This document shows positions 1 through 64,000 of a stretch of 64,000 nt of DNA, in pieces. Every line of letters begins with the position of its first letter. Position 1 is the stretch's first letter. The stretch covers positions 467,976,001 to 468,040,000 of the forward strand of contig NW_027362761.1 in assembly GCF_046119375.1 (NCBI RefSeq), in the 5' to 3' direction. The translations under genes and the position numbers were made by a program. The notes under the pieces are model-generated. The model was not told the DNA's origin and searched no databases. It saw only the letters and a program-made list of their open reading frames with translations. Origin of the DNA: Phyllobates terribilis (lineage: Eukaryota).

Positions 1-696
1 TCCTTTCTAATGGGAATTTGTCATTACTGTGGCCCTGCTCTATGTGTCTTTAAATTCTTAGTGGGGTTTTTCCTAAAATTGGTCAGCCATTGGACTCCCT
101 GCATACCCTATAACTGTGCAGCAGACCCTCTCCTTTCTTATGGGAACATGTCGTACCTTGTTACTGTGGCCATGCTCTATGTGTCTTTAAATTCTTAGTG
201 GGGTTTTTCCCAAATTTTGGCAGCCCTTGCAGTCATAGCATGGGCATTACCACTATAGGAGACCCGCTCCTTTGTAATGGGAACATTTTTTTTACTAAGA
301 CCCTCCTCTATGTCTCTTCAAAGGGGTATTGGGTTGCATCCAAATTTTTGGCAGCCCTTGCAGTCACTGGATACGCAATAACAGTATAGGAGACCCACTT
401 GTTAATAGTGGGAACAACAAAGCATAGCCGGCTGATGGCTCTCTAACAATAGCGAGGGCCGACTGCTGGCATTTTAAGAATAGTAAGGGCCGTCTGATGT
501 CCCTATAAAAATAGGCTTTATGACTTTCAGAGTCCCTCCATCATAAATAAAACAGGATGTGTCTGATAATGTGTCACACACCACATTGCCAGATAAGGTT
601 GTGAAATGTTAAAATGATATTTCCTTGTGAATGCTTTTGTCTTAAAAAATAACATAAAAAAAACAATAGGATCTTTATTTAGTATAAAAAACAGCG

Positions 697-2870
697 TCAC
701 CAATTTAACCTCAATGTAATCACATTTTTCAGCTCCTGCACTTCCTCCTCCATGTCCGAAATGACCACATCAGTCACAAGCTGACAGCACTGCAGCACTG
801 CCTTGGCCAAGCGGCAACATGCTGTGCTGAAGATAACATGCTTAATGCTTAATTGACAAACCGCCCAGCGCTGCAGAGTTGTTGAAAGCTGTAACACAGC
901 AGCCGGATCTGTGGCTCTCACCGCTGAACATACAGCCAGGCATGGTGGTGTGTGACAATGGGCGGAACCTGGTGATGAAGAAATGACAGCCGGAGTAGAT
1001 ACAGTTTCCCTCTATGCCAGTCCTTTCACCGAGCTAAATACAACTCTCAGCAAAAAAAGCTGTGGACTGGTTCCGTACCGTCCCTGGCCACATTCACCTG
1101 TCCACGTGTTTGTGGGTAGGCGGTGCTTCCCAGTAAGTGCACTGGGGAGGGCACGGTTAATGTTGTGGAACCCGTGCTTGTGGAAGGCAGAGACGATACC
1201 GGGATAAATAATGGCGGCTGGGAACCGAGTATGGATACCCTGTCGCTGCCGCCATAAGATTGAGGACAGCTTCCGCCTCCACGAGCCTAAAAGGCCATAT
1301 TTCAAGTGCAAGCAGCTGCCCAGAAATCTGGCAGTTTAGTGTTGCGGCCTGTGGGTGGGTGGCTGCATATTTGCGCTTGCATTTCAAGTAACAGAAAACT
1401 AAGCAGATGGTGGCCTTTATAATCATCATGGCCTCACCTCGGCACTATGAACTCTCCAGAAGGAGAAGCCAGGGCCCACCAGAGGAGTCTACTGTTCTCT
1501 GGTGGGCCTGTCTAACACTGCCGAGAAGCAGCCCTGGCTAAGAAAAGTGTGGGGGAACATTCCCAGACACTCTATGGCTGCTTTTTTAATGTGGATCGGA
1601 CATGCTTATGCATGTTACTTCTTAAACCGCATTGCAGATCAGGCCATTGTCCAAACTCTGTATTCATGAAATTAAATGCGCAAAGGAAGTTGTTTGTGTG
1701 TCAAAGCACCACCGAGAAGTGTGAGTTGATGTTGGACGGGCTGCAATTGCTTCTGCAACAAGCTGCATTAGAGGACTTCCTGGGAGAAATGACTCCCAGG
1801 GTAAATATGGTTTCCCTCTATGCCAGTCCTTTCACCGAGCTAAATACAACTCTCAGCAAAAAAAAGCTGTGGACTGGCACCGTACTCTTCCTGGCCACAT
1901 TCACCTGTCTACGTATTTGTGGTTAGGCGGTCCTTCCCAGTAAGTGCACTGGGGAGGGCACGGGTAATGTTGTGGGATCCGTGCTTGTGGAAAGCGGAGA
2001 TGATGCCGGGAGAAATAGTGGTGGCTGGGGACCAAGTATGGACACCCGGCCGCCGCCGGCATGAGGTTGTGAAAAGCTTCCGCCTCCACAAGCCTAAAAG
2101 GGCATATTTCAAGTGCAAGTAGCTGCCCAGAAATCTGGCAGTTTAGTGTTGCGGCCTCTGGGTGGGTGGGTGGCTGACTGCATACTTACGCTTGCATTTC
2201 AAGTAACAGAAAACTAAGCAGATGGTGGCCTCTATCATCATCATGGCCTCATCTCGGCACTATGAACTCTCCTGAAGGAGAAGCCAGGGCCCACCGGAGG
2301 AGTCTCCGGTTCTCTGGCGTGCCCGTCCAACCCTGCCGAGAAGCAGCCCTTGCTAAGAAATGTGTGGGGGAAGGTTCCCAGACACTCTATGGCTGCTTTT
2401 TTAATGTGGATCGGACATGCTTATGCATGTTATTTCTAAAACCGCATTGCAGATAAGGCCAATGTCCAACTCTGTATTCATGAAATTAAATGCGCAAAGA
2501 AAGATGTTTGTGTGTCAAAGCACCACCGACAAGTGAAAGTTGATGTTGGACGGGCTGCCATTGCTTCTGCAACAAGCTGCATTAGAGGACTAAATCGGCC
2601 GGCATAAGGTTGTGAAAAGCTTCCGCCTCCACGAACCTAAAAGGCCACATTTCAAGTGCAAGCAGCTGTCAAAAATTTGGCAGTATAGTATTGCAGCCTG
2701 TGAGTGGGTGGCTGGCTGCATCCTTGCGCTTGAATTCCAAGGAATGGGGTAGGGACAACTGAACGCTGCACTGGGACAAGGACGTGGATGGTGATTGTTG
2801 CAATTCTGCAATGACAGGTGCATGCCAGGAGGCATCTTCACATATGCCAAGGACCATTTATGATGGGCAC
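697..2870 (-). pseudogene. hAT transposase fragments in an ~810-bp tandem duplication
   Basis: Translations such as WPFRLVEAEAVLNLMAAATGYPYSVPSRHY and KAVLQCCQLVTDVVIS match the hAT transposase at 22723-24176. GTTTCCCTCTATGCCAGTCC recurs at ~1003 and ~1810; CAGACACTCTATGGCTGC recurs at ~1564 and ~2380. Confidence 0.75.
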
Positions 2871-2943
2871 ACTTTTAGGCACTGACCTGGGAGTCAGAAA
2901 TGCTTCCAGAGGTCTTCCCCATGCTGTTTCCATGTCTTTTCAG

Positions 2944-3365
2944 TGTTATGTTCTGCTACCAAAGCTAAGGAAAGAGAGGAGATCTGTCCCTACTATAAGA
3001 CTCAGCTGAATCCCTACGATGTAACAGGGAACCTGATCCTGCGATCAGACCTGCTAAAGTCCTAATCTAGTCTGTACGAAGACCTATAGATGTGGGGAGG
3101 GAATCCCTACAAGTACTAAGGACTGGAAGGAATATGGGACACCTCCTAACAGAAATAGTAGCAGACAGACGAACAAACAAAATAGATAGAACATAGAGGT
3201 CCGTAGACCAAGCAAACTAACAGTGTTAGATACAGAGCACAGGCTAGCTAGAAAGTAGATATACAATGAAGTCCAGCAAAGCCAGAAGGGCGGAGCAGGA
3301 TTAAATAGGCCAACAAAGTCATGTGACCAGCAAAGGAAAAAAAACCTAACAGCAAGGTTCTAACA
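2944..3365 (-). repeat. 3' LTR (422 bp)
   Basis: TGTTATG...TAACA; matches 7494-7915 except one position found by eye (3112 A vs 7662 T). Confidence 0.97.
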
Positions 3366-3381
3366 GTACCCCCCCTTCTAA
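3366..3381 (-). other. Polypurine tract
   Basis: Minus strand TTAGAAGGGGGGGTAC directly abuts the 3' LTR and overlaps the gag-pol stop codon. Confidence 0.85.
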
Positions 3382-6300
3382 GAGGATCCTCCGGATCCCC
3401 TAGGACCAGGCTTATCAGGAAATCTCCTGTGAAACGCTCTGATAAGTCTGGACGCGGAAACATCATCTGACCTCACCCAAGAGTTATCCTCGGGTCCGAA
3501 ACCTTTCCAGGCCACAAGATACTGCAAACTACCTCTATACCGTCTAGAGTCAAGGATGCGAGAAATTTCATATTCCCCGTCCTCCACCACCGGAGGAACA
3601 GAGGCAGAGGCGTCACCATCCGACACAACAGCTTTTTTTAACAGAGAGACATGAAAGACCGGATTAATTCTCCAGGAGGTAGGAACCTCCAACCTAACAG
3701 CAGATTGGTTGACAACCTGAAGCACCTTAAAGGGCCCTACAAACTTGGGACCCAATTTCTTAGAAGGAATCCTCAACCGCAGATTCCTAGAGGACAACCA
3801 AACCATGTCACCAACAGCGAACAAAACCTCCTGTCGTTTCCTATCAAAGTAGTCTTTAGATTTTCTGTTGGCCTCCTGAAGATTACCACGCACATCCGTC
3901 CAAACTCTTTCCAAATCACCGGAAAAATTCTCCTCCTCAGGCACGGCAGATCCCAACTTGGAGAACGACCCAAACGACGGATGTCTCCCAGAACAACAAA
4001 AAAAAGGCGAACAACCAGCAGAAGAAGATGTATGATTGTTCAGAGCAAATTCAGCAAGTGGCAGAAACTCAGACCACCCCTCTTGATTGTCTGCCACAAA
4101 ACAACGCAAGAACTGCTCAACATCCTGGTTTTTCCTTTCTGTCTGGCCATTAGATTCAGGATGATATCCGGACGAAAACGACAAATGAATTCCCAACCTG
4201 TCACAAAAGGCACGCCAAAAACGAGCCACGAACTGAGGACCCCTATCAGAAACAATGTCAGTAGGAACGCCATGAAGTCTGACAATTTCCTTGACAAAGG
4301 CCTTAGCGAGAGTTTTAGCGCAGGGCAGTTTGACGAAGGGAACCAAGTGACACATCTTGCTAAAACGGTCCACGACCACCCAGATGACAGTAAAACCCTC
4401 AGAGGGGGGAAGGTCAGTTATAAAGTCCATAGCCAAATGTGTCCAAGGAGCACTGGGGACCTCCAAAGGACAAAGCAACCCCGCAGCAGGAGTATGTGAG
4501 GACTTAGATCTAGCACATATAGTACATTGGCGGACCCACTTAATGACTTCCTTCTGCCATTCAGGCCACCAAAAACTGCGACCCACCAGTCTCTTGGTCT
4601 CTGAGATTCCGGGATGACCTGCCAACCGAGATTCGTGACACTCAACAAACAAATCTCTCCTAAAGGTCCCAGGCACAAACAACCTCCCATGAGGAGTGTT
4701 AGATGGGGCATTCTCCTGAGCTTTAAGAATCTCATCTTCCAAAACGGAGTCTAAAGCAGCTATCACAACACCTTCTTGTAAAATGTTTTCCTCTTTCTCA
4801 GCACCGACTATGGGAGAAAAACTGCGAGATAAGGCATCCGCCTTAACATTCTTAGTACCAGGGATGTAAGTAACGGAGAAATTAAACCGCGAGAAAAACA
4901 GTGCCCACCTAGCCTGACGGGCATTCAGGCGCTTGGCAGCATCAAGATATATCAGATTTTTATGACCCGTAAGAACCTGAACGGGAAATTCCGCACCTTC
5001 CAAGAAGTGGCGCCAGTGTTCAAATGCGAGTTTAATAGCCAATAATTCCCGATTACCAATATCGTAATTCAGTTCAGTCTCCGAAAATTTTTTTGAAAAA
5101 AAGGCACAGGGATGTAATCCATCCCCGTTATCCTGAGACAATACTGCGCCAACCCCCACAGAGGAAGCATCAACCTCAACCAAAAACGGCCTAGTAACAT
5201 CAGGCTGCATAAGGATGGGAGCAGAGGTGAACCTCTCCTTGAGATACACAAAAGCTTCAATGGCCTCAGAAGACCACTGAACCGCATCAGCACCTTTCCT
5301 GGTGAGATCAGTCAGAGGTTTGACAATACTAGAAAAATTTTTTATGAATTTTCTGTAGTAATTGGCGAAACCCAAAAACCTCTGTATCGATTTCAAACCA
5401 ATAGGCCTAGGCCATTCCTGCACAGCCTGAACCTTAACCGGATCCATCTCAAAACCTTTGCTGGAGATAATGTAGCCCAAAAAACCAATTCTCTGTACAG
5501 CGAACTCACATTTCTCCAGCTTAGCAAAAAGCGAATTGTCCATTAATAACTGTAATACCTCACGCACGCTCCGCCAATGAGACTCCAGATCTGGCGAATA
5601 AATCAAAATGTCATCCAAATACACAACCACATTTTTACCGATCAAAGGTCTAAGGATGTCATTAATCAGATTCTGAAAAAATGCAGGAGCATTAGTAAGA
5701 CCAAAAGGCATAACCAGATTCTCAAAATGACCCACAGGAGTGTTAAAAGCAGTCTTCCATTCATCACCCTCCTTCATGCGCAACAGATTGTATGCCCCCT
5801 TAAGGTCAATTTTAGAGAACCACTTGGCCCCCAATAACTGGTTAAACAGATCAGGAATCAATGGCAGTGGGTAAGGATTGCGTACCGTAATTTTGTTAAT
5901 CTCACGAAAATCCAGACAAGGACGTAAACCGCCGTCCTTTTTTTTTACAAAAAAAAATCCAACCGCCACAGGAGACTTAGAGGGCCTAATGTGACCGGCG
6001 GCCAAACTTGTCTGTATGTATTCCTCCAAAGCCTTCCTCTCAGGAATAGTAAGGTTAAATAAACGACTTTTAGGAAGAGTCGCTCCAGGGACAAATTCAA
6101 TAGAACAATCATAGTCTCTATGGGGAGGCAAAACCTGCGATTCCTTCTCAGAAAAAACTCTCCAAAAATCCTGAATAGGAACAGGCAATTCTCCCCTATC
6201 CAAAGCTGCAATACGCCCATTACAACACTTGTCATAACATTTATGGCTCCAGGATTTAATTTCACTGGTAGACCAATCCAGTACAGGATTGTGAAATTTT

Positions 6301-7445
6301 AACCAGGGCAAACCCAATATTACTGGAGAAGGCAAGTTATTCAACACTACCAAATCCAATTTCTCATGGTGAACACCATTAATAGTGAGAGGAAATTCAC
6401 TGACCTTGAGAGTAATATTCTTCAAAGGGGAGCCATCCACAGAAACCACAGCAATGGGGGATGATAAAGGTTCAGGTTTTAAATTGAGTTTTTCCACGAA
6501 TCCCCCATCAATTACATTCAGTGTAGACCCGCAATCAACAAACACCCGAAATTCCATTAATTTTTTCTGAGCAATTGTGGAAGCAGCTAAAAATATACCC
6601 TTGGAATTTAAACAGGCAATACGGGCGTGACTGACCATTTTTTTTTCTTTCTTCATCCGAAGCTCACAGCCTTTAATCAAATGACCAGATTTTCCACAAT
6701 AGAAGCACAAGCCTTCCGAAAAACGACGGTCTTTTTCTTGAGAGCGAGGTGCCACCGATCCAATCTCCATCGGTTCACCACTGTTAGTACACACATTATC
6801 ATAACCAGAAACTGACATAGCAGAGGATTTGCTCTCATTAACCCTAGCACGCAGTCTTCTATCCACCCGTATAGCTAATTGCATAGCCTGTTGCAAATCC
6901 TCAGGTGTAGGATAAGCAATTAGCAGGTCTTTAACCCTTTCACTGAGCCCAGCAAGAAATAGACTTTTCAGAGCAGAATCGTTCCACCCTGTTTGAGTGG
7001 ACCAACGACGAAAATGTGTACAATATTTTTCCACATTACCCGGTCCTTGTTTTAGACGTCTCAACTCAGTCTCAGCTGATGCGACACGGTCAGGATCATC
7101 ATATAATAGTCCCAAAGCAGAAAAAAAACTATCCACTGATCTGAAGCATGAATCACTAGGTTTCAAAGAAAAGGCCCACTCCTGAGGCTCTTTCAGCAAA
7201 AGTGACATTATGAACCCTACGCGCTGGGATTCATCCCCAGGGGACTTAGGTCTCAAACGAAAATACAATAAGCAAGCATTTTTAAATGAAAAAAATTCTC
7301 GGTGTTCACCAAAAAATAAATCCGGCAAACATACCTTAGGCTCCAAGAAATGTGCTCCAGGACAGTTACTCACGTGCTGACGGAGTTCGGCCACCTCCAG
7401 AGAGAGTCCCTGCAGGCGATGAGCCAAATCCTGAACCGACACCAT
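3378..7445 (-). CDS. Gag-Pol polyprotein, 1355 aa (CA, CCHC knuckle, PR, RT, RNase H, IN, GPY/F, chromodomain)
   Basis: CFYCGKSGHLIKGC knuckle; VDCGS protease; YLDDILI RT; VDAS/NRELLA RNase H; HESRLAGH...CTIC and MDFI/VSDRG/GQTER integrase; GPKFVGPF; YEISRILDSR...YLVAWKGFGPEDNSW chromodomain. Confidence 0.97.
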   Translation of the reverse strand: MVSVQDLAHRLQGLSLEVAELRQHVSNCPGAHFLEPKVCLPDLFFGEHREFFSFKNACLLYFRLRPKSPGDESQRVGFIMSLLLKEPQEWAFSLKPSDSCFRSVDSFFSALGLLYDDPDRVASAETELRRLKQGPGNVEKYCTHFRRWSTQTGWNDSALKSLFLAGLSERVKDLLIAYPTPEDLQQAMQLAIRVDRRLRARVNESKSSAMSVSGYDNVCTNSGEPMEIGSVAPRSQEKDRRFSEGLCFYCGKSGHLIKGCELRMKKEKKMVSHARIACLNSKGIFLAASTIAQKKLMEFRVFVDCGSTLNVIDGGFVEKLNLKPEPLSSPIAVVSVDGSPLKNITLKVSEFPLTINGVHHEKLDLVVLNNLPSPVILGLPWLKFHNPVLDWSTSEIKSWSHKCYDKCCNGRIAALDRGELPVPIQDFWRVFSEKESQVLPPHRDYDCSIEFVPGATLPKSRLFNLTIPERKALEEYIQTSLAAGHIRPSKSPVAVGFFFVKKKDGGLRPCLDFREINKITVRNPYPLPLIPDLFNQLLGAKWFSKIDLKGAYNLLRMKEGDEWKTAFNTPVGHFENLVMPFGLTNAPAFFQNLINDILRPLIGKNVVVYLDDILIYSPDLESHWRSVREVLQLLMDNSLFAKLEKCEFAVQRIGFLGYIISSKGFEMDPVKVQAVQEWPRPIGLKSIQRFLGFANYYRKFIKNFSSIVKPLTDLTRKGADAVQWSSEAIEAFVYLKERFTSAPILMQPDVTRPFLVEVDASSVGVGAVLSQDNGDGLHPCAFFSKKFSETELNYDIGNRELLAIKLAFEHWRHFLEGAEFPVQVLTGHKNLIYLDAAKRLNARQARWALFFSRFNFSVTYIPGTKNVKADALSRSFSPIVGAEKEENILQEGVVIAALDSVLEDEILKAQENAPSNTPHGRLFVPGTFRRDLFVECHESRLAGHPGISETKRLVGRSFWWPEWQKEVIKWVRQCTICARSKSSHTPAAGLLCPLEVPSAPWTHLAMDFITDLPPSEGFTVIWVVVDRFSKMCHLVPFVKLPCAKTLAKAFVKEIVRLHGVPTDIVSDRGPQFVARFWRAFCDRLGIHLSFSSGYHPESNGQTERKNQDVEQFLRCFVADNQEGWSEFLPLAEFALNNHTSSSAGCSPFFCCSGRHPSFGSFSKLGSAVPEEENFSGDLERVWTDVRGNLQEANRKSKDYFDRKRQEVLFAVGDMVWLSSRNLRLRIPSKKLGPKFVGPFKVLQVVNQSAVRLEVPTSWRINPVFHVSLLKKAVVSDGDASASVPPVVEDGEYEISRILDSRRYRGSLQYLVAWKGFGPEDNSWVRSDDVSASRLIRAFHRRFPDKPGPRGSGGSS

Positions 7446-7482
7446 GATGGAACAGAAAAATCTTTCCTTAGAGAATTTGCAG

Positions 7483-7491
7483 GCTGGACTT
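7483..7491 (-). other. Primer-binding site, self-priming type
   Basis: Minus-strand AAGTCCAGC 2 nt after the 5' LTR is complementary to GCTGGACTT inside the LTR (7819-7827), which begins ~24 nt downstream of the TATTTAA end. No TGG-type tRNA PBS is present. Confidence 0.75.
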
Positions 7492-7493
7492 AC

Positions 7494-7915
7494 TGTTATG
7501 TTCTGCTACCAAAGCTAAGGAAAGAGAGGAGATCTGTCCCTACTATAAGACTCAGCTGAATCCCTACGATGTAACAGGGAACCTGATCCTGCGATCAGAC
7601 CTGCTAAAGTCCTAATCTAGTCTGTACGAAGACCTATAGATGTGGGGAGGGAATCCCTACATGTACTAAGGACTGGAAGGAATATGGGACACCTCCTAAC
7701 AGAAATAGTAGCAGACAGACGAACAAACAAAATAGATAGAACATAGAGGTCCGTAGACCAAGCAAACTAACAGTGTTAGATACAGAGCACAGGCTAGCTA
7801 GAAAGTAGATATACAATGAAGTCCAGCAAAGCCAGAAGGGCGGAGCAGGATTAAATAGGCCAACAAAGTCATGTGACCAGCAAAGGAAAAAAAACCTAAC
7901 AGCAAGGTTCTAACA
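7494..7915 (-). repeat. 5' LTR (422 bp)
   Basis: Direct repeat of 2944-3365; TATA-like TATTTAA on the minus strand at 7851-7857. Confidence 0.97.
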
Positions 7916-8538
7916 TTCAGCACTGTATGCATGTGTCTGATGATGTGTCACACACCACATGGCCAGATAAGGTTGTAAAATGTTAAAATTACATTTCCCA
8001 GTGAATGCATTTGTCTTTGTTGAAAGCAATGCAAAAGTGGAAAAATGCATCAAAAACGCTACGTGTGATCATAGCCCAAGGTTTGGAGGAGTATTTTTGG
8101 TTTTGGTTATTTATTTTGCCTTATGTACAAGTCATTACCCTGGAAAGGATGTTCCTTAATATATTTCCAAGGAAAATCCATTTTGGTTTTGTTTTTGTAT
8201 GCTTTATTGTGAATCCGTAAAAGTGGCGTAATACTCTGACAACATTGTTGACAGGAGTGACCTGGGAGTCAGAAATGCTTCCAGGGGTCTTCCCCATGCT
8301 GTTCCCATGTCATTTGAGCACTGTTTCCATCGATTTGGGCAATTTTTAGGCCCTCTGCAGACCGCCGGGGGGAGCTACCTGAAAAATGCTTGAGTTTCCC
8401 ATAGACTTACATTGGGCTCGTTGCTTGGGTCAAGCACCCGAGTATTCCAATTTGCTCGACCCGAGCAATGAGTACCCGAGCATTTTAGTGCTCGCTCATC
8501 ACTACTGGTCAGTTTTACTTGCTTTGGAATAAAATATA

Positions 8539-8950
8539 CAGTACTGTGCAAAAGTTTTGGGCAAGTATGGTAAAAATGTTACCAAGTAAGAATACTTTCA
8601 AAAATAGACGTGTTAATACTTTATTTTTATTAGTTAACAAAATTTCAAAGTGAATTAACAAAAGAGAAATCTAAATCAAATTAATATTCAGTGTGACCAC
8701 GATTTGCCTTCAAAACTGCAACAAAGCATAAATTCTTCTAGGTATTGTATATTTGCATAAAGTTTTTAAAGGAATTCAGCAAGGAGATTGTACAAAATAT
8801 CTTAGTGGACCACCCATAGATTTTTTGTTGGTGTGGGTTTGCGAAAATCCTTCTGTTATGTAATCCCACACAGATTTGATGATTTTGAGGTCTCTGTTGA
8901 GGCCGATTCATCACTTCCAGGACTCCTTATCTTCTTTATGTTGAAAACAT
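8539..8950 (-). mobile_element. Tc1/mariner fragment (one TIR and 3' end)
   Basis: TA-CAGTACTGTGCAAAAGTTTTGGG Tc1-type terminus followed by degraded 3' transposase-like sequence. Right boundary approximate. Confidence 0.55.
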
Positions 8951-9059
8951 TTTTCTAAGCATTTTCAAAAGTTGTCAGATTCAGTTTTGAAATGAGCCAT
9001 TTCTTAATGATTTTGACTTTCTGAATTAAATTCTGACAATGAAAATGTTCAGTTGGCTC

Positions 9060-10150
9060 CTGTTTCTATGATATCAAAGAGTTTTCCTTTTAATGCTACA
9101 TATAATTAATGCATAAAAGTTTCAGTATTTTGAAACATTATTATTTTTGCAGATATAAAGATGCAGAATATTTTGTTGACTGCAAAATCAACTGGAATTG
9201 AAGGTAGCACCTTGCAATTATGCAGCAAGGTGGCTTTTAGGCTTGTTTTGGATGAATCAGTGAAGGGCATCCATTCCTCTGCATTATGACTTATCTTCAG
9301 AGCTTCCATTAAACTGTTGATGTTGTTGCATGCGACAAGATTGCCCTCCATGAAGAAGTCTTGGGCAAGAATTTTATCACGGTTGAGAAACAAAAAAATC
9401 ATCGCCCACTAGGAGATTCCACTGCTATAGCCTGTAAACCTAAGAGCTCAGCCTTACTCTTGGACAGATCCAAATCTCTACCAAGATCATTCAGTTTACT
9501 TTGTTTTATAAGGTGGGGTTCAGATGAGGTTGCTGACAGAAAGCCTGGGACATGAGATGAAGATACTTCATGACACCTAGTCCTCACTTGGCTGAAAATG
9601 TTTCTGATGCTTTTGGAACTGACACTTCTTCTGCATATGGTACTGGGTGTATTGCAGATGGAGTATTTGAATACTGATAAGTCCACTTCTTCTTTCTTGA
9701 AACTCCTTTCTTAATCGGGGGCACCATGCAGAGATAGCAATTGGTAGTGTGACCGGTTTGCTCTCTCCATATCATTGAGACTACAAAAGGCATAGATTGC
9801 CTTTTTCCATGCAACCACTGGGTAAGATGTGATGCACATCTATTGCAGCATATGTGTTGAGCCCAACTCTTGTCCTGATCTTCTTTTCTGCAGCCAAAAC
9901 ACAGGTTGTAGGCTTTCCTTATCATGGTAGTCAAGTTTCGCCTTTGTGATCCAAAAGTGAATTCTCTGAATATGCAGAAAAAACTATCCGCTTTGTTAAT
10001 GCAAGAATGAGGCATATCTGAAAAAACATATAGAAATATGTCAATATTTGGAAACTAAGCTAAGAGATCCTAAAATTGTATATGTTACACAGAGAGCATT
10101 TATAAAAGTAGGTGATTTGCCATTTTTTGATTGGTCACCCTAAGATGGTA
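9060..10150 (-). pseudogene. Degraded DNA transposase, probably CMC/Chapaev3-type
   Basis: Frameshifted pieces MPHSCINKADSFFCIF...QDKSWAQHICCNRC...WREQTGHTTNCYLC, LNDLGRDLDLSKSKAELLG and FTDSSKTSLKATLLHN resemble the Cys-rich N-terminus and core I recall for Chapaev3-type transposases. Family assignment is from memory. Confidence 0.55.
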
Positions 10151-10389
10151 GAATGCTGAAGGCTCAATAGACTAAATAGATGATGTAATGAAGTAATAAA
10201 CGAGCTACTAGCAGTGCAATAATGATAATTAGATAATAAAAAAGCATGTTTTTATAAGCCTGCATGAATGGCGTCATGAATATTTGCAATGTCCTTTGGA
10301 TCTTGAAAATTAGAGCCTATCAGCAAATTTAAGCATCATATTAGTTTTCAGAACCACAAAATGAGTTAGTTTCAACTATTTTCGTCTAA

Positions 10390-11260
10390 GACCGTAGATG
10401 CAATGGTCAGCCAAGGAAAATCAGTGCAGCAGATGAAAGACACATCATGCTTGCATCTTTTTGAAATTGGAAGATGTCCAGCATTGCTATAAGTTCAGAA
10501 CTGGCAGCAACCAGTGGAAATCAGATGAACTCATCTACTGTTCAGAGAAGTCTATCATTAAGTCGTCTTTTTGAAAAATATGGTCCAAAAGCATAGTTTG
10601 GGAATAGAATCAAGGCTAAGAGACCAAACTATGCATAAAAACATAGGAACTGGGATGCAGAAAAATCACATCTAGACTGATTATTCAAATTGGGAAATAT
10701 TTAGCTGTAACAGAAGACTGTTTGCAGAAAGTTTGGAAAACAGTACAATAATGAGGGTCTGCATCCAAGGCAACAGTGAAGCATTGTGGAGGTTCTTTGC
10801 AGGAATATGGCTTCATTTCAGCAAATTAAGTTGGGAATTTGGTCAAGATTAATGGTGTCCTCAGTGCTGAGAAATACAGGCAGATACTTATCTATCCTGT
10901 AGTGCGATCTAGAAGGTGTCTTAAAATGTATCCTCCCACAGTACAGCAACTCTAAACTTGCTGTCAATGTCATTAAGAACTATCATTAAAAAAGCACAAG
11001 ATGTCCGGTGAGTGAAAATATGACCCCCAAAGAGCCCCTATCTCACCTTTATCATGTCTGCGTGAGTTTACATGAAGAAACAGAAAGATTTGTGCAAGTC
11101 TACATTCAAAAAAGATCTGTATTTAGTTCTCCAATATGGTTGAAACAACCTCCCTGCTGAGTTTTTTCAAAAAATCTGTGCAAGTGTACCTAGACTAATT
11201 GATTCTGTTTTAAAAGCAATGGGTGGTCACAACCAAATATTGCTTTGAGATTAATTTTTC
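10390..11260 (+). pseudogene. Highly degraded Tc1 transposase relic
   Basis: Remnants of PRKISAADERHI, TVKHCGGS and (W)PPKSPYLT motifs, with many stops and frameshifts. Confidence 0.6.
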
Positions 11261-12040
11261 TTTAGTTACTTAACTTTTCATTTTATTAATAGCTTATTTT
11301 TATCAATTGCAATTCTATTTTCTTCTGCGTAAAACTTTTGTATATATCTATATGCAACTTTATGTTGCACTAGGTGATTAGAAACAGTAATCATCTCACT
11401 GCTTACATAATGTTTTAATATACTATGCATATTATCTCAAAGCATGAAAAACAGACATGCAAACTGTAAGTCTACACTTCAGGATGGGTCCAATATGTAG
11501 ATGCCTCTGACAGACCTGGGGGATTTAGTAAAGTACCCAAATGCCATAGTAAATTATCAGATCTCTGGGGAAGCTTGCAGAGTGCTGACAGACATGTTGA
11601 GCCCTCTCCTTTTTTCAAACTCCTTTGGTGCCATGATTGCTATTGACCATGGCATCTAAAGGGTTTACCAGACTGATCCAGAAAATCCACTTCCATCACT
11701 TCCAGCTGCTGTATCTATACATGTACCTGATGCAGGGATTGAGATGTGTGAGAAAGGGGAAGCCATGCCTGACAGATTTTATTTTCTGCCAACTATATCA
11801 GTATATCTGAGAATATCTGAAGTGTGGTTTTACATCAACTTTTCCACAATTTCATTATAGAAACGTACTTGTTGCCATTGCAAACAGATCACTGTTGTGA
11901 AACTGCAAATGCTGCTCTATTGATGCATATAACAGAAGATAATCAACTGTCATATGCATCAATATAGTGGCATTTGCAATTTTACATCACTGAACTCAGC
12001 AGCAGGGAACAAACAGAGTTCAACTAATCTCAGTACCTGT

Positions 12041-12383
12041 CAGGGGCGTCGCTAGCATCAAACATCCTGGGCTCCGGCCCCGAAATTTTTATCAGAGCCC
12101 CGGATCTAATGCCAGACTGCAGTGGGGGCGACAGCAAGTCAGGAGAAAGTTACTCTGTGTGCTGACTGCTGCCGCCCCACGGCCGTGATCCCTGCCTGTG
12201 ATTACTTCGCTGTGGGGGAGGGAGGAGTCTGGCTGCCTGCAGACAGGACATGTGCGGTACAGTGCACCCTCCTTCCTCAGTGAGCAGAGCGGGGAGGGGC
12301 TAAAGTCACAGGATGGAGCAGAGTGAGCACTGCAGGATGACAGGAAATTGTGATCTCCCAGCATGGCAGGTCTCGTATAGGAG
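12041..12383. mobile_element. Possible end of a non-autonomous DNA transposon
   Basis: Starts CAGGGGCGTCGCTAG, a terminus style common in hAT/Harbinger MITEs, followed by GC-rich sequence. No partner TIR found. Confidence 0.3.
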
Positions 12384-12622
12384 GTGAGAGAGTGTGTGTA
12401 TATAATTGTGTGTGTATATATGAGTGTGTGTGTGTACTGTATATCAGTGTGTGTATATATCATTGTGTGTGTACATATGAGTGTGTGTGTATATCATTGT
12501 TTGTGTACATATGAGTGTGTGTGTATATCATTGTGTGTGTATACGAGTGTGTGTGCGTGTGTATATCATTGTGTATGTATATGAGTGTGTGTATCACTGT
12601 GTGTATATATGAGTGTGTGTAT
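12384..12622. repeat. TG-rich ~30-bp minisatellite, continuing at 16910-16968
   Basis: Repeated GTGTATATCATTGTGTGTGTACATATGAGTGT-like units on both sides of the Gmr1-type insertion. Confidence 0.8.
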
Positions 12623-13145
12623 TGTGACAAAGTCACTGGTAAAGTGCTGGAGGGTAGATATGTTTCCCTGATGCTGTTGGCATCAGTGAACTAAAACCAT
12701 TAAGTTTCCTTTAGCATGTTATTTGTTGAGAGGGGTTAACTGTATAGTAAAAGGGAGTAGTTTTTGTGAATGACTATTGTGAAGGGTGGGAGGTCATTCA
12801 CCATATCTCCCCACCTCAGGGTGTGGTTTGGGGGAGTTTAAATACTTGGCCAGCTGAGGCATTTGGAGTTCAATGTCCAGAGAAGTAATCTCCAGAAGGG
12901 AGCTAGTGTTTGTTCCTGAACCCTGGGAAGTTGCTGAACTCCCACAGGCGAAGCCATGCTACTACAAGGATTGCGTTCTTTGTGTTACCATTTTTGGTTT
13001 TGTTTTCCTGTTTATCCTAGTGGGCTGTGTTTATTTTCACTGACTAAAGGTTGTATTATGCTGTTATAATAAACCAACCAAATATTTAAAGAGACGGTGT
13101 ACCTGTGTCTACCTCCGTGTGCAGCCGAGTGAGCGATCTACCACA
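12623..13145 (+). repeat. 5' LTR of the Gmr1-like element
   Basis: Direct repeat of 16387-16909 with multiple substitutions and small indels. Confidence 0.92.
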
Positions 13146-13195
13146 GGTGGCGGTAGAAGTGCGGGCAAGATCTCCAGGAGCCACATGTTGCAGCA

Positions 13196-16100
13196 GAGGA
13201 CAAACCGCATGTCTTGGGTAAAGACAGCCATAAGCCAGGAAACGAAGACAGATGGTATGGTGGACCTGATCAAGCACCTGGTGCTAGCCCAGCAGGAGAC
13301 AAGCAAGCTACTGCTGCAGCAGATCCACTAACAGTATCAGCACCAACAGAACCAGCTCAGACAACAGCAGCAGCAGATGGAATTGCTTGCAGAGGCAGTT
13401 TGTGGGATGCCGTCAGCCCCTCCCCCAACTCCAGGTGAAGACACGAGCATCTGGAAAGCGGTAAGGCGAGCCATGCAAAAAATGACCTGGGTAATCATGT
13501 GGAAGCTTTCTTGACTGTGTTTGAGAGGTTGGCAGAGCAGGAGAAGCTTCTGCCGGAGCAGTGGTCGGAGGTGCTGGTCCTCTATCTGACTGGTGAGCCC
13601 CAAAAGGCTTATTATGATCTAGCCTTACAGGATGCCCAGGAATATTTAAAGTTAAAGACTGAGATAGTGTCACGCGCTGGAGTGACTATGTCAGTCAGAG
13701 TCCAAAGGGTTTACCACTGGGCGTATTATGGTGATAAACCACCTCCCTCGCAAATGTTCGACCTCCACTCAAGTGGAGTTGTTGGAGTGGGTTGTCATGG
13801 ACCGGTTTCTTCACTCCCTCCCTAGGCCTGTGTAGACCAAGGTAGCACAGAGAATCCCACGGAATGCGGATGACCTGGTCGGCCTCGTCGAAAGGTACTA
13901 GGCGGTACAGAGATCCCTAAGGAAGCCGGGAGGTGCTGCATCCCCTTACTGGGGAACCCAGAGGGAGCCCGAGTCCCAAAAGAGGGGTATTAGAGCTACC
14001 ACTGGAGGGAGTCTGAGGTCCCAAGGGGTCGCTAAGGGTTTACCAAAAGCCACTGTGAGAGACTTGATCTGCTGGAGGTGTCACGGTCCTGAACACATAG
14101 CCGCCCACTGTCCTTTGTCCTCCGAGCAGATGAACTGCAGCATAGGAAGACGCCGTTCTTACTATGCCTACCCTGCCTGCAGTGTAGACTATCAACCCTC
14201 TGAGGTGCCACAATCATGTCCCATGACCATAAATGGAGTGTTAGTGTCAGGACTTCTGTACTGAAAGTTTGGTGACCCTGGTAAAGGCCACACTTCCCCA
14301 CCAGTTGATCCCAGGGAAGTATGTGGGCGTCCGCTGTATCCACAGGGATGCCAAGGACTACCCCGTCGCCCGAGTGATACTAAAAACTGACTGTGGGGCA
14401 GAGTCTCATGAGGTCAGGGTGGTTGAGGGCTTGCTACACCCGGTAATAATAGTGCGGGACTTTAGCCTATTCTGGAACTTATGGCGGAATGGGGGCGTAC
14501 CATGTGACATAGATAAGAGACAGTTCCGTCATGTTGAATCCTCAGCACAGTTGGCTGTGATAAATGGAGTTGCCCAAGACCTGGGGGCTGATACCAGGTT
14601 TCCTTATTTTTCAGTGAATGAGGATTTGCTAAATCGGATCACTAAACAGAGAGGGGAAGTGTTAGAACAGTTGTTGGTACCTGGTCCCTATAGGCGTAGG
14701 GTACTAGACCTGGCCCATTCTCATGTCTTGGGTGGACATCTGGGCGTAGACAAGACCCAGTAGCGGGTCCTTCAAAGATATTACTGGCCTGGGTGTCACC
14801 AGGAGGTAGTCAACTATTGTCAGTCCTATCCTATGTGTCAGTTAACTGCTCCCGTGTCCCACATCCCTAGTCCCCTGGTCCCATTACCCTTTATAGAGGT
14901 CCCTTTTGATCGAGTTGCTATGGACCTTGTAGGGCCCCTAATTAAGTCCGCCAGGGGACACCAATACCTCCTGGTAGTGCTGGACTACGCAACACGGTAC
15001 CCGGAGGCGGAACCACTGAGAAACTCCTCTGCCCGGAGTATAGCGCGAGAACTGATCCATATTTTCTCCTAGACGGGCCAGCCAAAGGAGATCCTGACTG
15101 ACCAGGAAACTCTGTTCATGTCAAAGGTAATGAGGGAGTTGTGTAAGGCTCTCCAGATTACACAACTCAGGACGACAGTGTACCATCTGCAGTCGGATGG
15201 TCTGGTGGAAAGGTTCAATAAGATCCTAAAGCCCCATGCATAAAAAGGTCGTGGAGAAGGATGGCCGAGACGGGGATTGCCGACTCCCTTACCTGCTTTC
15301 TCCATTAGAAAAGTCCCACAGGCCTCTACGGGGTTCTCTCCCTTCAAGTTACTATATGGATGTCACCCTAGGGGGCTTTTGGACTTTGTGAAAGAGATCT
15401 GGGAAGCCGAGGAAACACCCCACCGGAGTGTCATCGAGCATGTGGCCCAAATGCAAGATCGGATCGCGAGGGTGATTCCAATTGTAAGGGAAAGCCTTTT
15501 ACAAGCATTAGTGGCCCAGGCAAGGGTCAATAATCGATCGGAGAGACTGAGACAGTTCAGCTGTGTAGACCAGGTGTTGGTGTTGATCCCAACTGTGGAG
15601 AATAAATACCAGGCCAATTGGCAAGGGCCATATGAGGGGGTGGATAAGTTGAGTGACGTCAGCTACAAGGTCCACCATCCAGGAAGAATGAAATCATATC
15701 AGGTTTATCATGTTAACCTGCTCAAACCTTGGCGAGACGGAGCCGGTGGAAGCTACATGCCTGGGGGCCCAACCTGAAGCCCGAGTCGAAGATTTCACAG
15801 TGGTGGAGACACTGTCACAGGCCAAGAAGCAACAGTGCCGAGAGCAGCTTCACTGGAACTGAGACCTGTTTTCAGAGCCGCCAGGTTGTGCGCAGGTGGA
15901 TGAACATGAAATCCTGACAGAGCCGCATGTGAGGGTGAATCAAAGACCGTATCGGATTTCTGAAGCCCACCTGTGTAAGCAGCTGATGCCTCTGAGGTTG
16001 GTTTGGGAGCTGTGCTGTCCCAGGAAATAGATGAGGACGAACATCCAGTCCTATTCCTGAGTAGGAAACTCTCCTCCTGTGAAAAGAACTATACCATCGT

Positions 16101-16458
16101 ACAGAAGGAGTGCCTGGCCATCAAATGGGCCATTGAGACCCTAAGATACTATCTGTTAGGCCGAAAATTCAGGCTAATGTCAGACCATGCACCCCTGAGA
16201 TGGATGAGTGAAAGGAAGGGGAACAATGCCTGGTTAACCAGGTGGTTTCTAGTGCTCCAAGATATTAATTTTCATGCAGAGCACAGGCCCAGGAAACTAC
16301 ATGGAAATGCAGATGCCCTGTCTAGACTTCCCTGTTTAGCGAGTGAAGGTGCCAAAACCCCCGGTTTTGGGCAGTGGAGGGGGATATGTGACAAAGTCAC
16401 TGGTAAAGTGATGGAGGGTAGATATGTTTCCCTGAGGCTGTTGGCGTCAATGAACTAA
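13196..16458 (+). pseudogene. Fragmented gag-pol of the Gmr1-like element
   Basis: EAFLTVFERLA...W...LTGEPQKAY (CA/SCAN-like); CWRCHGPEHIAAHC knuckle; HSHVLGGHLG and MDLVGP...VLDYATRYPEA integrase; DASEVGLGAVLSQ...KECLAIKW...SDHAPL RNase H. Many stops and frameshifts. Confidence 0.88.
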
Positions 16459-16909
16459 AACCATTAAGTTTCCTCCAGCATGTTATTTGTTGAGAGGGGT
16501 TAACTCTAAGCTATAGTAACAGGGAGTGGTTTATGTGAATGACTATTGTGAAGGGTGGGAGGTCATTCACCATATCTCCCCGCCTCAGGATGTGGTCTGG
16601 GGGAGTTTAAATAGTCGTCCAGCTGAGGCATTCAGAGTTCAATGTCTGGAGCAGTTAGCTCCAGAAGGGAGCTAGTGTTTGTTCCTGAACCCTGGGAAGT
16701 TGCTGAACTCCCACAGGCGAAGCCCTGCTACTACACTACTTTCTTTGTGTTACCATGTTTGCTTTGTATTCCTGTTTTTCCCAGCAGGCTGTGTTTATTT
16801 TCACTGACTAAAGGTTGTATTATGCTGTTATAATAAACCAACCAAAGATTTAAAGAGACAGTGTACCTGTGTCTACCTCCGTGTGCAGCTGAGTGAGCGA
16901 TCTACCACA
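16387..16909 (+). repeat. 3' LTR of the Gmr1-like element
   Basis: Direct repeat of 12623-13145, preceded by the purine tract GTGGAGGGGGATA. Confidence 0.92.
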
Positions 16910-19900
16910 GTATGTATATAAGTGTGTATATATCATTGTGTATGTATATGAGTGTGTGTATCACTGTGCCATATGCAAGGGAGAGTAGGGCGAGGCACGC
17001 GTGTGGCGATTACTGAAGAGGCAATACAGGGAAGCTAGTTGAGACAGAGTGACGCCAGATCAGACTACGAGGTCTCCAGTTCCCCCTTTCCCTAGTGTCT
17101 GGGCTCCCTTTCCATTTTCCATCTGTGTTGTACTAAGTCTTTCCCACACCTGGTGTGACAGCACCACTTTCATCTCTACTGCAACTCCTGTGCTGTTGAA
17201 CAACCACCATACCTATGAGAGTGCCAAAAAAACCTCTACATCTCCTTTCCTGTCCTCCATGAACATCTTTCCGTGGAAAACAAGTCTGTCTATTGTGTCT
17301 CTTCTTATTGTATTACAAGTGAGTTTCAGTCTAAGTAAAAAACTTAGATTTTATGATATCACATCTGTATTGAATATAGTGAACTACTGTGACATCACAA
17401 GTTGGTTTCAGACAGAAAATCTATTGTGACATCACAAGTGGTTTTTGGATAGCTAAGCGACAGACAGGACAAATAAGAGTATTTCATCCAGATAAGAGTG
17501 TTTCAGTCATAATGGGTTGCCCATTCATCTAAATTTCTCAACTTAAAATAATATTATCATGTAGTAAAATGCATTTTTTTAAGTCTTATACGATATATGC
17601 ATTATGAATCATTTTCATGCCCATAAGCAGGTGAAATTACCTAAAGCTTTGGGTCCAGTATCTAAAGCCATGAGTCCATTGAAAAGTGCCTGATTATTTG
17701 CATAGTTCCATTTGTGCCAAAGCCTTCAATGGCCTAATAAATGTGTCAAATGTCATTACCAGTGCTTCAATTTCAAATTACCCCTAGTGAGCCTGCCACG
17801 GAGATTCCTTTCTAGAGAGATGCCACTGCAGCTGTGGAGCCCAAACACTGCAGCCAAAGAGGCATCCTAGAGTAGCTATCTGTTATGCATTGCCTGGTGA
17901 AGTGGATCCTCGAAGACCATGGTGCAGATGAGCAATTGTAATGAAGCACTGACAGATGACATGATTGCAGCATGACAATCTAGTTGGAACAAAGGAGGCT
18001 ATAGAGAATAGCTGGAAGCTGAAGGAGTTTTATATAAATTCACTGCAAATGTGGAGTTTCAGTAGGGAAACTGATAAGGAAGAATCAAAATAATAGCATA
18101 GCAGAGTAGACTTTCCAGCAATGTAGATGAGCTGAGTTGGACGGGTGACTCATTCTGACCATATAGCTGGTTTGAGTATGTCAACAGATTAACTCAGATT
18201 ATGTTGCAGATCCTAGTGATGCAGCAAAGTTGAGAAGGTCTGGAGACTGACTGTGGAGATAAAACAGAGCCTAGCAGTGCAGCAGAGTTGAGTGATGTAG
18301 CCAAGCTGGGTTAGAAACTAAGGTAATATGTAATGTACCAGTGGTATAAGTGACATGGACTCCAGCTACATAAAAACTCTATGCAGTGTCCAGCCACTTG
18401 AGCTAGCCTACAAGGTAAGGATGCATGACGTCGAGCATTTTTCAGGCGGCTCCCCCAGCAGTCTGCAGAGGGCCTAAAAATTGCCCAAATCGATGGGAAC
18501 AGTGCTCAAATGACATGGGAACAGCATGGGGAAGACCCCTGGAAGCATTTCTGACTCCCAGGTCACTTCTGTCAACAACGTTGTCAGAGGTATTACGCCA
18601 CTTTTACGGACAATAAAACACAATAAAATATACAAAATCTAAACCAGAATGGATTTTCCTGGGAAATATGTTAAGGAACATCCTTTCCAGGGTAATGACT
18701 TGAATATAAAGCAAAATAAATAACCTAAAACAAAAATACTCCTCCACACCTTGGGCTATGTTCACACTTAGCGTTTTTGCACTTTTGCATTGCTTTCAAC
18801 CGTAAAAAATGCATTCACCGGGAAATGTCATTGTAACATTATACAACCTTATCTAGCCATGTGGTGTGAGATATCATCAGACACATCGTGTTTCATTTAT
18901 GAAGGAGGGACTCTGAAAGTCACAAAGGCTATTTTTATAGGGCCTTTACTATTCTTAATGGGCAAGCAGTCGGCCCTCACTATAATTAGAGAGCCATCAG
19001 CCGGCTATGATTTATTGTTCCCATTACTAAAGAATGTGTCTCCTATACTGCTATTGCGTATGCAGTGAGTGGAAGGGCTGCCTAAAATTTGGACCCACCC
19101 CAATACCACTTTGAAAATTTGGACGCACCCCAATACCCCTTTGAAGAGACTTAGAGGAGAGCCTCCTGAAAACAATGTTCCCATTATTAGGAAGTAGGTC
19201 TCCCATTGTGTTTGCCTATGCAGTAAATGCAAGGGTTGCCAAAAATTTGGAGGTGCTCCAATGCCCCTTGGAAGAGTCGTGGAGGAGGGCGTCATAAAAA
19301 ATGCTTCCATTAGAAAGGAACGGGTCTCCTATACTTGTAATGCCCATGCACTAAGTGTATGGGCTGACAAATATTTACCCCTGAGGGGTATACATGAACA
19401 TACTGTATATATTTTTTTTTACGGGCATCATAAACACAGTTGAAAAAAATGATGTGGGTGTTGCATCACGGACCACGGTCACCCTGGTGATATGGTGGTG
19501 GAGGATAAGGATGAGGAGAAGGACAAGAGCAAATAGACAAAATCAGGAAGCATATACCCATGTGTGGGTGTGAAGAGGTGCATGGGAATACACCTCCCAA
19601 AAAAAGACACTGGAATTGAGTTGTTGAGTGTTGTTGTTGTTGGTGTTGAGAAGTCTGGCCCAATCCAGCCCTTGTTCATTTTTATAAGAGTCAGCCTGTC
19701 ACCATTTTCAGTTGAAAGGTGGATGCGCTTTTCAGTTATAATTCCACCATCAGTACTAAAAACACGCTCTGGTAAAACGCTGGTGGCAGGGAAGGCCAGG
19801 ACCTCCAAGGCGTAGAGAGCCAGTATATTCCACGTATCCAGCTTGGATACCAAATAATTATAAGGCACAGAGGAATCACGGAGGACATTGGTACCGTCGG

Positions 19901-20741
19901 CAAGGTACTCCCTCAGCATCTTCCCAAACTTTGCACTCCTTGTGATAGTACCCCGCACCTCAGGGCCTGTGTGATGGGAGGGGCTGAGAAAATTCTCCAA
20001 GAACTTTGACACTGTTCCCCTGCCTCTGCTCGATTGAAGTTGTGTCTCTCTCCTGTACTACTTGGTTGTCCAATGAATTGTGACCTTTGCCGCCAGCGTT
20101 TTCAGGTGGGAATTTTTTTAATAGTTCCGCAAAAAGGGCCTTCTGGTACTGCCCCATTTTTGTAGACCTGTCCGCCTCAGGAATAAGAGATATAAAGTTC
20201 TACTTGTAGCATCGGTCTAGAAGTGTCACCAACCTGTAATGACAGTCACCCAAAATTTTGAGAACGCGAGGGTCATGGGAAAGGAAGCGTAACATACACT
20301 CAGCCAAGCATGCCAGACTGTTAACAGGCAAGACTTCGGTGCCCTCACAATGAGGATGACTGACCATGCTCTCCTACTCCTCCACTCTGTCCTCTGGCCA
20401 TCCACGCACAACAGATGGTAAGACAGTTATGCAGGTAGTACCATCTATAGCGCATGAAACAAGCTCCTGTTCTTCCTCCTCCTCTTCGTCATTGTCACCC
20501 AATCCACGTTGGGATGAGATGAGGCTGGGCTGTGTGTAATCACCCTGCATGGTTCCTTGCTCCATCTCATCACGCTTCACCTGCAATGCATCCTATTTGA
20601 TTGTGAGCAGAGAGCATTTCAGAAGAAAGAGAAGCGGGATGGTGATGCTAATTATGTTGTCATCGCCGCTCACCATCTTGGTGGAGTCCTCAAAGTATTG
20701 GAGGATGGTTTATATGTCTGACATCCATGTCCACTCCTGAG

Positions 20742-22489
20742 TAGTGCTGAGCCACCCCCGTAGTGTTCGGGTCCGTTCGTCGAATACCGGGATGTTCGTG
20801 GAACTGTTCGTCAAACACCTTAGTACACTGTCGAACCCCGTCGAACACCGTTAAAAACAGTGGCAGGCAAACAAAAACACATAAAAAACACATTCAAATG
20901 TGTCCAAAAGCTGACAAACTGCTCAGAAGACACTCTCTTTAAAAAAGCCAGCCGGCAATTCAGCATCGGTACCCGACAATTTAGAACAGAAAGAATAGAG
21001 CATCACACGTAGATTAGATAGATAGAAACATGTCAGTCACATATATAATAAGTACAGTGATAGTGTTGATTAGTGTACTTGTCATTTAGTGTTAAAATAA
21101 AGGATTTATTAAAAAAAAATTGGCGTGGGGTTCCCCGTAATTTTAGTCTCTAGCGGAGGTTAAGCAGACGGCTGGGGCAGATGTTTGAAGCCTGGGAAGG
21201 GGATAATACCCACGGAGCTTCCCAGGCTACTAATATCAGCCCCCAGCTGAATACCTAGCATTTACTAGCTATTAAAATGGGGGACCCAAAAAAAATGACA
21301 TGGGGTCCCCCCTATTTTAATAGCTAGCAAAGGCTTGGCAGACAGCTGGGGGCTGATATTAATAGCCCAGGAAGGGTGCCATGAATATTGGCCCCCTCCC
21401 AGGCTAGAAACACCAGCCCTCAGCCGCCCATAAATGGCGCATCCATAGACATCATTCCCAGCCCTATTACCCCACTGCCACCGCTACAGGGCAGTGGGAA
21501 GAGCGAGAATGTGCCAGAATTGGCGCATCAGACGGCTGGTGTTTCTAGCCTGGAGGGGGCCAGTGTTCATGGCACCATTCCTGGGCTATTAATATCAGCC
21601 CCCAGCTGGCTGCCTAGCCTTTGCTAGCTATTAAAATAGGGGGGACCCCACGTCATTTTTTTTTTGAGTCCCCCATTTTAATAGCTAGTAAAGGCTAGGT
21701 ATTCAGCTGGGGGCTGATATTAGCAGCCTGGGAAGCTCCGTGGGTATTACCCCCTTCCCAGGCTTCAAACATCTGCCCCAGCCATCTGCTTAACCTCCGC
21801 TAGCGACTAAAATTACGGGGAACCCCACGCCAATTTTTTTTTTTAATAAATCCTTTATTTTAACACTAAATGACAAGTACAGTAATCAACACTATCACGG
21901 TACTTATTACATATGTGACTGACATGTTTCTATCTAATCTATGTGTGATGCTCTATTCTTTCTGTTCTAAATTGTCAGGTACCGATGCTGAATTGCCGGC
22001 CGGCTTTTTTAAAGAGACGGTGCATGAAAACACTATTATTTTTTTTAATAAATCCTTTAACACTTAATGACAAGTAAAGTAACCAACACTGTCACTGTAC
22101 TTCTTATATATGTGACTGACAAGTTTCTATCTATCTAATCTATGTGTGATATTCTATTCTTTCTGTTGTAAATTGTCAGGTACCGGTGTATGCCGCTGCT
22201 GAATTGCCGGCTTTTCATGTTTCACAATGAGCACTGTTCCCATCGATTTGAGCAACCACTGTAATGCCACAACCACCATGGCTGTGGCATTACAATGAGT
22301 GGCAGACAATCCCTGCATGATGTGAAAAAATCCAGTTACGCTTTTGGTGCACGAACAGTTATCGAACATAACCTCGAACAGCCAAATTTTTTGCAAATCG
22401 TTCGCGTTCGTCGAACGACTCGAATACAGCCCAAAATAGCTCGAATTTGAGATTGGCGAACAGTTCTAGGCAAACACCGCTCATCTCTA
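20742..22489 (-). mobile_element. Non-autonomous hAT element (1748 bp) with family-1 ends
   Basis: TIRs TAGTGCTGAGC and TAGAGATGAGC; exact 8-bp TSD CTCCTGAG (20734-20741 and 22490-22497); terminal ~150-200 bp homologous to 44243-44440 and 56260-56402. Confidence 0.93.
20934..22017. repeat. ~1.08-kb imperfect palindrome (arms ~485 bp, loop ~115 bp)
   Basis: 20934-21418 is the reverse complement of 21534-22017, e.g. TTGGCGTGGGGTTCCCCGTAATTTTAG vs CTAAAATTACGGGGAACCCCACGCCAA. Confidence 0.92.
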
Positions 22490-25400
22490 CTCCTGAGGTC
22501 TTATGTTTGGAGTCTGAACTGAATACTGATGGCCTTGATGATGCTTGTATTCAACAACTGCCCTCTTCTGCTCACAAATCCTCCCCAACATCTGCAGTGT
22601 AGAGTTTCAATGCGTGGGGACATCACACACCAGTCTGTGAGCCGGAAGCTACAAACGCAGCTGAAAGACGGCAAGGGCGGCAGATGCTGTAGGTGACTTT
22701 CTAAAATGGGCACACAGGCGGCTTACTTCAACAACAGATCCGGCAGCTCTGGGTAGGATTTGAGAAACCGCTGAACCACGAGGTTAAGCACATGGGCCAG
22801 GCATGGTACGTGTGTGAGCTCGCCTAGCCTCAGAGCTGCCACCAGGTTCTGGCCATTGTCACACATGACCATGCCTGGCTGTAGGTTCAGTGGTGTGAGC
22901 CACAGATCTGCCTGCTCTTTCAGAGCTATCCACAACTTTTCAGCATTTTGTGGTTTGTCATCTAAGCACATTAACTTCAGCAAAGCCTGTTGCCACTTGG
23001 CCGAGGCAGTGCTGCAGTGCTTCCAGCTTGTGACTGATGTGGTCATTTCGGAGATGGAGGCTGAAGAGGAAGAGGAGGCTGAGGAGGATGAGGTGCAGGA
23101 GCTGTTGACTGTGGGGGCAACCCTAATTGACCTAGGCCCGCAATCCTTGGCATCGGGAGGATATGTCCCATCTCAAGGTGCGAGTGGGTCCCGGCTTCCA
23201 CTATGTTAAAACAGTGTGCCGTCAGCGAGATGTAACAGGCCCTGTCCACAAGCACTTGTCCACGTGTCCGTGGTTGGGTGGACTTTCCCGGTAACTGCGT
23301 TATTGATAGCATGGCTAATGTTTTAGGACATGTGCTTGTGTAATGCGGGGACGGCACACCGGGAGAAATAGCGGCGGCTGGGGATCGAGTACCGAGGGAT
23401 GGCCGCTGCCATCAGGCTGTGGAATGCTTCCATCTCCACGAGCCTAAAAGGCAACATTTCGAGTGCAAGCAGTCGAAAATGTGGGAATTTAGTAGTGTGA
23501 CCTGTGGGGCGTTGTCTGCGTATTTGCGTTTTCGTTCCAAGGTGTGGGGTATGAACAACTGAACACTGCGCTGGGACAAGGACATGGACGTGATTCCTGA
23601 TGCTGCTACTTGAGAGTGTGCAATTACAGGTGCAGGGCAGGAGGCATCTTTGCATGCACCATGGACAGGTGATTGGCTTGCATCCACAACAGTGGAAGAA
23701 GCAGTGGTGCCACCTGCAGACACTGTTCCTGGACCCTGGGGTTTGGCCCACAAAGTTGGGTGCTTTGCTGCCATGTGCCTGATCATGCTGGTGGTGATCA
23801 GGCTGCTAGTTTTGCCATTCCTGCTGATGATGTCCTGGCAGGTGGTGCAAATGGCCTTTTTGGGGTTATCGGCAGAGTCTTTAAAAAACAACCAGACTCT
23901 GGAAAACCTAACAGTTGTACTGGCAACTTCCTTTGTGTTGGCGGTACGGGGAATGGTTGCCTGCCTTCTGTCTGCGACCACCACATTGCTTCTTGCTGCA
24001 TGTTGGGGTGCTCTGTCTCCTCCCCCCTGTGTGCTGCTGTCCTCGCTCTGCATGTCCTCCTGCCAGGTTGGGTCAGTTAGTATATCATCCACCACCTCGT
24101 GTTCCACTTCCGCACCCTGGTCCTCCTCCTGACTTTCTGGCAATTGTGTCCCATCATCATCCACCTCTTGTGACACTTTCTCACCGTCGCCTTCGTATGA
24201 CCATGGCTGCTCAAATATTTGGGCATCGCTATATGCGATCTCATGCCCCGCTTCAAGTGGACCGGGTTAGAGGCCCGAATCTATAAATGTAAAATTGAAC
24301 AGCTCTTGGGAGTGTCCAAGTGTGGGATCAGTTGTCTCCGGGCACTCTGCATTTTGGGAGGAAGGAGAATCAGGGTTAGGAATATGCAGTCCAGACTCAC
24401 GGTTACTGAGACTTGACCGTGTGGAAGACAGGGTGGTGGTGATGGTGGCAAAGTGACTGGAATCATTATTTGCTATCCAATCAATAACCTTTTGACACTG
24501 CTCTGGGTTCAATAGTGGTGTGCTGCGGTCCCCTAGGAATTGGGACAGGAAAGTGGGGCGACAAGATGTGGGTGTTTGTTGTGGCACAATTTCAGCTTGC
24601 CCACGGCCTCGGCATCGGCCTCTGCATGCACCATCACCATCATGTCCAGTTCCCCTGCGCCTTGCCCATTTTAAATGGAGGACAATATCTTCCAGGCTCA
24701 CTACAAATGGCTGAATATATGGCGAACGTATATGTAATCCGTGTGATGGAGAAACCACAGTTTTAAATATCTGGCCTGTAGGTAACTATTTTGAACAGCA
24801 AACTGGTGTCAATTGATTCACTGACACACTGAAACAAATTTTTAATGGATGCCAGAAATGGCAGTATTTTCAGAACAATTATATGTGATCCGTGTGACAG
24901 ACAAACCACAGTTTTAAATAGCTGGATTTTTAGCGCTGTAATATGGAAAGGACCTGGCTGTATTCTGCAGTGCCAAGAAGCAAATGGCGTAGAACAACAG
25001 TGTTCACTGGATTGTTTTTTAAGCGAAATTTATGAGGATCCAAAAAAAAATTATTCCTGGCCCCTGAGACCTGGGCCTATTTCTAGAAATGTCTAACAGC
25101 AGCAGCAGACAAGACTGGAATGGAGCCTCTTGTGCTATGTGCACTGCAGTCTGCTATATACCCTGCATGCTTGCCTATATACCCTGCCTGATATCTCTGC
25201 AGATGGATTAGTTCGCAGAAGGACTGTTTGTAATTTAGTTTGGTACACCTACACTAACTAGAAACAAGCAAATCTCTCCCTAGCTCAGCAGCACCTCTCC
25301 CTACACTGTCTGATTCCAGAGTGACTGTGACGAGCATGGCGGCGCCAGGTCTGATATAGACCTGATGACGCTGTGCGACCAGCCAATCACTGTAATTCCA

Positions 25401-25621
25401 CAACCAACATGGCTGTGGCATTACAGTGAGTGGAAGGCATTCCCTGCCTGTTCATTGGCTCTATAAAGAGCACCAAACATGCAGGGATGAGACCCCAGCT
25501 CCTGCCGAGCAACCCCAGAAATATTCGGCGAGCGCCGAGCATCTCGAGCAGTGAGATGCACAGGCGTGCACCGAGCAATAGCTAGCATGCTCGCTCATCA
25601 CTAGAAGTGAGTAATCACCGA

Positions 25622-25885
25622 TGGGCAGCACGGTCGCTCAGTGGTTAACATTGTTGATTTGCAGCGCTGGGGTCCTGTATTTGAATCCCACCAAGGACAA
25701 CATCTACTAGGAGTTTGCATGTCTCCCTTTGTTTGTGTGGGTTTCCTCCTGGTTCATCCATTTCCAACAAACTCCAAAGACATACTGATAGGGAATTTAT
25801 ATCGTGAGCCCCATTGGTGACAGCGATGGCATTGAATGTAAAGCACTGTGGAATATGGTAGTGCTATATAAGCTATGTAAAATAG
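25622..25885 (+). mobile_element. tRNA-derived V-SINE
   Basis: A-box-like GGTCGCTCAGTGG and degenerate B box TTTGAATCCC; V-domain-like TGCATGTCTCCC...GTGGGTTTCCTCC; L2-type tail TGTAAAGCACTGTGGAATATGGTAGTGCTATATAA. Confidence 0.8.
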
Positions 25886-27133
25886 TAATAATATAAATAA
25901 GCATACGTTAACAGGAGATTATAGGTTCATGCATTAGCTGAGCTACTTCCCTGTATCTCACATGATGAAATGGGACATTGAAGGTCTTTTATTTGCCCTG
26001 TAGTTATAGTGGACCTGTAAGTGTACTTAGTTGGCATGTCAACATTTTCTAGAACAAAGTAAGAAGTGCATAGAAAAAATCTGGAAATAATGCAAAGATC
26101 CAAATTGTTAAGTGAAAAATTATCACTCCTTTCATCTATTCATTGGTTAACAGCTCAGCGAGGCTAGGCAAATTCTGAAAAGTTGTTTATGGACTCCTTA
26201 GTGCCTGTATGAGCATTGTGCCTCCAATGTGTTCTTCAAATCTAGTACTGCATGTGGAAGATAATTCAATTATGCCTATGTATAGACATATATATCCTTC
26301 CTATCACGGAATCGGAAGAAGAAACAATGTTCGTGTGACACATACATGTATATACACATGTACATACTGTATATCTATATAATTATATATTTTTCTCCTT
26401 TTCAAAAGCCTTTTTATTTCTCTGCCAGTCTTCATTTCTACAAGCTCTGAAGAACTGCTTGTTAGAATACCCGCTATTATTGCATTCTGAACTTTTATTT
26501 CTGTATTTTAATGTTTGCATTTAATTGCACTTACCGCAAGCTGTACAGGGCAGCGGAATTGTTGGTGCCTATAAATAAATAATATTAGTAATCACTTTCT
26601 TTTGCCAGCTTATAAAAATTTTAAACACATAAATAAATATTTAAATATATTTTGCAAGCTCCACCAAATTCATTCAGCGTTGATATGTATAGATTTGCAT
26701 ATAGTGTAACACACTGGAATTGACATACATATATAATGTATGTGTAAACATATAAAGATATATGCATTAAAACCATCTTGAGAATATCATCTCTTTGAAA
26801 AGATTTTCTATAACAGATGTTAAGTTTCACCATAGAGTACAGATAGATAGATAGAGGGATGTAAAGCGCTGCAGAAAATGATGGCGCTATATAAGCAAAG
26901 CATAATAAATGAATATATCATATGTAGATAGATTAAAAGTGTGCAGCATTACTGCCATATAAACTATACTTATAGTATTAGGTACTTAGTGCACAAACTA
27001 ACCAATTCCTGTGCTCCCACCAGACACAACAAGGTGTACCTTTCTTTGATGGAACCCTAAGAAAATTATCTTTCCTTGGCCAAAAACATATAAATTATGA
27101 TGGAACCTTTTACCTTAATGTCTAAATTGCATA

Positions 27134-28420
27134 CAGTGGCGACCAAAAGTTTTGCATTTTTTTTAAAGTGTGATTACTTCTGTCTGGTTGCTGTGATGCT
27201 ATTTTCCTGGTGATTTTAGTAAACCGGAAGCAAATTGTTGTCAGCTATAAGCACGAAAATTTTGTTTGACATTATTTTATCCCTTTATGTGTTAGTTTTC
27301 AACATTTGCTGGGCCAAATATTTTACATATTTTCGTAATGGGTAGTCACATTTTGCCAAAAATTAAATTTAATAATTTGTCTTCTTCAGTTAAAACATGG
27401 CAAAGACAAAGCCAAATTTATCACCAGATGTTCAGAAAGATTATTATTCTGAGAGTGAAATCAGGCAAAAGCAAAAAAGAGGTAGCTATGGAATTCAACC
27501 TTTCTCATAGTCAAGTGTCACATATATTAAAGAAAGGAAAAGAAGGTTATTGAACAGCTGACAAACCTAGAAGTGGACAACCATGGAAAACTTCCTCCAG
27601 AGTTGATCACATTATTAAGAAAAAGTTAGAATCTGAAGTTCATAAAAGTGCTGTACAGATTTCGCACGAAATGAACAAAGAATATGGGGTCAAAGTGATT
27701 CGCCAAACTGTGGTGCGATGGCTAAGAGCAGTAGGGTTGAATGCATCAGTTCCAGTCAAGATGCCTTTCATCTCTGCAAAGAACCGGAAGGTCCGACTTG
27801 AGTTTGCCAAAGAATAGCCAATGGAAAGAGACAGATTGGTCTAAGGTGTTGTGGTCGGATGAATCCAAGTTCAATCTGTTTGGTAGTGATGGCAAGCACT
27901 ATATATACCGCCCGATTGGAAAACATAATGATGTAAGGTACCAAACACCTAGAGTGAAACATGGTGGTGGAAATGTCATGTTTTGGGGCTGCTTTTCTGC
28001 ATCTGCCATTGGTCCTCTGCATAGAATTGATGGGAATATGAATGCTACTATGTACAAGGATATCTTAGAGAATGTAATGCTGCCACATGGTAAAATCAAA
28101 GTAGGCAGGGAATGGAGACTCCAGAAAGACAATGATCCTAAGCACACATCCAATTTAGTCAAAAATTGGTTAGCAAAGAAAAATGTTAGTTTGTTGCAAT
28201 GGCCAAGTCAATCACCTGATTTAAACATATAGAGCATATTTGGGATGAGTTAGGTCGACAAGTTGGGACCCATACCCAAAGCAATAAAGATTAATTGTTT
28301 GCAGATTTGCAAATAGAATGGAGCAAGATCCCTCAAGATGTGTTGAATACCCTAGTGACTTCAATGCCCCATCGGTGTGGTGCAGTTATTAAAGCAAGAG
28401 TTTATGCTACAAATTCTAAG
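27134..28420 (+). mobile_element. Tc1 (DD34E) element, degraded, 3' TIR not seen
   Basis: TA-CAGTGGCGACCAAAAG terminus; ORF 27741-28232 has WSDESK, KHGGG, KDNDPKH, WPSQSPDLN. Confidence 0.8.
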
Positions 28421-28691
28421 TTATGGCATTGTAAACAATGAATTAATCTCTATGTTGTGATCAATAAAGAGTATACTGTGTGCAGAATTATTAGGCAAAT
28501 GAGTATTTTGATCACATGATACTTTTTATACATGTTGTCCTACTCCAAGCTGCATAGGCTTTAGAGCCAACTACCAATTAAGTAAATCTGCTGATGTGCA
28601 TCTCTGTAATGAGGAGGGGTGTTGACTAATGACATCAACACCCAATTTAAGATGTGCTTAATTATTAGGCAACTTCCTTTCCTTTGGCAAA

Positions 28692-29708
28692 ATGGGTCAG
28701 AAGAAAGATTTGACGGGCTCTGAAAAGTCCAAAATTTTGAGATGTCTTGCAGAGGGATGCAGCAGTCTTGAAATTTCCAAACTTTTGAAGAGTGATCACC
28801 GAACAATCAAGCGTTTCATGGCAAATAGCTAACAGGGTCGCAAGAAGCGTGTTGGCCAAAAAAGGCGCAAAATAACTGCCCATGAATTGAGGAAAATCAA
28901 GCGTGAAGCTGCCAAGATGCCATTCGCCATCAGTTTTGCCATATTTCAGAGCTGCACCATTACTGGAGTATCAAAAAGCACAAGGTGTGCGATACTCAGG
29001 GACATGGCCAAGGTAAGGAAGGCTGAAAAATGACCACCTTTGAACAAGAAACATAAGATAAAACATCAAGAATGGGCCAAGAAATATCTTAAGACTCATT
29101 TTTCAAAGGTTTTATGGACTGATGAAATGAGAGTGACTCTTGATCGGCCAGATGGATGGGCCAGAGGCTGGATCAGTAAAGGGCAGAGAGCACCACTCTG
29201 ACTCAGACGCCAGCAAGGTGGAGGTGGGGTACTAGTATGGGCTGGTATCATCAAAGATGAACTTGTGGGACCTTTTTGGGTTGAGGATGGAGTGAAGCTC
29301 AACTCCTAGACCTACTGCCAGTTTCGGGAAGAAAACTTCTTCAATCAGTGGTACAGGAAGAAGTCGGTATCGTTCAAGAAAAACATGATTTTCATGCAGG
29401 ACAATGCTCCATCACATGCATCCAACTACTCCACAGCGTGGCTGGCCAGTAAAGGTCTAAAAGAAGAAAAAATAGTGACATGGCCCCCTTGTTCACCTGA
29501 TCTAAACCCTATAGAGAACCTGTGGTCCATGATAAAATGTGAGATCTACAGGGAGGAAAAAAAGTACACCTCTCGGAACAGTGTCTGGGAGACTGTGGTG
29601 GCTGCTGCACGCAATGTTGATCGAAAACAGATCAAGCAACTGACAGAATCTATGGATGGAAGGCTGTTGAGTGTCATCATAAAGAAAGGTGGCTATATTG
29701 ATCGCTAA
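28692..29708 (+). pseudogene. DD37E Tc1 transposase pseudogene
   Basis: MGQKKDL start; WTDEMRV; QDNAPSH...WPPCSPDLNPIE with 37 residues between D and E; internal stops. Confidence 0.88.
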
Positions 29709-30254
29709 TTTTTGGGGTTTTTGTTTTTGCATGTCAGAAATGTTTATTTCTAAATTTTGTGCACTGATATTGGTTTACCTGGTGAAAATAAACAAGTGAG
29801 ATGGGATTATATTTGGTTTTTATTAAGTTGCCTAATAATTTTGCACAGTAATAGTTACCTGCACAAACAGATATCCTCCTAAGTAGAGATGAGCGTTGTT
29901 CTACTCGAACTGTTCGCCAATCTCAAATTCGAGCTGTTTTGGGCGGTGTTCGAGCCGTTCGGCGAACACGAACGATTTGAGAAAAATTCGGCTGTTCGAG
30001 GTTATGTTCGATAACTGTTCGTGCACCAAAATCATAACTGGATTTTTTCTCAGTAATGATGAAAATTAATGTTAATACGCAGTTTGAGTGTACAGCGGGG
30101 TGGGGGGAGGGGCAGGGGATGGATCTCTGCAGGAATAATGAAGATCTCCATTTTTTTTTCTCTTTCCCACATTTACAGTGGGGAGGTGCAATCTGTCAGC
30201 CTATCAGCAGCGCACACACGGAGCGAAGTGCTTTTTTTCACACAAGCAAGGGCA

Positions 30255-30330
30255 TGTGTCATTGGCAGTGTATGTCACATGTCCTTGCCCTATAAGACCA
30301 AGCCATTTTCCCCATCGCCACCATTTTCTC
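30255..30330 (+). promoter_or_regulatory. Candidate transposase promoter
   Basis: Reverse CCAAT (CATTGG), TATAAG, then a YY1-like GCCACCATTTT. Same arrangement in copy B at ~55960-56030. Motif inference only. Confidence 0.35.
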
Positions 30331-30796
30331 ACTGCTGCAGCTGCGTGTTAGACGGCACCGCTGTTGCTGTGTGCGCTATACCTTGTTAATTTCAAGCCAA
30401 TTTTCGCACAAATCTACAGATAGCTTGGGAGTAGGGAATAGTTGTGATTGCAGTCCTTTTAAGGACTAGGTTACAGCATTTCCTACGACTTTTATCAGGC
30501 AGGTCTGTGCTCTTAAATAGATAGGTTGTGGGAGTAAAGACTAATTGTAATTGGAGTCCTTTTCAGGACTAGGTTACATCAGTTCCTATCAGTTTTTGCC
30601 AGGCAGGTCTGTGCCAGTGCTGTGCAAGTTTTTTTCACAGCATTTGGCTGAATCTAGCAAAGCTAATCCTTTTTGGCCTATTGCAGAGTGTGTTAGTCAC
30701 TGGAGTAGCCTATCTGTGTTGCAAGATATACCACCTGTGTATAGAATACCAATTTTTTTACTGCACCTAGTGAAGTAAAATCTTTTGGGCATAGCA

Positions 30797-33700
30797 TCAT
30801 TCTATTAGTCCATCTATACTGACCTCCATCAGGTTGCAAACTGAATATAATTTTTTTCTGCATCTACCTCTGAAAAAATATTTGGGCTTCTAGCTGTGTG
30901 TGGGACTTGTTCTATTACTCCATCTATACTGACCTCCATCAGGTTGCAAACTGAATATATTTTTTCTGCATCTACCTCTGAAAAAATATTGGGCTTCTAG
31001 CTGTGTGTGGGACTTGTTCTATTAATCCATCTATACAGACCTCCATCAGGTTGCAAACTGAATATAATTTTTTTCTGCATCTAGCTCTGAAAAAATATTT
31101 GGCCTTCTAGCAGTGTGTGGGACTTTCCCTATTAGTCCATCTATACTGACCTCCATCAGGTTGCAAACTGAATATAATTTTTTTCTGCATCTAGCTCTGA
31201 AAAAATATTTGGCCTTCTAGCAGTGTGTGGGACTTTCTCTATTAGTCCATCTATTCTGACCTCCATCAGGTTGCAAACTGAATATAATTTTTTTCTGCAT
31301 CTAGCTCTGAAAAAATATTTGGCCTTCTAGCAGTGTGTGGGACTTTCTCTATTAGTCCATCTATACTGACCTCCATCAGGTTGCAAATTAAAAATAATTT
31401 TTATCTGCATCTAGCTCTGAAAAAATATTTGGGCTTCTAGCTGTGTGTGGGACTTGTTCTATTACTCCATCTATACTGACCTCCATCAGGTTGCAAATTG
31501 AATATAATTTTTTTCTGCATCTAGCTCTGAAAAAATATTGGGCTTTTAGCTGTGTGTGGGACTTGTTGTATTAGTCCATCTATACTGACTTCCATCAGGT
31601 TGCAAACTGAATATATTTTTTTCTGCATCTACCTCTGAAAAAATATTGGGCTTCTAGCTGTGTGTGGGACTTGTTCTATTAATCCATCTATACAGACCTC
31701 CATCAGGTTGCAAACTGAATATAATTTTTTTCTGCATCTAGCTCTGAAAAAATATTTGGCCTTCTAGCAGTGTGTGGGACTTTCTCTATTAGTCCATCTA
31801 TATTGACCTCCATCAGGTTGCAAACTGAATATAATTTTTTTCTGCATCTAGCTCTGAAAAAATATTTGGCCTTCTAGCAGTGTGTGGGACTTTCTCTATT
31901 AGTCCATCTATACTGACCTCCATCAGGTTGCAAACTGAATATAATTTTTTTCTGCATCTAGCTCTGAAAAAATATTTGGCCTTCTAGCAGTGTGTGGGAC
32001 TTTCTCTATTAGTCCATCTATACTGACCTCCATCAGGTTGCAAACTGAATATAATTTTTTTCTGCATCTAGCTCTGAAAAAATATTTGGCCTTCTAGCAG
32101 TGTGTGGGACTTTATTAGTCCATCTATACTGACCTCCATCAGGTTGCAAATTAAAAATAATTTTTATCTGCATCTAGCTCTGAAAAAATATTTGGGCTTC
32201 TAGCTGTGTGTGGGACTTGTTCTATTACTCCATCTACACTGACCTCCATCAGGTTGCAAATTGAATATAATTTTTTTCTGCATCTAGCTCTGAAAAAATA
32301 TTGGGCTTCTAGCTGTGTGTGGGACTTGTTGTATTAGTCCATCTATACTGACCTCCATCAGGTTGCAAACTGAATATATTTTTTTCTGCATCTACCTCTG
32401 AAAAAATATTGGGCTTCTAGCTGTGTGTGGGACTTGTTCTATTAATCGATCTATACAGACCTCCATCAGGTTGCAAACTGAATATAATTTTTTTCTGCAT
32501 CTAGCTCTGAAAAAATATTTGGCCTTCTAGCAGTGTGTGGGACTTTCTCTATTAGTCCATCTATACTGACCTCCATCAGGTTGCAAACTGAATATAATTT
32601 TTTTCTGCATCTAGCTCTGAAAAAATATTTGGCCTTCTAGCAGTGTGTGGGACTTTCTCTATTAGTCCATCTATACTGACCTCCATCAGGTTGCAAATTA
32701 AAAATAATTTTTATCTGCATCTAGCTCTGAAAAAATATTTGGGCTTCTAGCTGTGTGTGGGACTTGTTCTATTACTCCATCTATACTGACCTCCATCAGG
32801 TTGCAAATTGAATATAATTTTTTTCTGCATCTAGCTCTGAAAAAATATTTGGCCTTCTAGCATTGTGTGGGACTTTCTCTATTAGTCCATCTATACTGAC
32901 CTCCATCAGGTTGCAAACTGAATATAATTTTTTTCTGCATCTAGCTCTGAAAAAATATTTGGGCTTCTAGCTGTGTGTGGGACTTGTTGTATTAGTCCAT
33001 CTATACTGACCTCCATCAGGTTGCAAACTGAATATAATTTTTTTCTGCATCTAGCTCTGAAAAAATATTTGGCCTTCTAGCAGTGTGTGGGACTTTCTCT
33101 ATTAGTCCATCTATACTGACCTCCATCAGGTTGCAAACTGAATATAATTTTTTTCTGCATCTAGCTCTGAAAAAATATTTGGCCTTCTAGCAGTGTGTGG
33201 GACTTTCTCTATTAGTCCATCTATACTGACCTCCATCAGGTTGCAAACTGAATATAATTTTTTTCTGCATCTAGCTCTGAAAAAATATTTGGCCTTCTAG
33301 CAGTGTGTGGGACTTTCTCTATTAGTCCATCTATACTGACCTCCATCAGGTTGCAAACTGAATATAATTTTTTTCTGCATCTAGCTCTGAAAAAATATTT
33401 GGCCTTCTAGCAGTGTGTGGGACTTTATTAGTCCATCTATACTGACCTCCATCAGGTTGCAAATTAAAAATAATTTTTATCTGCATCTAGCTCTGAAAAA
33501 ATATTTGGGCTTCTAGCTGTGTGTGGGACTTGTTCTATTACTCCATCTATACTGACCTCCATCAGGTTGCAAATTGAATATAATTTTTTTCTGCATCTAG
33601 CTCTGAAAAAATATTGGGCTTCTAGCTGTGTGTGGGACTTGTTGTATTAGTCCATCTATACTGACCTCCATCAGGTTGCAAACTGAATATATTTTTTTCT

Positions 33701-35020
33701 GCATCTAGCTCTGAAAAAATATTGGGCTTCTAGCTGTGTGTGGGACTTGTTCTATTAATCGATCTATACAGACCTCCATCAGGTTGCAAACTGAATATAA
33801 TTTTTTTCTGCATCTAGCTCTGAAAAAATATTTGGCCTTCTAGCAGTGTGTGGGACTTTCTCTATTAGTCCATCTATACTGACCTCCATCAGGTTGCAAA
33901 TTAAAAATAATTTTTATCTGCATCTAGCTCTGAAAAAATATTTGGGCTTCTAGCTGTGTGTGGGACTTGTTCTATTACTCCATCTATACTGACCTCCATC
34001 AGGTTGCAAATTGAATATAATTTTTTTCTGCATCTAGCTCTGAAAAAATATTGGGCTTCTAGCTGTGTGTGGGACTTGTTCTATTAGTCCATCTATACTG
34101 ACCTCCATCAGGTTGCAAACTGAATATAATTTTTTTCTGCATCTAGCTCTGAAAAAATATTTGGCCGTCTAGCAGTGTGTGGGACTTTCTCTATTAGTCC
34201 ATCTATACTGACCTCCATCAGGTTGCAAATTAAAAATAATTTTTATCTGCATCTAGCTCTGAAAAAATATTTGGGCTTCTAGCTGTGTGTGGGACTTGTT
34301 CTATTACTCCATCTATACTGACCTCCATCAGGTTGCAAATTGAATAGAATTTTTTTCTGCATCTAGCTCTGAAAAAATATTGGGCTTCTAGCTGTGTGTG
34401 GGACTTGTTGTATTAGTCCATCTATACTGACCTCCATCAGGTTGCAAACTGAATATAATTTTTTTCTGCATCTAGCTCTGAAAAAATATTTGGCCTTCTA
34501 GCAGTGTGTGGGACTTTCTCTATTAGTCCATCTATACTGACCTCCATCAGGTTGCAAATTAAAAATAATTTTTATCTGCATCTACCTCTGAAAAATTATT
34601 TGGGCTTCTAGCTGTTTGTCTGACTTGTTCTATTACTCCATCTATACTGACCTCCATCAGGTTGCAAATTGAATATAATTTTTTTCTGCATCTAGCTCTG
34701 AAAAAATATTGGGCTTCTAGCTGTGTGTGGGACTTGTTGTATTAGTCCATCTATACTGACCTCCATCAGGTTGCAAACTGAATATATTTTTTTCTGCATC
34801 TACCTCTGAAAAAATATTGGGCTTCTAGCTGTGTGTGGGACTTTCTCTATTAGTCCATCTATACTGACCTCCATCAGGTTGCAAACTGAATATTTTTTTT
34901 TCTGCATCTACCTCTGAAAAAGTATTTGGGCTTCTAGCTGTGTGTGGGACTTGTTCTATTAGTCCATCTATACTGACCTCCATCAGGTTGCAAATTGAAT
35001 ATAATTTTTTTCTGCATCTA
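30797..35020. repeat. 110-bp tandem satellite, about 39 monomers, inside hAT copy A
   Basis: CTCCATCAGG recurs at 110-bp spacing (e.g. 32461, 32571, 32681 ... 33341); several monomer variants. Confidence 0.97.
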
Positions 35021-35136
35021 ACCCAGCCAATAGTTTTGGCCTAATACCACAGTTTGGCCACTCAGCTCTGCTCGCTTCCCATCCATTGTTTTTTTGTGCA
35101 AACAACTCCAGAGTTGTGAATTAGTTAACCACCAAA

Positions 35137-38100
35137 ATGAGTGGAAAAAGGCCTGCTGCTGGTGGAAAGGGGAATAGGCGTGTTGGGAAGGGGAAAAAAG
35201 GTTGTGTCCGTGGAGTAGGTGTTAAAGCAACAGTAACATCTGCAGAAGAAAGACCATCTTCCAGCCAAACTAAAATGTCTACTTCTTTTAGCGGACAATG
35301 TGATAAGATCCCTTTCTTACGGCCACGCCAATCGCTACAAATTCCAGATGAGGCACAAAAACAGCAGGTGCTTCAACGGATATCAAGTGCTCCTTTAAGT
35401 GGGCTCTCCTCCACATCAACTTCAACATCACAAATACTCCAGTCCTCAAAGGTGTCACCCCAATCGCACTTGCTTCCTCACAGCTCCCAAATCTCCAGCT
35501 GCCCGTCTGAGTATGAGGTAGAACAGATGGTTGAGTCTGCAGAGCTGTTTACTCATACTATAGCCTGGGAATCAGAGGTCGACTCCAGCGCTTCTGTGAA
35601 TCCAGACGAGGAAATGATCTGCACTGATGCCCAGAATCTTTATGAGTCGGATCCAGGACCAGACGCAGAAGGTTCTGACCATAATGTAGACCCTCATTCC
35701 CAAACTGTAACTCCTGTTGGTGGAGACAATGAGGAAGACGATGATGATACTCAAATACCTGATTGGAGCGACAACTTTAGTTTTTTGTCAGGGCAGGAAC
35801 AGGTTGGCTCTGAGGACGACGGGTGTGATAACGCACAGGGTGATGATGATGAGGTTGGAGATCCCACTTACTGTCAACCCACAGTCAGCCAAGAGATGAG
35901 GTCAGCAGAGGAGGTGGAGGAAGATGCTAGTGACGACGAGGTCAGGTTGCGCCTTCCTGGACAGAGACGTAGTACTGGAAGCACGTCAACAACTGCATCC
36001 TCAAACACAACTCTGCCTCTCACCACAAGTCGTGGTGGCTCTTCAGGTCGCATGGGTGCTAAGCCTTGCATAGCCTGGGCATTTTTTCAGATCGATAAAG
36101 ATGACCCAACTCGTGTTATCTGTAACATTTGTCAGCAAAAGCTAAGTAGAGGCCAAAAAATACATAGTTTGAGTACTTCATGCATGAACCGGCACATGGA
36201 CATGAAGCATAAGTTGCAGTGGGAAGCTCAGTGTGCTACAATGCGGCCTAGCTGGCCGGGCCAACCACCGTCTGCCATATCTTGTGCATCCGCGGCCTCT
36301 TCATCCTCTGTGACTGGGGGACAGCAGTCACACCTGTTTTGGGGCGCAGACCTGCCACCTCTTTACCCGCAACAGCCAGCGTGATTGGCAGGTCATCATT
36401 TTCTTTGGAGGTGGTAACACCACCTGGTGTTGAGCGCTGTCTGACATCGATAGAACCATCTTTGGATCAAGGCAACCTAACATGTCCGCCTGCATCTTCC
36501 TCACAGACCGGCAGTTTGCCGGGGACACCCTTATCAACCCCGTCTAAGCACAATAGCCAGCCCTCGGTCCCTCAGATGTGGACAAGTAAAAGACCATTTC
36601 CTCCTAGCCATGAGAAAGCTAAGAGGTTGAATTTCACCATCTGCAAGCTCTTGGCTACAGAAATGCTGCCTTTCCGCCTGGTGGACACAGAGGATTTTCG
36701 AGACCTTATGTCCGTCGCAGTGCCCCAGTACCAGATGCCCAGTCGGCACTACTTCTCAAAGAAAGGTGTGCCTGCGCTCCACCAGCATGTCGCACCCAAC
36801 ATCACCGCTTCTTTGAGAAACTCTGTGTGTGACAGGGTGCATTTCACCACAGACACTTGGACGAGTAGGGATGGACAGGGGCGTTACATGTCGCTGACTG
36901 GGCACTGGGTAACTATGGTGACAGCAGGACAAGGGGCTGCTGTCCAAGTCTTGCCGTCCCCACGAGTTGTGCGTCAATCCTCTTTATCTCAAAGTTCCTC
37001 CACTGCTTCTGCCTCCTCAACCTCCTCTCGGTCTTCCACCTGCACCCAAAGCCTGTCTGGTCATGCCACAAGCTTTCTAACTGCGCAGAAGGGATCCTGC
37101 ACACCTCCTTACTATGCTGGCAGTAGGGCTCAACGTCATCAGGCGGTTTTTACTTTGAAATGTCTGGGAAATGTGAGTCACACAGCTGAGGAGTTGTGGT
37201 GAGCTCTGGAGAACCAATTTCATGAATGGTTGTCTCCACTGGACCTGAAACCAGGGAAGGCCGTGTGCGACAATGCTGCAAACCTGGGTGCGGCCCTTCG
37301 CCGGGGCAATGTCACACACATGCCTTGTATGGCTCACTATCCCAGACTAGATGGCCTTCTGCAGAGTGCACGGTCGCTGTGTGCTCACTTCCGCCGTTCG
37401 CATCCCGCAGCTCAGCGACTTACATCTCTACAGAAGTCGTTGGGCCTGCCACTTCACCGGCTAAAATGCAATGTGCCTACCCGGTGGAATTTAACTCTGC
37501 ACATGTTGCAGCGACTGTGGCAGCACCGACAAGCCCTGGTGCAATACGTTCTGACGTATAGCCTGGGCCAACGAGATCCAGACGTGGGGCAAATCACGCT
37601 GGAGGAGTGGTCTCAGATCAGGGACCTATGCACCCTTCTGCACAGTTTTGAAATGGCGACGAAGATGTTTAGTGCTGACGATGCCATTATCAGCATGACT
37701 ATTCCGGTGATTTACATGCTGGAGCACATGTTAAACAGAATTCGGAGTCAGGTGGTGGCACAAGAGGAGGTGGAGGAAGTAGAGGAGGAGTTGTATGCGG
37801 AAGGGCTAACATCTGCAAGATCCAGACGGTCGGCAGCACCAAGGCGGCAGGCATGTGAGGTTGGGGGAGATGGTTTTACCAGGGCGCATGGTAGCAGCCA
37901 AACTAGTGAGGAAGGTGCAGGAGCCCAGGAAGAAGTGGAGGACGAACTGATGGAAGACTCATCAGATGAGGGAGACCTTGATCACATTTCTGTTGTGCGA
38001 GGTTGGGGGGAGAGGACAGAGGAAGGAAGCATGATTGTTACCTCGCCACCAACACAACACGGACTTGGTGCTCCTGGATGCGCAACACACATGAGTGCCT

Positions 38101-38798
38101 TCTTGCTGCACTACCTGCAACATGACCCTCGAATTGGGAGAATTAGAAATAATCCTGACTACTATGTTGCCACACTGTTAGATCCCCGGTACAAAAGTAA
38201 ATTTGCAGAAATTATTCCTGCCATAGAAAGGGATGCACGCATGCAGGAGTATCAGCAGAGACTGTTGCAGAATCTTACATGTGCTTTTCCACAAAACACC
38301 AGTGGTGCACGTAGTGAATCTCACAGTTCCAACTTGCCAACCGTGGGACCGTCAAGTGTTCAGCACTCAAACCATAACAGAACCACAGTATCTGCTGGTA
38401 ACATCAATTTTGCGCAATCATTTCACCACTTTTTTAGCCCATCCTTTGCAAGGCCACAGGAGACAAGAAGTCTGACACATAGTCAACACCTAGAGACGAT
38501 GGTACAGGAGTATCTCCAAGTAAACATTGAAGCCATGACTGTGTCACTGGACCCTTGCTCTTTTTGGGCTTCCAATCTGGATAAATGGCCGGAGCTAGCC
38601 ACTTACGCCATGGAGATCTTGTCATGCCCCGCAGACAGCGTTCTGTCTGAACGTGTGTTCAACACTGCTGGTGGTGTGCTGACAGATAAGCGCACGCGGC
38701 TCTCCACTGATAATGTAGACAGACTCACGTTCATAAAGATGAACAAATCATGGATCCGAAACGACTTTTCTACCCCTGTGTCATCCTGGGGAGAGTAA
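35137..38798 (+). pseudogene. hAT transposase, copy A (disrupted)
   Basis: Collinear with the copy B ORF, but with G5 instead of G6 at ~36316 (frameshift), TGA at 37200-37202 and a 36-bp deletion after CMAH. Confidence 0.95.
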
Positions 38799-38829
38799 AA
38801 GATGGATGATTGGTTAAAATCACCCTACC

Positions 38830-39118
38830 AACCGTTTTAAGCATTCAAATTACTAATCATGTTTATCTGTATCTTGGCTGGAAAATAATTTGGGCTTTGT
38901 AGCAGTGTGCAGCACTGATTCTATTAGGCCATCTATAATAAGCTCCACCAGATTTAAAATTACTAATCATGTTTATCTGTATCTTGGCTGGAAAATAATT
39001 TGGGCTTTGTAGCAGTGTGCAGCACTGATCCTATTAGGCCATCTATACTAAGCTCCACCAGATTTAAAATTAATAATAATTTTTAGCTGCATCTAGCCCG
39101 GAAAATAATTTTGGGGCT
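38830..39118. repeat. Diverged 110-bp monomers 3' of the transposase
   Basis: About 2.6 units related to the 5' satellite (TAGCAGTGTG, CTATTAGGCCATCTATA, GCATCTAGC). Copy B (48500-48680) has one unit fewer. Confidence 0.8.
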
Positions 39119-39231
39119 CCGAGATGCGCAAGACACATAAGTGCCTTCTTGCTGCACTACCTGCAACATGACCCTCATATTGTCAGAATTCGAAGTAATC
39201 ATGACTACTGGGTTGCCACACTCTTAGATCC

Positions 39232-40607
39232 GCCAAACTTTTCGATCAACCTTTTCATTTTAATAAAGACCAAAAAAATGGTCATTTTTGAAATTATAAG
39301 CATTAGCAGGTTATTAGAAACTGAAGTCAAACAGTTTTCAACTCAAAACTTTATTCTAGGTGATGTAACATTTTCACATAGGACCCCTTGTTCGAAAGGA
39401 GCTTCTGAACTCTCTCGTCCATTGAATTTGTCAGGTTTTGGATGGTTTTTGCTTCAATTGTTTTGCATGAGGACAGAATACCCTCCCAGAGCTGTTGCTT
39501 AGATGTGAACTGCCTCCCGCCATCATAGACACTCCTTTTGATGATACTCCAGAGGTTCTGAATGGGGTAGAGGTCAGGGGAGCATGGGGGTCACACCATA
39601 AGTTTGTCCCCTTTTATGCCGATATCAGCCAGAGATGCAGATGTTTTATGTGCAGCATGAGATGGTGCATTATCATGCAAAAAATTGATCTTGCTGTGAA
39701 TTACACGGTTCTTCTTCTTGAACCATGGCAGGAAGTGCTGTTTGAGAAAATCCACATACTTTATGGAGTTCATCTTTAGCGCCTTCAGGGATCCTAAAGG
39801 GGCCGACAATCTCTCTCCCCATGATTCCAGCCCAAAACATTACTCCACCTCCTCCTTGTTGGCGCTGTAGCCGTGTTTGCGTGGGGTGTCCATCAACCAG
39901 CCATCCTCCACTCCATCCATCTGGACTATCGAGCGCTGCACGGCACTCATCCGTGAACAAAACAGTTTTGAAATCAGTCTTCATGTAATGTTTGGCCCAC
40001 TGGAGCCGTTTCTGCTTGTGTGAAGTGGATAGAGGAGGTCGACAGGATGGCGTATGCACAGCTGTAAACCTCTGAAGGACCCTGCATCTTGTTGTTCGGG
40101 GGATGTTGGAGGCACCAGCAGCTTCAAAAACTTGTCTGCTGCTATGACAAGGCTTTTTTGCCGCTGCTCTTTTAACCTGACGTAATTGCTTGTAGGAAAG
40201 AGTCCTCAATTTGCCCTTATCAGCACGCACACGTGTGTACTGTGAATCAGCTACATACTTCTTGATTGCCAAGACACTTCATCCTGATCATCGCACAATG
40301 TTGATTGTAGTCATGCCTTGACCTAAACACTCCACAATTTGTTGCTTCTCAGCAGCCGACACATCCTTTTTCTTTCCCATTTTGGCAGAAAATGTAGGCT
40401 GCTTAATAATGTGAGACAGCCTTCTTAAGTAGTCGTGCCTTTCATTGGACACACCTGCCAAACTAATTAGCACAGGTGTCTGCAATTGCTTACAGTGATA
40501 TAAAGAGCCCTGACACACATCACCATCAATGAGTTTAACTGACAAACAAACAAATTCTTCCCTTATCACTCCTAAACACTTTTTGCATAATAATTTGGAA
40601 CACAGTG
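39232..40607 (-). mobile_element. Cargo Tc1-like DD37E element in copy A, one TIR lost
   Basis: TIR CACTGTGTTCCAAATTATTATGCAA at a TA (40608-40609); MGKKKDVS, FTDECR, HDNAPSH with D-37-(E/Q) spacing; other end truncated. Confidence 0.88.
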
Positions 40608-40689
40608 TACATGTGCTTTTCCACAAAACACCAGTGGTTTACGTAGTGAATCTTACAGTTCTAACTTGCAACCGTGGTCTGTATGGAGT

Positions 40690-41250
40690 TGTTCAATAAA
40701 GGGCCCAAAATTAAGATAACATAGATGGGAGAGGTCTCTATGAATAGGAATTCCTAAGTATTTGATACCCTGTGAGGGCCAGGCAAAGGGAAAGTTGGAC
40801 TGGATGGAATCCTATATGGATTTGGGGAGGGAGACATCGAGGGCCTCAGACTTCGCTGCATTGATTTTAAAATTTGACCATGTAACAAAGTGATCTATTT
40901 CAGCCATAACAGCATGGATGGATATATGTGATTGAGTGATATATACTAGGACATCATCAGCAAATAGAGAGCACTTGTACTCTGTGCCTCCCACCTCAAT
41001 CCACCTAATATTGGGGTTATGGCGAATTGATGAGAGCAGGTGCTCCGTCACTAGGATGTATAAGAGAGGGCACAGAGAACATCGCTGCCTTGTCCCATTG
41101 GTGATTGTGAAAGGTGATGAAAATGTTCTGACGCGCCCCCTGGGCCTTGGGACACCCAGAGCCGGACCCTTTTTGGTGGATGCTGGTGGTTGTAGTCTCC
41201 GTGGCGGCGACCCGGTTCCGTGGCTCAGGGCGGTCAAACCAGTGGCGGAA
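40690..41250 (-). pseudogene. Cargo L1/Tx1-type reverse transcriptase fragment in copy A
   Basis: FSSPFTITNGTRQRCSLCPLLY...SLFADDVLVY...FKINAAKSE; the B copy reads GTRQGCPLSPLLY. Confidence 0.88.
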
Positions 41251-41257
41251 CTATTTA

Positions 41258-42341
41258 TGTGGTTTTGATGTTTAAATGTCCGACAACGCCACCCGTGGAT
41301 TGTGGTCAGAGTGAACCGCCGTTCCAGGGCAGACCGCTGAGGCTGGTGTTGTGGGTGCAGCAGAGCGTAGCATAACTCCCCACGGGAGGAGTATAGCCTC
41401 AGGGCAGTGTATGCGGAGGATGGGGGTGATGGTGCAGGGCAGCAGCAGTAACGACACGGAGTCAGTGATGCAGTCCAGGGCCTTTACTCACAGTTCTTAT
41501 TATCCAGACCACGTCTGCAGGTAACGGCTGCCCACGTCGTACTGTGCTCACCAGGTGAGGGCTCAGACAACTCCCAGATAACTTTGGAGCGCTTCACAGG
41601 ACCCCCTTTGTGTGTCCTTTGTCTGGCCTTTCTTACCAACCCTTCTGTCCGGCTGCCTCGGGCCTCCTCTTGGTAAACTTGGCGCCAGTTTCCCTGACCC
41701 TATGTGGTGCCTTCCTAGCGGGTGTAGCGAGGGGCTGCGCCACATAAAATGTCACAGCCTCCGGTTTCTAGCTGAGGGTCGTTTCCTGCCTCCACTAGTT
41801 TCGGGGACCGGTCTCCCCCTTTTGCCTGACCCCTCCACGCAGGTGGATTCGGGCGTGCGGTGGCGACTCGCCCGTCCGCACCCCTGGGATCCCTTCATTC
41901 CTCATTCCTGGAGCCTTCTCCGCTCCTCTTCCTTCCTTCTCCCTCTTCCAGGCCTGGGCCTCTGTTACTAGGCCCGCCTCCGGAGCAGAGCTCATGCAGA
42001 GCCCCTGCTCCCTGCCACTTCTGCTCAGACTTCTCTGCACTGAACTAAGATGGTGCCCACCTTTTATACTCCCTTCTCAATGCACCCAGGAACTTCTTCC
42101 TCCCTGCTCCTGCACTACAGGGTTCCCCTTCCTCAGTGTTCCCTCCCCCCACTCCAGCCAGGGACAGGGACTGTCGTGCCCATCTCAGGGGCATATTGGT
42201 CGCCCTGCCCCACGGCAATGTGGTGTAATGCATGCAGGTGTCGGGTCCTGATCCACACTCCATCCTTACCTGAGAGTGAGATATCACACCTCTGGGTGAG
42301 GTGCAATACCTCTGTAGCAACCGAGCCCTCAGGGTGCTACA
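41258..42341 (-). mobile_element. Cargo LTR-like segment (possible solo LTR) in copy A
   Basis: TGT...ACA termini, internal TATAAAAGG on the minus strand, no ORF homology. No TSD found and the left boundary is uncertain. Confidence 0.45.
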
Positions 42342-42616
42342 GTTCCATTTATCTTCAGCCTAGGTGACGTATTGCGATACAGGGCCGTGATTTTGGCTAT
42401 AAAAGGGTCCCCAAGACCCCTACCCAAAGCTTTTTAAGAGAATCATATATGGCGTGCCAGGAGACTCTATGGAATGCTTTCTCAGCATCCAACGAGAGTA
42501 TCTAATTACAAATTTTTAACTGCATCTAGCCCAGGAAATACTTTGTGCCTAGTAGCAGTGTCTGCTAGTCAGCGGATTATCCCGGCTGTTAAGCAAGCTA
42601 CACCACCTGTAGTTTT

Positions 42617-42883
42617 GACACTTAATTTTTTCAAAGGAAATGCTTCGGGACCACGGGATACTCAGTGAAGAGCATCAGGAGGCACCCCAAGGCATAGGGG
42701 CTGGGACTGGCAGTAGGATGCCTTGCGGTGGACAGCCGAGCTCGATCCTTATAAAAGCTTTTTAACTGCAGCAGCTTTAGTGGACGCTACTGGAGCTGGA
42801 ATTACGCGGCTGCTGGCATGAGACTTGCCCTCCAATAGATCCTTGTAAATGGATTTAAAGTGTATTCATTCAAATTTGAGAGA
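42617..42883 (-). pseudogene. Decayed 18S rRNA gene fragment (helix 18 / V4 region) in copy A
   Basis: Reverse complement reads TTGGAGGGCAAGTCTCATGCCAGCAGCCGCGTAATTCCAGCTCCA...TGCAGTTAAAAAGCT...CCCGAAGCATTTCCTTTGAAAAAATT, collinear with vertebrate 18S as I recall it. Confidence 0.9.
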
Positions 42884-44743
42884 CAATTTAAATTAAAAAG
42901 CTTAGAGCTGCCTCCACCACAGGGGGGCTCGCTCGACCCACCCGCGGACAGGCACCAGTATTGGGAGAGCGGGGCTGGCCGTCAGGGTTCACCGCGGCTC
43001 TGGCACAAACCCGGCGACACGAGGTGGCACGGGCAGGAGCGGACTGAACGTGTCGGCTTCTCACTTTTTGTATTTTAGAAGGGCATGACATGCCTATATC
43101 TGTGTCTCCCCCTCCTTTTACTCCTCCACCTCTTTTCTTTTCGCATGACTATATGTACTTGTCACTTTTCCATGTGTTTGTTGTTGGGTCTTCAGAGCAG
43201 TTTGTCAGCTTTTGGACACCTTTGAAGGTGTTTTCTATGTGTTTCTATGTGTTTTTGTTTGCCTGCCATTGGTTTTAACGGTGTTCGAAGGTGTTCGACG
43301 AACAGTTCGACGAACAGTTCGGCGAACACACGGGTGTTCGACGAACCGAACCGAACTCGAACACTACGGGGGTGGCTCAACACTACTCCTAAGATAGCCA
43401 AATCTAAAAAAAAAAACACTCCAACTACCAAAAATATTAAGCTTGGATATTTATGAGTCTTTTGGGTTGATTGAGAACATAGTTGTTGATCAATAATAAA
43501 AATAATCCTCTAAAATACAACTTGCCTAATAATTCTGCACACAGTATATATGCAAATCTTTTGGCAGCCGGTTTTCTTTAATGAAATATAACCATACCTA
43601 TATTCAATTTTTTTGGGGGTTAAAATAAAGGTCTTGCATGATGACAACTATATGCACTTTCAATTCATCACAAGAGAAATGGCATCACAACAACCAGACA
43701 GAAGTATCACATTTTTTAAAAATTTTTTTAAAAAGTTTACATACATTTCATTAGTATTTGGTACCACTGCCCTTAAACTGAATAACTTGGGTCAAACATG
43801 TGGGATATCCTTCCACAAGCTTCTCACAACAGTTGGTCAGAATTTGGGCCCATTCCTCCTGACAAAACTGGTGTAACTGATCCAGGTTTGTAGGTCACCT
43901 TGATCGCACCTGCCTTTTCATCTTTGCCCATAAATTTTCAATAGGATTGAGATCAGTACTTTGTGATGGCCACTCCACAAAATTGACTTTGTTATCCTTA
44001 AGCCACTTTCTTGCCATTTTGGCAGTATGCTTCGGGTTATTGTGCATTTGGAAGACTCATTTCTGCCCAAGATATAACTTCCTGGCTGATGTCTTGAGAT
44101 GTTGCTTCAGTATTGCCGCATAATCTTCTTTTCTCGTGATGCCATCTATTTTATGAAGTACACCAGTCCATCCTGCAGCAAAACAACCCCACAACATGAT
44201 GCTGCCACCCCCGTGTTTCACAGTTAGGATGGTGCTCTTAAGTAGTGTTGAGCCACCCCCGTAGTGTTCGAGTTCGGTTCGGTTCGTCGAACACCCGTGT
44301 GTTCGCCGAACTGTTCGTCGAACTGTTCGTCGAACACCTTCGAACACCGTTAAAACCAATGGCAGGCAAACAAAAACACATAGAAACACATAGAAAACAC
44401 CTTCAAAGGTGTCCAAAAGCTGACAAACTGCTCAGAAGACACAACTAACACATGGAAAAGTGACAAGTACATATAGTCATGCGAAAAGAAAAGAGGTGGA
44501 GGAGTAAAAGGAGGGGGAGACACAGATATAGGCATGTCATGCCCTTCTAAAATCCAAAAAGTGAGAAGCCGAGACGGCCAGTCCGCTCCTCCCCGTGCCA
44601 CCTCCGTGTCGCCGGGTTTGTGCCAGAGCCGCGGTGAACCCTGACGGCCAGCCCCCCTCTCCCAATACTGGTGCCTGTCCGCTGGTGGGTCGAGAGAGCC
44701 CCCCTGTGGTGGAGGCAGCTCTAAGCTTTTTAATTTAAATTGT

Positions 44744-45009
44744 CCCTCTAATTTAAATGAATACACTTTAAATCCATTTACAAGGATCTATTGGAGGGCA
44801 AGTCTCATGCCAGCAGCCGCGTAATTCCAGCTCCAGTAGCGTCCACTAAAGCTGCTGCAGTTAAAAAGCTTTTATAAGGATCGAGCTCGGCTGTCCACCG
44901 CAAGGCATCCTAGTGCCAGTCCCAGCCCCTATGCCTTGGGGTGCCTCCTGATGCTCTTCACTAAGTATCCCGTGGTCCCGAAGCATTTCCTTTGAAAAAA
45001 TTAAGTGTC
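44744..45009 (+). pseudogene. Decayed 18S rRNA gene fragment in copy B
   Basis: CACTTTAAATCC...TTGGAGGGCAAGTCT...GCCAGCAGCCGCGTAATTCCAGCTCC...GATGCTCTT...TTTGAAAAAATTAAGTGTC. Confidence 0.9.
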
Positions 45010-45284
45010 CAATCTACAGGTGGTGTAGCTTGCTTAACAGCCGGGATAATCCGCTGACTAGCAGACACTGCTACTAGGCACAAAGTATTTCCTGGGCTAG
45101 ATGCAGTTAAAAATTTGTAAGTAGATACTCTCGTTGGATGCTGAGAAAGCATTCCATAGAGTCTCCTGGCACGCCATATATGATTCTCTTAAAAAGCTTG
45201 GGGTAGGGGTCTAGGGGACCCTTTTATAGCCAAAATCACGGCCCTGTATCACAATACGTCACCTAGGCTGAAGATAAATGGAAC

Positions 45285-46366
45285 TGTAGCACCGAGGGCT
45301 CGGTAGCTACAGACGTATTGCACCTCACCCAGAGGTGTGATATCTCACTCTCAGATAAGGATGGAGTGTGGATCAGGACCCGACACCTGCATGCATTACA
45401 CCACATTGCCGTGGGGCAGGGCGACCAATATGCCCCTGAGATGGGCACGACAGTCCCTGTCCCTGGCTGGAGTGGGGGGAGGGAACACTGAGGAAGGGGA
45501 ACCCTGCAGTGCAGGAGCAGGGAGGAAGCAGTTCCTGGGTGCATTGAGAAGGGAGTATAAAAGGTGGGCACCATCTTAGTTCAGTGCAGAGAAGTCTGAG
45601 CAGAAGTGGCAGGGAGCAGGGGCTCTGCATGAGCTCTGCTCCGGAGGCGGGCCTAGTAACAGAGGCCCAGGCCTGCAAGAGGGAGAAGGAAGGAAGAGGA
45701 GCGGAGAAGGCTCCAGGAACGAGGAATGAAGGGATCCCAGGGGTGCGGACGGGCGAGTCGCCACCGCACGCCCGAATCCACCTGCGTGGAGGGGTCAGGC
45801 CAAAGGGGGAGACCGGTCCCCGAACTAGTGGAGGCAGGAAACGACCCTCAGCTAGAAACCGGAGGCTCTGACATTTTATGTGGCGCAGCCCCTTGCTCCA
45901 CCCGCTAGGAAGGCACCACATAGGGTCAGGGAAACTGTCGCCAAGTTTACCAAGAGGAGGCCCGAGGCAGCCGGACAGAAGTGTTGGTAAGAAAGACCAG
46001 ACAAAGGACACACAAAGGGGGTCCTGTGAAGCGCTCCAAAGTTATCTGGGAGTTGTCTGAGCCCCTCACCTGGTGAGCACAGTACGACGTGGGCAGCCGT
46101 TACCTGCAGACGTGGTCTGGATAATAAGAACTGTGAGTAAAGGCCCTGAACTGCATCACTGACTCCGTGTCGTTACTGCTGCTGCCCTGCACCATCACCC
46201 CCATCCTCCGCATACACTGCCCTGAGGCTATACTCCTCCCGTGGGGAGTTATGCTACGCTCTGCTGCACCCACAGCACCAGCCTTAGCGGTCTGCCCTGT
46301 AGCGGCGGTTCACTCTGACCGCAATCCACGGGTGGCGTAGTCAGACATTTAAACATCAAAACCACA
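45285..46366 (+). mobile_element. Cargo LTR-like segment in copy B
   Basis: Reverse-complement homolog of 41258-42341. Confidence 0.45.
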
Positions 46367-46374
46367 TAAATAGT

Positions 46375-46930
46375 TCCGCCACTGGTTTGACCGCCCTGAG
46401 CCACGGAACCGGATCGCCGCCACGAAGACTACAACCACCAGCATCCACCAAAAAGGGTCCGGCTCCGGGTGTCCCAAGGCCCAGGGGGTGCGTCAGAACA
46501 TTTTCATCACCTTTCACAATCACCAATGGGACAAGGCAGGGATGTCCTCTGTCCCCTCTCTTATACATCCTAGTGACGGAGCACCTGCTCTCATCAATTC
46601 GCCATAACCCCAATATTAGGTGGATTGAGGTGGGAGGCACCGAGTACAAGTGCTCTCTATTTGCTGATGATGTCCTAGTATATATCACTCAATCACATAT
46701 ATCCATCCCTGCTGTTATGGCTGAAATAGATCACTTTGTTACATGGTAAAATTTTAAAATCAATGCAGCGAAGTCTGAGGCCCTCGATGTCTCCCTCCCT
46801 AAATCCATATAGGATTCCATCCAGTCCAACTTTCTCTTTGCCTGGCCCTCACAGGGTATCAAATACTTAGGAATTCCTATTCATAGAGACCTCTCCCATC
46901 TATGTTATCTTAATTTTGGGCCCTTTATTG
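46375..46930 (+). pseudogene. Cargo L1/Tx1-type RT fragment in copy B
   Basis: ORF 46387-46749: GTRQGCPLSPLLY...LFADDVLVY. Confidence 0.88.
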
Positions 46931-47017
46931 AACAATTCCATACAGACCACGGTTGGCAAGTTAGAACTGTAAGATTCACTACGTGAACCACTGGTGTTTT
47001 GTGGAAAAGCACATGTA

Positions 47018-48393
47018 CACCGCGTTCCAAATTATTATGCAAAAAGTGTTTAGGAGTGATAAGGGAAGAATTTGTTTGTTTGTCAGTTAAACTCATTGAT
47101 GGTGATGTGTGTCAGGGCTCTTTATATCACTGTAAGCAATTGCAGACACCTGTGCTAATTAGTTTGGCAGGTGTGTCCAATGAAAGGCAAGACTACTTAA
47201 GAAGGCTCTCTCACATTATTAAGCAGCCTACATTTTCTGCCAAAATGGGAAAGAAAAAGGATGTGTCGGCTGCTGAGAAGCAACAAATTGTGGAGTGTTT
47301 AGGTCAAGGCATGACTACAATCAACATTGTGCGATGATCAGGATGAAGTGTCTTGGCAATCAAGAAGTATGTAGCTGATTCACAGTACACACGTGTGCGT
47401 GCTGATAAGGGCAAATTGAGGACTCTTTCCTACAGGCAATTACGTCAGGTTGAAACAGCAGCGGCAAAAAAGCCTTGTCATAGCAGCAGACAAGTTTTTG
47501 AAGCTGCTTGTGCCTCCAACGTCCCCCGAACAACAAGATGCAGGGTCCTTCAGAGGTTTGCAGCTGTGCATATGCCATCCTGTCGACCTCCTCTATCCAC
47601 TTCACACAAGCAGAAACGGCTCCAGTGGGCCAAACATTACATGAAGACTGATTTCAAAACTGTTTTGTTCACGGATGAGTGCCGTGCAGCGCTCGATGGT
47701 CCAGATGAATGGAGTGGAGGATGGCTGGTTGATGGACACCCCACGCAAACACGGCTACAGCGCCAACAAGGAGGAGGTGGAGTAATGTTTTGGGCTGGAA
47801 TCATGGGGAGAGAGATTGTCGGCCCCTTTAGGATCCCTGAAGGCGCTAAAGATGAACTCCATAATGTATGTGGATTTTCTCAAACAGCACTTCCTGCCAT
47901 GGTTCAAGAAGAAGAACCGTGTATTTCACAGCAAGATCATTTTTCTGCATGATAATGCACCATCTCATGCTGCACATAAAACATCTGCATCTCTGGCTGA
48001 TATGGGCATAAAAGGGGACAAACTTATGGTGTGACCCCCATGCTCCCCTGACCTCTACCCCATTCAGAACCTTTGGAGCATCATTAAAAGGAGTGTCTAT
48101 GATGGCGGGAGGCAGTTCACATCTAAGCAACAGCTCTGGGAGGGTATTCTGTCCTCATGCAAAACAATTGAAGCAGAAACCATCCAAAACCTGACAAATT
48201 CAATGGACGAGAGAGTTCAGAAGCTCCTTTCGAACAAGGGGTCCTATGTGAAAATGTAACATCACCTAGAATAAAGTTTTGAGTTGAAAACTGTTTGATT
48301 TCAGTTTCTAACAACCTGCTAATGCTTATAATTTCAAAAATGACCATTTTTTTGGTCTTTATTAAAATTAAAAGGTTGATCGAAAAGTTTGGG
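47018..48393 (+). mobile_element. Cargo DD37E Tc1 element in copy B
   Basis: Homolog of 39232-40607 with the same junctions and the same internal stop after NIVR. Confidence 0.88.
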
Positions 48394-48716
48394 GGATCTA
48401 AGAGTGTGGCAACCCAGTAGTCATGATTACTTCGAATTCTGACAATATGAGGGTCATGCTGCAGGTAGTGCAGCAAGAAGGCACTTATGTGTCTTGCGCA
48501 TCTCGGAGCCCCAAAATTATTTTCCGGGCTAGATGCAGCTAAAAATTATTTTTAATTTTAAATCTGGTGAAGCTTATTATAGATGGCCTAATAGGATCAG
48601 TGCTGCACACTGCTGCAAAGCCCAAATTATTTTCCAGTCAAGATACAGATAAACATGATTAGTAATTTGAAAGCTTAAAATGGTTGGTAGGGTGATTTTA
48701 ACCAATCATCAAGCTT

Positions 48717-51700
48717 TTACTCTCCCCAGGATGACACAGGGGTAGAAAAGTCGTTTTGGATCCATGATTTGTTCATCTTTATGAACGTGAGTCTGTCTAC
48801 ATTATCAGTGGAGAGCCGCGTGCGCTTATCTGTCAGCACACCACCAGCAGCGCTGAACACACGTTCAGACAGAACGCTGGCTGCGGGGCATGACAAGATC
48901 TCCAAGGCGTAAGTGGCTAGCTCCGGCCATTTATCCAGATTGGAAGCCCAAAAAGAGCAAGGGTCCAGTGACACAGTCGTGGCTTCAATGTTTACTTGGA
49001 GATACTCCTGTACCATCGTCTCTAGGCGTTGACTATGTGTCAGACTTCTTGTCTCCTGTGGCCTTGCAAAGGATGGGCTAAAAAAGTGGTGAAATGATTC
49101 CGCAAAATTGATGTTACCAGCAGATACTGTGGTTCTGTTACGGTTTGAGTGCTGAACACTTGACGGTCCCACGGTTGGCAAGTTGGAACTGTGAGATTCA
49201 CTACGTGCACCACTGGTATTTTGTGGAAAAGCACATGTAAGATTCTGCAACAGTCTCTGCTGATACTCCTGCATGCGTGCATCCCTTTCTATGGCAGGAA
49301 TAATTTCTGCAAATTTACTTTTGTACCGGGGATCTAACAGTGTGGCAACCCAGTAGTCAGGATTATTTCTAATTCTCACAATTCGAGGGTCATGTTGCAG
49401 GTAGTGCAGCAAGAAGGCACTCATGTGTGTTGCGCATCCAGGAGCACCAAGTCCCTGTTGTGTTGGTGGCGAGGTAACAATCATGCTTCCTTCCTCTGTC
49501 CTCTCCCCCCAACCTCGCACAACAGAAATGTGATCAAGGTCTCCCTCATCTGATGAGTCTTCCATCAGTTCGTCCTCCACTTCTTCCTGGGCTCCTGCAC
49601 CTTCCTCACTAGTTTGGCTGCTACCATGCGCCCTGGTAAAATCATCTCCCCCACCCTCACATGCCTGCCGCCTAAACATCTTCGTCGCCATTTCAAAACT
49701 GTGCAGAAGGGTGCATAGGTCCCTGATCTGAGACCACTCCTCCAGCGTGATTTGCCCCACCTCTGAATCTCGTTGGCCCAGGCTATACGTCAGAACGTAT
49801 TGCACCAGGGCTTGTCGGTGCTGCCACAGTCGCTGCAACATGTGCAGAGTTGAATTCCACCGGGTAGGCACATCGCATTTTAGCCGGTGAAGTGGCAGGC
49901 CCAACGACTTCTGTAGAGATGTAAGTCGCTGAGCTGCGGGATGCGAACGGCGGAAGTGAGCACACAGCGACCGTGCCCTCTGCAGAAGGCCATCTAGTCT
50001 GGGATAGTGGGCTAAAAATTGCTGGACAACCAGGTTCAACACGTGAGCCATACAAGGCACGTGTGTGACATTGCCCCGGCGAAGGGCCGCACCCAGGTTT
50101 GCAGCATTGTCGCACACGGCCTTCCCTGGTTTCAGGTCCAGTGGAGACAACCATTCATGAAATTGGTTCTCCAGAGCTGACCACAACTCCTCAGCTGTGT
50201 GACTCACATTTCCCAGACATTTCAATGTAAAAACCGCCTGATGACGTTGAGCCCTACTGCCAGCATAGTAAGGAGGTGTGCAGGATCCCTTCTGCGCAGT
50301 TAGAAAGCTTGTGGCATGACCAGACAGGCTTTGGGTGCAGGTGGAAGACCGAGAGGAGGTTGAGGAGGCAGAAGCAGTGGAGGAACTTTGACATAAAGAG
50401 GATTGACGCACAACTCGTGGGGACGGCAAGACTTGGACAGCAGCCCCTTGTCCTGCTGTCACCATAGTTACCCAGTGCCCAGTCAGCGACATGTAACGCC
50501 CCTGTCCATGCCTACTCGTCCAAGTGTCTGTGGTGAAATGCACCCTGTCACACACAGAGTTTCTCAAAGAAGCGGTGATGTTGTGTGCGACATGCTGGTG
50601 GAGCGCAGGCACACCTTTCTTTGAGAAGTAGTGCCGACTGGGCATCTGGTACTGGGGCACTGCGACGGACATAAGGTCTCGAAAATCCTCTGTGTCCACC
50701 AGGCGGAAAGGCAGCATTTCTGTAGCCAAGAGCTTGCAGATGGTGAAATTCAACCTCTTAGCTTTCTCATGGCTAGGAGGAAATGGTCTTTTACTTGTCC
50801 ACATCTGAGGGACCGAGGGCTGGCTATTGTGCTTAGACGGGGTTGATAAGGGTGTCCCCGGCAAACTGCCGGTCTGTGAGGAAGATGCAGGCGGACATGT
50901 TAGGTTGCCTTGATCCAAAGGTGGTGCAATCGATGTCGGACAGCGCTCAAGACCAGCTGGTGTTACCACCTCCAAAGAAAATGATGACCTGCCAATCACG
51001 CTGGCTGTTGCGGGTAAAGAGGTGGCAGGTCTGCGCCCCAAAACAGGTGTGACTGCTGTCCCCCCAGTCACAGAGGATGAAGAGGCCGCGGATGCACAAG
51101 ATATGGCAGACGGTGGTTGGCCCGGCCGGCTAGGCCGCATTGTAGCACACTGAGCTTCCCACTGCAACTTATGCTTCATGTCCATGTGCCGGTTCATGCA
51201 TGAAGTACTCAAACTATGTATTTTTTGGCCTCTACTTAGCTTTTGCTGACAAATGTTACAGATAACACGAGTTGGGTCATCTTTATCGATCTGAAAAAAT
51301 GCCCAGGCTATGCAAGGCTTAGCACCCATGCGACTTGAAGAGCCACCACGACTTGTGGTGAGAGGCAGAGTTGTGTTTGAGGATGCAGTTGTTGACGTGC
51401 TTCCAGTACTACGTCTCTGTCCAGGAAGGCGCAACCTGACCTCGTCGTCACTAGCATCTTCCTCCACCTCCTCTGCTGACCTCATCTCTTGGCTGACTGT
51501 GGGTTGACAGTAAGTGGGATCTCCGACCTCATCATCATCACCCTGTGCGTTATCACACCCGTCGTCCTCAGAGCCAACCTGTTCCTGCCCTGACAAAAAA
51601 CTAAAGTTGTCGCTCCAATCAGGTATTTGAGTCTTATCATCGTCTTCCTCATTGTCTCCACCAACAGGAGTTACAGTTTGGGAATGAGGGTCTACATTAT

Positions 51701-52223
51701 GGTCAGAACCTTCTGCGTCTGGTCCTGGATCCGACTCATAAAGATTCTGGGCATCAGTGCAGATCATTTCCTCGTCTGGATTCACAGAAGCGCTGGAGTC
51801 GACCTCTGATTCCCAGGCTATAGTATGAGTAAACAGCTCTGCAGACTCAACCATCTGTTCTACCTCATACTCAGACAGGCAGCTGGAGATTTGGGAGCTG
51901 TGAGGAAGCAAGTGCGATTTGGGTGACACCTTTGAGGACTGGAGTATTTGTGATGTTGAAGTTGATGTGGAGGAGAGCCCACTTAAAGGAGCACTTGATA
52001 TCCGTTGAAGCACCTGCTGTTTTTGTGCCTCATCTGGAATTTGAAGCGATTGGCGTGGCCGTAAGAAAGGGATCTTATCACATTGTCCGCTAAGAGAAGT
52101 AGACATTTTAGTTTGGCTGGAAGATGGTCTTTCTTCTGCACCTACCCCACGGACACAACCTTTTTTCCCCTTCCCAACACGCCTATTCCCCTTTCCACCA
52201 GCAGCAGGCCTTTTTCCACTCAT
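48717..52223 (-). CDS. hAT (Ac-type) transposase with BED finger, 1168-aa open frame
   Basis: BED AWAFF...CNIC...HMDMKH; catalytic TTDTW, VCDNAA, CMAH, PTRWNS, SVLSERVFS; C-terminal dimerization domain. Has 7-aa and 57-aa in-frame deletions relative to copy A. Confidence 0.92.
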   Translation of the reverse strand: MSGKRPAAGGKGNRRVGKGKKGCVRGVGAEERPSSSQTKMSTSLSGQCDKIPFLRPRQSLQIPDEAQKQQVLQRISSAPLSGLSSTSTSTSQILQSSKVSPKSHLLPHSSQISSCLSEYEVEQMVESAELFTHTIAWESEVDSSASVNPDEEMICTDAQNLYESDPGPDAEGSDHNVDPHSQTVTPVGGDNEEDDDKTQIPDWSDNFSFLSGQEQVGSEDDGCDNAQGDDDEVGDPTYCQPTVSQEMRSAEEVEEDASDDEVRLRLPGQRRSTGSTSTTASSNTTLPLTTSRGGSSSRMGAKPCIAWAFFQIDKDDPTRVICNICQQKLSRGQKIHSLSTSCMNRHMDMKHKLQWEAQCATMRPSRPGQPPSAISCASAASSSSVTGGTAVTPVLGRRPATSLPATASVIGRSSFSLEVVTPAGLERCPTSIAPPLDQGNLTCPPASSSQTGSLPGTPLSTPSKHNSQPSVPQMWTSKRPFPPSHEKAKRLNFTICKLLATEMLPFRLVDTEDFRDLMSVAVPQYQMPSRHYFSKKGVPALHQHVAHNITASLRNSVCDRVHFTTDTWTSRHGQGRYMSLTGHWVTMVTAGQGAAVQVLPSPRVVRQSSLCQSSSTASASSTSSRSSTCTQSLSGHATSFLTAQKGSCTPPYYAGSRAQRHQAVFTLKCLGNVSHTAEELWSALENQFHEWLSPLDLKPGKAVCDNAANLGAALRRGNVTHVPCMAHVLNLVVQQFLAHYPRLDGLLQRARSLCAHFRRSHPAAQRLTSLQKSLGLPLHRLKCDVPTRWNSTLHMLQRLWQHRQALVQYVLTYSLGQRDSEVGQITLEEWSQIRDLCTLLHSFEMATKMFRRQACEGGGDDFTRAHGSSQTSEEGAGAQEEVEDELMEDSSDEGDLDHISVVRGWGERTEEGSMIVTSPPTQQGLGAPGCATHMSAFLLHYLQHDPRIVRIRNNPDYWVATLLDPRYKSKFAEIIPAIERDARMQEYQQRLLQNLTCAFPQNTSGARSESHSSNLPTVGPSSVQHSNRNRTTVSAGNINFAESFHHFFSPSFARPQETRSLTHSQRLETMVQEYLQVNIEATTVSLDPCSFWASNLDKWPELATYALEILSCPAASVLSERVFSAAGGVLTDKRTRLSTDNVDRLTFIKMNKSWIQNDFSTPVSSWGE

Positions 52224-52334
52224 TTTGGTGGTTAACTAATTCACAACTCTGGAGTTGTTTGCACAAAAAAACAATGGATGGTAACCGAGCAGAGCTGAGT
52301 GGCCAAACTGTGGTATTAGGCCAAAACTATTGGC

Positions 52335-55300
52335 TGGGTTAGATGCAGAAAAAAAATATTTTTAATTTGCAACCTGATGGAGGTCAGTATAGATGGACTA
52401 ATAGACCAAGTCCCACACACCGCTAGAAGCCCAAATATTTTTTCAGAGCTAGATGCAGAAATTTTTTTTATTCAATTTGCAACCTGATGGAGGTCAGTAT
52501 AGATGGACTAATAGACCAAGTCCCACACACTGCTAGAAGCCCAAATATTTTTTCAGAGCTAGATGCAGAAAAAAATTATTTTTAATTTGCAACCTGATGG
52601 AGGTCAGTATAGATGGACTAATAGACCAAGTCCCACACACTGCTAGAAGCCCAAATATTTTTTCAGAGCTAGATGCAGAAAAAAATTATTTTTAATTTGC
52701 AACCTGATGGAGGTCAGTATAGATGGACTAATAGACCAAGTCCCACACACCGCTAGAAGCCCAAATATTTTTTCAGAGCTAGATGCAGAAAATTTTTTTA
52801 TTCAATTTGCAACCTGATGGAGGTCAGTATAGATGGACTAATAGACCAAGTCCCACACACTGCTAGAAGCCCAAATATTTTTTCAGAGCTAGATGCAGAA
52901 AAAAATTATTTTTAATTTGCAACCTGATGGAGGTCAGTATAGATGGACTAATAGACCAAGTCCCACACACTGCTAGAAGCCCAAATATTTTTTCAGAGCT
53001 AGATGCAGAAAAAAATTATTTTTAATTTGCAACCTGATGGAGGTCAGTATAGATGGACTAATAGACCAAGTCCCACACACTGCTAGAAGCCCAAATATTT
53101 TTTCAGAGCTAGATGCAGAAAAAAAATATTTTTAATTTGCAACCTGATGGAGGTCAGTATAGATGGACTAATAGACCAAGTCCCACACACCGCTAGAAGC
53201 CCAAATATTTTTTCAGAGCTAGATGCAGAAAATTTTTTTATTCAATTTGCAACCTGATGGAGGTCAGTATAGATGGACTAATAGACCAAGTCCCACACAC
53301 TGCTAGAAGCCCAAATATTTTTTCAGAGCTAGATGCAGAAAAAAATTATTTTTAATTTGCAACCTGATGGAGGTCAGTATAGATGGACTAATAGACCAAG
53401 TCCCACACACTGCTAGAAGCCTAAATATTTTTATAGAGCTAGATGCAGAAAAAAATTATTTTTAATTTGCAACCTGATGGAGGTCAGTATAGATGGACTA
53501 ATAGAACAAGTCCCACACGCTGCTAGAAGCCCAAATATTTTTTCAGAGATAAAAGAAGAAAAAAATTATTTTTAATTTGCAACCTGATGGAGGTCAGTAT
53601 AGATGGACTAATAGACCAAGTCCCACACACTGCTAGAAGCCGAAATATTTTTTCAGAGCTAGATGCAGAAAAAAATTATTTTTAATTTGCAACCTGATGG
53701 AGGTCAGTATAGATGGACTAATAGACCAAGTCCCACACACCGCTAGAAGCCCAAATATTTTTTCAGAGCTAGATGCAGAAAAAAATTATATTCAATTTGC
53801 AACCTGCTGGAGGTCAGTATAGAAGGACTAATAGAACAAGTCCCACACACTGCTAGAAGCCCAAATATTTTTTCAGAGCTAAATGAAGAAAAAAATTATT
53901 TTTAATTTGCAACCTGATGGAGGTCAGTATAGATGGACTAATAGACCAAGTCCCACACACTGCTAGAAGCCCAAATATTTTTTCAGAGCTAGATGCAGAA
54001 AAAAAATATTTTTAATTTGCAACCTGATGGAGGTCAGTATAGATGGACTAATAGACCAAGTCCCACACACCGCTAGAAGCCCAAATATTTTTTCAGAGCT
54101 AGATGCAGAAAATTTTTTTATTCAATTTGCAACCTGATGGAGGTCAGTATAGATGGATTAATAGACCAAGTCCCACACACTGCTAGAAGCCCAAATATTT
54201 TTTCATAGCTAGATGCAGAAAAAAATTATTTTCAATTTGCAACCTGATGGAGGTCAGTATAGATGGACTAATAGACCAAGTCCCACACACTGCTAGAAGC
54301 CCAAATATTTTTTCAGAGCTAGATGCAGAAAAAAAATATTTTTAATTTGCAACCTGATGGAGGTCAGTATAGATGGACTAATAGAACAAGTCCCACACGC
54401 TGCTAGAAGCCCAAATATTTTTTCAGAGCTAAATGAAGAAAAAAATTATTTTTAATTTGCAACCTGATGGAGGTCAGTATAGATGGACTAATAGACCAAG
54501 TCCCACACACTGCTAGAAGCCCAAATATTTTTTCAGAGCTAGATGCAGAAAAAAATTATTTTTAATTTGCAACCTGATGGAGGTCAGTATAGATGGACTA
54601 ATAGACCAAGTCCCACACACCGCTAGAAGCCCAAATATTTTTTCAGAGCTAGATGCAGAAAATTTTTTTATTCAATTTGCAACCTGATGGAGGTCAGTAT
54701 AGATGGACTAATAGACCAAGTCCCACACACTGCTAGAAGCCCAAATATTTTTTCAGAGCTAGATGCAGAAAAAAATTATTTTTAATTTGCAACCTGATGG
54801 AGGTCAGTATAGATGGACTAATAGACCAAGTCCCACACACTGCTAGAAGCCCAAATATTTTTTCAGAGCTAGATGCAGAAAAAAATTATTTTTAATTTGC
54901 AACCTGATGGAGGTCAGTATAGATGGACTAATAGAACAAGTCCCACACACTGCTAGAAGCCCAAATATTTTTTCAGAGATAAATGAAGAAAAAAATTATT
55001 TTTAATTTGCAACCTGATGGAGGTCAGTATAGATGGACTAATAGACCAAGTCCCACACACTGCTAGAAGCCCAAATATTTTTTCAGAGCTAGATGCAGAA
55101 AAAAATTATTTTTAATTTGCAACCTGATGGAGGTCAGTATAGATGGACTAATAGACCAAGTCCCACACACCGCTAGAAGCCCAAATATTTTTTCAGAGCT
55201 AGATGCAGAAAAAAATTATATTCAATTTGCAACCTGCTGGAGGTCAGTATAGAAGGACTAATAGAACAAGTCCCACACACTGCTAGAAGCCCAAATATTT

Positions 55301-55487
55301 TTTCAGAGCTAAATGAAGAAAAAAATTATTTTTAATTTGCAACCTGATGGAGGTCAGTATAGATGGACTAATAGACCAAGTCCCACACACTGCTAGAAGC
55401 CCAAATATTTTTTCAGAGCTAGATGCAGAAAAAAATTATATTCAATTTGCAACCTGATGGAGGTCAGTATAGATGGACTAATAGAAT
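52335..55487. repeat. 110-bp tandem satellite, about 29 monomers, inside hAT copy B
   Basis: CCTGATGGAGG at strict 110-bp spacing; reverse complement of the copy A monomer family with the same array boundaries. Confidence 0.97.
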
Positions 55488-57351
55488 GATGCTATGCCCA
55501 AAAGATTTTACTTCACTAGGTGCAGTAAAAAAATTGGTATTCTATACACAGGTGGTATATCTTGCAACACAGATAGGCTACTCCACTGACTAACACACTC
55601 TGCAATAGGCCAAAAAGGATTAGCTTTGCTAGATTCAGCCAAATGCTGTGAAAAAAACTTGCACAGCACTGGCACAGACCTGCCTGGCAAAAACTGATAG
55701 GAACTGATGTAACCTAGTCCTGAAAAGGACTCCAATTACAATTAGTCTTTACTCCCACAATCTATCTATTTAAGAGCACAGACCTGCCTGATAAAAGTCG
55801 TAGGAAATGCTGTAACCTAGTCCTTAAAAGGACTGCAATCACAACTATTCCCTACTCCCAAGCTATCTGTATATTTGTGCGAAAATTGGCTGGAAATTAA
55901 CAAGGTATAGCTCACACAGCAACAGCGGTGCCATCTAACACGCAGCTGCAGCAGTGAGAAAATGGTGGCGACGGGGAAAATGGCTTGGTCTTATAGGGCA
56001 AGGACATGTGACATACACTGCCAATCACACATGCCCTTGCTTGTGTGAAAAAAAGCACTTCGCTCCGTGTGTGCGCTGCTGATAGGCTGACAGATTGCAC
56101 CTCCCCACTGCAAATGCGGGAAAGAGAAAAAAAAATGGAGATCTTCATTGTTCCTGCAGAGATCCATCCCCTGCCCCTCCCCCCGCCCCGCTGTACACTC
56201 AAACTGCGTATTAACATTAATTTTCATCATTACTGAGAAAAAATCCAGTTATGATTTTGGTGCACGAACAGTTATCGAACATAACCTCGAACAGCCGAAT
56301 TTTTCTCAAATTGTTCGTGTTCGCCGATCGGCTCGAACACCGCCCAAAACAGCTTGAATTTGAGATTGGCGAACAGTTCGAGTAGAACACCGCTCATCTC
56401 TACTCTTAAGCTTCCAAGCTTCTCCCTTTTTCCTCCAAATGTAACGATGGTCATTATGGCCAAAAAAATTAATTTTAGTTTCATCAGACCACAGGACATG
56501 TCTCCAAAAATTAGAGTCTTTGTTCCTGTGTACATTTGCAAAAATTAATCTTGCTTTTTTATGTTTCTTTTGGAGTAATGGCTTCTTCCTGGAAGAGTGA
56601 CCTTTCAGCCCATGTTGATATTGTAATCGTTTCAATGTGGATATTAACACAATCTTACCAGCTTCCGCCATCATCTTCACAAGGTCTTTTGCTTTTGTCC
56701 TTGGGTTGATATACACATGTCGGACCAAAGCACGTTCAATCCTGGGACACAGAACCCGTCTCCTTCCTGAGCGGTATGATGGCTGGACATACCCGTCCTG
56801 TTTGCACTTGCGTATAATTGTTTTTACAGATGGACGAGGCACCTTAAGGTATCTTGAAATTGTACCCAAGGATGAGCCAGACTTGTGAAAGTCCATAATT
56901 CTTTTCCTGATATCTTGGGTGATTTCTTTAGTTTCCCATGATGCTACACAAAGAGGTAGTGGGTTTCAGGTGTGCATTAAAATACATCCACAGATTTGAC
57001 TTTAATTTACTCAGATGTTGCCAAAACACCTATCAGAAGCATCCAAACACATGACATCATCAAATGGGCAGTCCAGAATTTTTTAAAGGCATAGTAATAT
57101 TAGTGTATGTACGCTTTTGACTTTGAAATAAGTAATAAAAATACCTTAAAACATTCTCTCGCTCATTGGTCTGGCATTTGGCAAATAATAAAAATTACGG
57201 TAATCCTAATTGACCTAAATTGGAAAAGTTTATTCTGATTTCATGTCATATATTGAGAAAAACGTGTATATGTGTCTTTTTATATAGTGTATGCAAACTT
57301 CTGGTTTAAACTTTATGTATGTATATATATACATATATATATATATATATA

Positions 57352-58970
57352 CAGTACAGACCAAAAGTTTGGACACATCTTCTCATTTAAAGATTTTTCT
57401 GTATTTTCATGACTATGAAGATTGTACATTCACACTGAAGGCATCAAAACTATGAATTAACACATGTGGAATTATATACTTAACAAAAAAGTGTGAAACA
57501 ACTGAAAATATGTCTTATTGTCTAGGTTCTTCAAAGTAGCCACCTTTGGCTTTGGTGACTGCTTTGCACACTCTTGGCATTCTCTTGATGAGCTTCAATA
57601 GGTAGTCACCGGAAATGGTCTTCCAAAATCTTGAAGGAGTTCCCAGAGATGCTTAGCACTTGTTGGCCCTTTTGCCTTCACTCTGCAGTCCTGCTCTTCC
57701 CAAACCATCTCGATTGGGTTCAGGTCTGGTGACTGTGGAGGCCAGGTCATCTGGTGTAGCACCCCATCATTCTCCTTCTTGGTCAAATAGCCCTTACACA
57801 GCCTGGAGGTGTGTTTGGGGTCATTGTCCTGTTGAAAAATAAATGATGGTCCAACTAAAAGCAAACCGGATGGAATAGCATGCCGCTGCAAGATGCTGTG
57901 GTAGCCATGCTGGTTCAGTATGCCTTCAATTTTGAATAAATCCCCAACAGTGTCACCAGCAAAGCACCCCCACACCATCACACCTCCTCCTCCATGCTTC
58001 ACGGTGGGAACCAGGCATGTAGAGTCCATCCTTTCACCTTTTTTGCGTCGCACAAAGACACGGTGGTTGGAACCAAAGATCTCAAATTTGGACTCCTCAG
58101 TTCAAAGCACAGATTTCCACTGGTCTAATGTCCATTCCTTGTGTTCTTTAGCCCAAACAAGTCTCTTCTGCTTGTTGTCTGTCCTTAGCAGTGGTTTCCT
58201 AGCAGCTATTTTACCATGAAGGCCTGCTGCACAAAGTCTCCTCTTAACAGTTGTTGAAGAGATGTGTCTGCTGCTAGAACTCTGTGTGGCATTGACCTGG
58301 TCTCTAATCTGAGCTGCTGTTAACCTGGTGACTCGGATAAACTTATCCTCAGAAGCAGAGGTGACTCTTGGTCTTCCTTTCCTGGGGCGGTCCTCATGTG
58401 AGCCAGTTTCTTTGTAGCACTTGATGGTATTTGCAACTGCACTTGAGGACACTTTCAAAGTTTTCCCAATTTTTCGCACTGACTGACCTTCATTTCTTAA
58501 AGTAATGATGGCCACTCGTTTTTCTTTACTTAGCTGCTTTTTTCTTACCATAATACAAATTCTAACAGTCTATTCAGTAGGACTGTATCCAGAGCTGTCT
58601 ATCCACCTGACTTCAATACAGCACAACTGATGGTCCCAATTCCATTTGTTAGGCAAGAAATCCCACTTCTTAAACCGGACAGAGCACACCTGTGAAGTGA
58701 AAACTATTTCCGGTGACTACCTCTTGAAGCTCATCAAGAGAATGCCAAGAGTGTGCAAAGCAGTCATCAAAGCAAAATGTGGCTACTTTGAAGAACCTAG
58801 AATATAAGACATATTTTCAGTAGTTTCACACTTTTTTGCTAAGTTTATAATTCGACATGTGTTAATTCATAGTTTTGATGCCTTCAGTGTGAATGTACAA
58901 TTTTCATAGTCATGAAAATACAAAAAAATCTTTAAATGTGAAGGTGTGTCCAAACTTTTGGTCTGTACTG
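57352..58970 (-). mobile_element. Full-length Tc1 (DD34E) element with long TIRs, defective
   Basis: TA-CAGTACAGACCAAAAGTTTGGACAC at both ends; ~250-bp inverted repeats; ORFs 58102-58551 and 57595-58053 with QQDNDPKH...WPPQSPDLNPIE. Confidence 0.93.
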
Positions 58971-58992
58971 TATATATACATATATATATATA

Positions 58993-59046
<54 letters not shown>

Positions 59047-59056
59047 TATACATACA
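58971..59056. repeat. (TA)n microsatellite
   Basis: Interrupted TA run between two Tc1 elements; a shorter run lies at 57317-57351. Confidence 0.9.
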
Positions 59057-59067
59057 CAGGATAGATA

Positions 59068-60624
59068 CAGGTGCTTCTCACAAAATTAGAATATCAACAA
59101 AAAGTTTATTTATTTCAGTTCTTCAATCCAAAAAATGAAACTCATATATTATATAGAGTCATTACAAACAGAGTGTTTTATTTCTGTTGATGTTGATGAT
59201 TATGGCTTACAGCCATTGAAAACACAAAAGTCATTATCTCAGTAAATTAGAATAATTAACAAAACACACCTGCAAAGGCTTCCTACGCGTTTAAAAGGGT
59301 CCCTTAGTCTGTTTCAGTAGCCTCCACGATCATGGGGAAGACTGATGACTTGACAGATGTCCAGAAGGAAGTTATTAACACTTCACAAGGAGGGTTAGCC
59401 ACAAAAGGTCATTGCTTATCGATCTGGCTGTTTACAGAGTGCTGTATCCAAGCATATTAATGAAAAGTTGAGTGGAAAGAAAAAGTGTGGTAGAAAAAGG
59501 TGCACAAGCAGCCGGGATAACCGCAACCTTGAAAGAATTGTTAAGAAATGGCCATTCAAACATTTGGGGGAGATTCACAAGGAGTGGACTGCTGCTGGTG
59601 TCATTTCTTCAAGAGCCCCCACACACAGAGCAGGATCTGAGCTACAAGTGTCGCATTCCTTGTATCAAGCCACTCATGACCAATAGACAATGTCAGAAGT
59701 GTCTTACCTGGGCCAAGGAGAAAAATACCTGGACTGTTGCTCAGTGGTCCAATGTGTTGTTTACAAATGAAAGTAAATTTTGCATTTCATTTGGAAATCA
59801 AGGTCCCAGAGTTTGGATGAAGAGTGGAGAGCCACACTATCCAAGCTGCTTGAGGTCTAGTGTGAAGATTCCGCAATCAGTGATGGTTTGGGGAGCCATG
59901 TCATTTGCTGTTGTAGGGCCACTGTGTTTTATCAAGACCAAAGTCAGCACAGCCGTCGACTAGGATATTTTAGAGCATTTCATTCTTCCCTTTGCCAAAA
60001 TGCTTTCTGGAGATGGAAATTTCATTCTCCAGCAGGATTTCACACCTGTCCGTACTGCCAAAAGTACCAATACCTGGTTTAAAAACAACAATATCACTGT
60101 GCTTGATTGGTCAGCAAACTCGCCTGACCTTAACCCCATAGAGAATCTATGGGGTTATGTCAAAAGGAAGATGTGAGACACCAGACCCAACAATGCAGAC
60201 AAGCTGAAGGCTGCTATCAAAGCAACCTGGGCTTCCATAACACCTCAGCAGTGCCACAGGCTGATCGCCTCCATGCCACGCCGCATTGATGCAGTAATTG
60301 ATGCAAAAGGAGCCCTGACCAAGTTTTGAGTGCATTTACTGAACATACATTTCAGTAGGCCAACATTTCGGATTTTAAAATAACATTTCAAGCTGGTGTT
60401 ATAAAGTATTCTAATTTAATGAGATAATGAATTTTGTGTTTTCATTGGCAGTAAGCCATAATCATCAAAATTAACAGAAATAAACACTTGAAATAGATCA
60501 CTCTGTTTGTAATGACTCTATATACAGTAATATATGAGTTTCACTTTTTGTATTTTTTTTAGTTTTGTAAGAACTGAAATAAAGTAACTTTTTGATGATA
60601 TTCTAATTTTGTGAGAAGCACCTG
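59068..60624 (+). mobile_element. Full-length Tc1 (DD34E) element, defective
   Basis: TIR CAGGTGCTTCTCACAAAATTAGAATAT at both ends with TA flanks; FTNESK, QQDFTP...WSANSPDLNPIE with 34-residue spacing; frameshifts. Confidence 0.92.
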
Positions 60625-60673
<49 letters not shown>

Positions 60674-60763
60674 GCATTGAAACCTCTCCAAAAGATCCCC
60701 TCTTTCTGAGATTTTCCTTGACCGGTATTCAGTTTCACTATAGATAGATAGATAGATAGATAG
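60625..60763. repeat. (GATA)n microsatellites
   Basis: GATA runs at 60625-60672 and 60740-60763. Confidence 0.9.
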
Positions 60764-60973
60764 AGAAGCAAGAAGAGAAGCTAGTTGGTACATGACTATA
60801 ATTATGGAAACAACATATGAGTGGTCATATGATGAACGCTGGAAACAGCAAGCAGAGCCAAATTCTAAGAGTGAAAATATTACATTCTTACATACTTTTA
60901 GGATTTGGCATGCTACAGTGCTTAATTTTACAATAAATGCTGCTAATATAAATACAGATATCGTAATCCTTAA

Positions 60974-61516
60974 AGGGGTTTTCCCACGAACAAAAGTTAA
61001 TTTTAATCAATAGATATTGGAATGATATTAAGTTCCACAATGTATTTAAATAAAATGTCCCTGTGCTGAGATAATCTTATAAATGTGCCCCTGCTGTGGA
61101 CTGTGTAATGGCTGTGTCTGACCATGCAGGAACACGGTGTGATCATACCACATCTCCTGGACAGGGGAGGAAGCAAATAAGTATACAGATATTTCAGCAG
61201 GGGATTGCAGCTGATTCTTTCTTTCAAGTAAAACATTGTTTAAAAACAGGCAGTGAAATGTTTTAGCTCACAAAAAGAATCAGCTGTGATCCCATGCGAT
61301 AATGTCTGTATACTCTGTTTCTTCCTCCCCTGCCCAGGAGCTTTGGTATTATCAGACCGTGTTCCGTATACAGTCAGTCACAGCCATTACACAGGAGAAC
61401 ATTTATGAGATTATCTCTGGATTGGAAAATTTTATTTAAACACATCCAATTGTAGAACTTATTATTATTTCAAGAGCTGTTGATTAAAATGGACTTTCAT
61501 TCATGGGAAAACCCCT
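60974..61516. mobile_element. T2/Kolobok-type palindromic MITE (543 bp)
   Basis: TTAA TSD (60970-60973 and 61517-61520); TIR AGGGGTTTTCCCA; long imperfect inverted arms. Confidence 0.85.
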
Positions 61517-63019
61517 TTAACTTGTCAGATAGCACAGTACTTTAACATAACCATGTATCACATTATCTGACAAGTTGCGGACTGCTACATGTGTACAGGG
61601 TCAAAATCAATAACAGCAAAAGAATTCAGCTGAGAACCACCATCAATACATTTATACAGCACCAGAACCACCATCAGTACATGAATACATAACCATGCAT
61701 AGTACATCGATCAATTGCAATGTCAGGTCAATCCCATATAAAATTGTATTGTATGAACTTACAACTCCCAGAATGTCCTTAATAATGGTGAAGAGATACT
61801 GAGAGTTGCTGTTGCAGTTCATCTCAGCAGAATTTTCTCTCCTCTGCTGCTGCTCATTCTGACATAGGATAATTAAAAGTAACAGTGTCAGTATAATGAC
61901 CCTGAATAAAAACATATGCCATTGTGCCCCTGAATAAATGATTGCACCTCACTGTGCACAAAATATTAGCCACACACTTCCCTTCTTATGGCCCTCTTAT
62001 GGTGTATGCCCCCCACTGTCCTCTTCTATAAAATATTGCCTATATATCATTTTCCTTATAAACTACAGCCACCACCCTATCCACCTTCTGAATTATAACA
62101 ATCACACTATATGCCCTTTACTAGCTTTAACCACCAAATGTTCACTTCCTCACCTATTAGCAATAACGACCACACTATCTTCCCTTATTAGCTATAAGTA
62201 CAGCATTGTTTCTTCTTTAGTGTCTCCCTATGGTTTATAGGAGACCAGACAGCAGAGGATTTGTAAATATTTTGAGTGATGGGCATGGGGATCCTGAGCA
62301 GAAATTAAAGTGGGTTATTGACTAATGGTGTTTCATTCCATCATATCTCACTATTTCAAATTGGGAGCACTAGCACATTTTTTTTTTATCTCCTTCTAAC
62401 CCTTTCTTATTTATTGAATATAAAAAAAAACATTTTTTGCTTATTTGCCAATATCGCCGGGATTATTAAGAGGAGGAATGCTCCATGTTTAAACATTGCA
62501 CAAGTCTGGAACCCCTTCACATAAGCCCAATAGCAGCTGTCTCCATTGTATGTGATATATACAACTTGAATGATCACTATCATTAATTAAATCAATGGTA
62601 CAGAAACAAATATAGCAAACTTTAGTTATATCCTTAATTCTCCACTTACAAGTATTTTGGCTCACCTGATGAGGTGGATGTTCCAAGCTCAGAGTCCAAG
62701 TGGCACATGTGCCATGGGCATTGAAGAAGCAAATGGGTGGGGCACATGGGAAACGGGTAGCAGAAGCATTGGTAGGCCGCAGGCAGACAGGAGACTAGTA
62801 AGCAGGTATGAGAGGTATTGGAGCTTGCAGAGAGACAGGACTCGGCAACACAAAGTCTTAATGACTTAGTAAGCCTTATGTTGGCCCAGGTAGATGATCA
62901 AATAGGAGCACCCCAAGCCACCTGAACAGGAGCAGGGAGAATGACAGAATACAGTCCATAGATAGGGGGCTGTGCCGTCTGTTGCCAAATATATAGCGCA
63001 GCTTTTTTTGGGGGGGTTG

Positions 63020-63590
63020 AGAAAATTTAATATGTTTTGATCCATCAAGTATTACATGCCTTCAGGTATTTTTTTGTGTTATATAACACTCCAAAAAATC
63101 GTTGAAACATTTTCCTGAGTTAAATTTCTCACCCATACACTATTCTCTCTTCTGGAGTACATTTTTTATATATAACACTCCAAAAAAGCATTTAAAAATT
63201 TGGCAGGGTTAAATTCTCACCCATACACTATTCCGTGGTGTGGGATACAATTCTGTGATCTCTAAAGCTGAAAATGTTTTAAAAAGTTTTTTCAGGGTTA
63301 AAATTCTCATCTATATAGTATTCCGTGGTGTGGGGTACATTTCTGTGATATCTAAAATTACAAAAAAGTTTTAAAAATTTACTGGATTACATTTCTCACC
63401 CATATGGTGATCCGTGGTGTGAGGTACATTTCTGTTAGCAATAAAACTGAAAAAAAAAAGGATAAAAAATGTAGCTGGCTTAAATTTCTCAGCCATACAG
63501 TATTCCGTAGTCTGGTGTACATTTCTATGATGTATAACACACCAAAAAAGTGTTAAAATTTAGTACTGTATTTAATTAGTCATCCATACA
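63020..63590. repeat. Degenerate ~90-bp tandem repeat, about 6 copies
   Basis: TTCTCACCCATAC...TATTCCGTGGTGTG...TACATTTCT recurs at ~63128, 63216, 63306, 63396 and 63488. Confidence 0.8.
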
Positions 63591-64000
63591 ATGTAACATG
63601 CTTAGTGGGCAACAAAGAGGGCAGAACCATGCGAGACTCCCGACGGAGAGACCAGAGAAATATTGGAGCTAGAGGAAGCTGGCGCAACAGCAGACGTGGC
63701 AGGAGGGGCAACATCGCTGGCATGCAGTGGGTGTAATGTCAGAAGGAAGGGAGCAGGATTAACCCTTTTTAGGAATGAACAGGCCTGGGAGAGGCTCCTT
63801 GAGGCAGCTCGAGCCAGGGCTACTACGCCCTCAGAGATCATACTGTCCTTGGGGTTTCCCACCTTCTATGTGGGAGCAGGTGATGGTGCAGGTGACACAG
63901 GGGTCATTGCCCATTTCTATATGTTGGGGGCTCTGGAACTACTGGAAGCAGGGTCACTTACAATCCAGGCACCCGGGAAGGGGGCTCAAGGAAGCAGGTG

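Follow-up and report, generated by a model that had tools for sequence, protein, structure and literature searches.

Two neighbouring hAT elements of Phyllobates terribilis share a block of dead transposable elements and moved with it as one unit at least once

The window, a 64,000-nucleotide stretch of the Phyllobates terribilis genome, contains two large hAT elements, A and B, separated by a gap of 857 bp. The order of the internal parts is identical in the two copies, as a sequence-only reading of the window had proposed; B lies on the minus strand. The limits of the A–B homology coincide with the termini of the elements, beyond which the flanks of A and B are unrelated.

29876..29883 (+): left 8-bp TSD of A, CTCCTAAG, exact match
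29884..43385 (+): copy A, composite hAT element of 13,502 bp, delimited by the A–B homology limits and the TIRs
29884..30799 (+): 5' non-coding region of A, labelled promoter-like in the sequence-only reading, comprising the left TIR with the subterminal repeats, a duplication of 103 bp and, bordering the array, a single degenerate unit of the 110-bp type (z=8.3)
43386..43393 (+): right 8-bp TSD of A, exact match
44235..44242 (+): 8-bp TSD of B, CTCTTAAG, exact match
44243..56402 (-): copy B, composite hAT element of 12,160 bp, colinear with A, delimited by the A–B comparison
56403..56410 (+): second 8-bp TSD of B, exact match

The two copies had been described as siblings inserted separately, and this was borne out by exact coordinates and TSDs. 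Each TSD sequence is found at its two sites and nowhere else: CTCCTAAG at 29876 and 43386, CTCTTAAG at 44235 and 56403. At a set end position, a given 8-mer would turn up by chance with a probability of ~1–2e-5. The 8-bp TSDs are exact in A, B and a deleted relative, C (see below), and all three fit nTnnnnAn, a small sample. The 11-bp TIRs attributed to the elements are present at both ends, but they are not perfect repeats, left and right agreeing in 9 of the 11 positions. In A and B alike, the two ends conform to the hAT TIR pattern (T/C)AGNGNNG (PMC6027215). CGAAC-type subterminal repeats are found at each end of A: the outermost 200 bp on the two sides contain 6 and 7 copies of the hexamer CGAACA, compared with a window average of 0.3 per 400 bp. 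The ends are of hAT type, with CGAACA as the putative subterminal repeat bound by the transposase. Judged by TSDs, TIRs, subterminal repeats and transposase domains, all of which fit, A and B belong to the hAT superfamily.

The hosts of the two insertions are two different Tc1 elements.

28474..43545 (+): Tc1 host of A, ~1.56 kb after discounting A, which lies near the 3' end of the host
43935..56965 (-): Tc1 host of B, outer limits approximate; its transposase frame is continuous across the B site when B and one TSD are removed

Removal of A or B restores the frame or TIR pair of its host, and each reconstructed empty site is clean and retains one copy of the TSD. As each copy has its own exact TSDs and a different Tc1 host, hAT transposition has moved the composite one or more times.

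The transposase gene occupies the centre of each copy.

35137..38798 (+): hAT transposase gene of A, disrupted at three points: a frameshift of 1 bp near 36315, a stop codon at 37200 and the loss of 36 bp near 37334
48717..52223 (-): open hAT transposase frame of B (P0001, 1172 aa between stops), encoding a BED finger, the catalytic D/D/E triad and a C-terminal dimerisation domain

The transposase ORF of the native element is 3.66 kb and encodes a long, low-complexity protein of ~1230 aa, with Pfam matches to zf-BED and Dimer_Tnp_hAT. The regions around D709 and E1124 can be aligned with Hermes (E ~4e-19 for the match). Among 20 homologues, D570 is conserved in all, and D709 and E1124 in 19 each; we take D570 to be the first catalytic residue from what is generally known of the motif. 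The B frame has an in-frame deletion of 57 codons, a segment present in 19 of the 20 homologues. Neither copy looks autonomous today, A because of its frameshift, stop and 36-bp deletion, and B because of the missing codons, though its frame is open. No transposase lesion is common to A and B, in contrast to the lesions of the passengers, and their ancestor probably had an intact transposase and was autonomous.

The closest related transposases occur in dendrobatoid frogs, with 70–89% identical pieces in Ranitomeya and Anomaloglossus that group with copy B at 100/100 support in a tree built without the reference Ac, Buster and Tip proteins. The homologues are named ZBED4/6-like, and ZBED4/6 belong to the Ac family (PMC3606216). 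P0001 itself was absent from the protein collection searched, and no relatives were found in bacterial and archaeal genomes. A deleted relative also lies within the window.

20742..22489 (-): copy C, a 1.75-kb internally deleted relative with its own TSD, CTCCTGAG, and ends of the same type, 79–90% identical

Copy C lacks the transposase, the array, the 18S-like fragment and the passenger block.

The satellite, transposase, Tc1, L1 fragment, LTR-like segment and 18S fragment that the sequence-only reading had listed inside the elements were all found, but two partial duplicates of the transposase and a second short array of the 110-bp type had been overlooked. The passengers are concentrated in a 3.4-kb block downstream of the transposase gene.

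39111..42510 (no strand): passenger block of A, 3.4 kb, with the same native 34-bp motif at both borders (88% identical)
39111..39231 (+): partial transposase duplicate, codons ~926–969 of P0001, 87–90% identical to the element's own gene
39232..40609 (-): nested Tc1 at a TA of the transposase duplicate, with one TIR and a dead ORF
40610..40677 (+): second partial transposase duplicate, codons ~1000–1019, 93–96% identical
40678..41128 (-): L1 reverse-transcriptase fragment, downstream piece
41129..42341 (no strand): TG...CA segment of 1213 bp that interrupts the L1 fragment and has a TSD of 4 bp (GTTC)
42342..42500 (-): upstream part of the L1 reverse-transcriptase fragment; its reading frame agrees with that of the downstream part beyond the LTR insertion
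47016..48393 (+): nested dead Tc1 of B
45285..46495 (no strand): solo-LTR-like segment of B, within the L1 fragment

A Tc1 had been noted in the element and is indeed there, although dead and with a single TIR. The LTR-like segment was likewise recovered, and its position can now be refined: it interrupts an L1 reverse-transcriptase fragment totalling roughly 610 bp. We read the segment as a putative solo LTR; its ORFs gave no Pfam match. All four lesions called in the Tc1 and one frameshift in the L1 are common to A and B. No intact gene was found among the passengers, Pfam detecting only Tc1 and reverse-transcriptase remnants in the internal ORFs scanned. The foreign cargo is one inert block of dead pieces, probably copied once from a decayed relative; no donor of it was found.

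The only host-derived piece in the cargo that does not come from a transposable element is an 18S-like fragment; the parent loci lie outside the window.

42614..42889 (-): 18S rRNA-like fragment of A, core ~42759–42889 (model positions ~490–630), weak extension to ~42614
44723..44870 (+): 18S-like fragment of B

The 18S match, also reported before, holds for a core of ~130 bp and weakens over the extension to ~280 bp. No 18S piece was found in the other hAT relics at 16900–26000, but D lacks its right end and C is deleted.

The tandem arrays have another origin.

30800..35020 (+): 110-bp tandem array of A, 38.6 units, four main A-specific monomer types
52340..55485 (-): 110-bp tandem array of B, 28.6 units, four main B-specific monomer types
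38847..39111 (+): second short 110-bp-type array of A, 2.4 units, ~75% identical to the main array

The second short array, in the 3' region, has one unit fewer in B than in A. Homologues of the 110-bp motif occur at three further places within the element (z 8–56) and in none of C, D and E (z under 2). By this distribution the satellite arose when a motif native to the element expanded, and it is not captured DNA. Derivation of the satellite from 18S was also considered and rejected: Rfam gave no match over 30500–31200 even with E values up to 5 allowed, and comparison with the 18S core yielded z=1.6. The monomer distance is 6.7% between A and B and 5.0% and 4.3% within the arrays, and no mixed cluster of A and B monomers was found at three cut-offs, end monomers included. 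These results rule out colinear inherited arrays, and the monomers indicate that the two arrays turned over independently of each other. Present array lengths are therefore no guide to the length of the element when it transposed.

Outside the array, A and B differ at 155 of 8973 sites (1.7%) and by 12 indels. The divergence of the passengers (65/3188, 2.04%) equals that of the native non-coding sequence (47/2315, 2.03%), which implies that the block was already present when A and B split. Together with the separate TSDs and Tc1 hosts, the finding that the passengers have diverged no less than the ends supports the earlier proposal that the element moves as one unit: the swollen composite, passengers included, jumped as such at least once. 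About 9.3 kb of DNA certainly moved, and the length between the ends at the time of the jump was probably 12–13 kb. The native backbone is ~5.9 kb, the transposase ORF by itself taking up 3.66 kb. The size of 12–13.5 kb given previously is correct, but the elements of 3–5 kb against which it had been put at about threefold are an unsuited yardstick.

We consider it somewhat better than an even bet that A and B represent an ordinary cut-and-paste hAT element that became swollen and kept jumping in a small local lineage. In this account, the transposase would bind the TIRs and subterminal repeats, excise everything between them and insert it with an 8-bp duplication at nTnnnnAn, the DNA between the ends being passive. 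The native unit of ~5.9 kb contains the gene for the ~1230-aa transposase and several copies of the 110-bp motif. One enlargement most likely came from a 3.4-kb block of a decayed relative into which a Tc1, an L1 and an LTR had inserted beforehand, and which entered by template switching during gap repair; entry in one step is suggested because the block starts at a microhomology into the transposase duplicate and has a native-motif repeat at its borders, although stepwise insertion in place may be an alternative. In the other enlargement, a 5' copy of the native motif would have grown into the tandem array, whose turnover is ongoing. The composite, with an intact transposase gene, would then have transposed at least once to give A and B. 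If the genome size is taken as 5 Gb, 1000 copies would give 0.2 random pairs within 1 kb, so that co-location by chance would need thousands of copies; Ac in maize makes 50–60% of its reinsertions within 5 cM (PMC3016246). The proximity of A and B suggests local hopping in a small lineage.

A simple one-step origin of twins fails to explain three features: an excess of derived changes in A, a less diverged centre and the separate arrays. Derived changes in the transposase number 14:1 (A:B, p=0.001) with distant homologues as the outgroup, which sees only conserved sites, 15:8 (p=0.21) with closer dendrobatoid outgroups, and 22:8 (p=0.016) when merged. Divergence in the centre is about half that found at the ends (1.1% and 2.1%, respectively; permutation P=0.036), the low-divergence tract covering the transposase and not the cargo. 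These features hint at further copies or recombination. It is accordingly possible, though we doubt it, that A and B are different sublineages of a dispersed, long-lived poison-frog subfamily whose standard autonomous form is 12–13.5 kb and which, over many rounds, spread the satellite, the dead-element block and the 18S fragment genome-wide. The unequal branch lengths, the mosaic divergence, the wholly separate arrays, both of them long, and the transposase relatives in Ranitomeya and Anomaloglossus all speak for such a subfamily, as does the intact transposase of the ancestor at a time when the passengers had at least four lesions (the passenger rate, applied by hand to 3.66 kb, predicts ~9 in the transposase). 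Moreover, columns conserved in at least half of the 20 homologues were hit by none of the 8 changes in B and 10 of the 22 in A (Fisher p=0.03), but with stricter thresholds the difference loses significance (p=0.14 and 0.16), and dN/dS between the A and B transposases is 1.9, not different from 1. The dead passengers share the skew toward A (8:4 in the Tc1 and 3:0 in one L1 motif), and for this reason selection on B is only suggested; a stronger claim was dropped. None of the related proteins tested, which are a weak probe, matched the Tc1, L1 or LTR passengers, and no fused gene model joining the transposase to the passengers was seen among those run against the window. Copy C, which has the ends but no cargo, tells nothing on this point because of its internal deletion. 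The term 'family' used in the sequence-only reading goes too far, because it rests on two copies in the window, 857 bp apart, which local hopping could yield.

Gene conversion would offer a different route, in which cargo-free siblings were inserted separately and the block formed in one was copied into the other. The adjacent, inverted arrangement and the patchy divergence mean that some conversion may have occurred, but conversion should have left the block less diverged than the ends, and the Tc1 (1.96%) and L1 plus LTR (2.10%) are as diverged as the 5' (2.4%) and 3' (2.0%) ends; with the low-divergence tract lying over the transposase and the longest identical tract reaching only 336 bp (P=0.34), we regard this route as improbable. 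In repeat-rich surroundings, an extensive inverted repeat that includes a tandem array also calls to mind an assembly artefact or an inverted segmental duplication. Such an origin is scarcely credible given that the homology stops exactly at the TIRs, that the TSDs differ, that the two Tc1 hosts have clean empty sites, and that the copies are distinguished by the substitutions and indels counted above and by copy-specific array variants.

Taken only as a pair, A and B document a natural vertebrate hAT that jumped with at least 9 kb, and probably 12–13 kb, inside its ends. They also show that nested dead elements can be multiplied passively, which makes Tc1, L1 and LTR families seem more numerous, and distorts their apparent ages upward, where annotation works from fragments. 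If a dispersed subfamily did exist, satellite arrays and rDNA-like sequence would have been seeded over a multi-gigabase genome, giving poison frogs a concrete path to new satellite arrays and larger genomes, and RepeatModeler-type annotation would see only unrelated fragments. In a poison-frog assembly, unclassified repeats take up 39% and hATs 3.9% (PMC11152451).

A and B resemble Hermes, Ac and Tol2 of the Ac family in the 8-bp nTnnnnAn TSD, short imperfect TIRs, subterminal repeats and a transposase with BED, DDE and C-terminal dimerisation regions (PMC10368747). Hermes is ~3 kb with 612 aa (PMC10368747), compared with ~1230 aa, a native ~5.9 kb and a composite of 12–13.5 kb here. The anuran 'ZBED4/6-like' hAT transposases (Ranitomeya, Anomaloglossus, Phyllobates, Dendrobates, Engystomops, Hyperolius, Hyla and Xenopus) form the same protein family but are known as predicted proteins alone. 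Among natural hAT families, the longest found in print are a 7.1-kb Gulliver consensus and a fungal family of 9.5–9.9 kb, both of which a standard form of 12–13.5 kb would exceed. The latter, the histone-H3 hAT of Pseudocercospora fijiensis, is likewise oversized and cargo-carrying, with 133 full-length copies, 99 of them with intact TIRs and 8-bp TSDs (PMC6710886). It is fungal, carries a host-gene retrocopy, is proven to be dispersed and is somewhat shorter, while A and B, the two copies seen, combine remains of transposable elements with a tandem array and an 18S fragment as their cargo. Pack-hAT-N8_XT of Xenopus tropicalis is also a frog hAT whose captured DNA was retransposed with distinct TSDs; it carries 291 bp of host UTR, the median for Pack-TIR cargo being 224 bp, and capture is by template switching (gap filling or FoSTeST; PMC8277862). 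A and B share with multicopy Pack-TIR elements captured DNA between TIRs in more than one copy with distinct TSDs, but differ from Pack-hAT-N8_XT in a 3.4-kb block derived from transposable elements and in having a transposase gene.

Internal tandem arrays also occur in the frog DNA transposons FEDoR (Rana temporaria) and miDNA4-Xt, proposed vehicles of satellite spread; these are non-coding and ~3.5 kb and 0.3–0.6 kb long, respectively (PMC12054243), whereas the arrays of A and B occupy 3–4 kb in a coding hAT. ToxhAT/ToxTA is, like A and B, a large TIR element with cargo (14 kb), but is not a size precedent for hATs because it has been reclassified as probably Tc1/mariner with a TA TSD (PMC12506042). 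Polinton and Teratorn have several intact ORFs besides the integrase or transposase, of which none was found among the internal ORFs of A and B that were scanned; a word search of that giant-transposon review found no mention of hATs (PMC6431247). No published description of an element of the A/B type was found in a search of mainly open-access articles. The suggestion of an undescribed mobile system was nevertheless abandoned, as cargo-carrying hATs are in print, the 9.5–9.9-kb family included. Tol2 moves ~70 kb with 8-bp TSDs (PMC2768751), and with both the large capacity of hAT transposases and cargo capture already known, no new mechanism is involved: A and B are an unusually large case of known behaviour and not a new kind of mobile element.

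The two composite hAT copies, A and B, and their block of nested dead elements (the passengers, or cargo) have the following limits.

29884-43385, plus strand: copy A, 13,502 bp
44243-56402, minus strand: copy B, 12,160 bp
39111-42510: passenger block, 3400 bp, with the native motif repeated at both bounds

The homology between A and B ends at the element termini, and their flanks are unrelated. As the sequence-only reading had claimed, each copy has its own exact 8-bp TSD: each 8-mer occurs exactly twice within the window, both times at the element ends. The 11-bp TIRs that it described are present but imperfect (9 of 11 bases identical between left and right), and both ends are enriched in a short subterminal hexamer. 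The proposed independence of the insertions was borne out by two different Tc1 hosts. Subtraction of B with one TSD copy leaves an uninterrupted Tc1 transposase frame (Pfam match on the host ORF), and when A is subtracted, what remains is a ~1.56-kb Tc1 whose two TIRs lie at 28474 and ~43543. An internally deleted relative with the same type of ends, C (20742-22489, own TSD), cleanly interrupts the transposase of a further hAT relic; most of C is taken up by a palindromic MITE-like insert (20950-22212). The TSDs of A, B, and C all match the nTnnnnAn target pattern described for Hermes (PMC10368747). The internal order is identical in A and B, again as proposed, and, with the array set aside, 155 of 8973 aligned sites and 12 indels distinguish the copies. 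An assembly artefact or an inverted segmental duplication might also yield such a pair, but both are very unlikely because the host sites are clean and the separate TSDs fit the target pattern.

A and B are hATs, carrying the defining features of the group. The B transposase frame is open over 1172 aa; Pfam identifies BED and hAT dimerisation domains in it, and it matches Hermes. Its three presumed catalytic residues are conserved in 19-20 of 20 homologues, and it lacks 57 codons that 19 of the 20 have. The A gene carries a 36-bp deletion as well as a frameshift and a stop. Since no transposase lesion is common to A and B, their ancestor probably possessed an intact gene of ~1230 aa. Among the 25 matches listed in the protein search, the named ones were anuran "ZBED4/6-like" proteins, ZBED4/6 belonging to the Ac family (PMC3606216), and one distant plant match. 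The closest protein pieces, from Ranitomeya and Anomaloglossus, are 70-89% identical and cluster with B at full support in the tree. By these matches, the most likely source of the window is a poison frog or a near relative.

The region is a mobile-element nest that includes five or more hATs of this type. Relic D (18431-25603, minus strand), whose transposase is 34-49% identical to that of B over the main pieces, measures at least 5.4 kb discounting the nested C, lacks its right end, and has short internal tandem repeats and no 110-bp array. Relic E (1-8504, minus strand, left end at 8504) is rearranged: 800 bp of transposase sequence are duplicated in tandem (979-2591), and the 5' subterminal region is similar to the inverted 3' region of D. 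Nested in E is an intact, very young chromodomain Ty3/Gypsy element (2944-7915; LTRs 99.8% identical, gag-pol a single 1375-aa frame, 5-bp TSD). An older Gypsy-type element (12623-16910; LTRs 91% identical, pol broken) sits within a GT/AT-rich microsatellite, and another Tc1 (57351-58972), with inverted repeats of ~310 bp, is inserted in a TA microsatellite. A degenerate 89-bp tandem array of 5 copies lies at 63119-63562.

The stop codon is followed by a short array of the 110-bp type and then by two transposase duplicates with a Tc1 between them. An L1 RT fragment comes next, and another native-motif copy, an 18S-like piece, and the right end complete the 3' part of the composite. Both duplicates match the element's own gene at 87-96% identity. 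The Tc1, with one TIR missing, is inserted at a TA of the first duplicate, and a TG...CA segment of 1213 bp, which has a 4-bp TSD, interrupts the L1 RT fragment. All lesions of the nested Tc1 (a frameshift, two stops within a scrambled stretch, and one more stop) occur in both A and B, as does an L1 frameshift. A Pfam scan of the scanned internal ORFs revealed nothing beyond Tc1 and RT remnants; the cargo is inert. A microhomology marks the point where the block passes into the transposase duplicate, and on the simplest reading the block would derive from a single capture of an already decayed relative via template switching; gap repair gives rise to Ds-like internal rearrangements. The alternative is stepwise insertion into a lineage that selection kept alive. 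The 18S match is confident over ~130 bp, and the piece may have been captured recently or may have long been part of this frog hAT clade. As a query, the nested Tc1 (39232-40609) matched a protein of the fish Metynnis hypsauchen at 89% identity across 81% of the query, perhaps a sign that this Tc1 family has spread horizontally.

Homologues of the 110-bp unit occur at three further places in the element, directly upstream of the array (z=8), after the stop codon (z=56), and beside the 18S piece (z=11); none were found in C, D, or E. The unit is native, not captured. Thus, both copies do carry the satellite noted earlier, but not as foreign cargo. The monomers (38 from A and 28 from B) formed copy-specific clusters, with zero mixed, and the recurrent variants were 17 A-only, 12 B-only, and 4 common to both. 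Because diversity within each array (4-5%) exceeds the A-B background, the ancestral array probably had several units, and a long ancestral array is the simplest reading since both copies carry one. Most present-day units are the product of later turnover, so the array may have been of a different length at the jump.

Divergence between A and B is 2.04% in the passengers and 2.03% in native non-coding DNA, that of the termini is not below that of the cargo, and no long identical A-B tract was found. The block is therefore older than the A/B split and was not recently carried from one copy to the other by conversion. Without the main array, A and B measure 9281 and 9013 bp; removal of the block as well leaves 5881 bp. 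At least once, a transposition moved 9 kb or more. The suggestion of a single 12-13.5 kb moving unit holds for the cargo, with an exact length that may have differed, given the array.

The pair may have arisen by a local hop, or it may belong to a putative family with further copies. The former is favoured by the A-B spacing of 857 bp, by the thousands of copies that chance co-location would take (5-Gb genome assumed), and by the commonness of local hopping in Ac (PMC3016246). Further copies are suggested by the complete separation of the A and B arrays, by derived changes skewed towards A (22:8 in the transposase and 8:4 in Tc1), and by a central tract half as diverged as the remainder (30484-38296 vs B, 1.1% vs 2.1% elsewhere; P=0.036), possibly through conversion or recombination involving a third copy. 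This tract is also the sole explanation offered for the paucity of synonymous changes in the transposase (6 observed vs 18 expected). The case for selection on the B transposase is weak: the A:B ratio of derived changes was 14:1 in a first count but 15:8 using closer outgroups, A-B dN/dS was 1.9 (not significant), and the conserved-column test reached p=0.03 at a single threshold and lacked significance at two others.

The literature search, whose scope excluded Dfam, Repbase, and most subscription journals, found no description of the element, which the earlier reading had put forward as the best candidate in the window for an undescribed mobile system. It is a hAT with an ordinary transposition mechanism. 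hATs, which make up 3.9% of the D. tinctorius assembly (PMC11152451), are usually ~5 kb; an H3-carrying fungal family reaches 9.5-9.9 kb in 99 complete copies (PMC6710886), and among plant hATs the consensus length reaches 7144 bp at most (PMC6027215). Tol2 is able to move ~70 kb (PMC2768751), and the 14-kb ToxhAT is probably Tc1/mariner (PMC12506042). The frog DNA transposons FEDoR and miDNA4 bear internal tandem repeats (PMC12054243); further sources provided general background only (PMC6431247, PMC9940879, and PMC12637253). Pack-hAT-N8_XT is multicopy in Xenopus, and Pack-TIR capture proceeds by template switch (PMC8277862). The A/B composite works in like manner to a multicopy Pack-hAT, and it goes beyond the examples found in its size and in uniting a coding backbone with a multi-kb native array and a nested block of dead TEs.

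Follow-up and report, generated by a model that had tools for sequence, protein, structure and literature searches.

A 110-bp tandem array probably carried as a passive internal block by a large hAT transposon in a frog genome

Two full-length copies of a large hAT transposon, situated close to each other in the genome of the frog Phyllobates terribilis, each contain a long array of a 110-bp repeat; they clearly exemplify the dispersal of satellite-like DNA by a mobile element, for which there are precedents. The array would be an internal non-coding tandem block of a large autonomous anuran hAT, placed after the 5′ subterminal region and ahead of the ATG of the transposase gene, and would be moved passively at each transposition of the element. 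Taken as a whole, the reading of an internal hAT array which is passively carried and remodelled in each copy is considered likely. The analysis covered the window, i.e. the whole 64-kb stretch of DNA, and the comparison of array-bearing copies is that of two, A and B (n=2).

Copy A (29884-43385, plus strand, 13,502 bp) and copy B (44243-56402, minus strand, 12,160 bp) are both full-length, with ends read directly. The same 8 bp, CTCCTAAG, were read directly to the left (29876-29883) and to the right (43386-43393) of copy A, and copy B lies within the perfect 8-bp target site duplication (TSD) CTTAAGAG (plus strand CTCTTAAG; 44235-44242 and 56403-56410). The third member of the family, copy C (20742-22489, minus strand), is a 1,748-bp non-autonomous derivative flanked by CTCAGGAG at 20734-20741 and 22490-22497; it shares 90% and 79% identity with A at its two termini, and no 110-bp units were found in it. 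The 8-bp duplications expected of hAT elements are perfect at A, B and C, and all three conform to nT....An, the TSD pattern of the Ac group. Short terminal inverted repeats and reiterated subterminal motifs, further marks of hAT elements, are present as well. The terminal inverted repeats of copy A (TAGAGATGAGC / TAGTGTTGAGC) match at 9 of 11 positions, and the motif GTTCG/CGAAC is packed into the terminal ~140 bp, where motif density delimits a 5′ cluster in copy A (29884-30030, plus strand) with a matching one at 43280-43385. Within 300 bp of the ends its frequency reaches 30-40 per kb, vs 0.3 per kb inside the element (~100-fold), and the clusters are presumed to be transposase-binding repeats.

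The transposase ORF of copy B (48717-52223, minus strand) is intact and encodes a protein of 1168 aa with a zf-BED domain (Pfam, 3.5e-10) and the dimerisation domain expected of a hAT transposase (Dimer_Tnp_hAT, 1.9e-14). Its similarity to Hermes (E 3e-19) includes conserved residues in the stretches CDNAANL, CMAH, PTRWNST and SERVFS, which we take to represent the second D, CxxH, W and E, respectively, of the RNase-H-like catalytic core of Hermes; the first catalytic D falls outside the aligned stretches. The corresponding gene of copy A (35137-38798, plus strand) is a pseudogene with one frameshift (1-bp deletion after 36315) and one stop codon (TGA at 37200-37202, where B has TCA), and it departs from that of B by in-frame length differences of +21 bp, -36 bp and +171 bp. 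The 6 synonymous and 37 non-synonymous differences between the two ORFs (ratio 1.9) look neutral.

Copies A and B inserted independently, in opposite orientation and 841 bp apart, inside one Tc1-like element. The spacer between them (43394-44234, minus strand) is part of the Tc1/Sleeping-Beauty-like element that hosts both hAT insertions, and the two flanks of A match the end of a Tc1 paralogue colinearly. Excision of B together with one TSD copy yields a Tc1-like frame of 246 aa that reads through the junction uninterrupted, so A and B represent two real transposition events; mobility of the family is evident from three insertions with distinct TSDs and from the reconstructed empty site of B. 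The arms do form a 12-13 kb inverted repeat around a spacer of just 841 bp, and the TSDs of A and B differ at only one of eight plus-strand positions, as might be expected if the pair were an inverted segmental duplication (palindrome) or an assembly artefact, in which case the mobility of the array would be unproven. However, the likeness of the TSDs is explained by target preference, because the TSD of copy C has the same pattern, and on each of the four sides the homology breaks off precisely at the hAT terminus. A perfect duplication of its own accompanies each copy, outer and inner flanks are unrelated, the Tc1 frame reopens once B is deleted, and the copies are separated by a divergence of 1.75% and by 13 indels (98.25-98.27% identity outside the arrays), with wholly unlike arrays. 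We regard a palindrome or an artefact as extremely improbable. The proximity of the two independent insertions most likely reflects a local hop; such hops are typical of hAT elements.

As delimited by TRF and nhmmer, array A (30800-35055, plus strand) consists of 39 units of 106-110 bp each and array B (52304-55485, minus strand) of 29 units of exactly 110 bp save the last, lengths which rest on the assembly being correct. TRF gave a period of 110 with 38.6 copies, 93% matches and a score of 7224 for A (30800-35020), and 28.6 copies, 94% matches and a score of 5739 for B (52340-55485, on the strand opposite to A); nhmmer searches with the 110-bp unit returned the 39 units of A between 30801 and 35055 and the 29 of B between 55485 and 52304. 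An earlier note on this DNA had arrived at about 39 and 29 monomers, a count that nhmmer bears out. The same array boundaries that it had claimed for both copies are found indeed: the junctions with unique sequence are identical at both ends, and the stretch over the 3′ junction, from the last unit through the linker to the ATG, agrees at 181 of 187 bases. Its placement of the array inside a hAT between the 5′ end and the transposase, with dispersal by transposition, is upheld by the perfect TSDs belonging to each copy, the unrelated flanks and the open empty site of B. Beginning in the leader/promoter region of the transposase gene, the array extends from 917 bp inside the element end to 81 bp before the ATG, its last unit having a 3′ half that is diverged alike in both copies (A, 34954-35055; B, 52304-52406). 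The head-to-tail monomers are homogenised within arrays in the manner of a satellite (39 + 29 units, 93-94% matches, array-specific variants), and the position is fixed inside the element ends with a unit number that differs between copies (39 vs 29; 3 vs 2 in the 3′ block), as in a transposon-borne array. Stops occur in all frames of every unit, the longest ORFs being 32-56 aa. A regular higher-order repeat was also considered, since TRF additionally gives a 437-bp period, and was rejected: in A the identities between units peak at lags of 7 and 12, in B at a lag of 13, which indicates block duplications and no fixed higher-order repeat.

The identical junctions of A and B imply that their common ancestor already bore an array at this position. 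Units differ on average at 9.2 positions per 110 bp between the arrays, 7.8 within A and 6.2 within B, and 37 of the 38 A units and all 28 B units have their nearest neighbour within their own array. Among 34 recurrent variants, 3 are common to both arrays, 18 are confined to A and 13 to B, so that each array was homogenised after the copies split. The separate remodelling of each array since then, with private variants and duplicated blocks of 7, 12 or 13 units, led to 39 units in one copy and 29 in the other; replication slippage, unequal exchange or synthesis during repair would have brought it about. Possibly the array of the ancestor was short and grew independently in the two copies; transposition would then spread seeds and not multi-kb arrays. 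Dated sister copies that are 1.75% apart at neutral sites, and whose arrays have almost no variants in common, offer a direct within-genome gauge of the faster turnover of a tandem array as compared with the unique DNA around it, each transposed copy becoming an independent unit of concerted evolution. The pair is of use for repeat annotation in frogs with large genomes and for testing ideas on array dynamics.

Relatives of the 110-bp unit are found elsewhere in the element. About 1.5 degenerate units occupy the 5′ edge of array A (30640-30799, plus strand; z 5-8 vs shuffles) and match the half unit at 42511 with a z of 11; sequence comparison with the unit locates the degenerate edge units of copy B at 55495-55646 (minus strand). 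Three tandem diverged units of copy A (38826-39129, plus strand) begin 28 bp past the stop codon, share 72-75% identity with the consensus of the array (E 3e-6 to 6e-17) and belong probably to the 3′ UTR, because they precede the only AATAAA (39262). Copy B has two diverged units 3′ of its transposase, one fewer than A (48496-48689, minus strand). An isolated half unit in copy A (42511-42564, plus strand; unit columns 50-103, E 6e-7) is mirrored in copy B at 45062-45115 (minus strand). What the earlier note had described as diverged single monomers is real, but those at 38826-39129 are three in tandem (two in B) and the one near the 18S piece is a half unit.

With relic units flanking the ORF and also lying at the edge of the array, we lean slightly towards long residence of the unit family in the transposase transcription unit over its recent acquisition. 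Descent from an expanded subterminal repeat, as formerly proposed, is contradicted by the true subterminal motif, GTTCG/CGAAC, which was sought in the 110-bp unit and is absent from it, and by the start of the array 917 bp from the end. The accompanying claim that the unit is native to the element stands in so far as the relic units argue for long residence, and is weakened by the CpG-poor composition and the captured 18S, RT and Tc1 pieces. CpG o/e is 0.02 in the array vs 0.5-0.6 in the rest of the element and GC content 37% vs 44%, and the 3′ region holds foreign DNA common to A and B, namely 18S, RT and Tc1 helix-turn-helix fragments; the 18S rRNA fragment lies at 42573-42936 (minus strand) in copy A and is placed by Rfam at 44723-44842 in B. 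It follows that capture of an outside satellite is possible: a pre-existing genomic 110-bp satellite might have been picked up by the hAT, e.g. by template switching in gap repair, as a mere passenger, the satellite being the source and not the product, according to the same model as proposed for miDNA4. Against such a capture, relatives of the unit with 72-75% identity occur at three other sites of the element, always in the same orientation, the unit family comes within 81 bp of the ORF on the upstream side and within 28-45 bp on the downstream side, the array passes gradually into degenerate units at its 5′ edge, and no significant 110-bp units were detected outside copies A and B within the window (37 kb of flanking DNA). 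We consider it unlikely, while still giving it appreciable weight. Metagenome contigs scanned with an exact 30-mer and a degenerate 34-mer of the unit gave 0 matches, and words of the unit sequence had no relevant match in published full texts. Two further sources of the unit were rejected. An rDNA spacer repeat, prompted by the 18S fragment, is at odds with the half unit abutting an internal 18S position and not the spacer side; a small-RNA gene, as for the 5S-derived PcP190 or the tRNA-SINE-derived Xenopus satellite 1, found no Rfam match at E<=1 for the edge and first units.

From what can be read in the DNA, the long-resident array would be a by-product without a role in transposition, since it was dispensable for the movement of a related non-autonomous copy, and the unit does not contain the terminal binding motif. 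The array end just 81 bp before the ATG, the TATAA-like box and A/T tracts of each CpG-free unit, the TATAA at 35000 that the last unit contributes 137 bp ahead of the ATG, and the formation of the region right after the stop codon by the same repeat family would suit repeats that are kept because they serve as a multiplied promoter or enhancer, buffer the transposase gene with CpG-free DNA or give rise to small RNA that regulates the element. Yet unit number and sequence vary freely between copies, TATAAG and the acceptor-like site (35111) permit gene models with the array as leader or intron, and the non-autonomous copy C is devoid of the array; such a function seems improbable. The array as a 5′ intron was given up as weakly supported, the acceptor-like site at 35111 having no consensus donor in 29884-30799. 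We would likewise put little confidence in the proposal that an apparently still-competent vertebrate hAT may use a self-homogenising 110-bp array upstream of its transposase, seeding an independently evolving mini-satellite with each insertion.

The array-bearing hAT is comparable to miDNA4, FEDoR, Ogre and En/Spm and involves no new principle. Links between transposons and satellites are well documented; the class II examples are mostly small and non-autonomous, and the direction of origin in them is usually argued via consensus sequences. The miDNA4 monomer is reportedly about 119 bp long and forms arrays of 2-47 copies. Repeat number varies between copies in the Ogre/Tat and Atenspm blocks. 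Satellite-like repeats are also carried by oyster Helitron/Helentron elements and by foldback elements such as Tetris. The Helitron/Helentron and foldback carriers resemble the present hAT as mobile elements that scatter short tandem arrays able to seed satellites, but differ from it in their rolling-circle or foldback mechanism and in being mostly non-autonomous; DINE-1/PERI satellite-like repeats borne by Helitron/Helentron elements appear among the references of PMC12628747.

According to PMC12628747 and PMC9659126, miDNA4 of Xenopus is a Tc1/mariner miniature inverted-repeat element with a satellite motif (Scalvenzi & Pollet 2014), for which capture of a pre-existing repeat has been proposed (PMC12628747). 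As described there, it is likewise a frog DNA transposon with terminal inverted repeats and an internal tandem repeat of variable copy number, mobilised by transposition; however, it is a ~330-bp non-autonomous Tc1/mariner element, whereas the carrier here is an autonomous hAT of 12-13.5 kb with an intact transposase and the array upstream of the gene. FEDoR of Rana temporaria is also a dispersed frog DNA element with TSDs, inverted repeats and internal tandem-repeat blocks, whose repeat occurs in addition in some free, partly pericentromeric arrays; unlike the present hAT it is ~3.5 kb long, ORF-less and unclassified, and its 22-bp unit has no sequence relation to the 110-bp unit (PMC12054243). 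Tandem blocks linked to satellite families are present in the 3′ UTR of Ogre/Tat LTR elements (PisTR-A) and in the 5′ UTR of the En/Spm-like Atenspm (ENSAT1), as tabulated in PMC9659126. These too are autonomous elements with a tandem block in an untranslated region beside the coding sequence, but they come from plants, belong to other classes or superfamilies and have demonstrated free satellite arrays as counterparts, whereas the arrays seen here, of 4.3 and 3.2 kb, both lie inside elements. Satellites in the strict sense form free-standing, abundant arrays of tens of kb to Mb, usually in heterochromatin. The direct TE-to-satellite route put forward in the earlier note would thus be no more than a candidate, no array outside the element being present in the window. 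If the 110-bp unit also formed large free arrays in this frog, e.g. pericentromeric ones, one would witness an autonomous DNA transposon giving birth to a satellite family, the source, the intermediate and the product existing side by side.

The relatives of the B transposase are anuran ZBED4/6-like proteins with 34-51% identity. In a contig of an ENA assembly (L001) encoding a transposase that is 51% identical, the similarity to the element is confined to the coding sequence, and the 684 bp available upstream of that gene contain no tandem repeat. A neighbouring Ty3/gypsy protein has its best named matches in dendrobatid frogs, with 50-60% identity.

The two arrays of the 110-bp unit are located within two full-length copies, A and B, of one hAT transposon. 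Comparison of the window with itself identified 29882-43394 and 56404-44236 as inverted copies of each other. Copy A, whose ends were read directly, occupies 29884-43385 on the forward strand (13,502 bp) and is bordered by CTCCTAAG at either end; copy B occupies 44243-56402 on the reverse strand (12,160 bp), with CTTAAGAG, read on its own strand, on both sides. The element's terminal sequences, TAGAGATGAGC and TAGTGTTGAGC, agree at 9 of 11 positions. It is precisely at these termini that homology between the copies stops. When B and a single copy of its target-site duplication (TSD) are deleted, the flanks join as a 246-aa open frame of typical Tc1/Sleeping-Beauty sequence across the junction, and both flanks of A show colinearity with the terminal part of a further Tc1 copy (28472-28675). 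The two copies therefore stem from separate, genuine insertions and represent neither a palindromic duplication nor an artefact of assembly. The interpretation in the earlier note is thus supported in part: the array, present in both copies, is transposon-borne and has been mobilised, and the TE-to-satellite route proposed there is a candidate. Both copies are found in a single Tc1-like host element, where they are oppositely oriented and separated by 841 bp. hAT elements favour local hops (Ac/Ds, Tol2), and a local hop would be the simplest reading of this proximity.

Array A (30800-35020, forward strand) was detected by TRF with a period of 110, 38.6 copies, 93% matches and a score of 7224, and array B (52340-55485, opposite strand) with the same period, 28.6 copies and 94% matches. 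A profile search divided array A (30801-35055) into 39 units and array B (55485-52304) into 29; in each, the final unit is normal in its 5' part and diverged in its 3' half. The arrays of the earlier note are thus confirmed. There is no N anywhere in the window. The array begins 917 bp from the 5' end of the element and stops 81 bp before the ATG of the transposase (35137). It meets unique DNA at the same junctions in A and B, and over the stretch that includes the last unit and runs up to and including the start codon 181 of 187 bases match. No Rfam family matches the unit, nor did scans of metagenome contigs return a match to it.

The array had been thought to be an expanded subterminal repeat. 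What is reiterated subterminally in this element is the motif GTTCG/CGAAC, with 30-40 occurrences per kb over the terminal 300 bp versus 0.3 per kb elsewhere; the 110-bp unit has none, hence that derivation is incorrect. The array is part of the transposase gene's upstream region. Three further sites hold diverged relatives of the unit, all in the orientation of the array. About 1.5 degenerate units (30640-30799, +; z 5-8 against shuffles) abut its 5' side, three tandem diverged units of A (38826-39129, +; 72-75% identity to the array consensus) start 28 bp after the stop codon, and a half unit (42511-42564, +) adjoins an 18S rRNA fragment. Copy B has two post-stop units versus three in A, so the small 3' block likewise varies in copy number. 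Past the stop, AATAAA occurs once, at 39262, downstream of these units, which would therefore fall in the 3' UTR. The transposase reading frame (ORF) is thus tightly framed by the 110-bp repeat family. A separate 103-bp duplication (30425-30640, mirrored at 55672-55860; 1.8 copies, 82% matches) sits just upstream of the degenerate units and has no significant relation to the 110-bp unit.

Long residence of the unit in the element is favoured by the relic units on either side of the ORF, by the graded 5' edge of the array and by the lack of any significant unit outside the two elements in the 64-kb window. These features make a native origin somewhat more likely than capture of the array from elsewhere. 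Capture, the less favoured reading, is consistent with a composition unlike that of the remainder of the element (CpG observed/expected 0.02 vs 0.5-0.6, GC 37% vs 44%) and with foreign fragments in the 3' third of the element: a Tc1-type HTH fragment (39673-40272), a reverse-transcriptase fragment (40812-41237) and the rearranged 18S rRNA fragment (42573-42936), each mirrored in B. A and B have all three in common, so what was mobilised was already a composite that included captured or nested DNA.

Outside the arrays A and B are 98.25-98.27% identical, and about a quarter of the substitutions lie in CpG context. Units differ on average at 9.2 positions per 110 bp between the arrays, compared with 7.8 among those of A and 6.2 among those of B. 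Only 3 of the 34 recurrent minor variants are common to both arrays (18 are private to A and 13 to B), and the nearest neighbour belongs to the same array for 37 of 38 units in A and for 28 of 28 in B. Both arrays contain many identical units, whereas every A-B pair differs at 3 or more positions. Each transposon copy has thus become a separate unit of concerted evolution. At a normal mutational input, a rough estimate gives some 40 new mutations per array over the A/B divergence, and rapid unequal exchange or slippage would then suffice to account for the pattern. Identity peaks at lags of 7 and 12 units in A and 13 units in B point to multi-unit block duplications and not to a regular higher-order repeat. 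Comparison of these sister copies puts numbers on array turnover; with two copies, it fits either a long ancestral array with later turnover or a short one with two expansions.

Tandem arrays on transposons are well documented (PMC12628747, PMC9659126, PMC12054243). The Xenopus miniature Tc1/mariner element miDNA4 carries a satellite motif singly or in arrays and is proposed to have captured a repeat that already existed (PMC12628747, PMC9659126). FEDoR, a 3.5-kb element of Rana temporaria that lacks an ORF, has internal arrays of a 22-bp repeat, and this repeat also forms some free pericentromeric arrays (PMC12054243). Ogre 3' UTR repeats (PisTR-A) and 5' UTR repeats of the En/Spm-like Atenspm (ENSAT1) are tabulated in PMC9659126. 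No autonomous hAT is among the examples of the two reviews (PMC12628747, PMC9659126), and the 2025 one (PMC12628747) does not mention hAT. What is unusual here is the carrier, a vertebrate hAT that is large and autonomous and whose transposase is intact.

The ORF of B (48717-52223, reverse strand) is uninterrupted and encodes 1168 aa with zf-BED and hAT dimerisation domains. It aligns with the Hermes transposase (E 3e-19) through CDNAANL, CMAH, PTRWNST and SERVFS, in which, following Hermes, we place the second catalytic aspartate, the CxxH motif, the tryptophan and the catalytic glutamate. Related proteins are the ZBED4/ZBED6-like ones of anurans (34-51% identity), and identity reaches 89% with an exonised 55-aa piece in Ranitomeya imitator; the source is accordingly a frog. 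In A the ORF lacks 1 bp after 36315 and is interrupted by a stop at 37200-37202. In-frame indels of 21 bp (35220-35240), 36 bp (37334/50045) and 171 bp (37671-37841) also separate the copies, and the length-variable part of the protein tolerates length change; the 171-bp difference spans an 18-bp repeat detected by TRF (37750-37788). The 6 synonymous and 37 non-synonymous differences between the ORFs of A and B (ratio 1.9) are as neutral decay after insertion would predict.

A and B form a near-perfect inverted pair (29884-56402) with arms of 12-13 kb and an 841-bp spacer, which has persisted long enough for 1.75% divergence and is likely a rearrangement hotspot. Read-through transcription would yield a long hairpin RNA; the structure resembles the maize Mu killer locus, and by this analogy the pair may be a built-in silencer of the hAT family.

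The smaller third member, C (20742-22489, reverse strand; 1,748 bp; TSD CTCAGGAG), has termini 90% and 79% identical to those of A and is a non-autonomous derivative of the family; it has no 110-bp units. The TSDs of A, B and C all fit nT....An (3/3). C (20734-22497 with TSDs) contains a long internal inverted repeat and interrupts the coding sequence of another hAT transposase, a distant relative (19479-24176, reverse strand), thereby split into a dimerisation domain (19479-20012) and a zf-BED part (23412-24176). The split transposase is 28% identical to that of B over the N-terminal part, and no tandem array lies beside it. Two other short tandem arrays outside the hAT elements occur at 63119-63562 (89 bp, 5.0 copies, 72% matches) and 24-286 (137 bp, 1.9 copies). 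An uninterrupted Ty3/gypsy gag-pol ORF at 3378-7445 (reverse strand; 1355 aa) encodes protease, RT, RNase H, integrase and chromodomain, and possibly represents a young, intact chromovirus-type retrotransposon.
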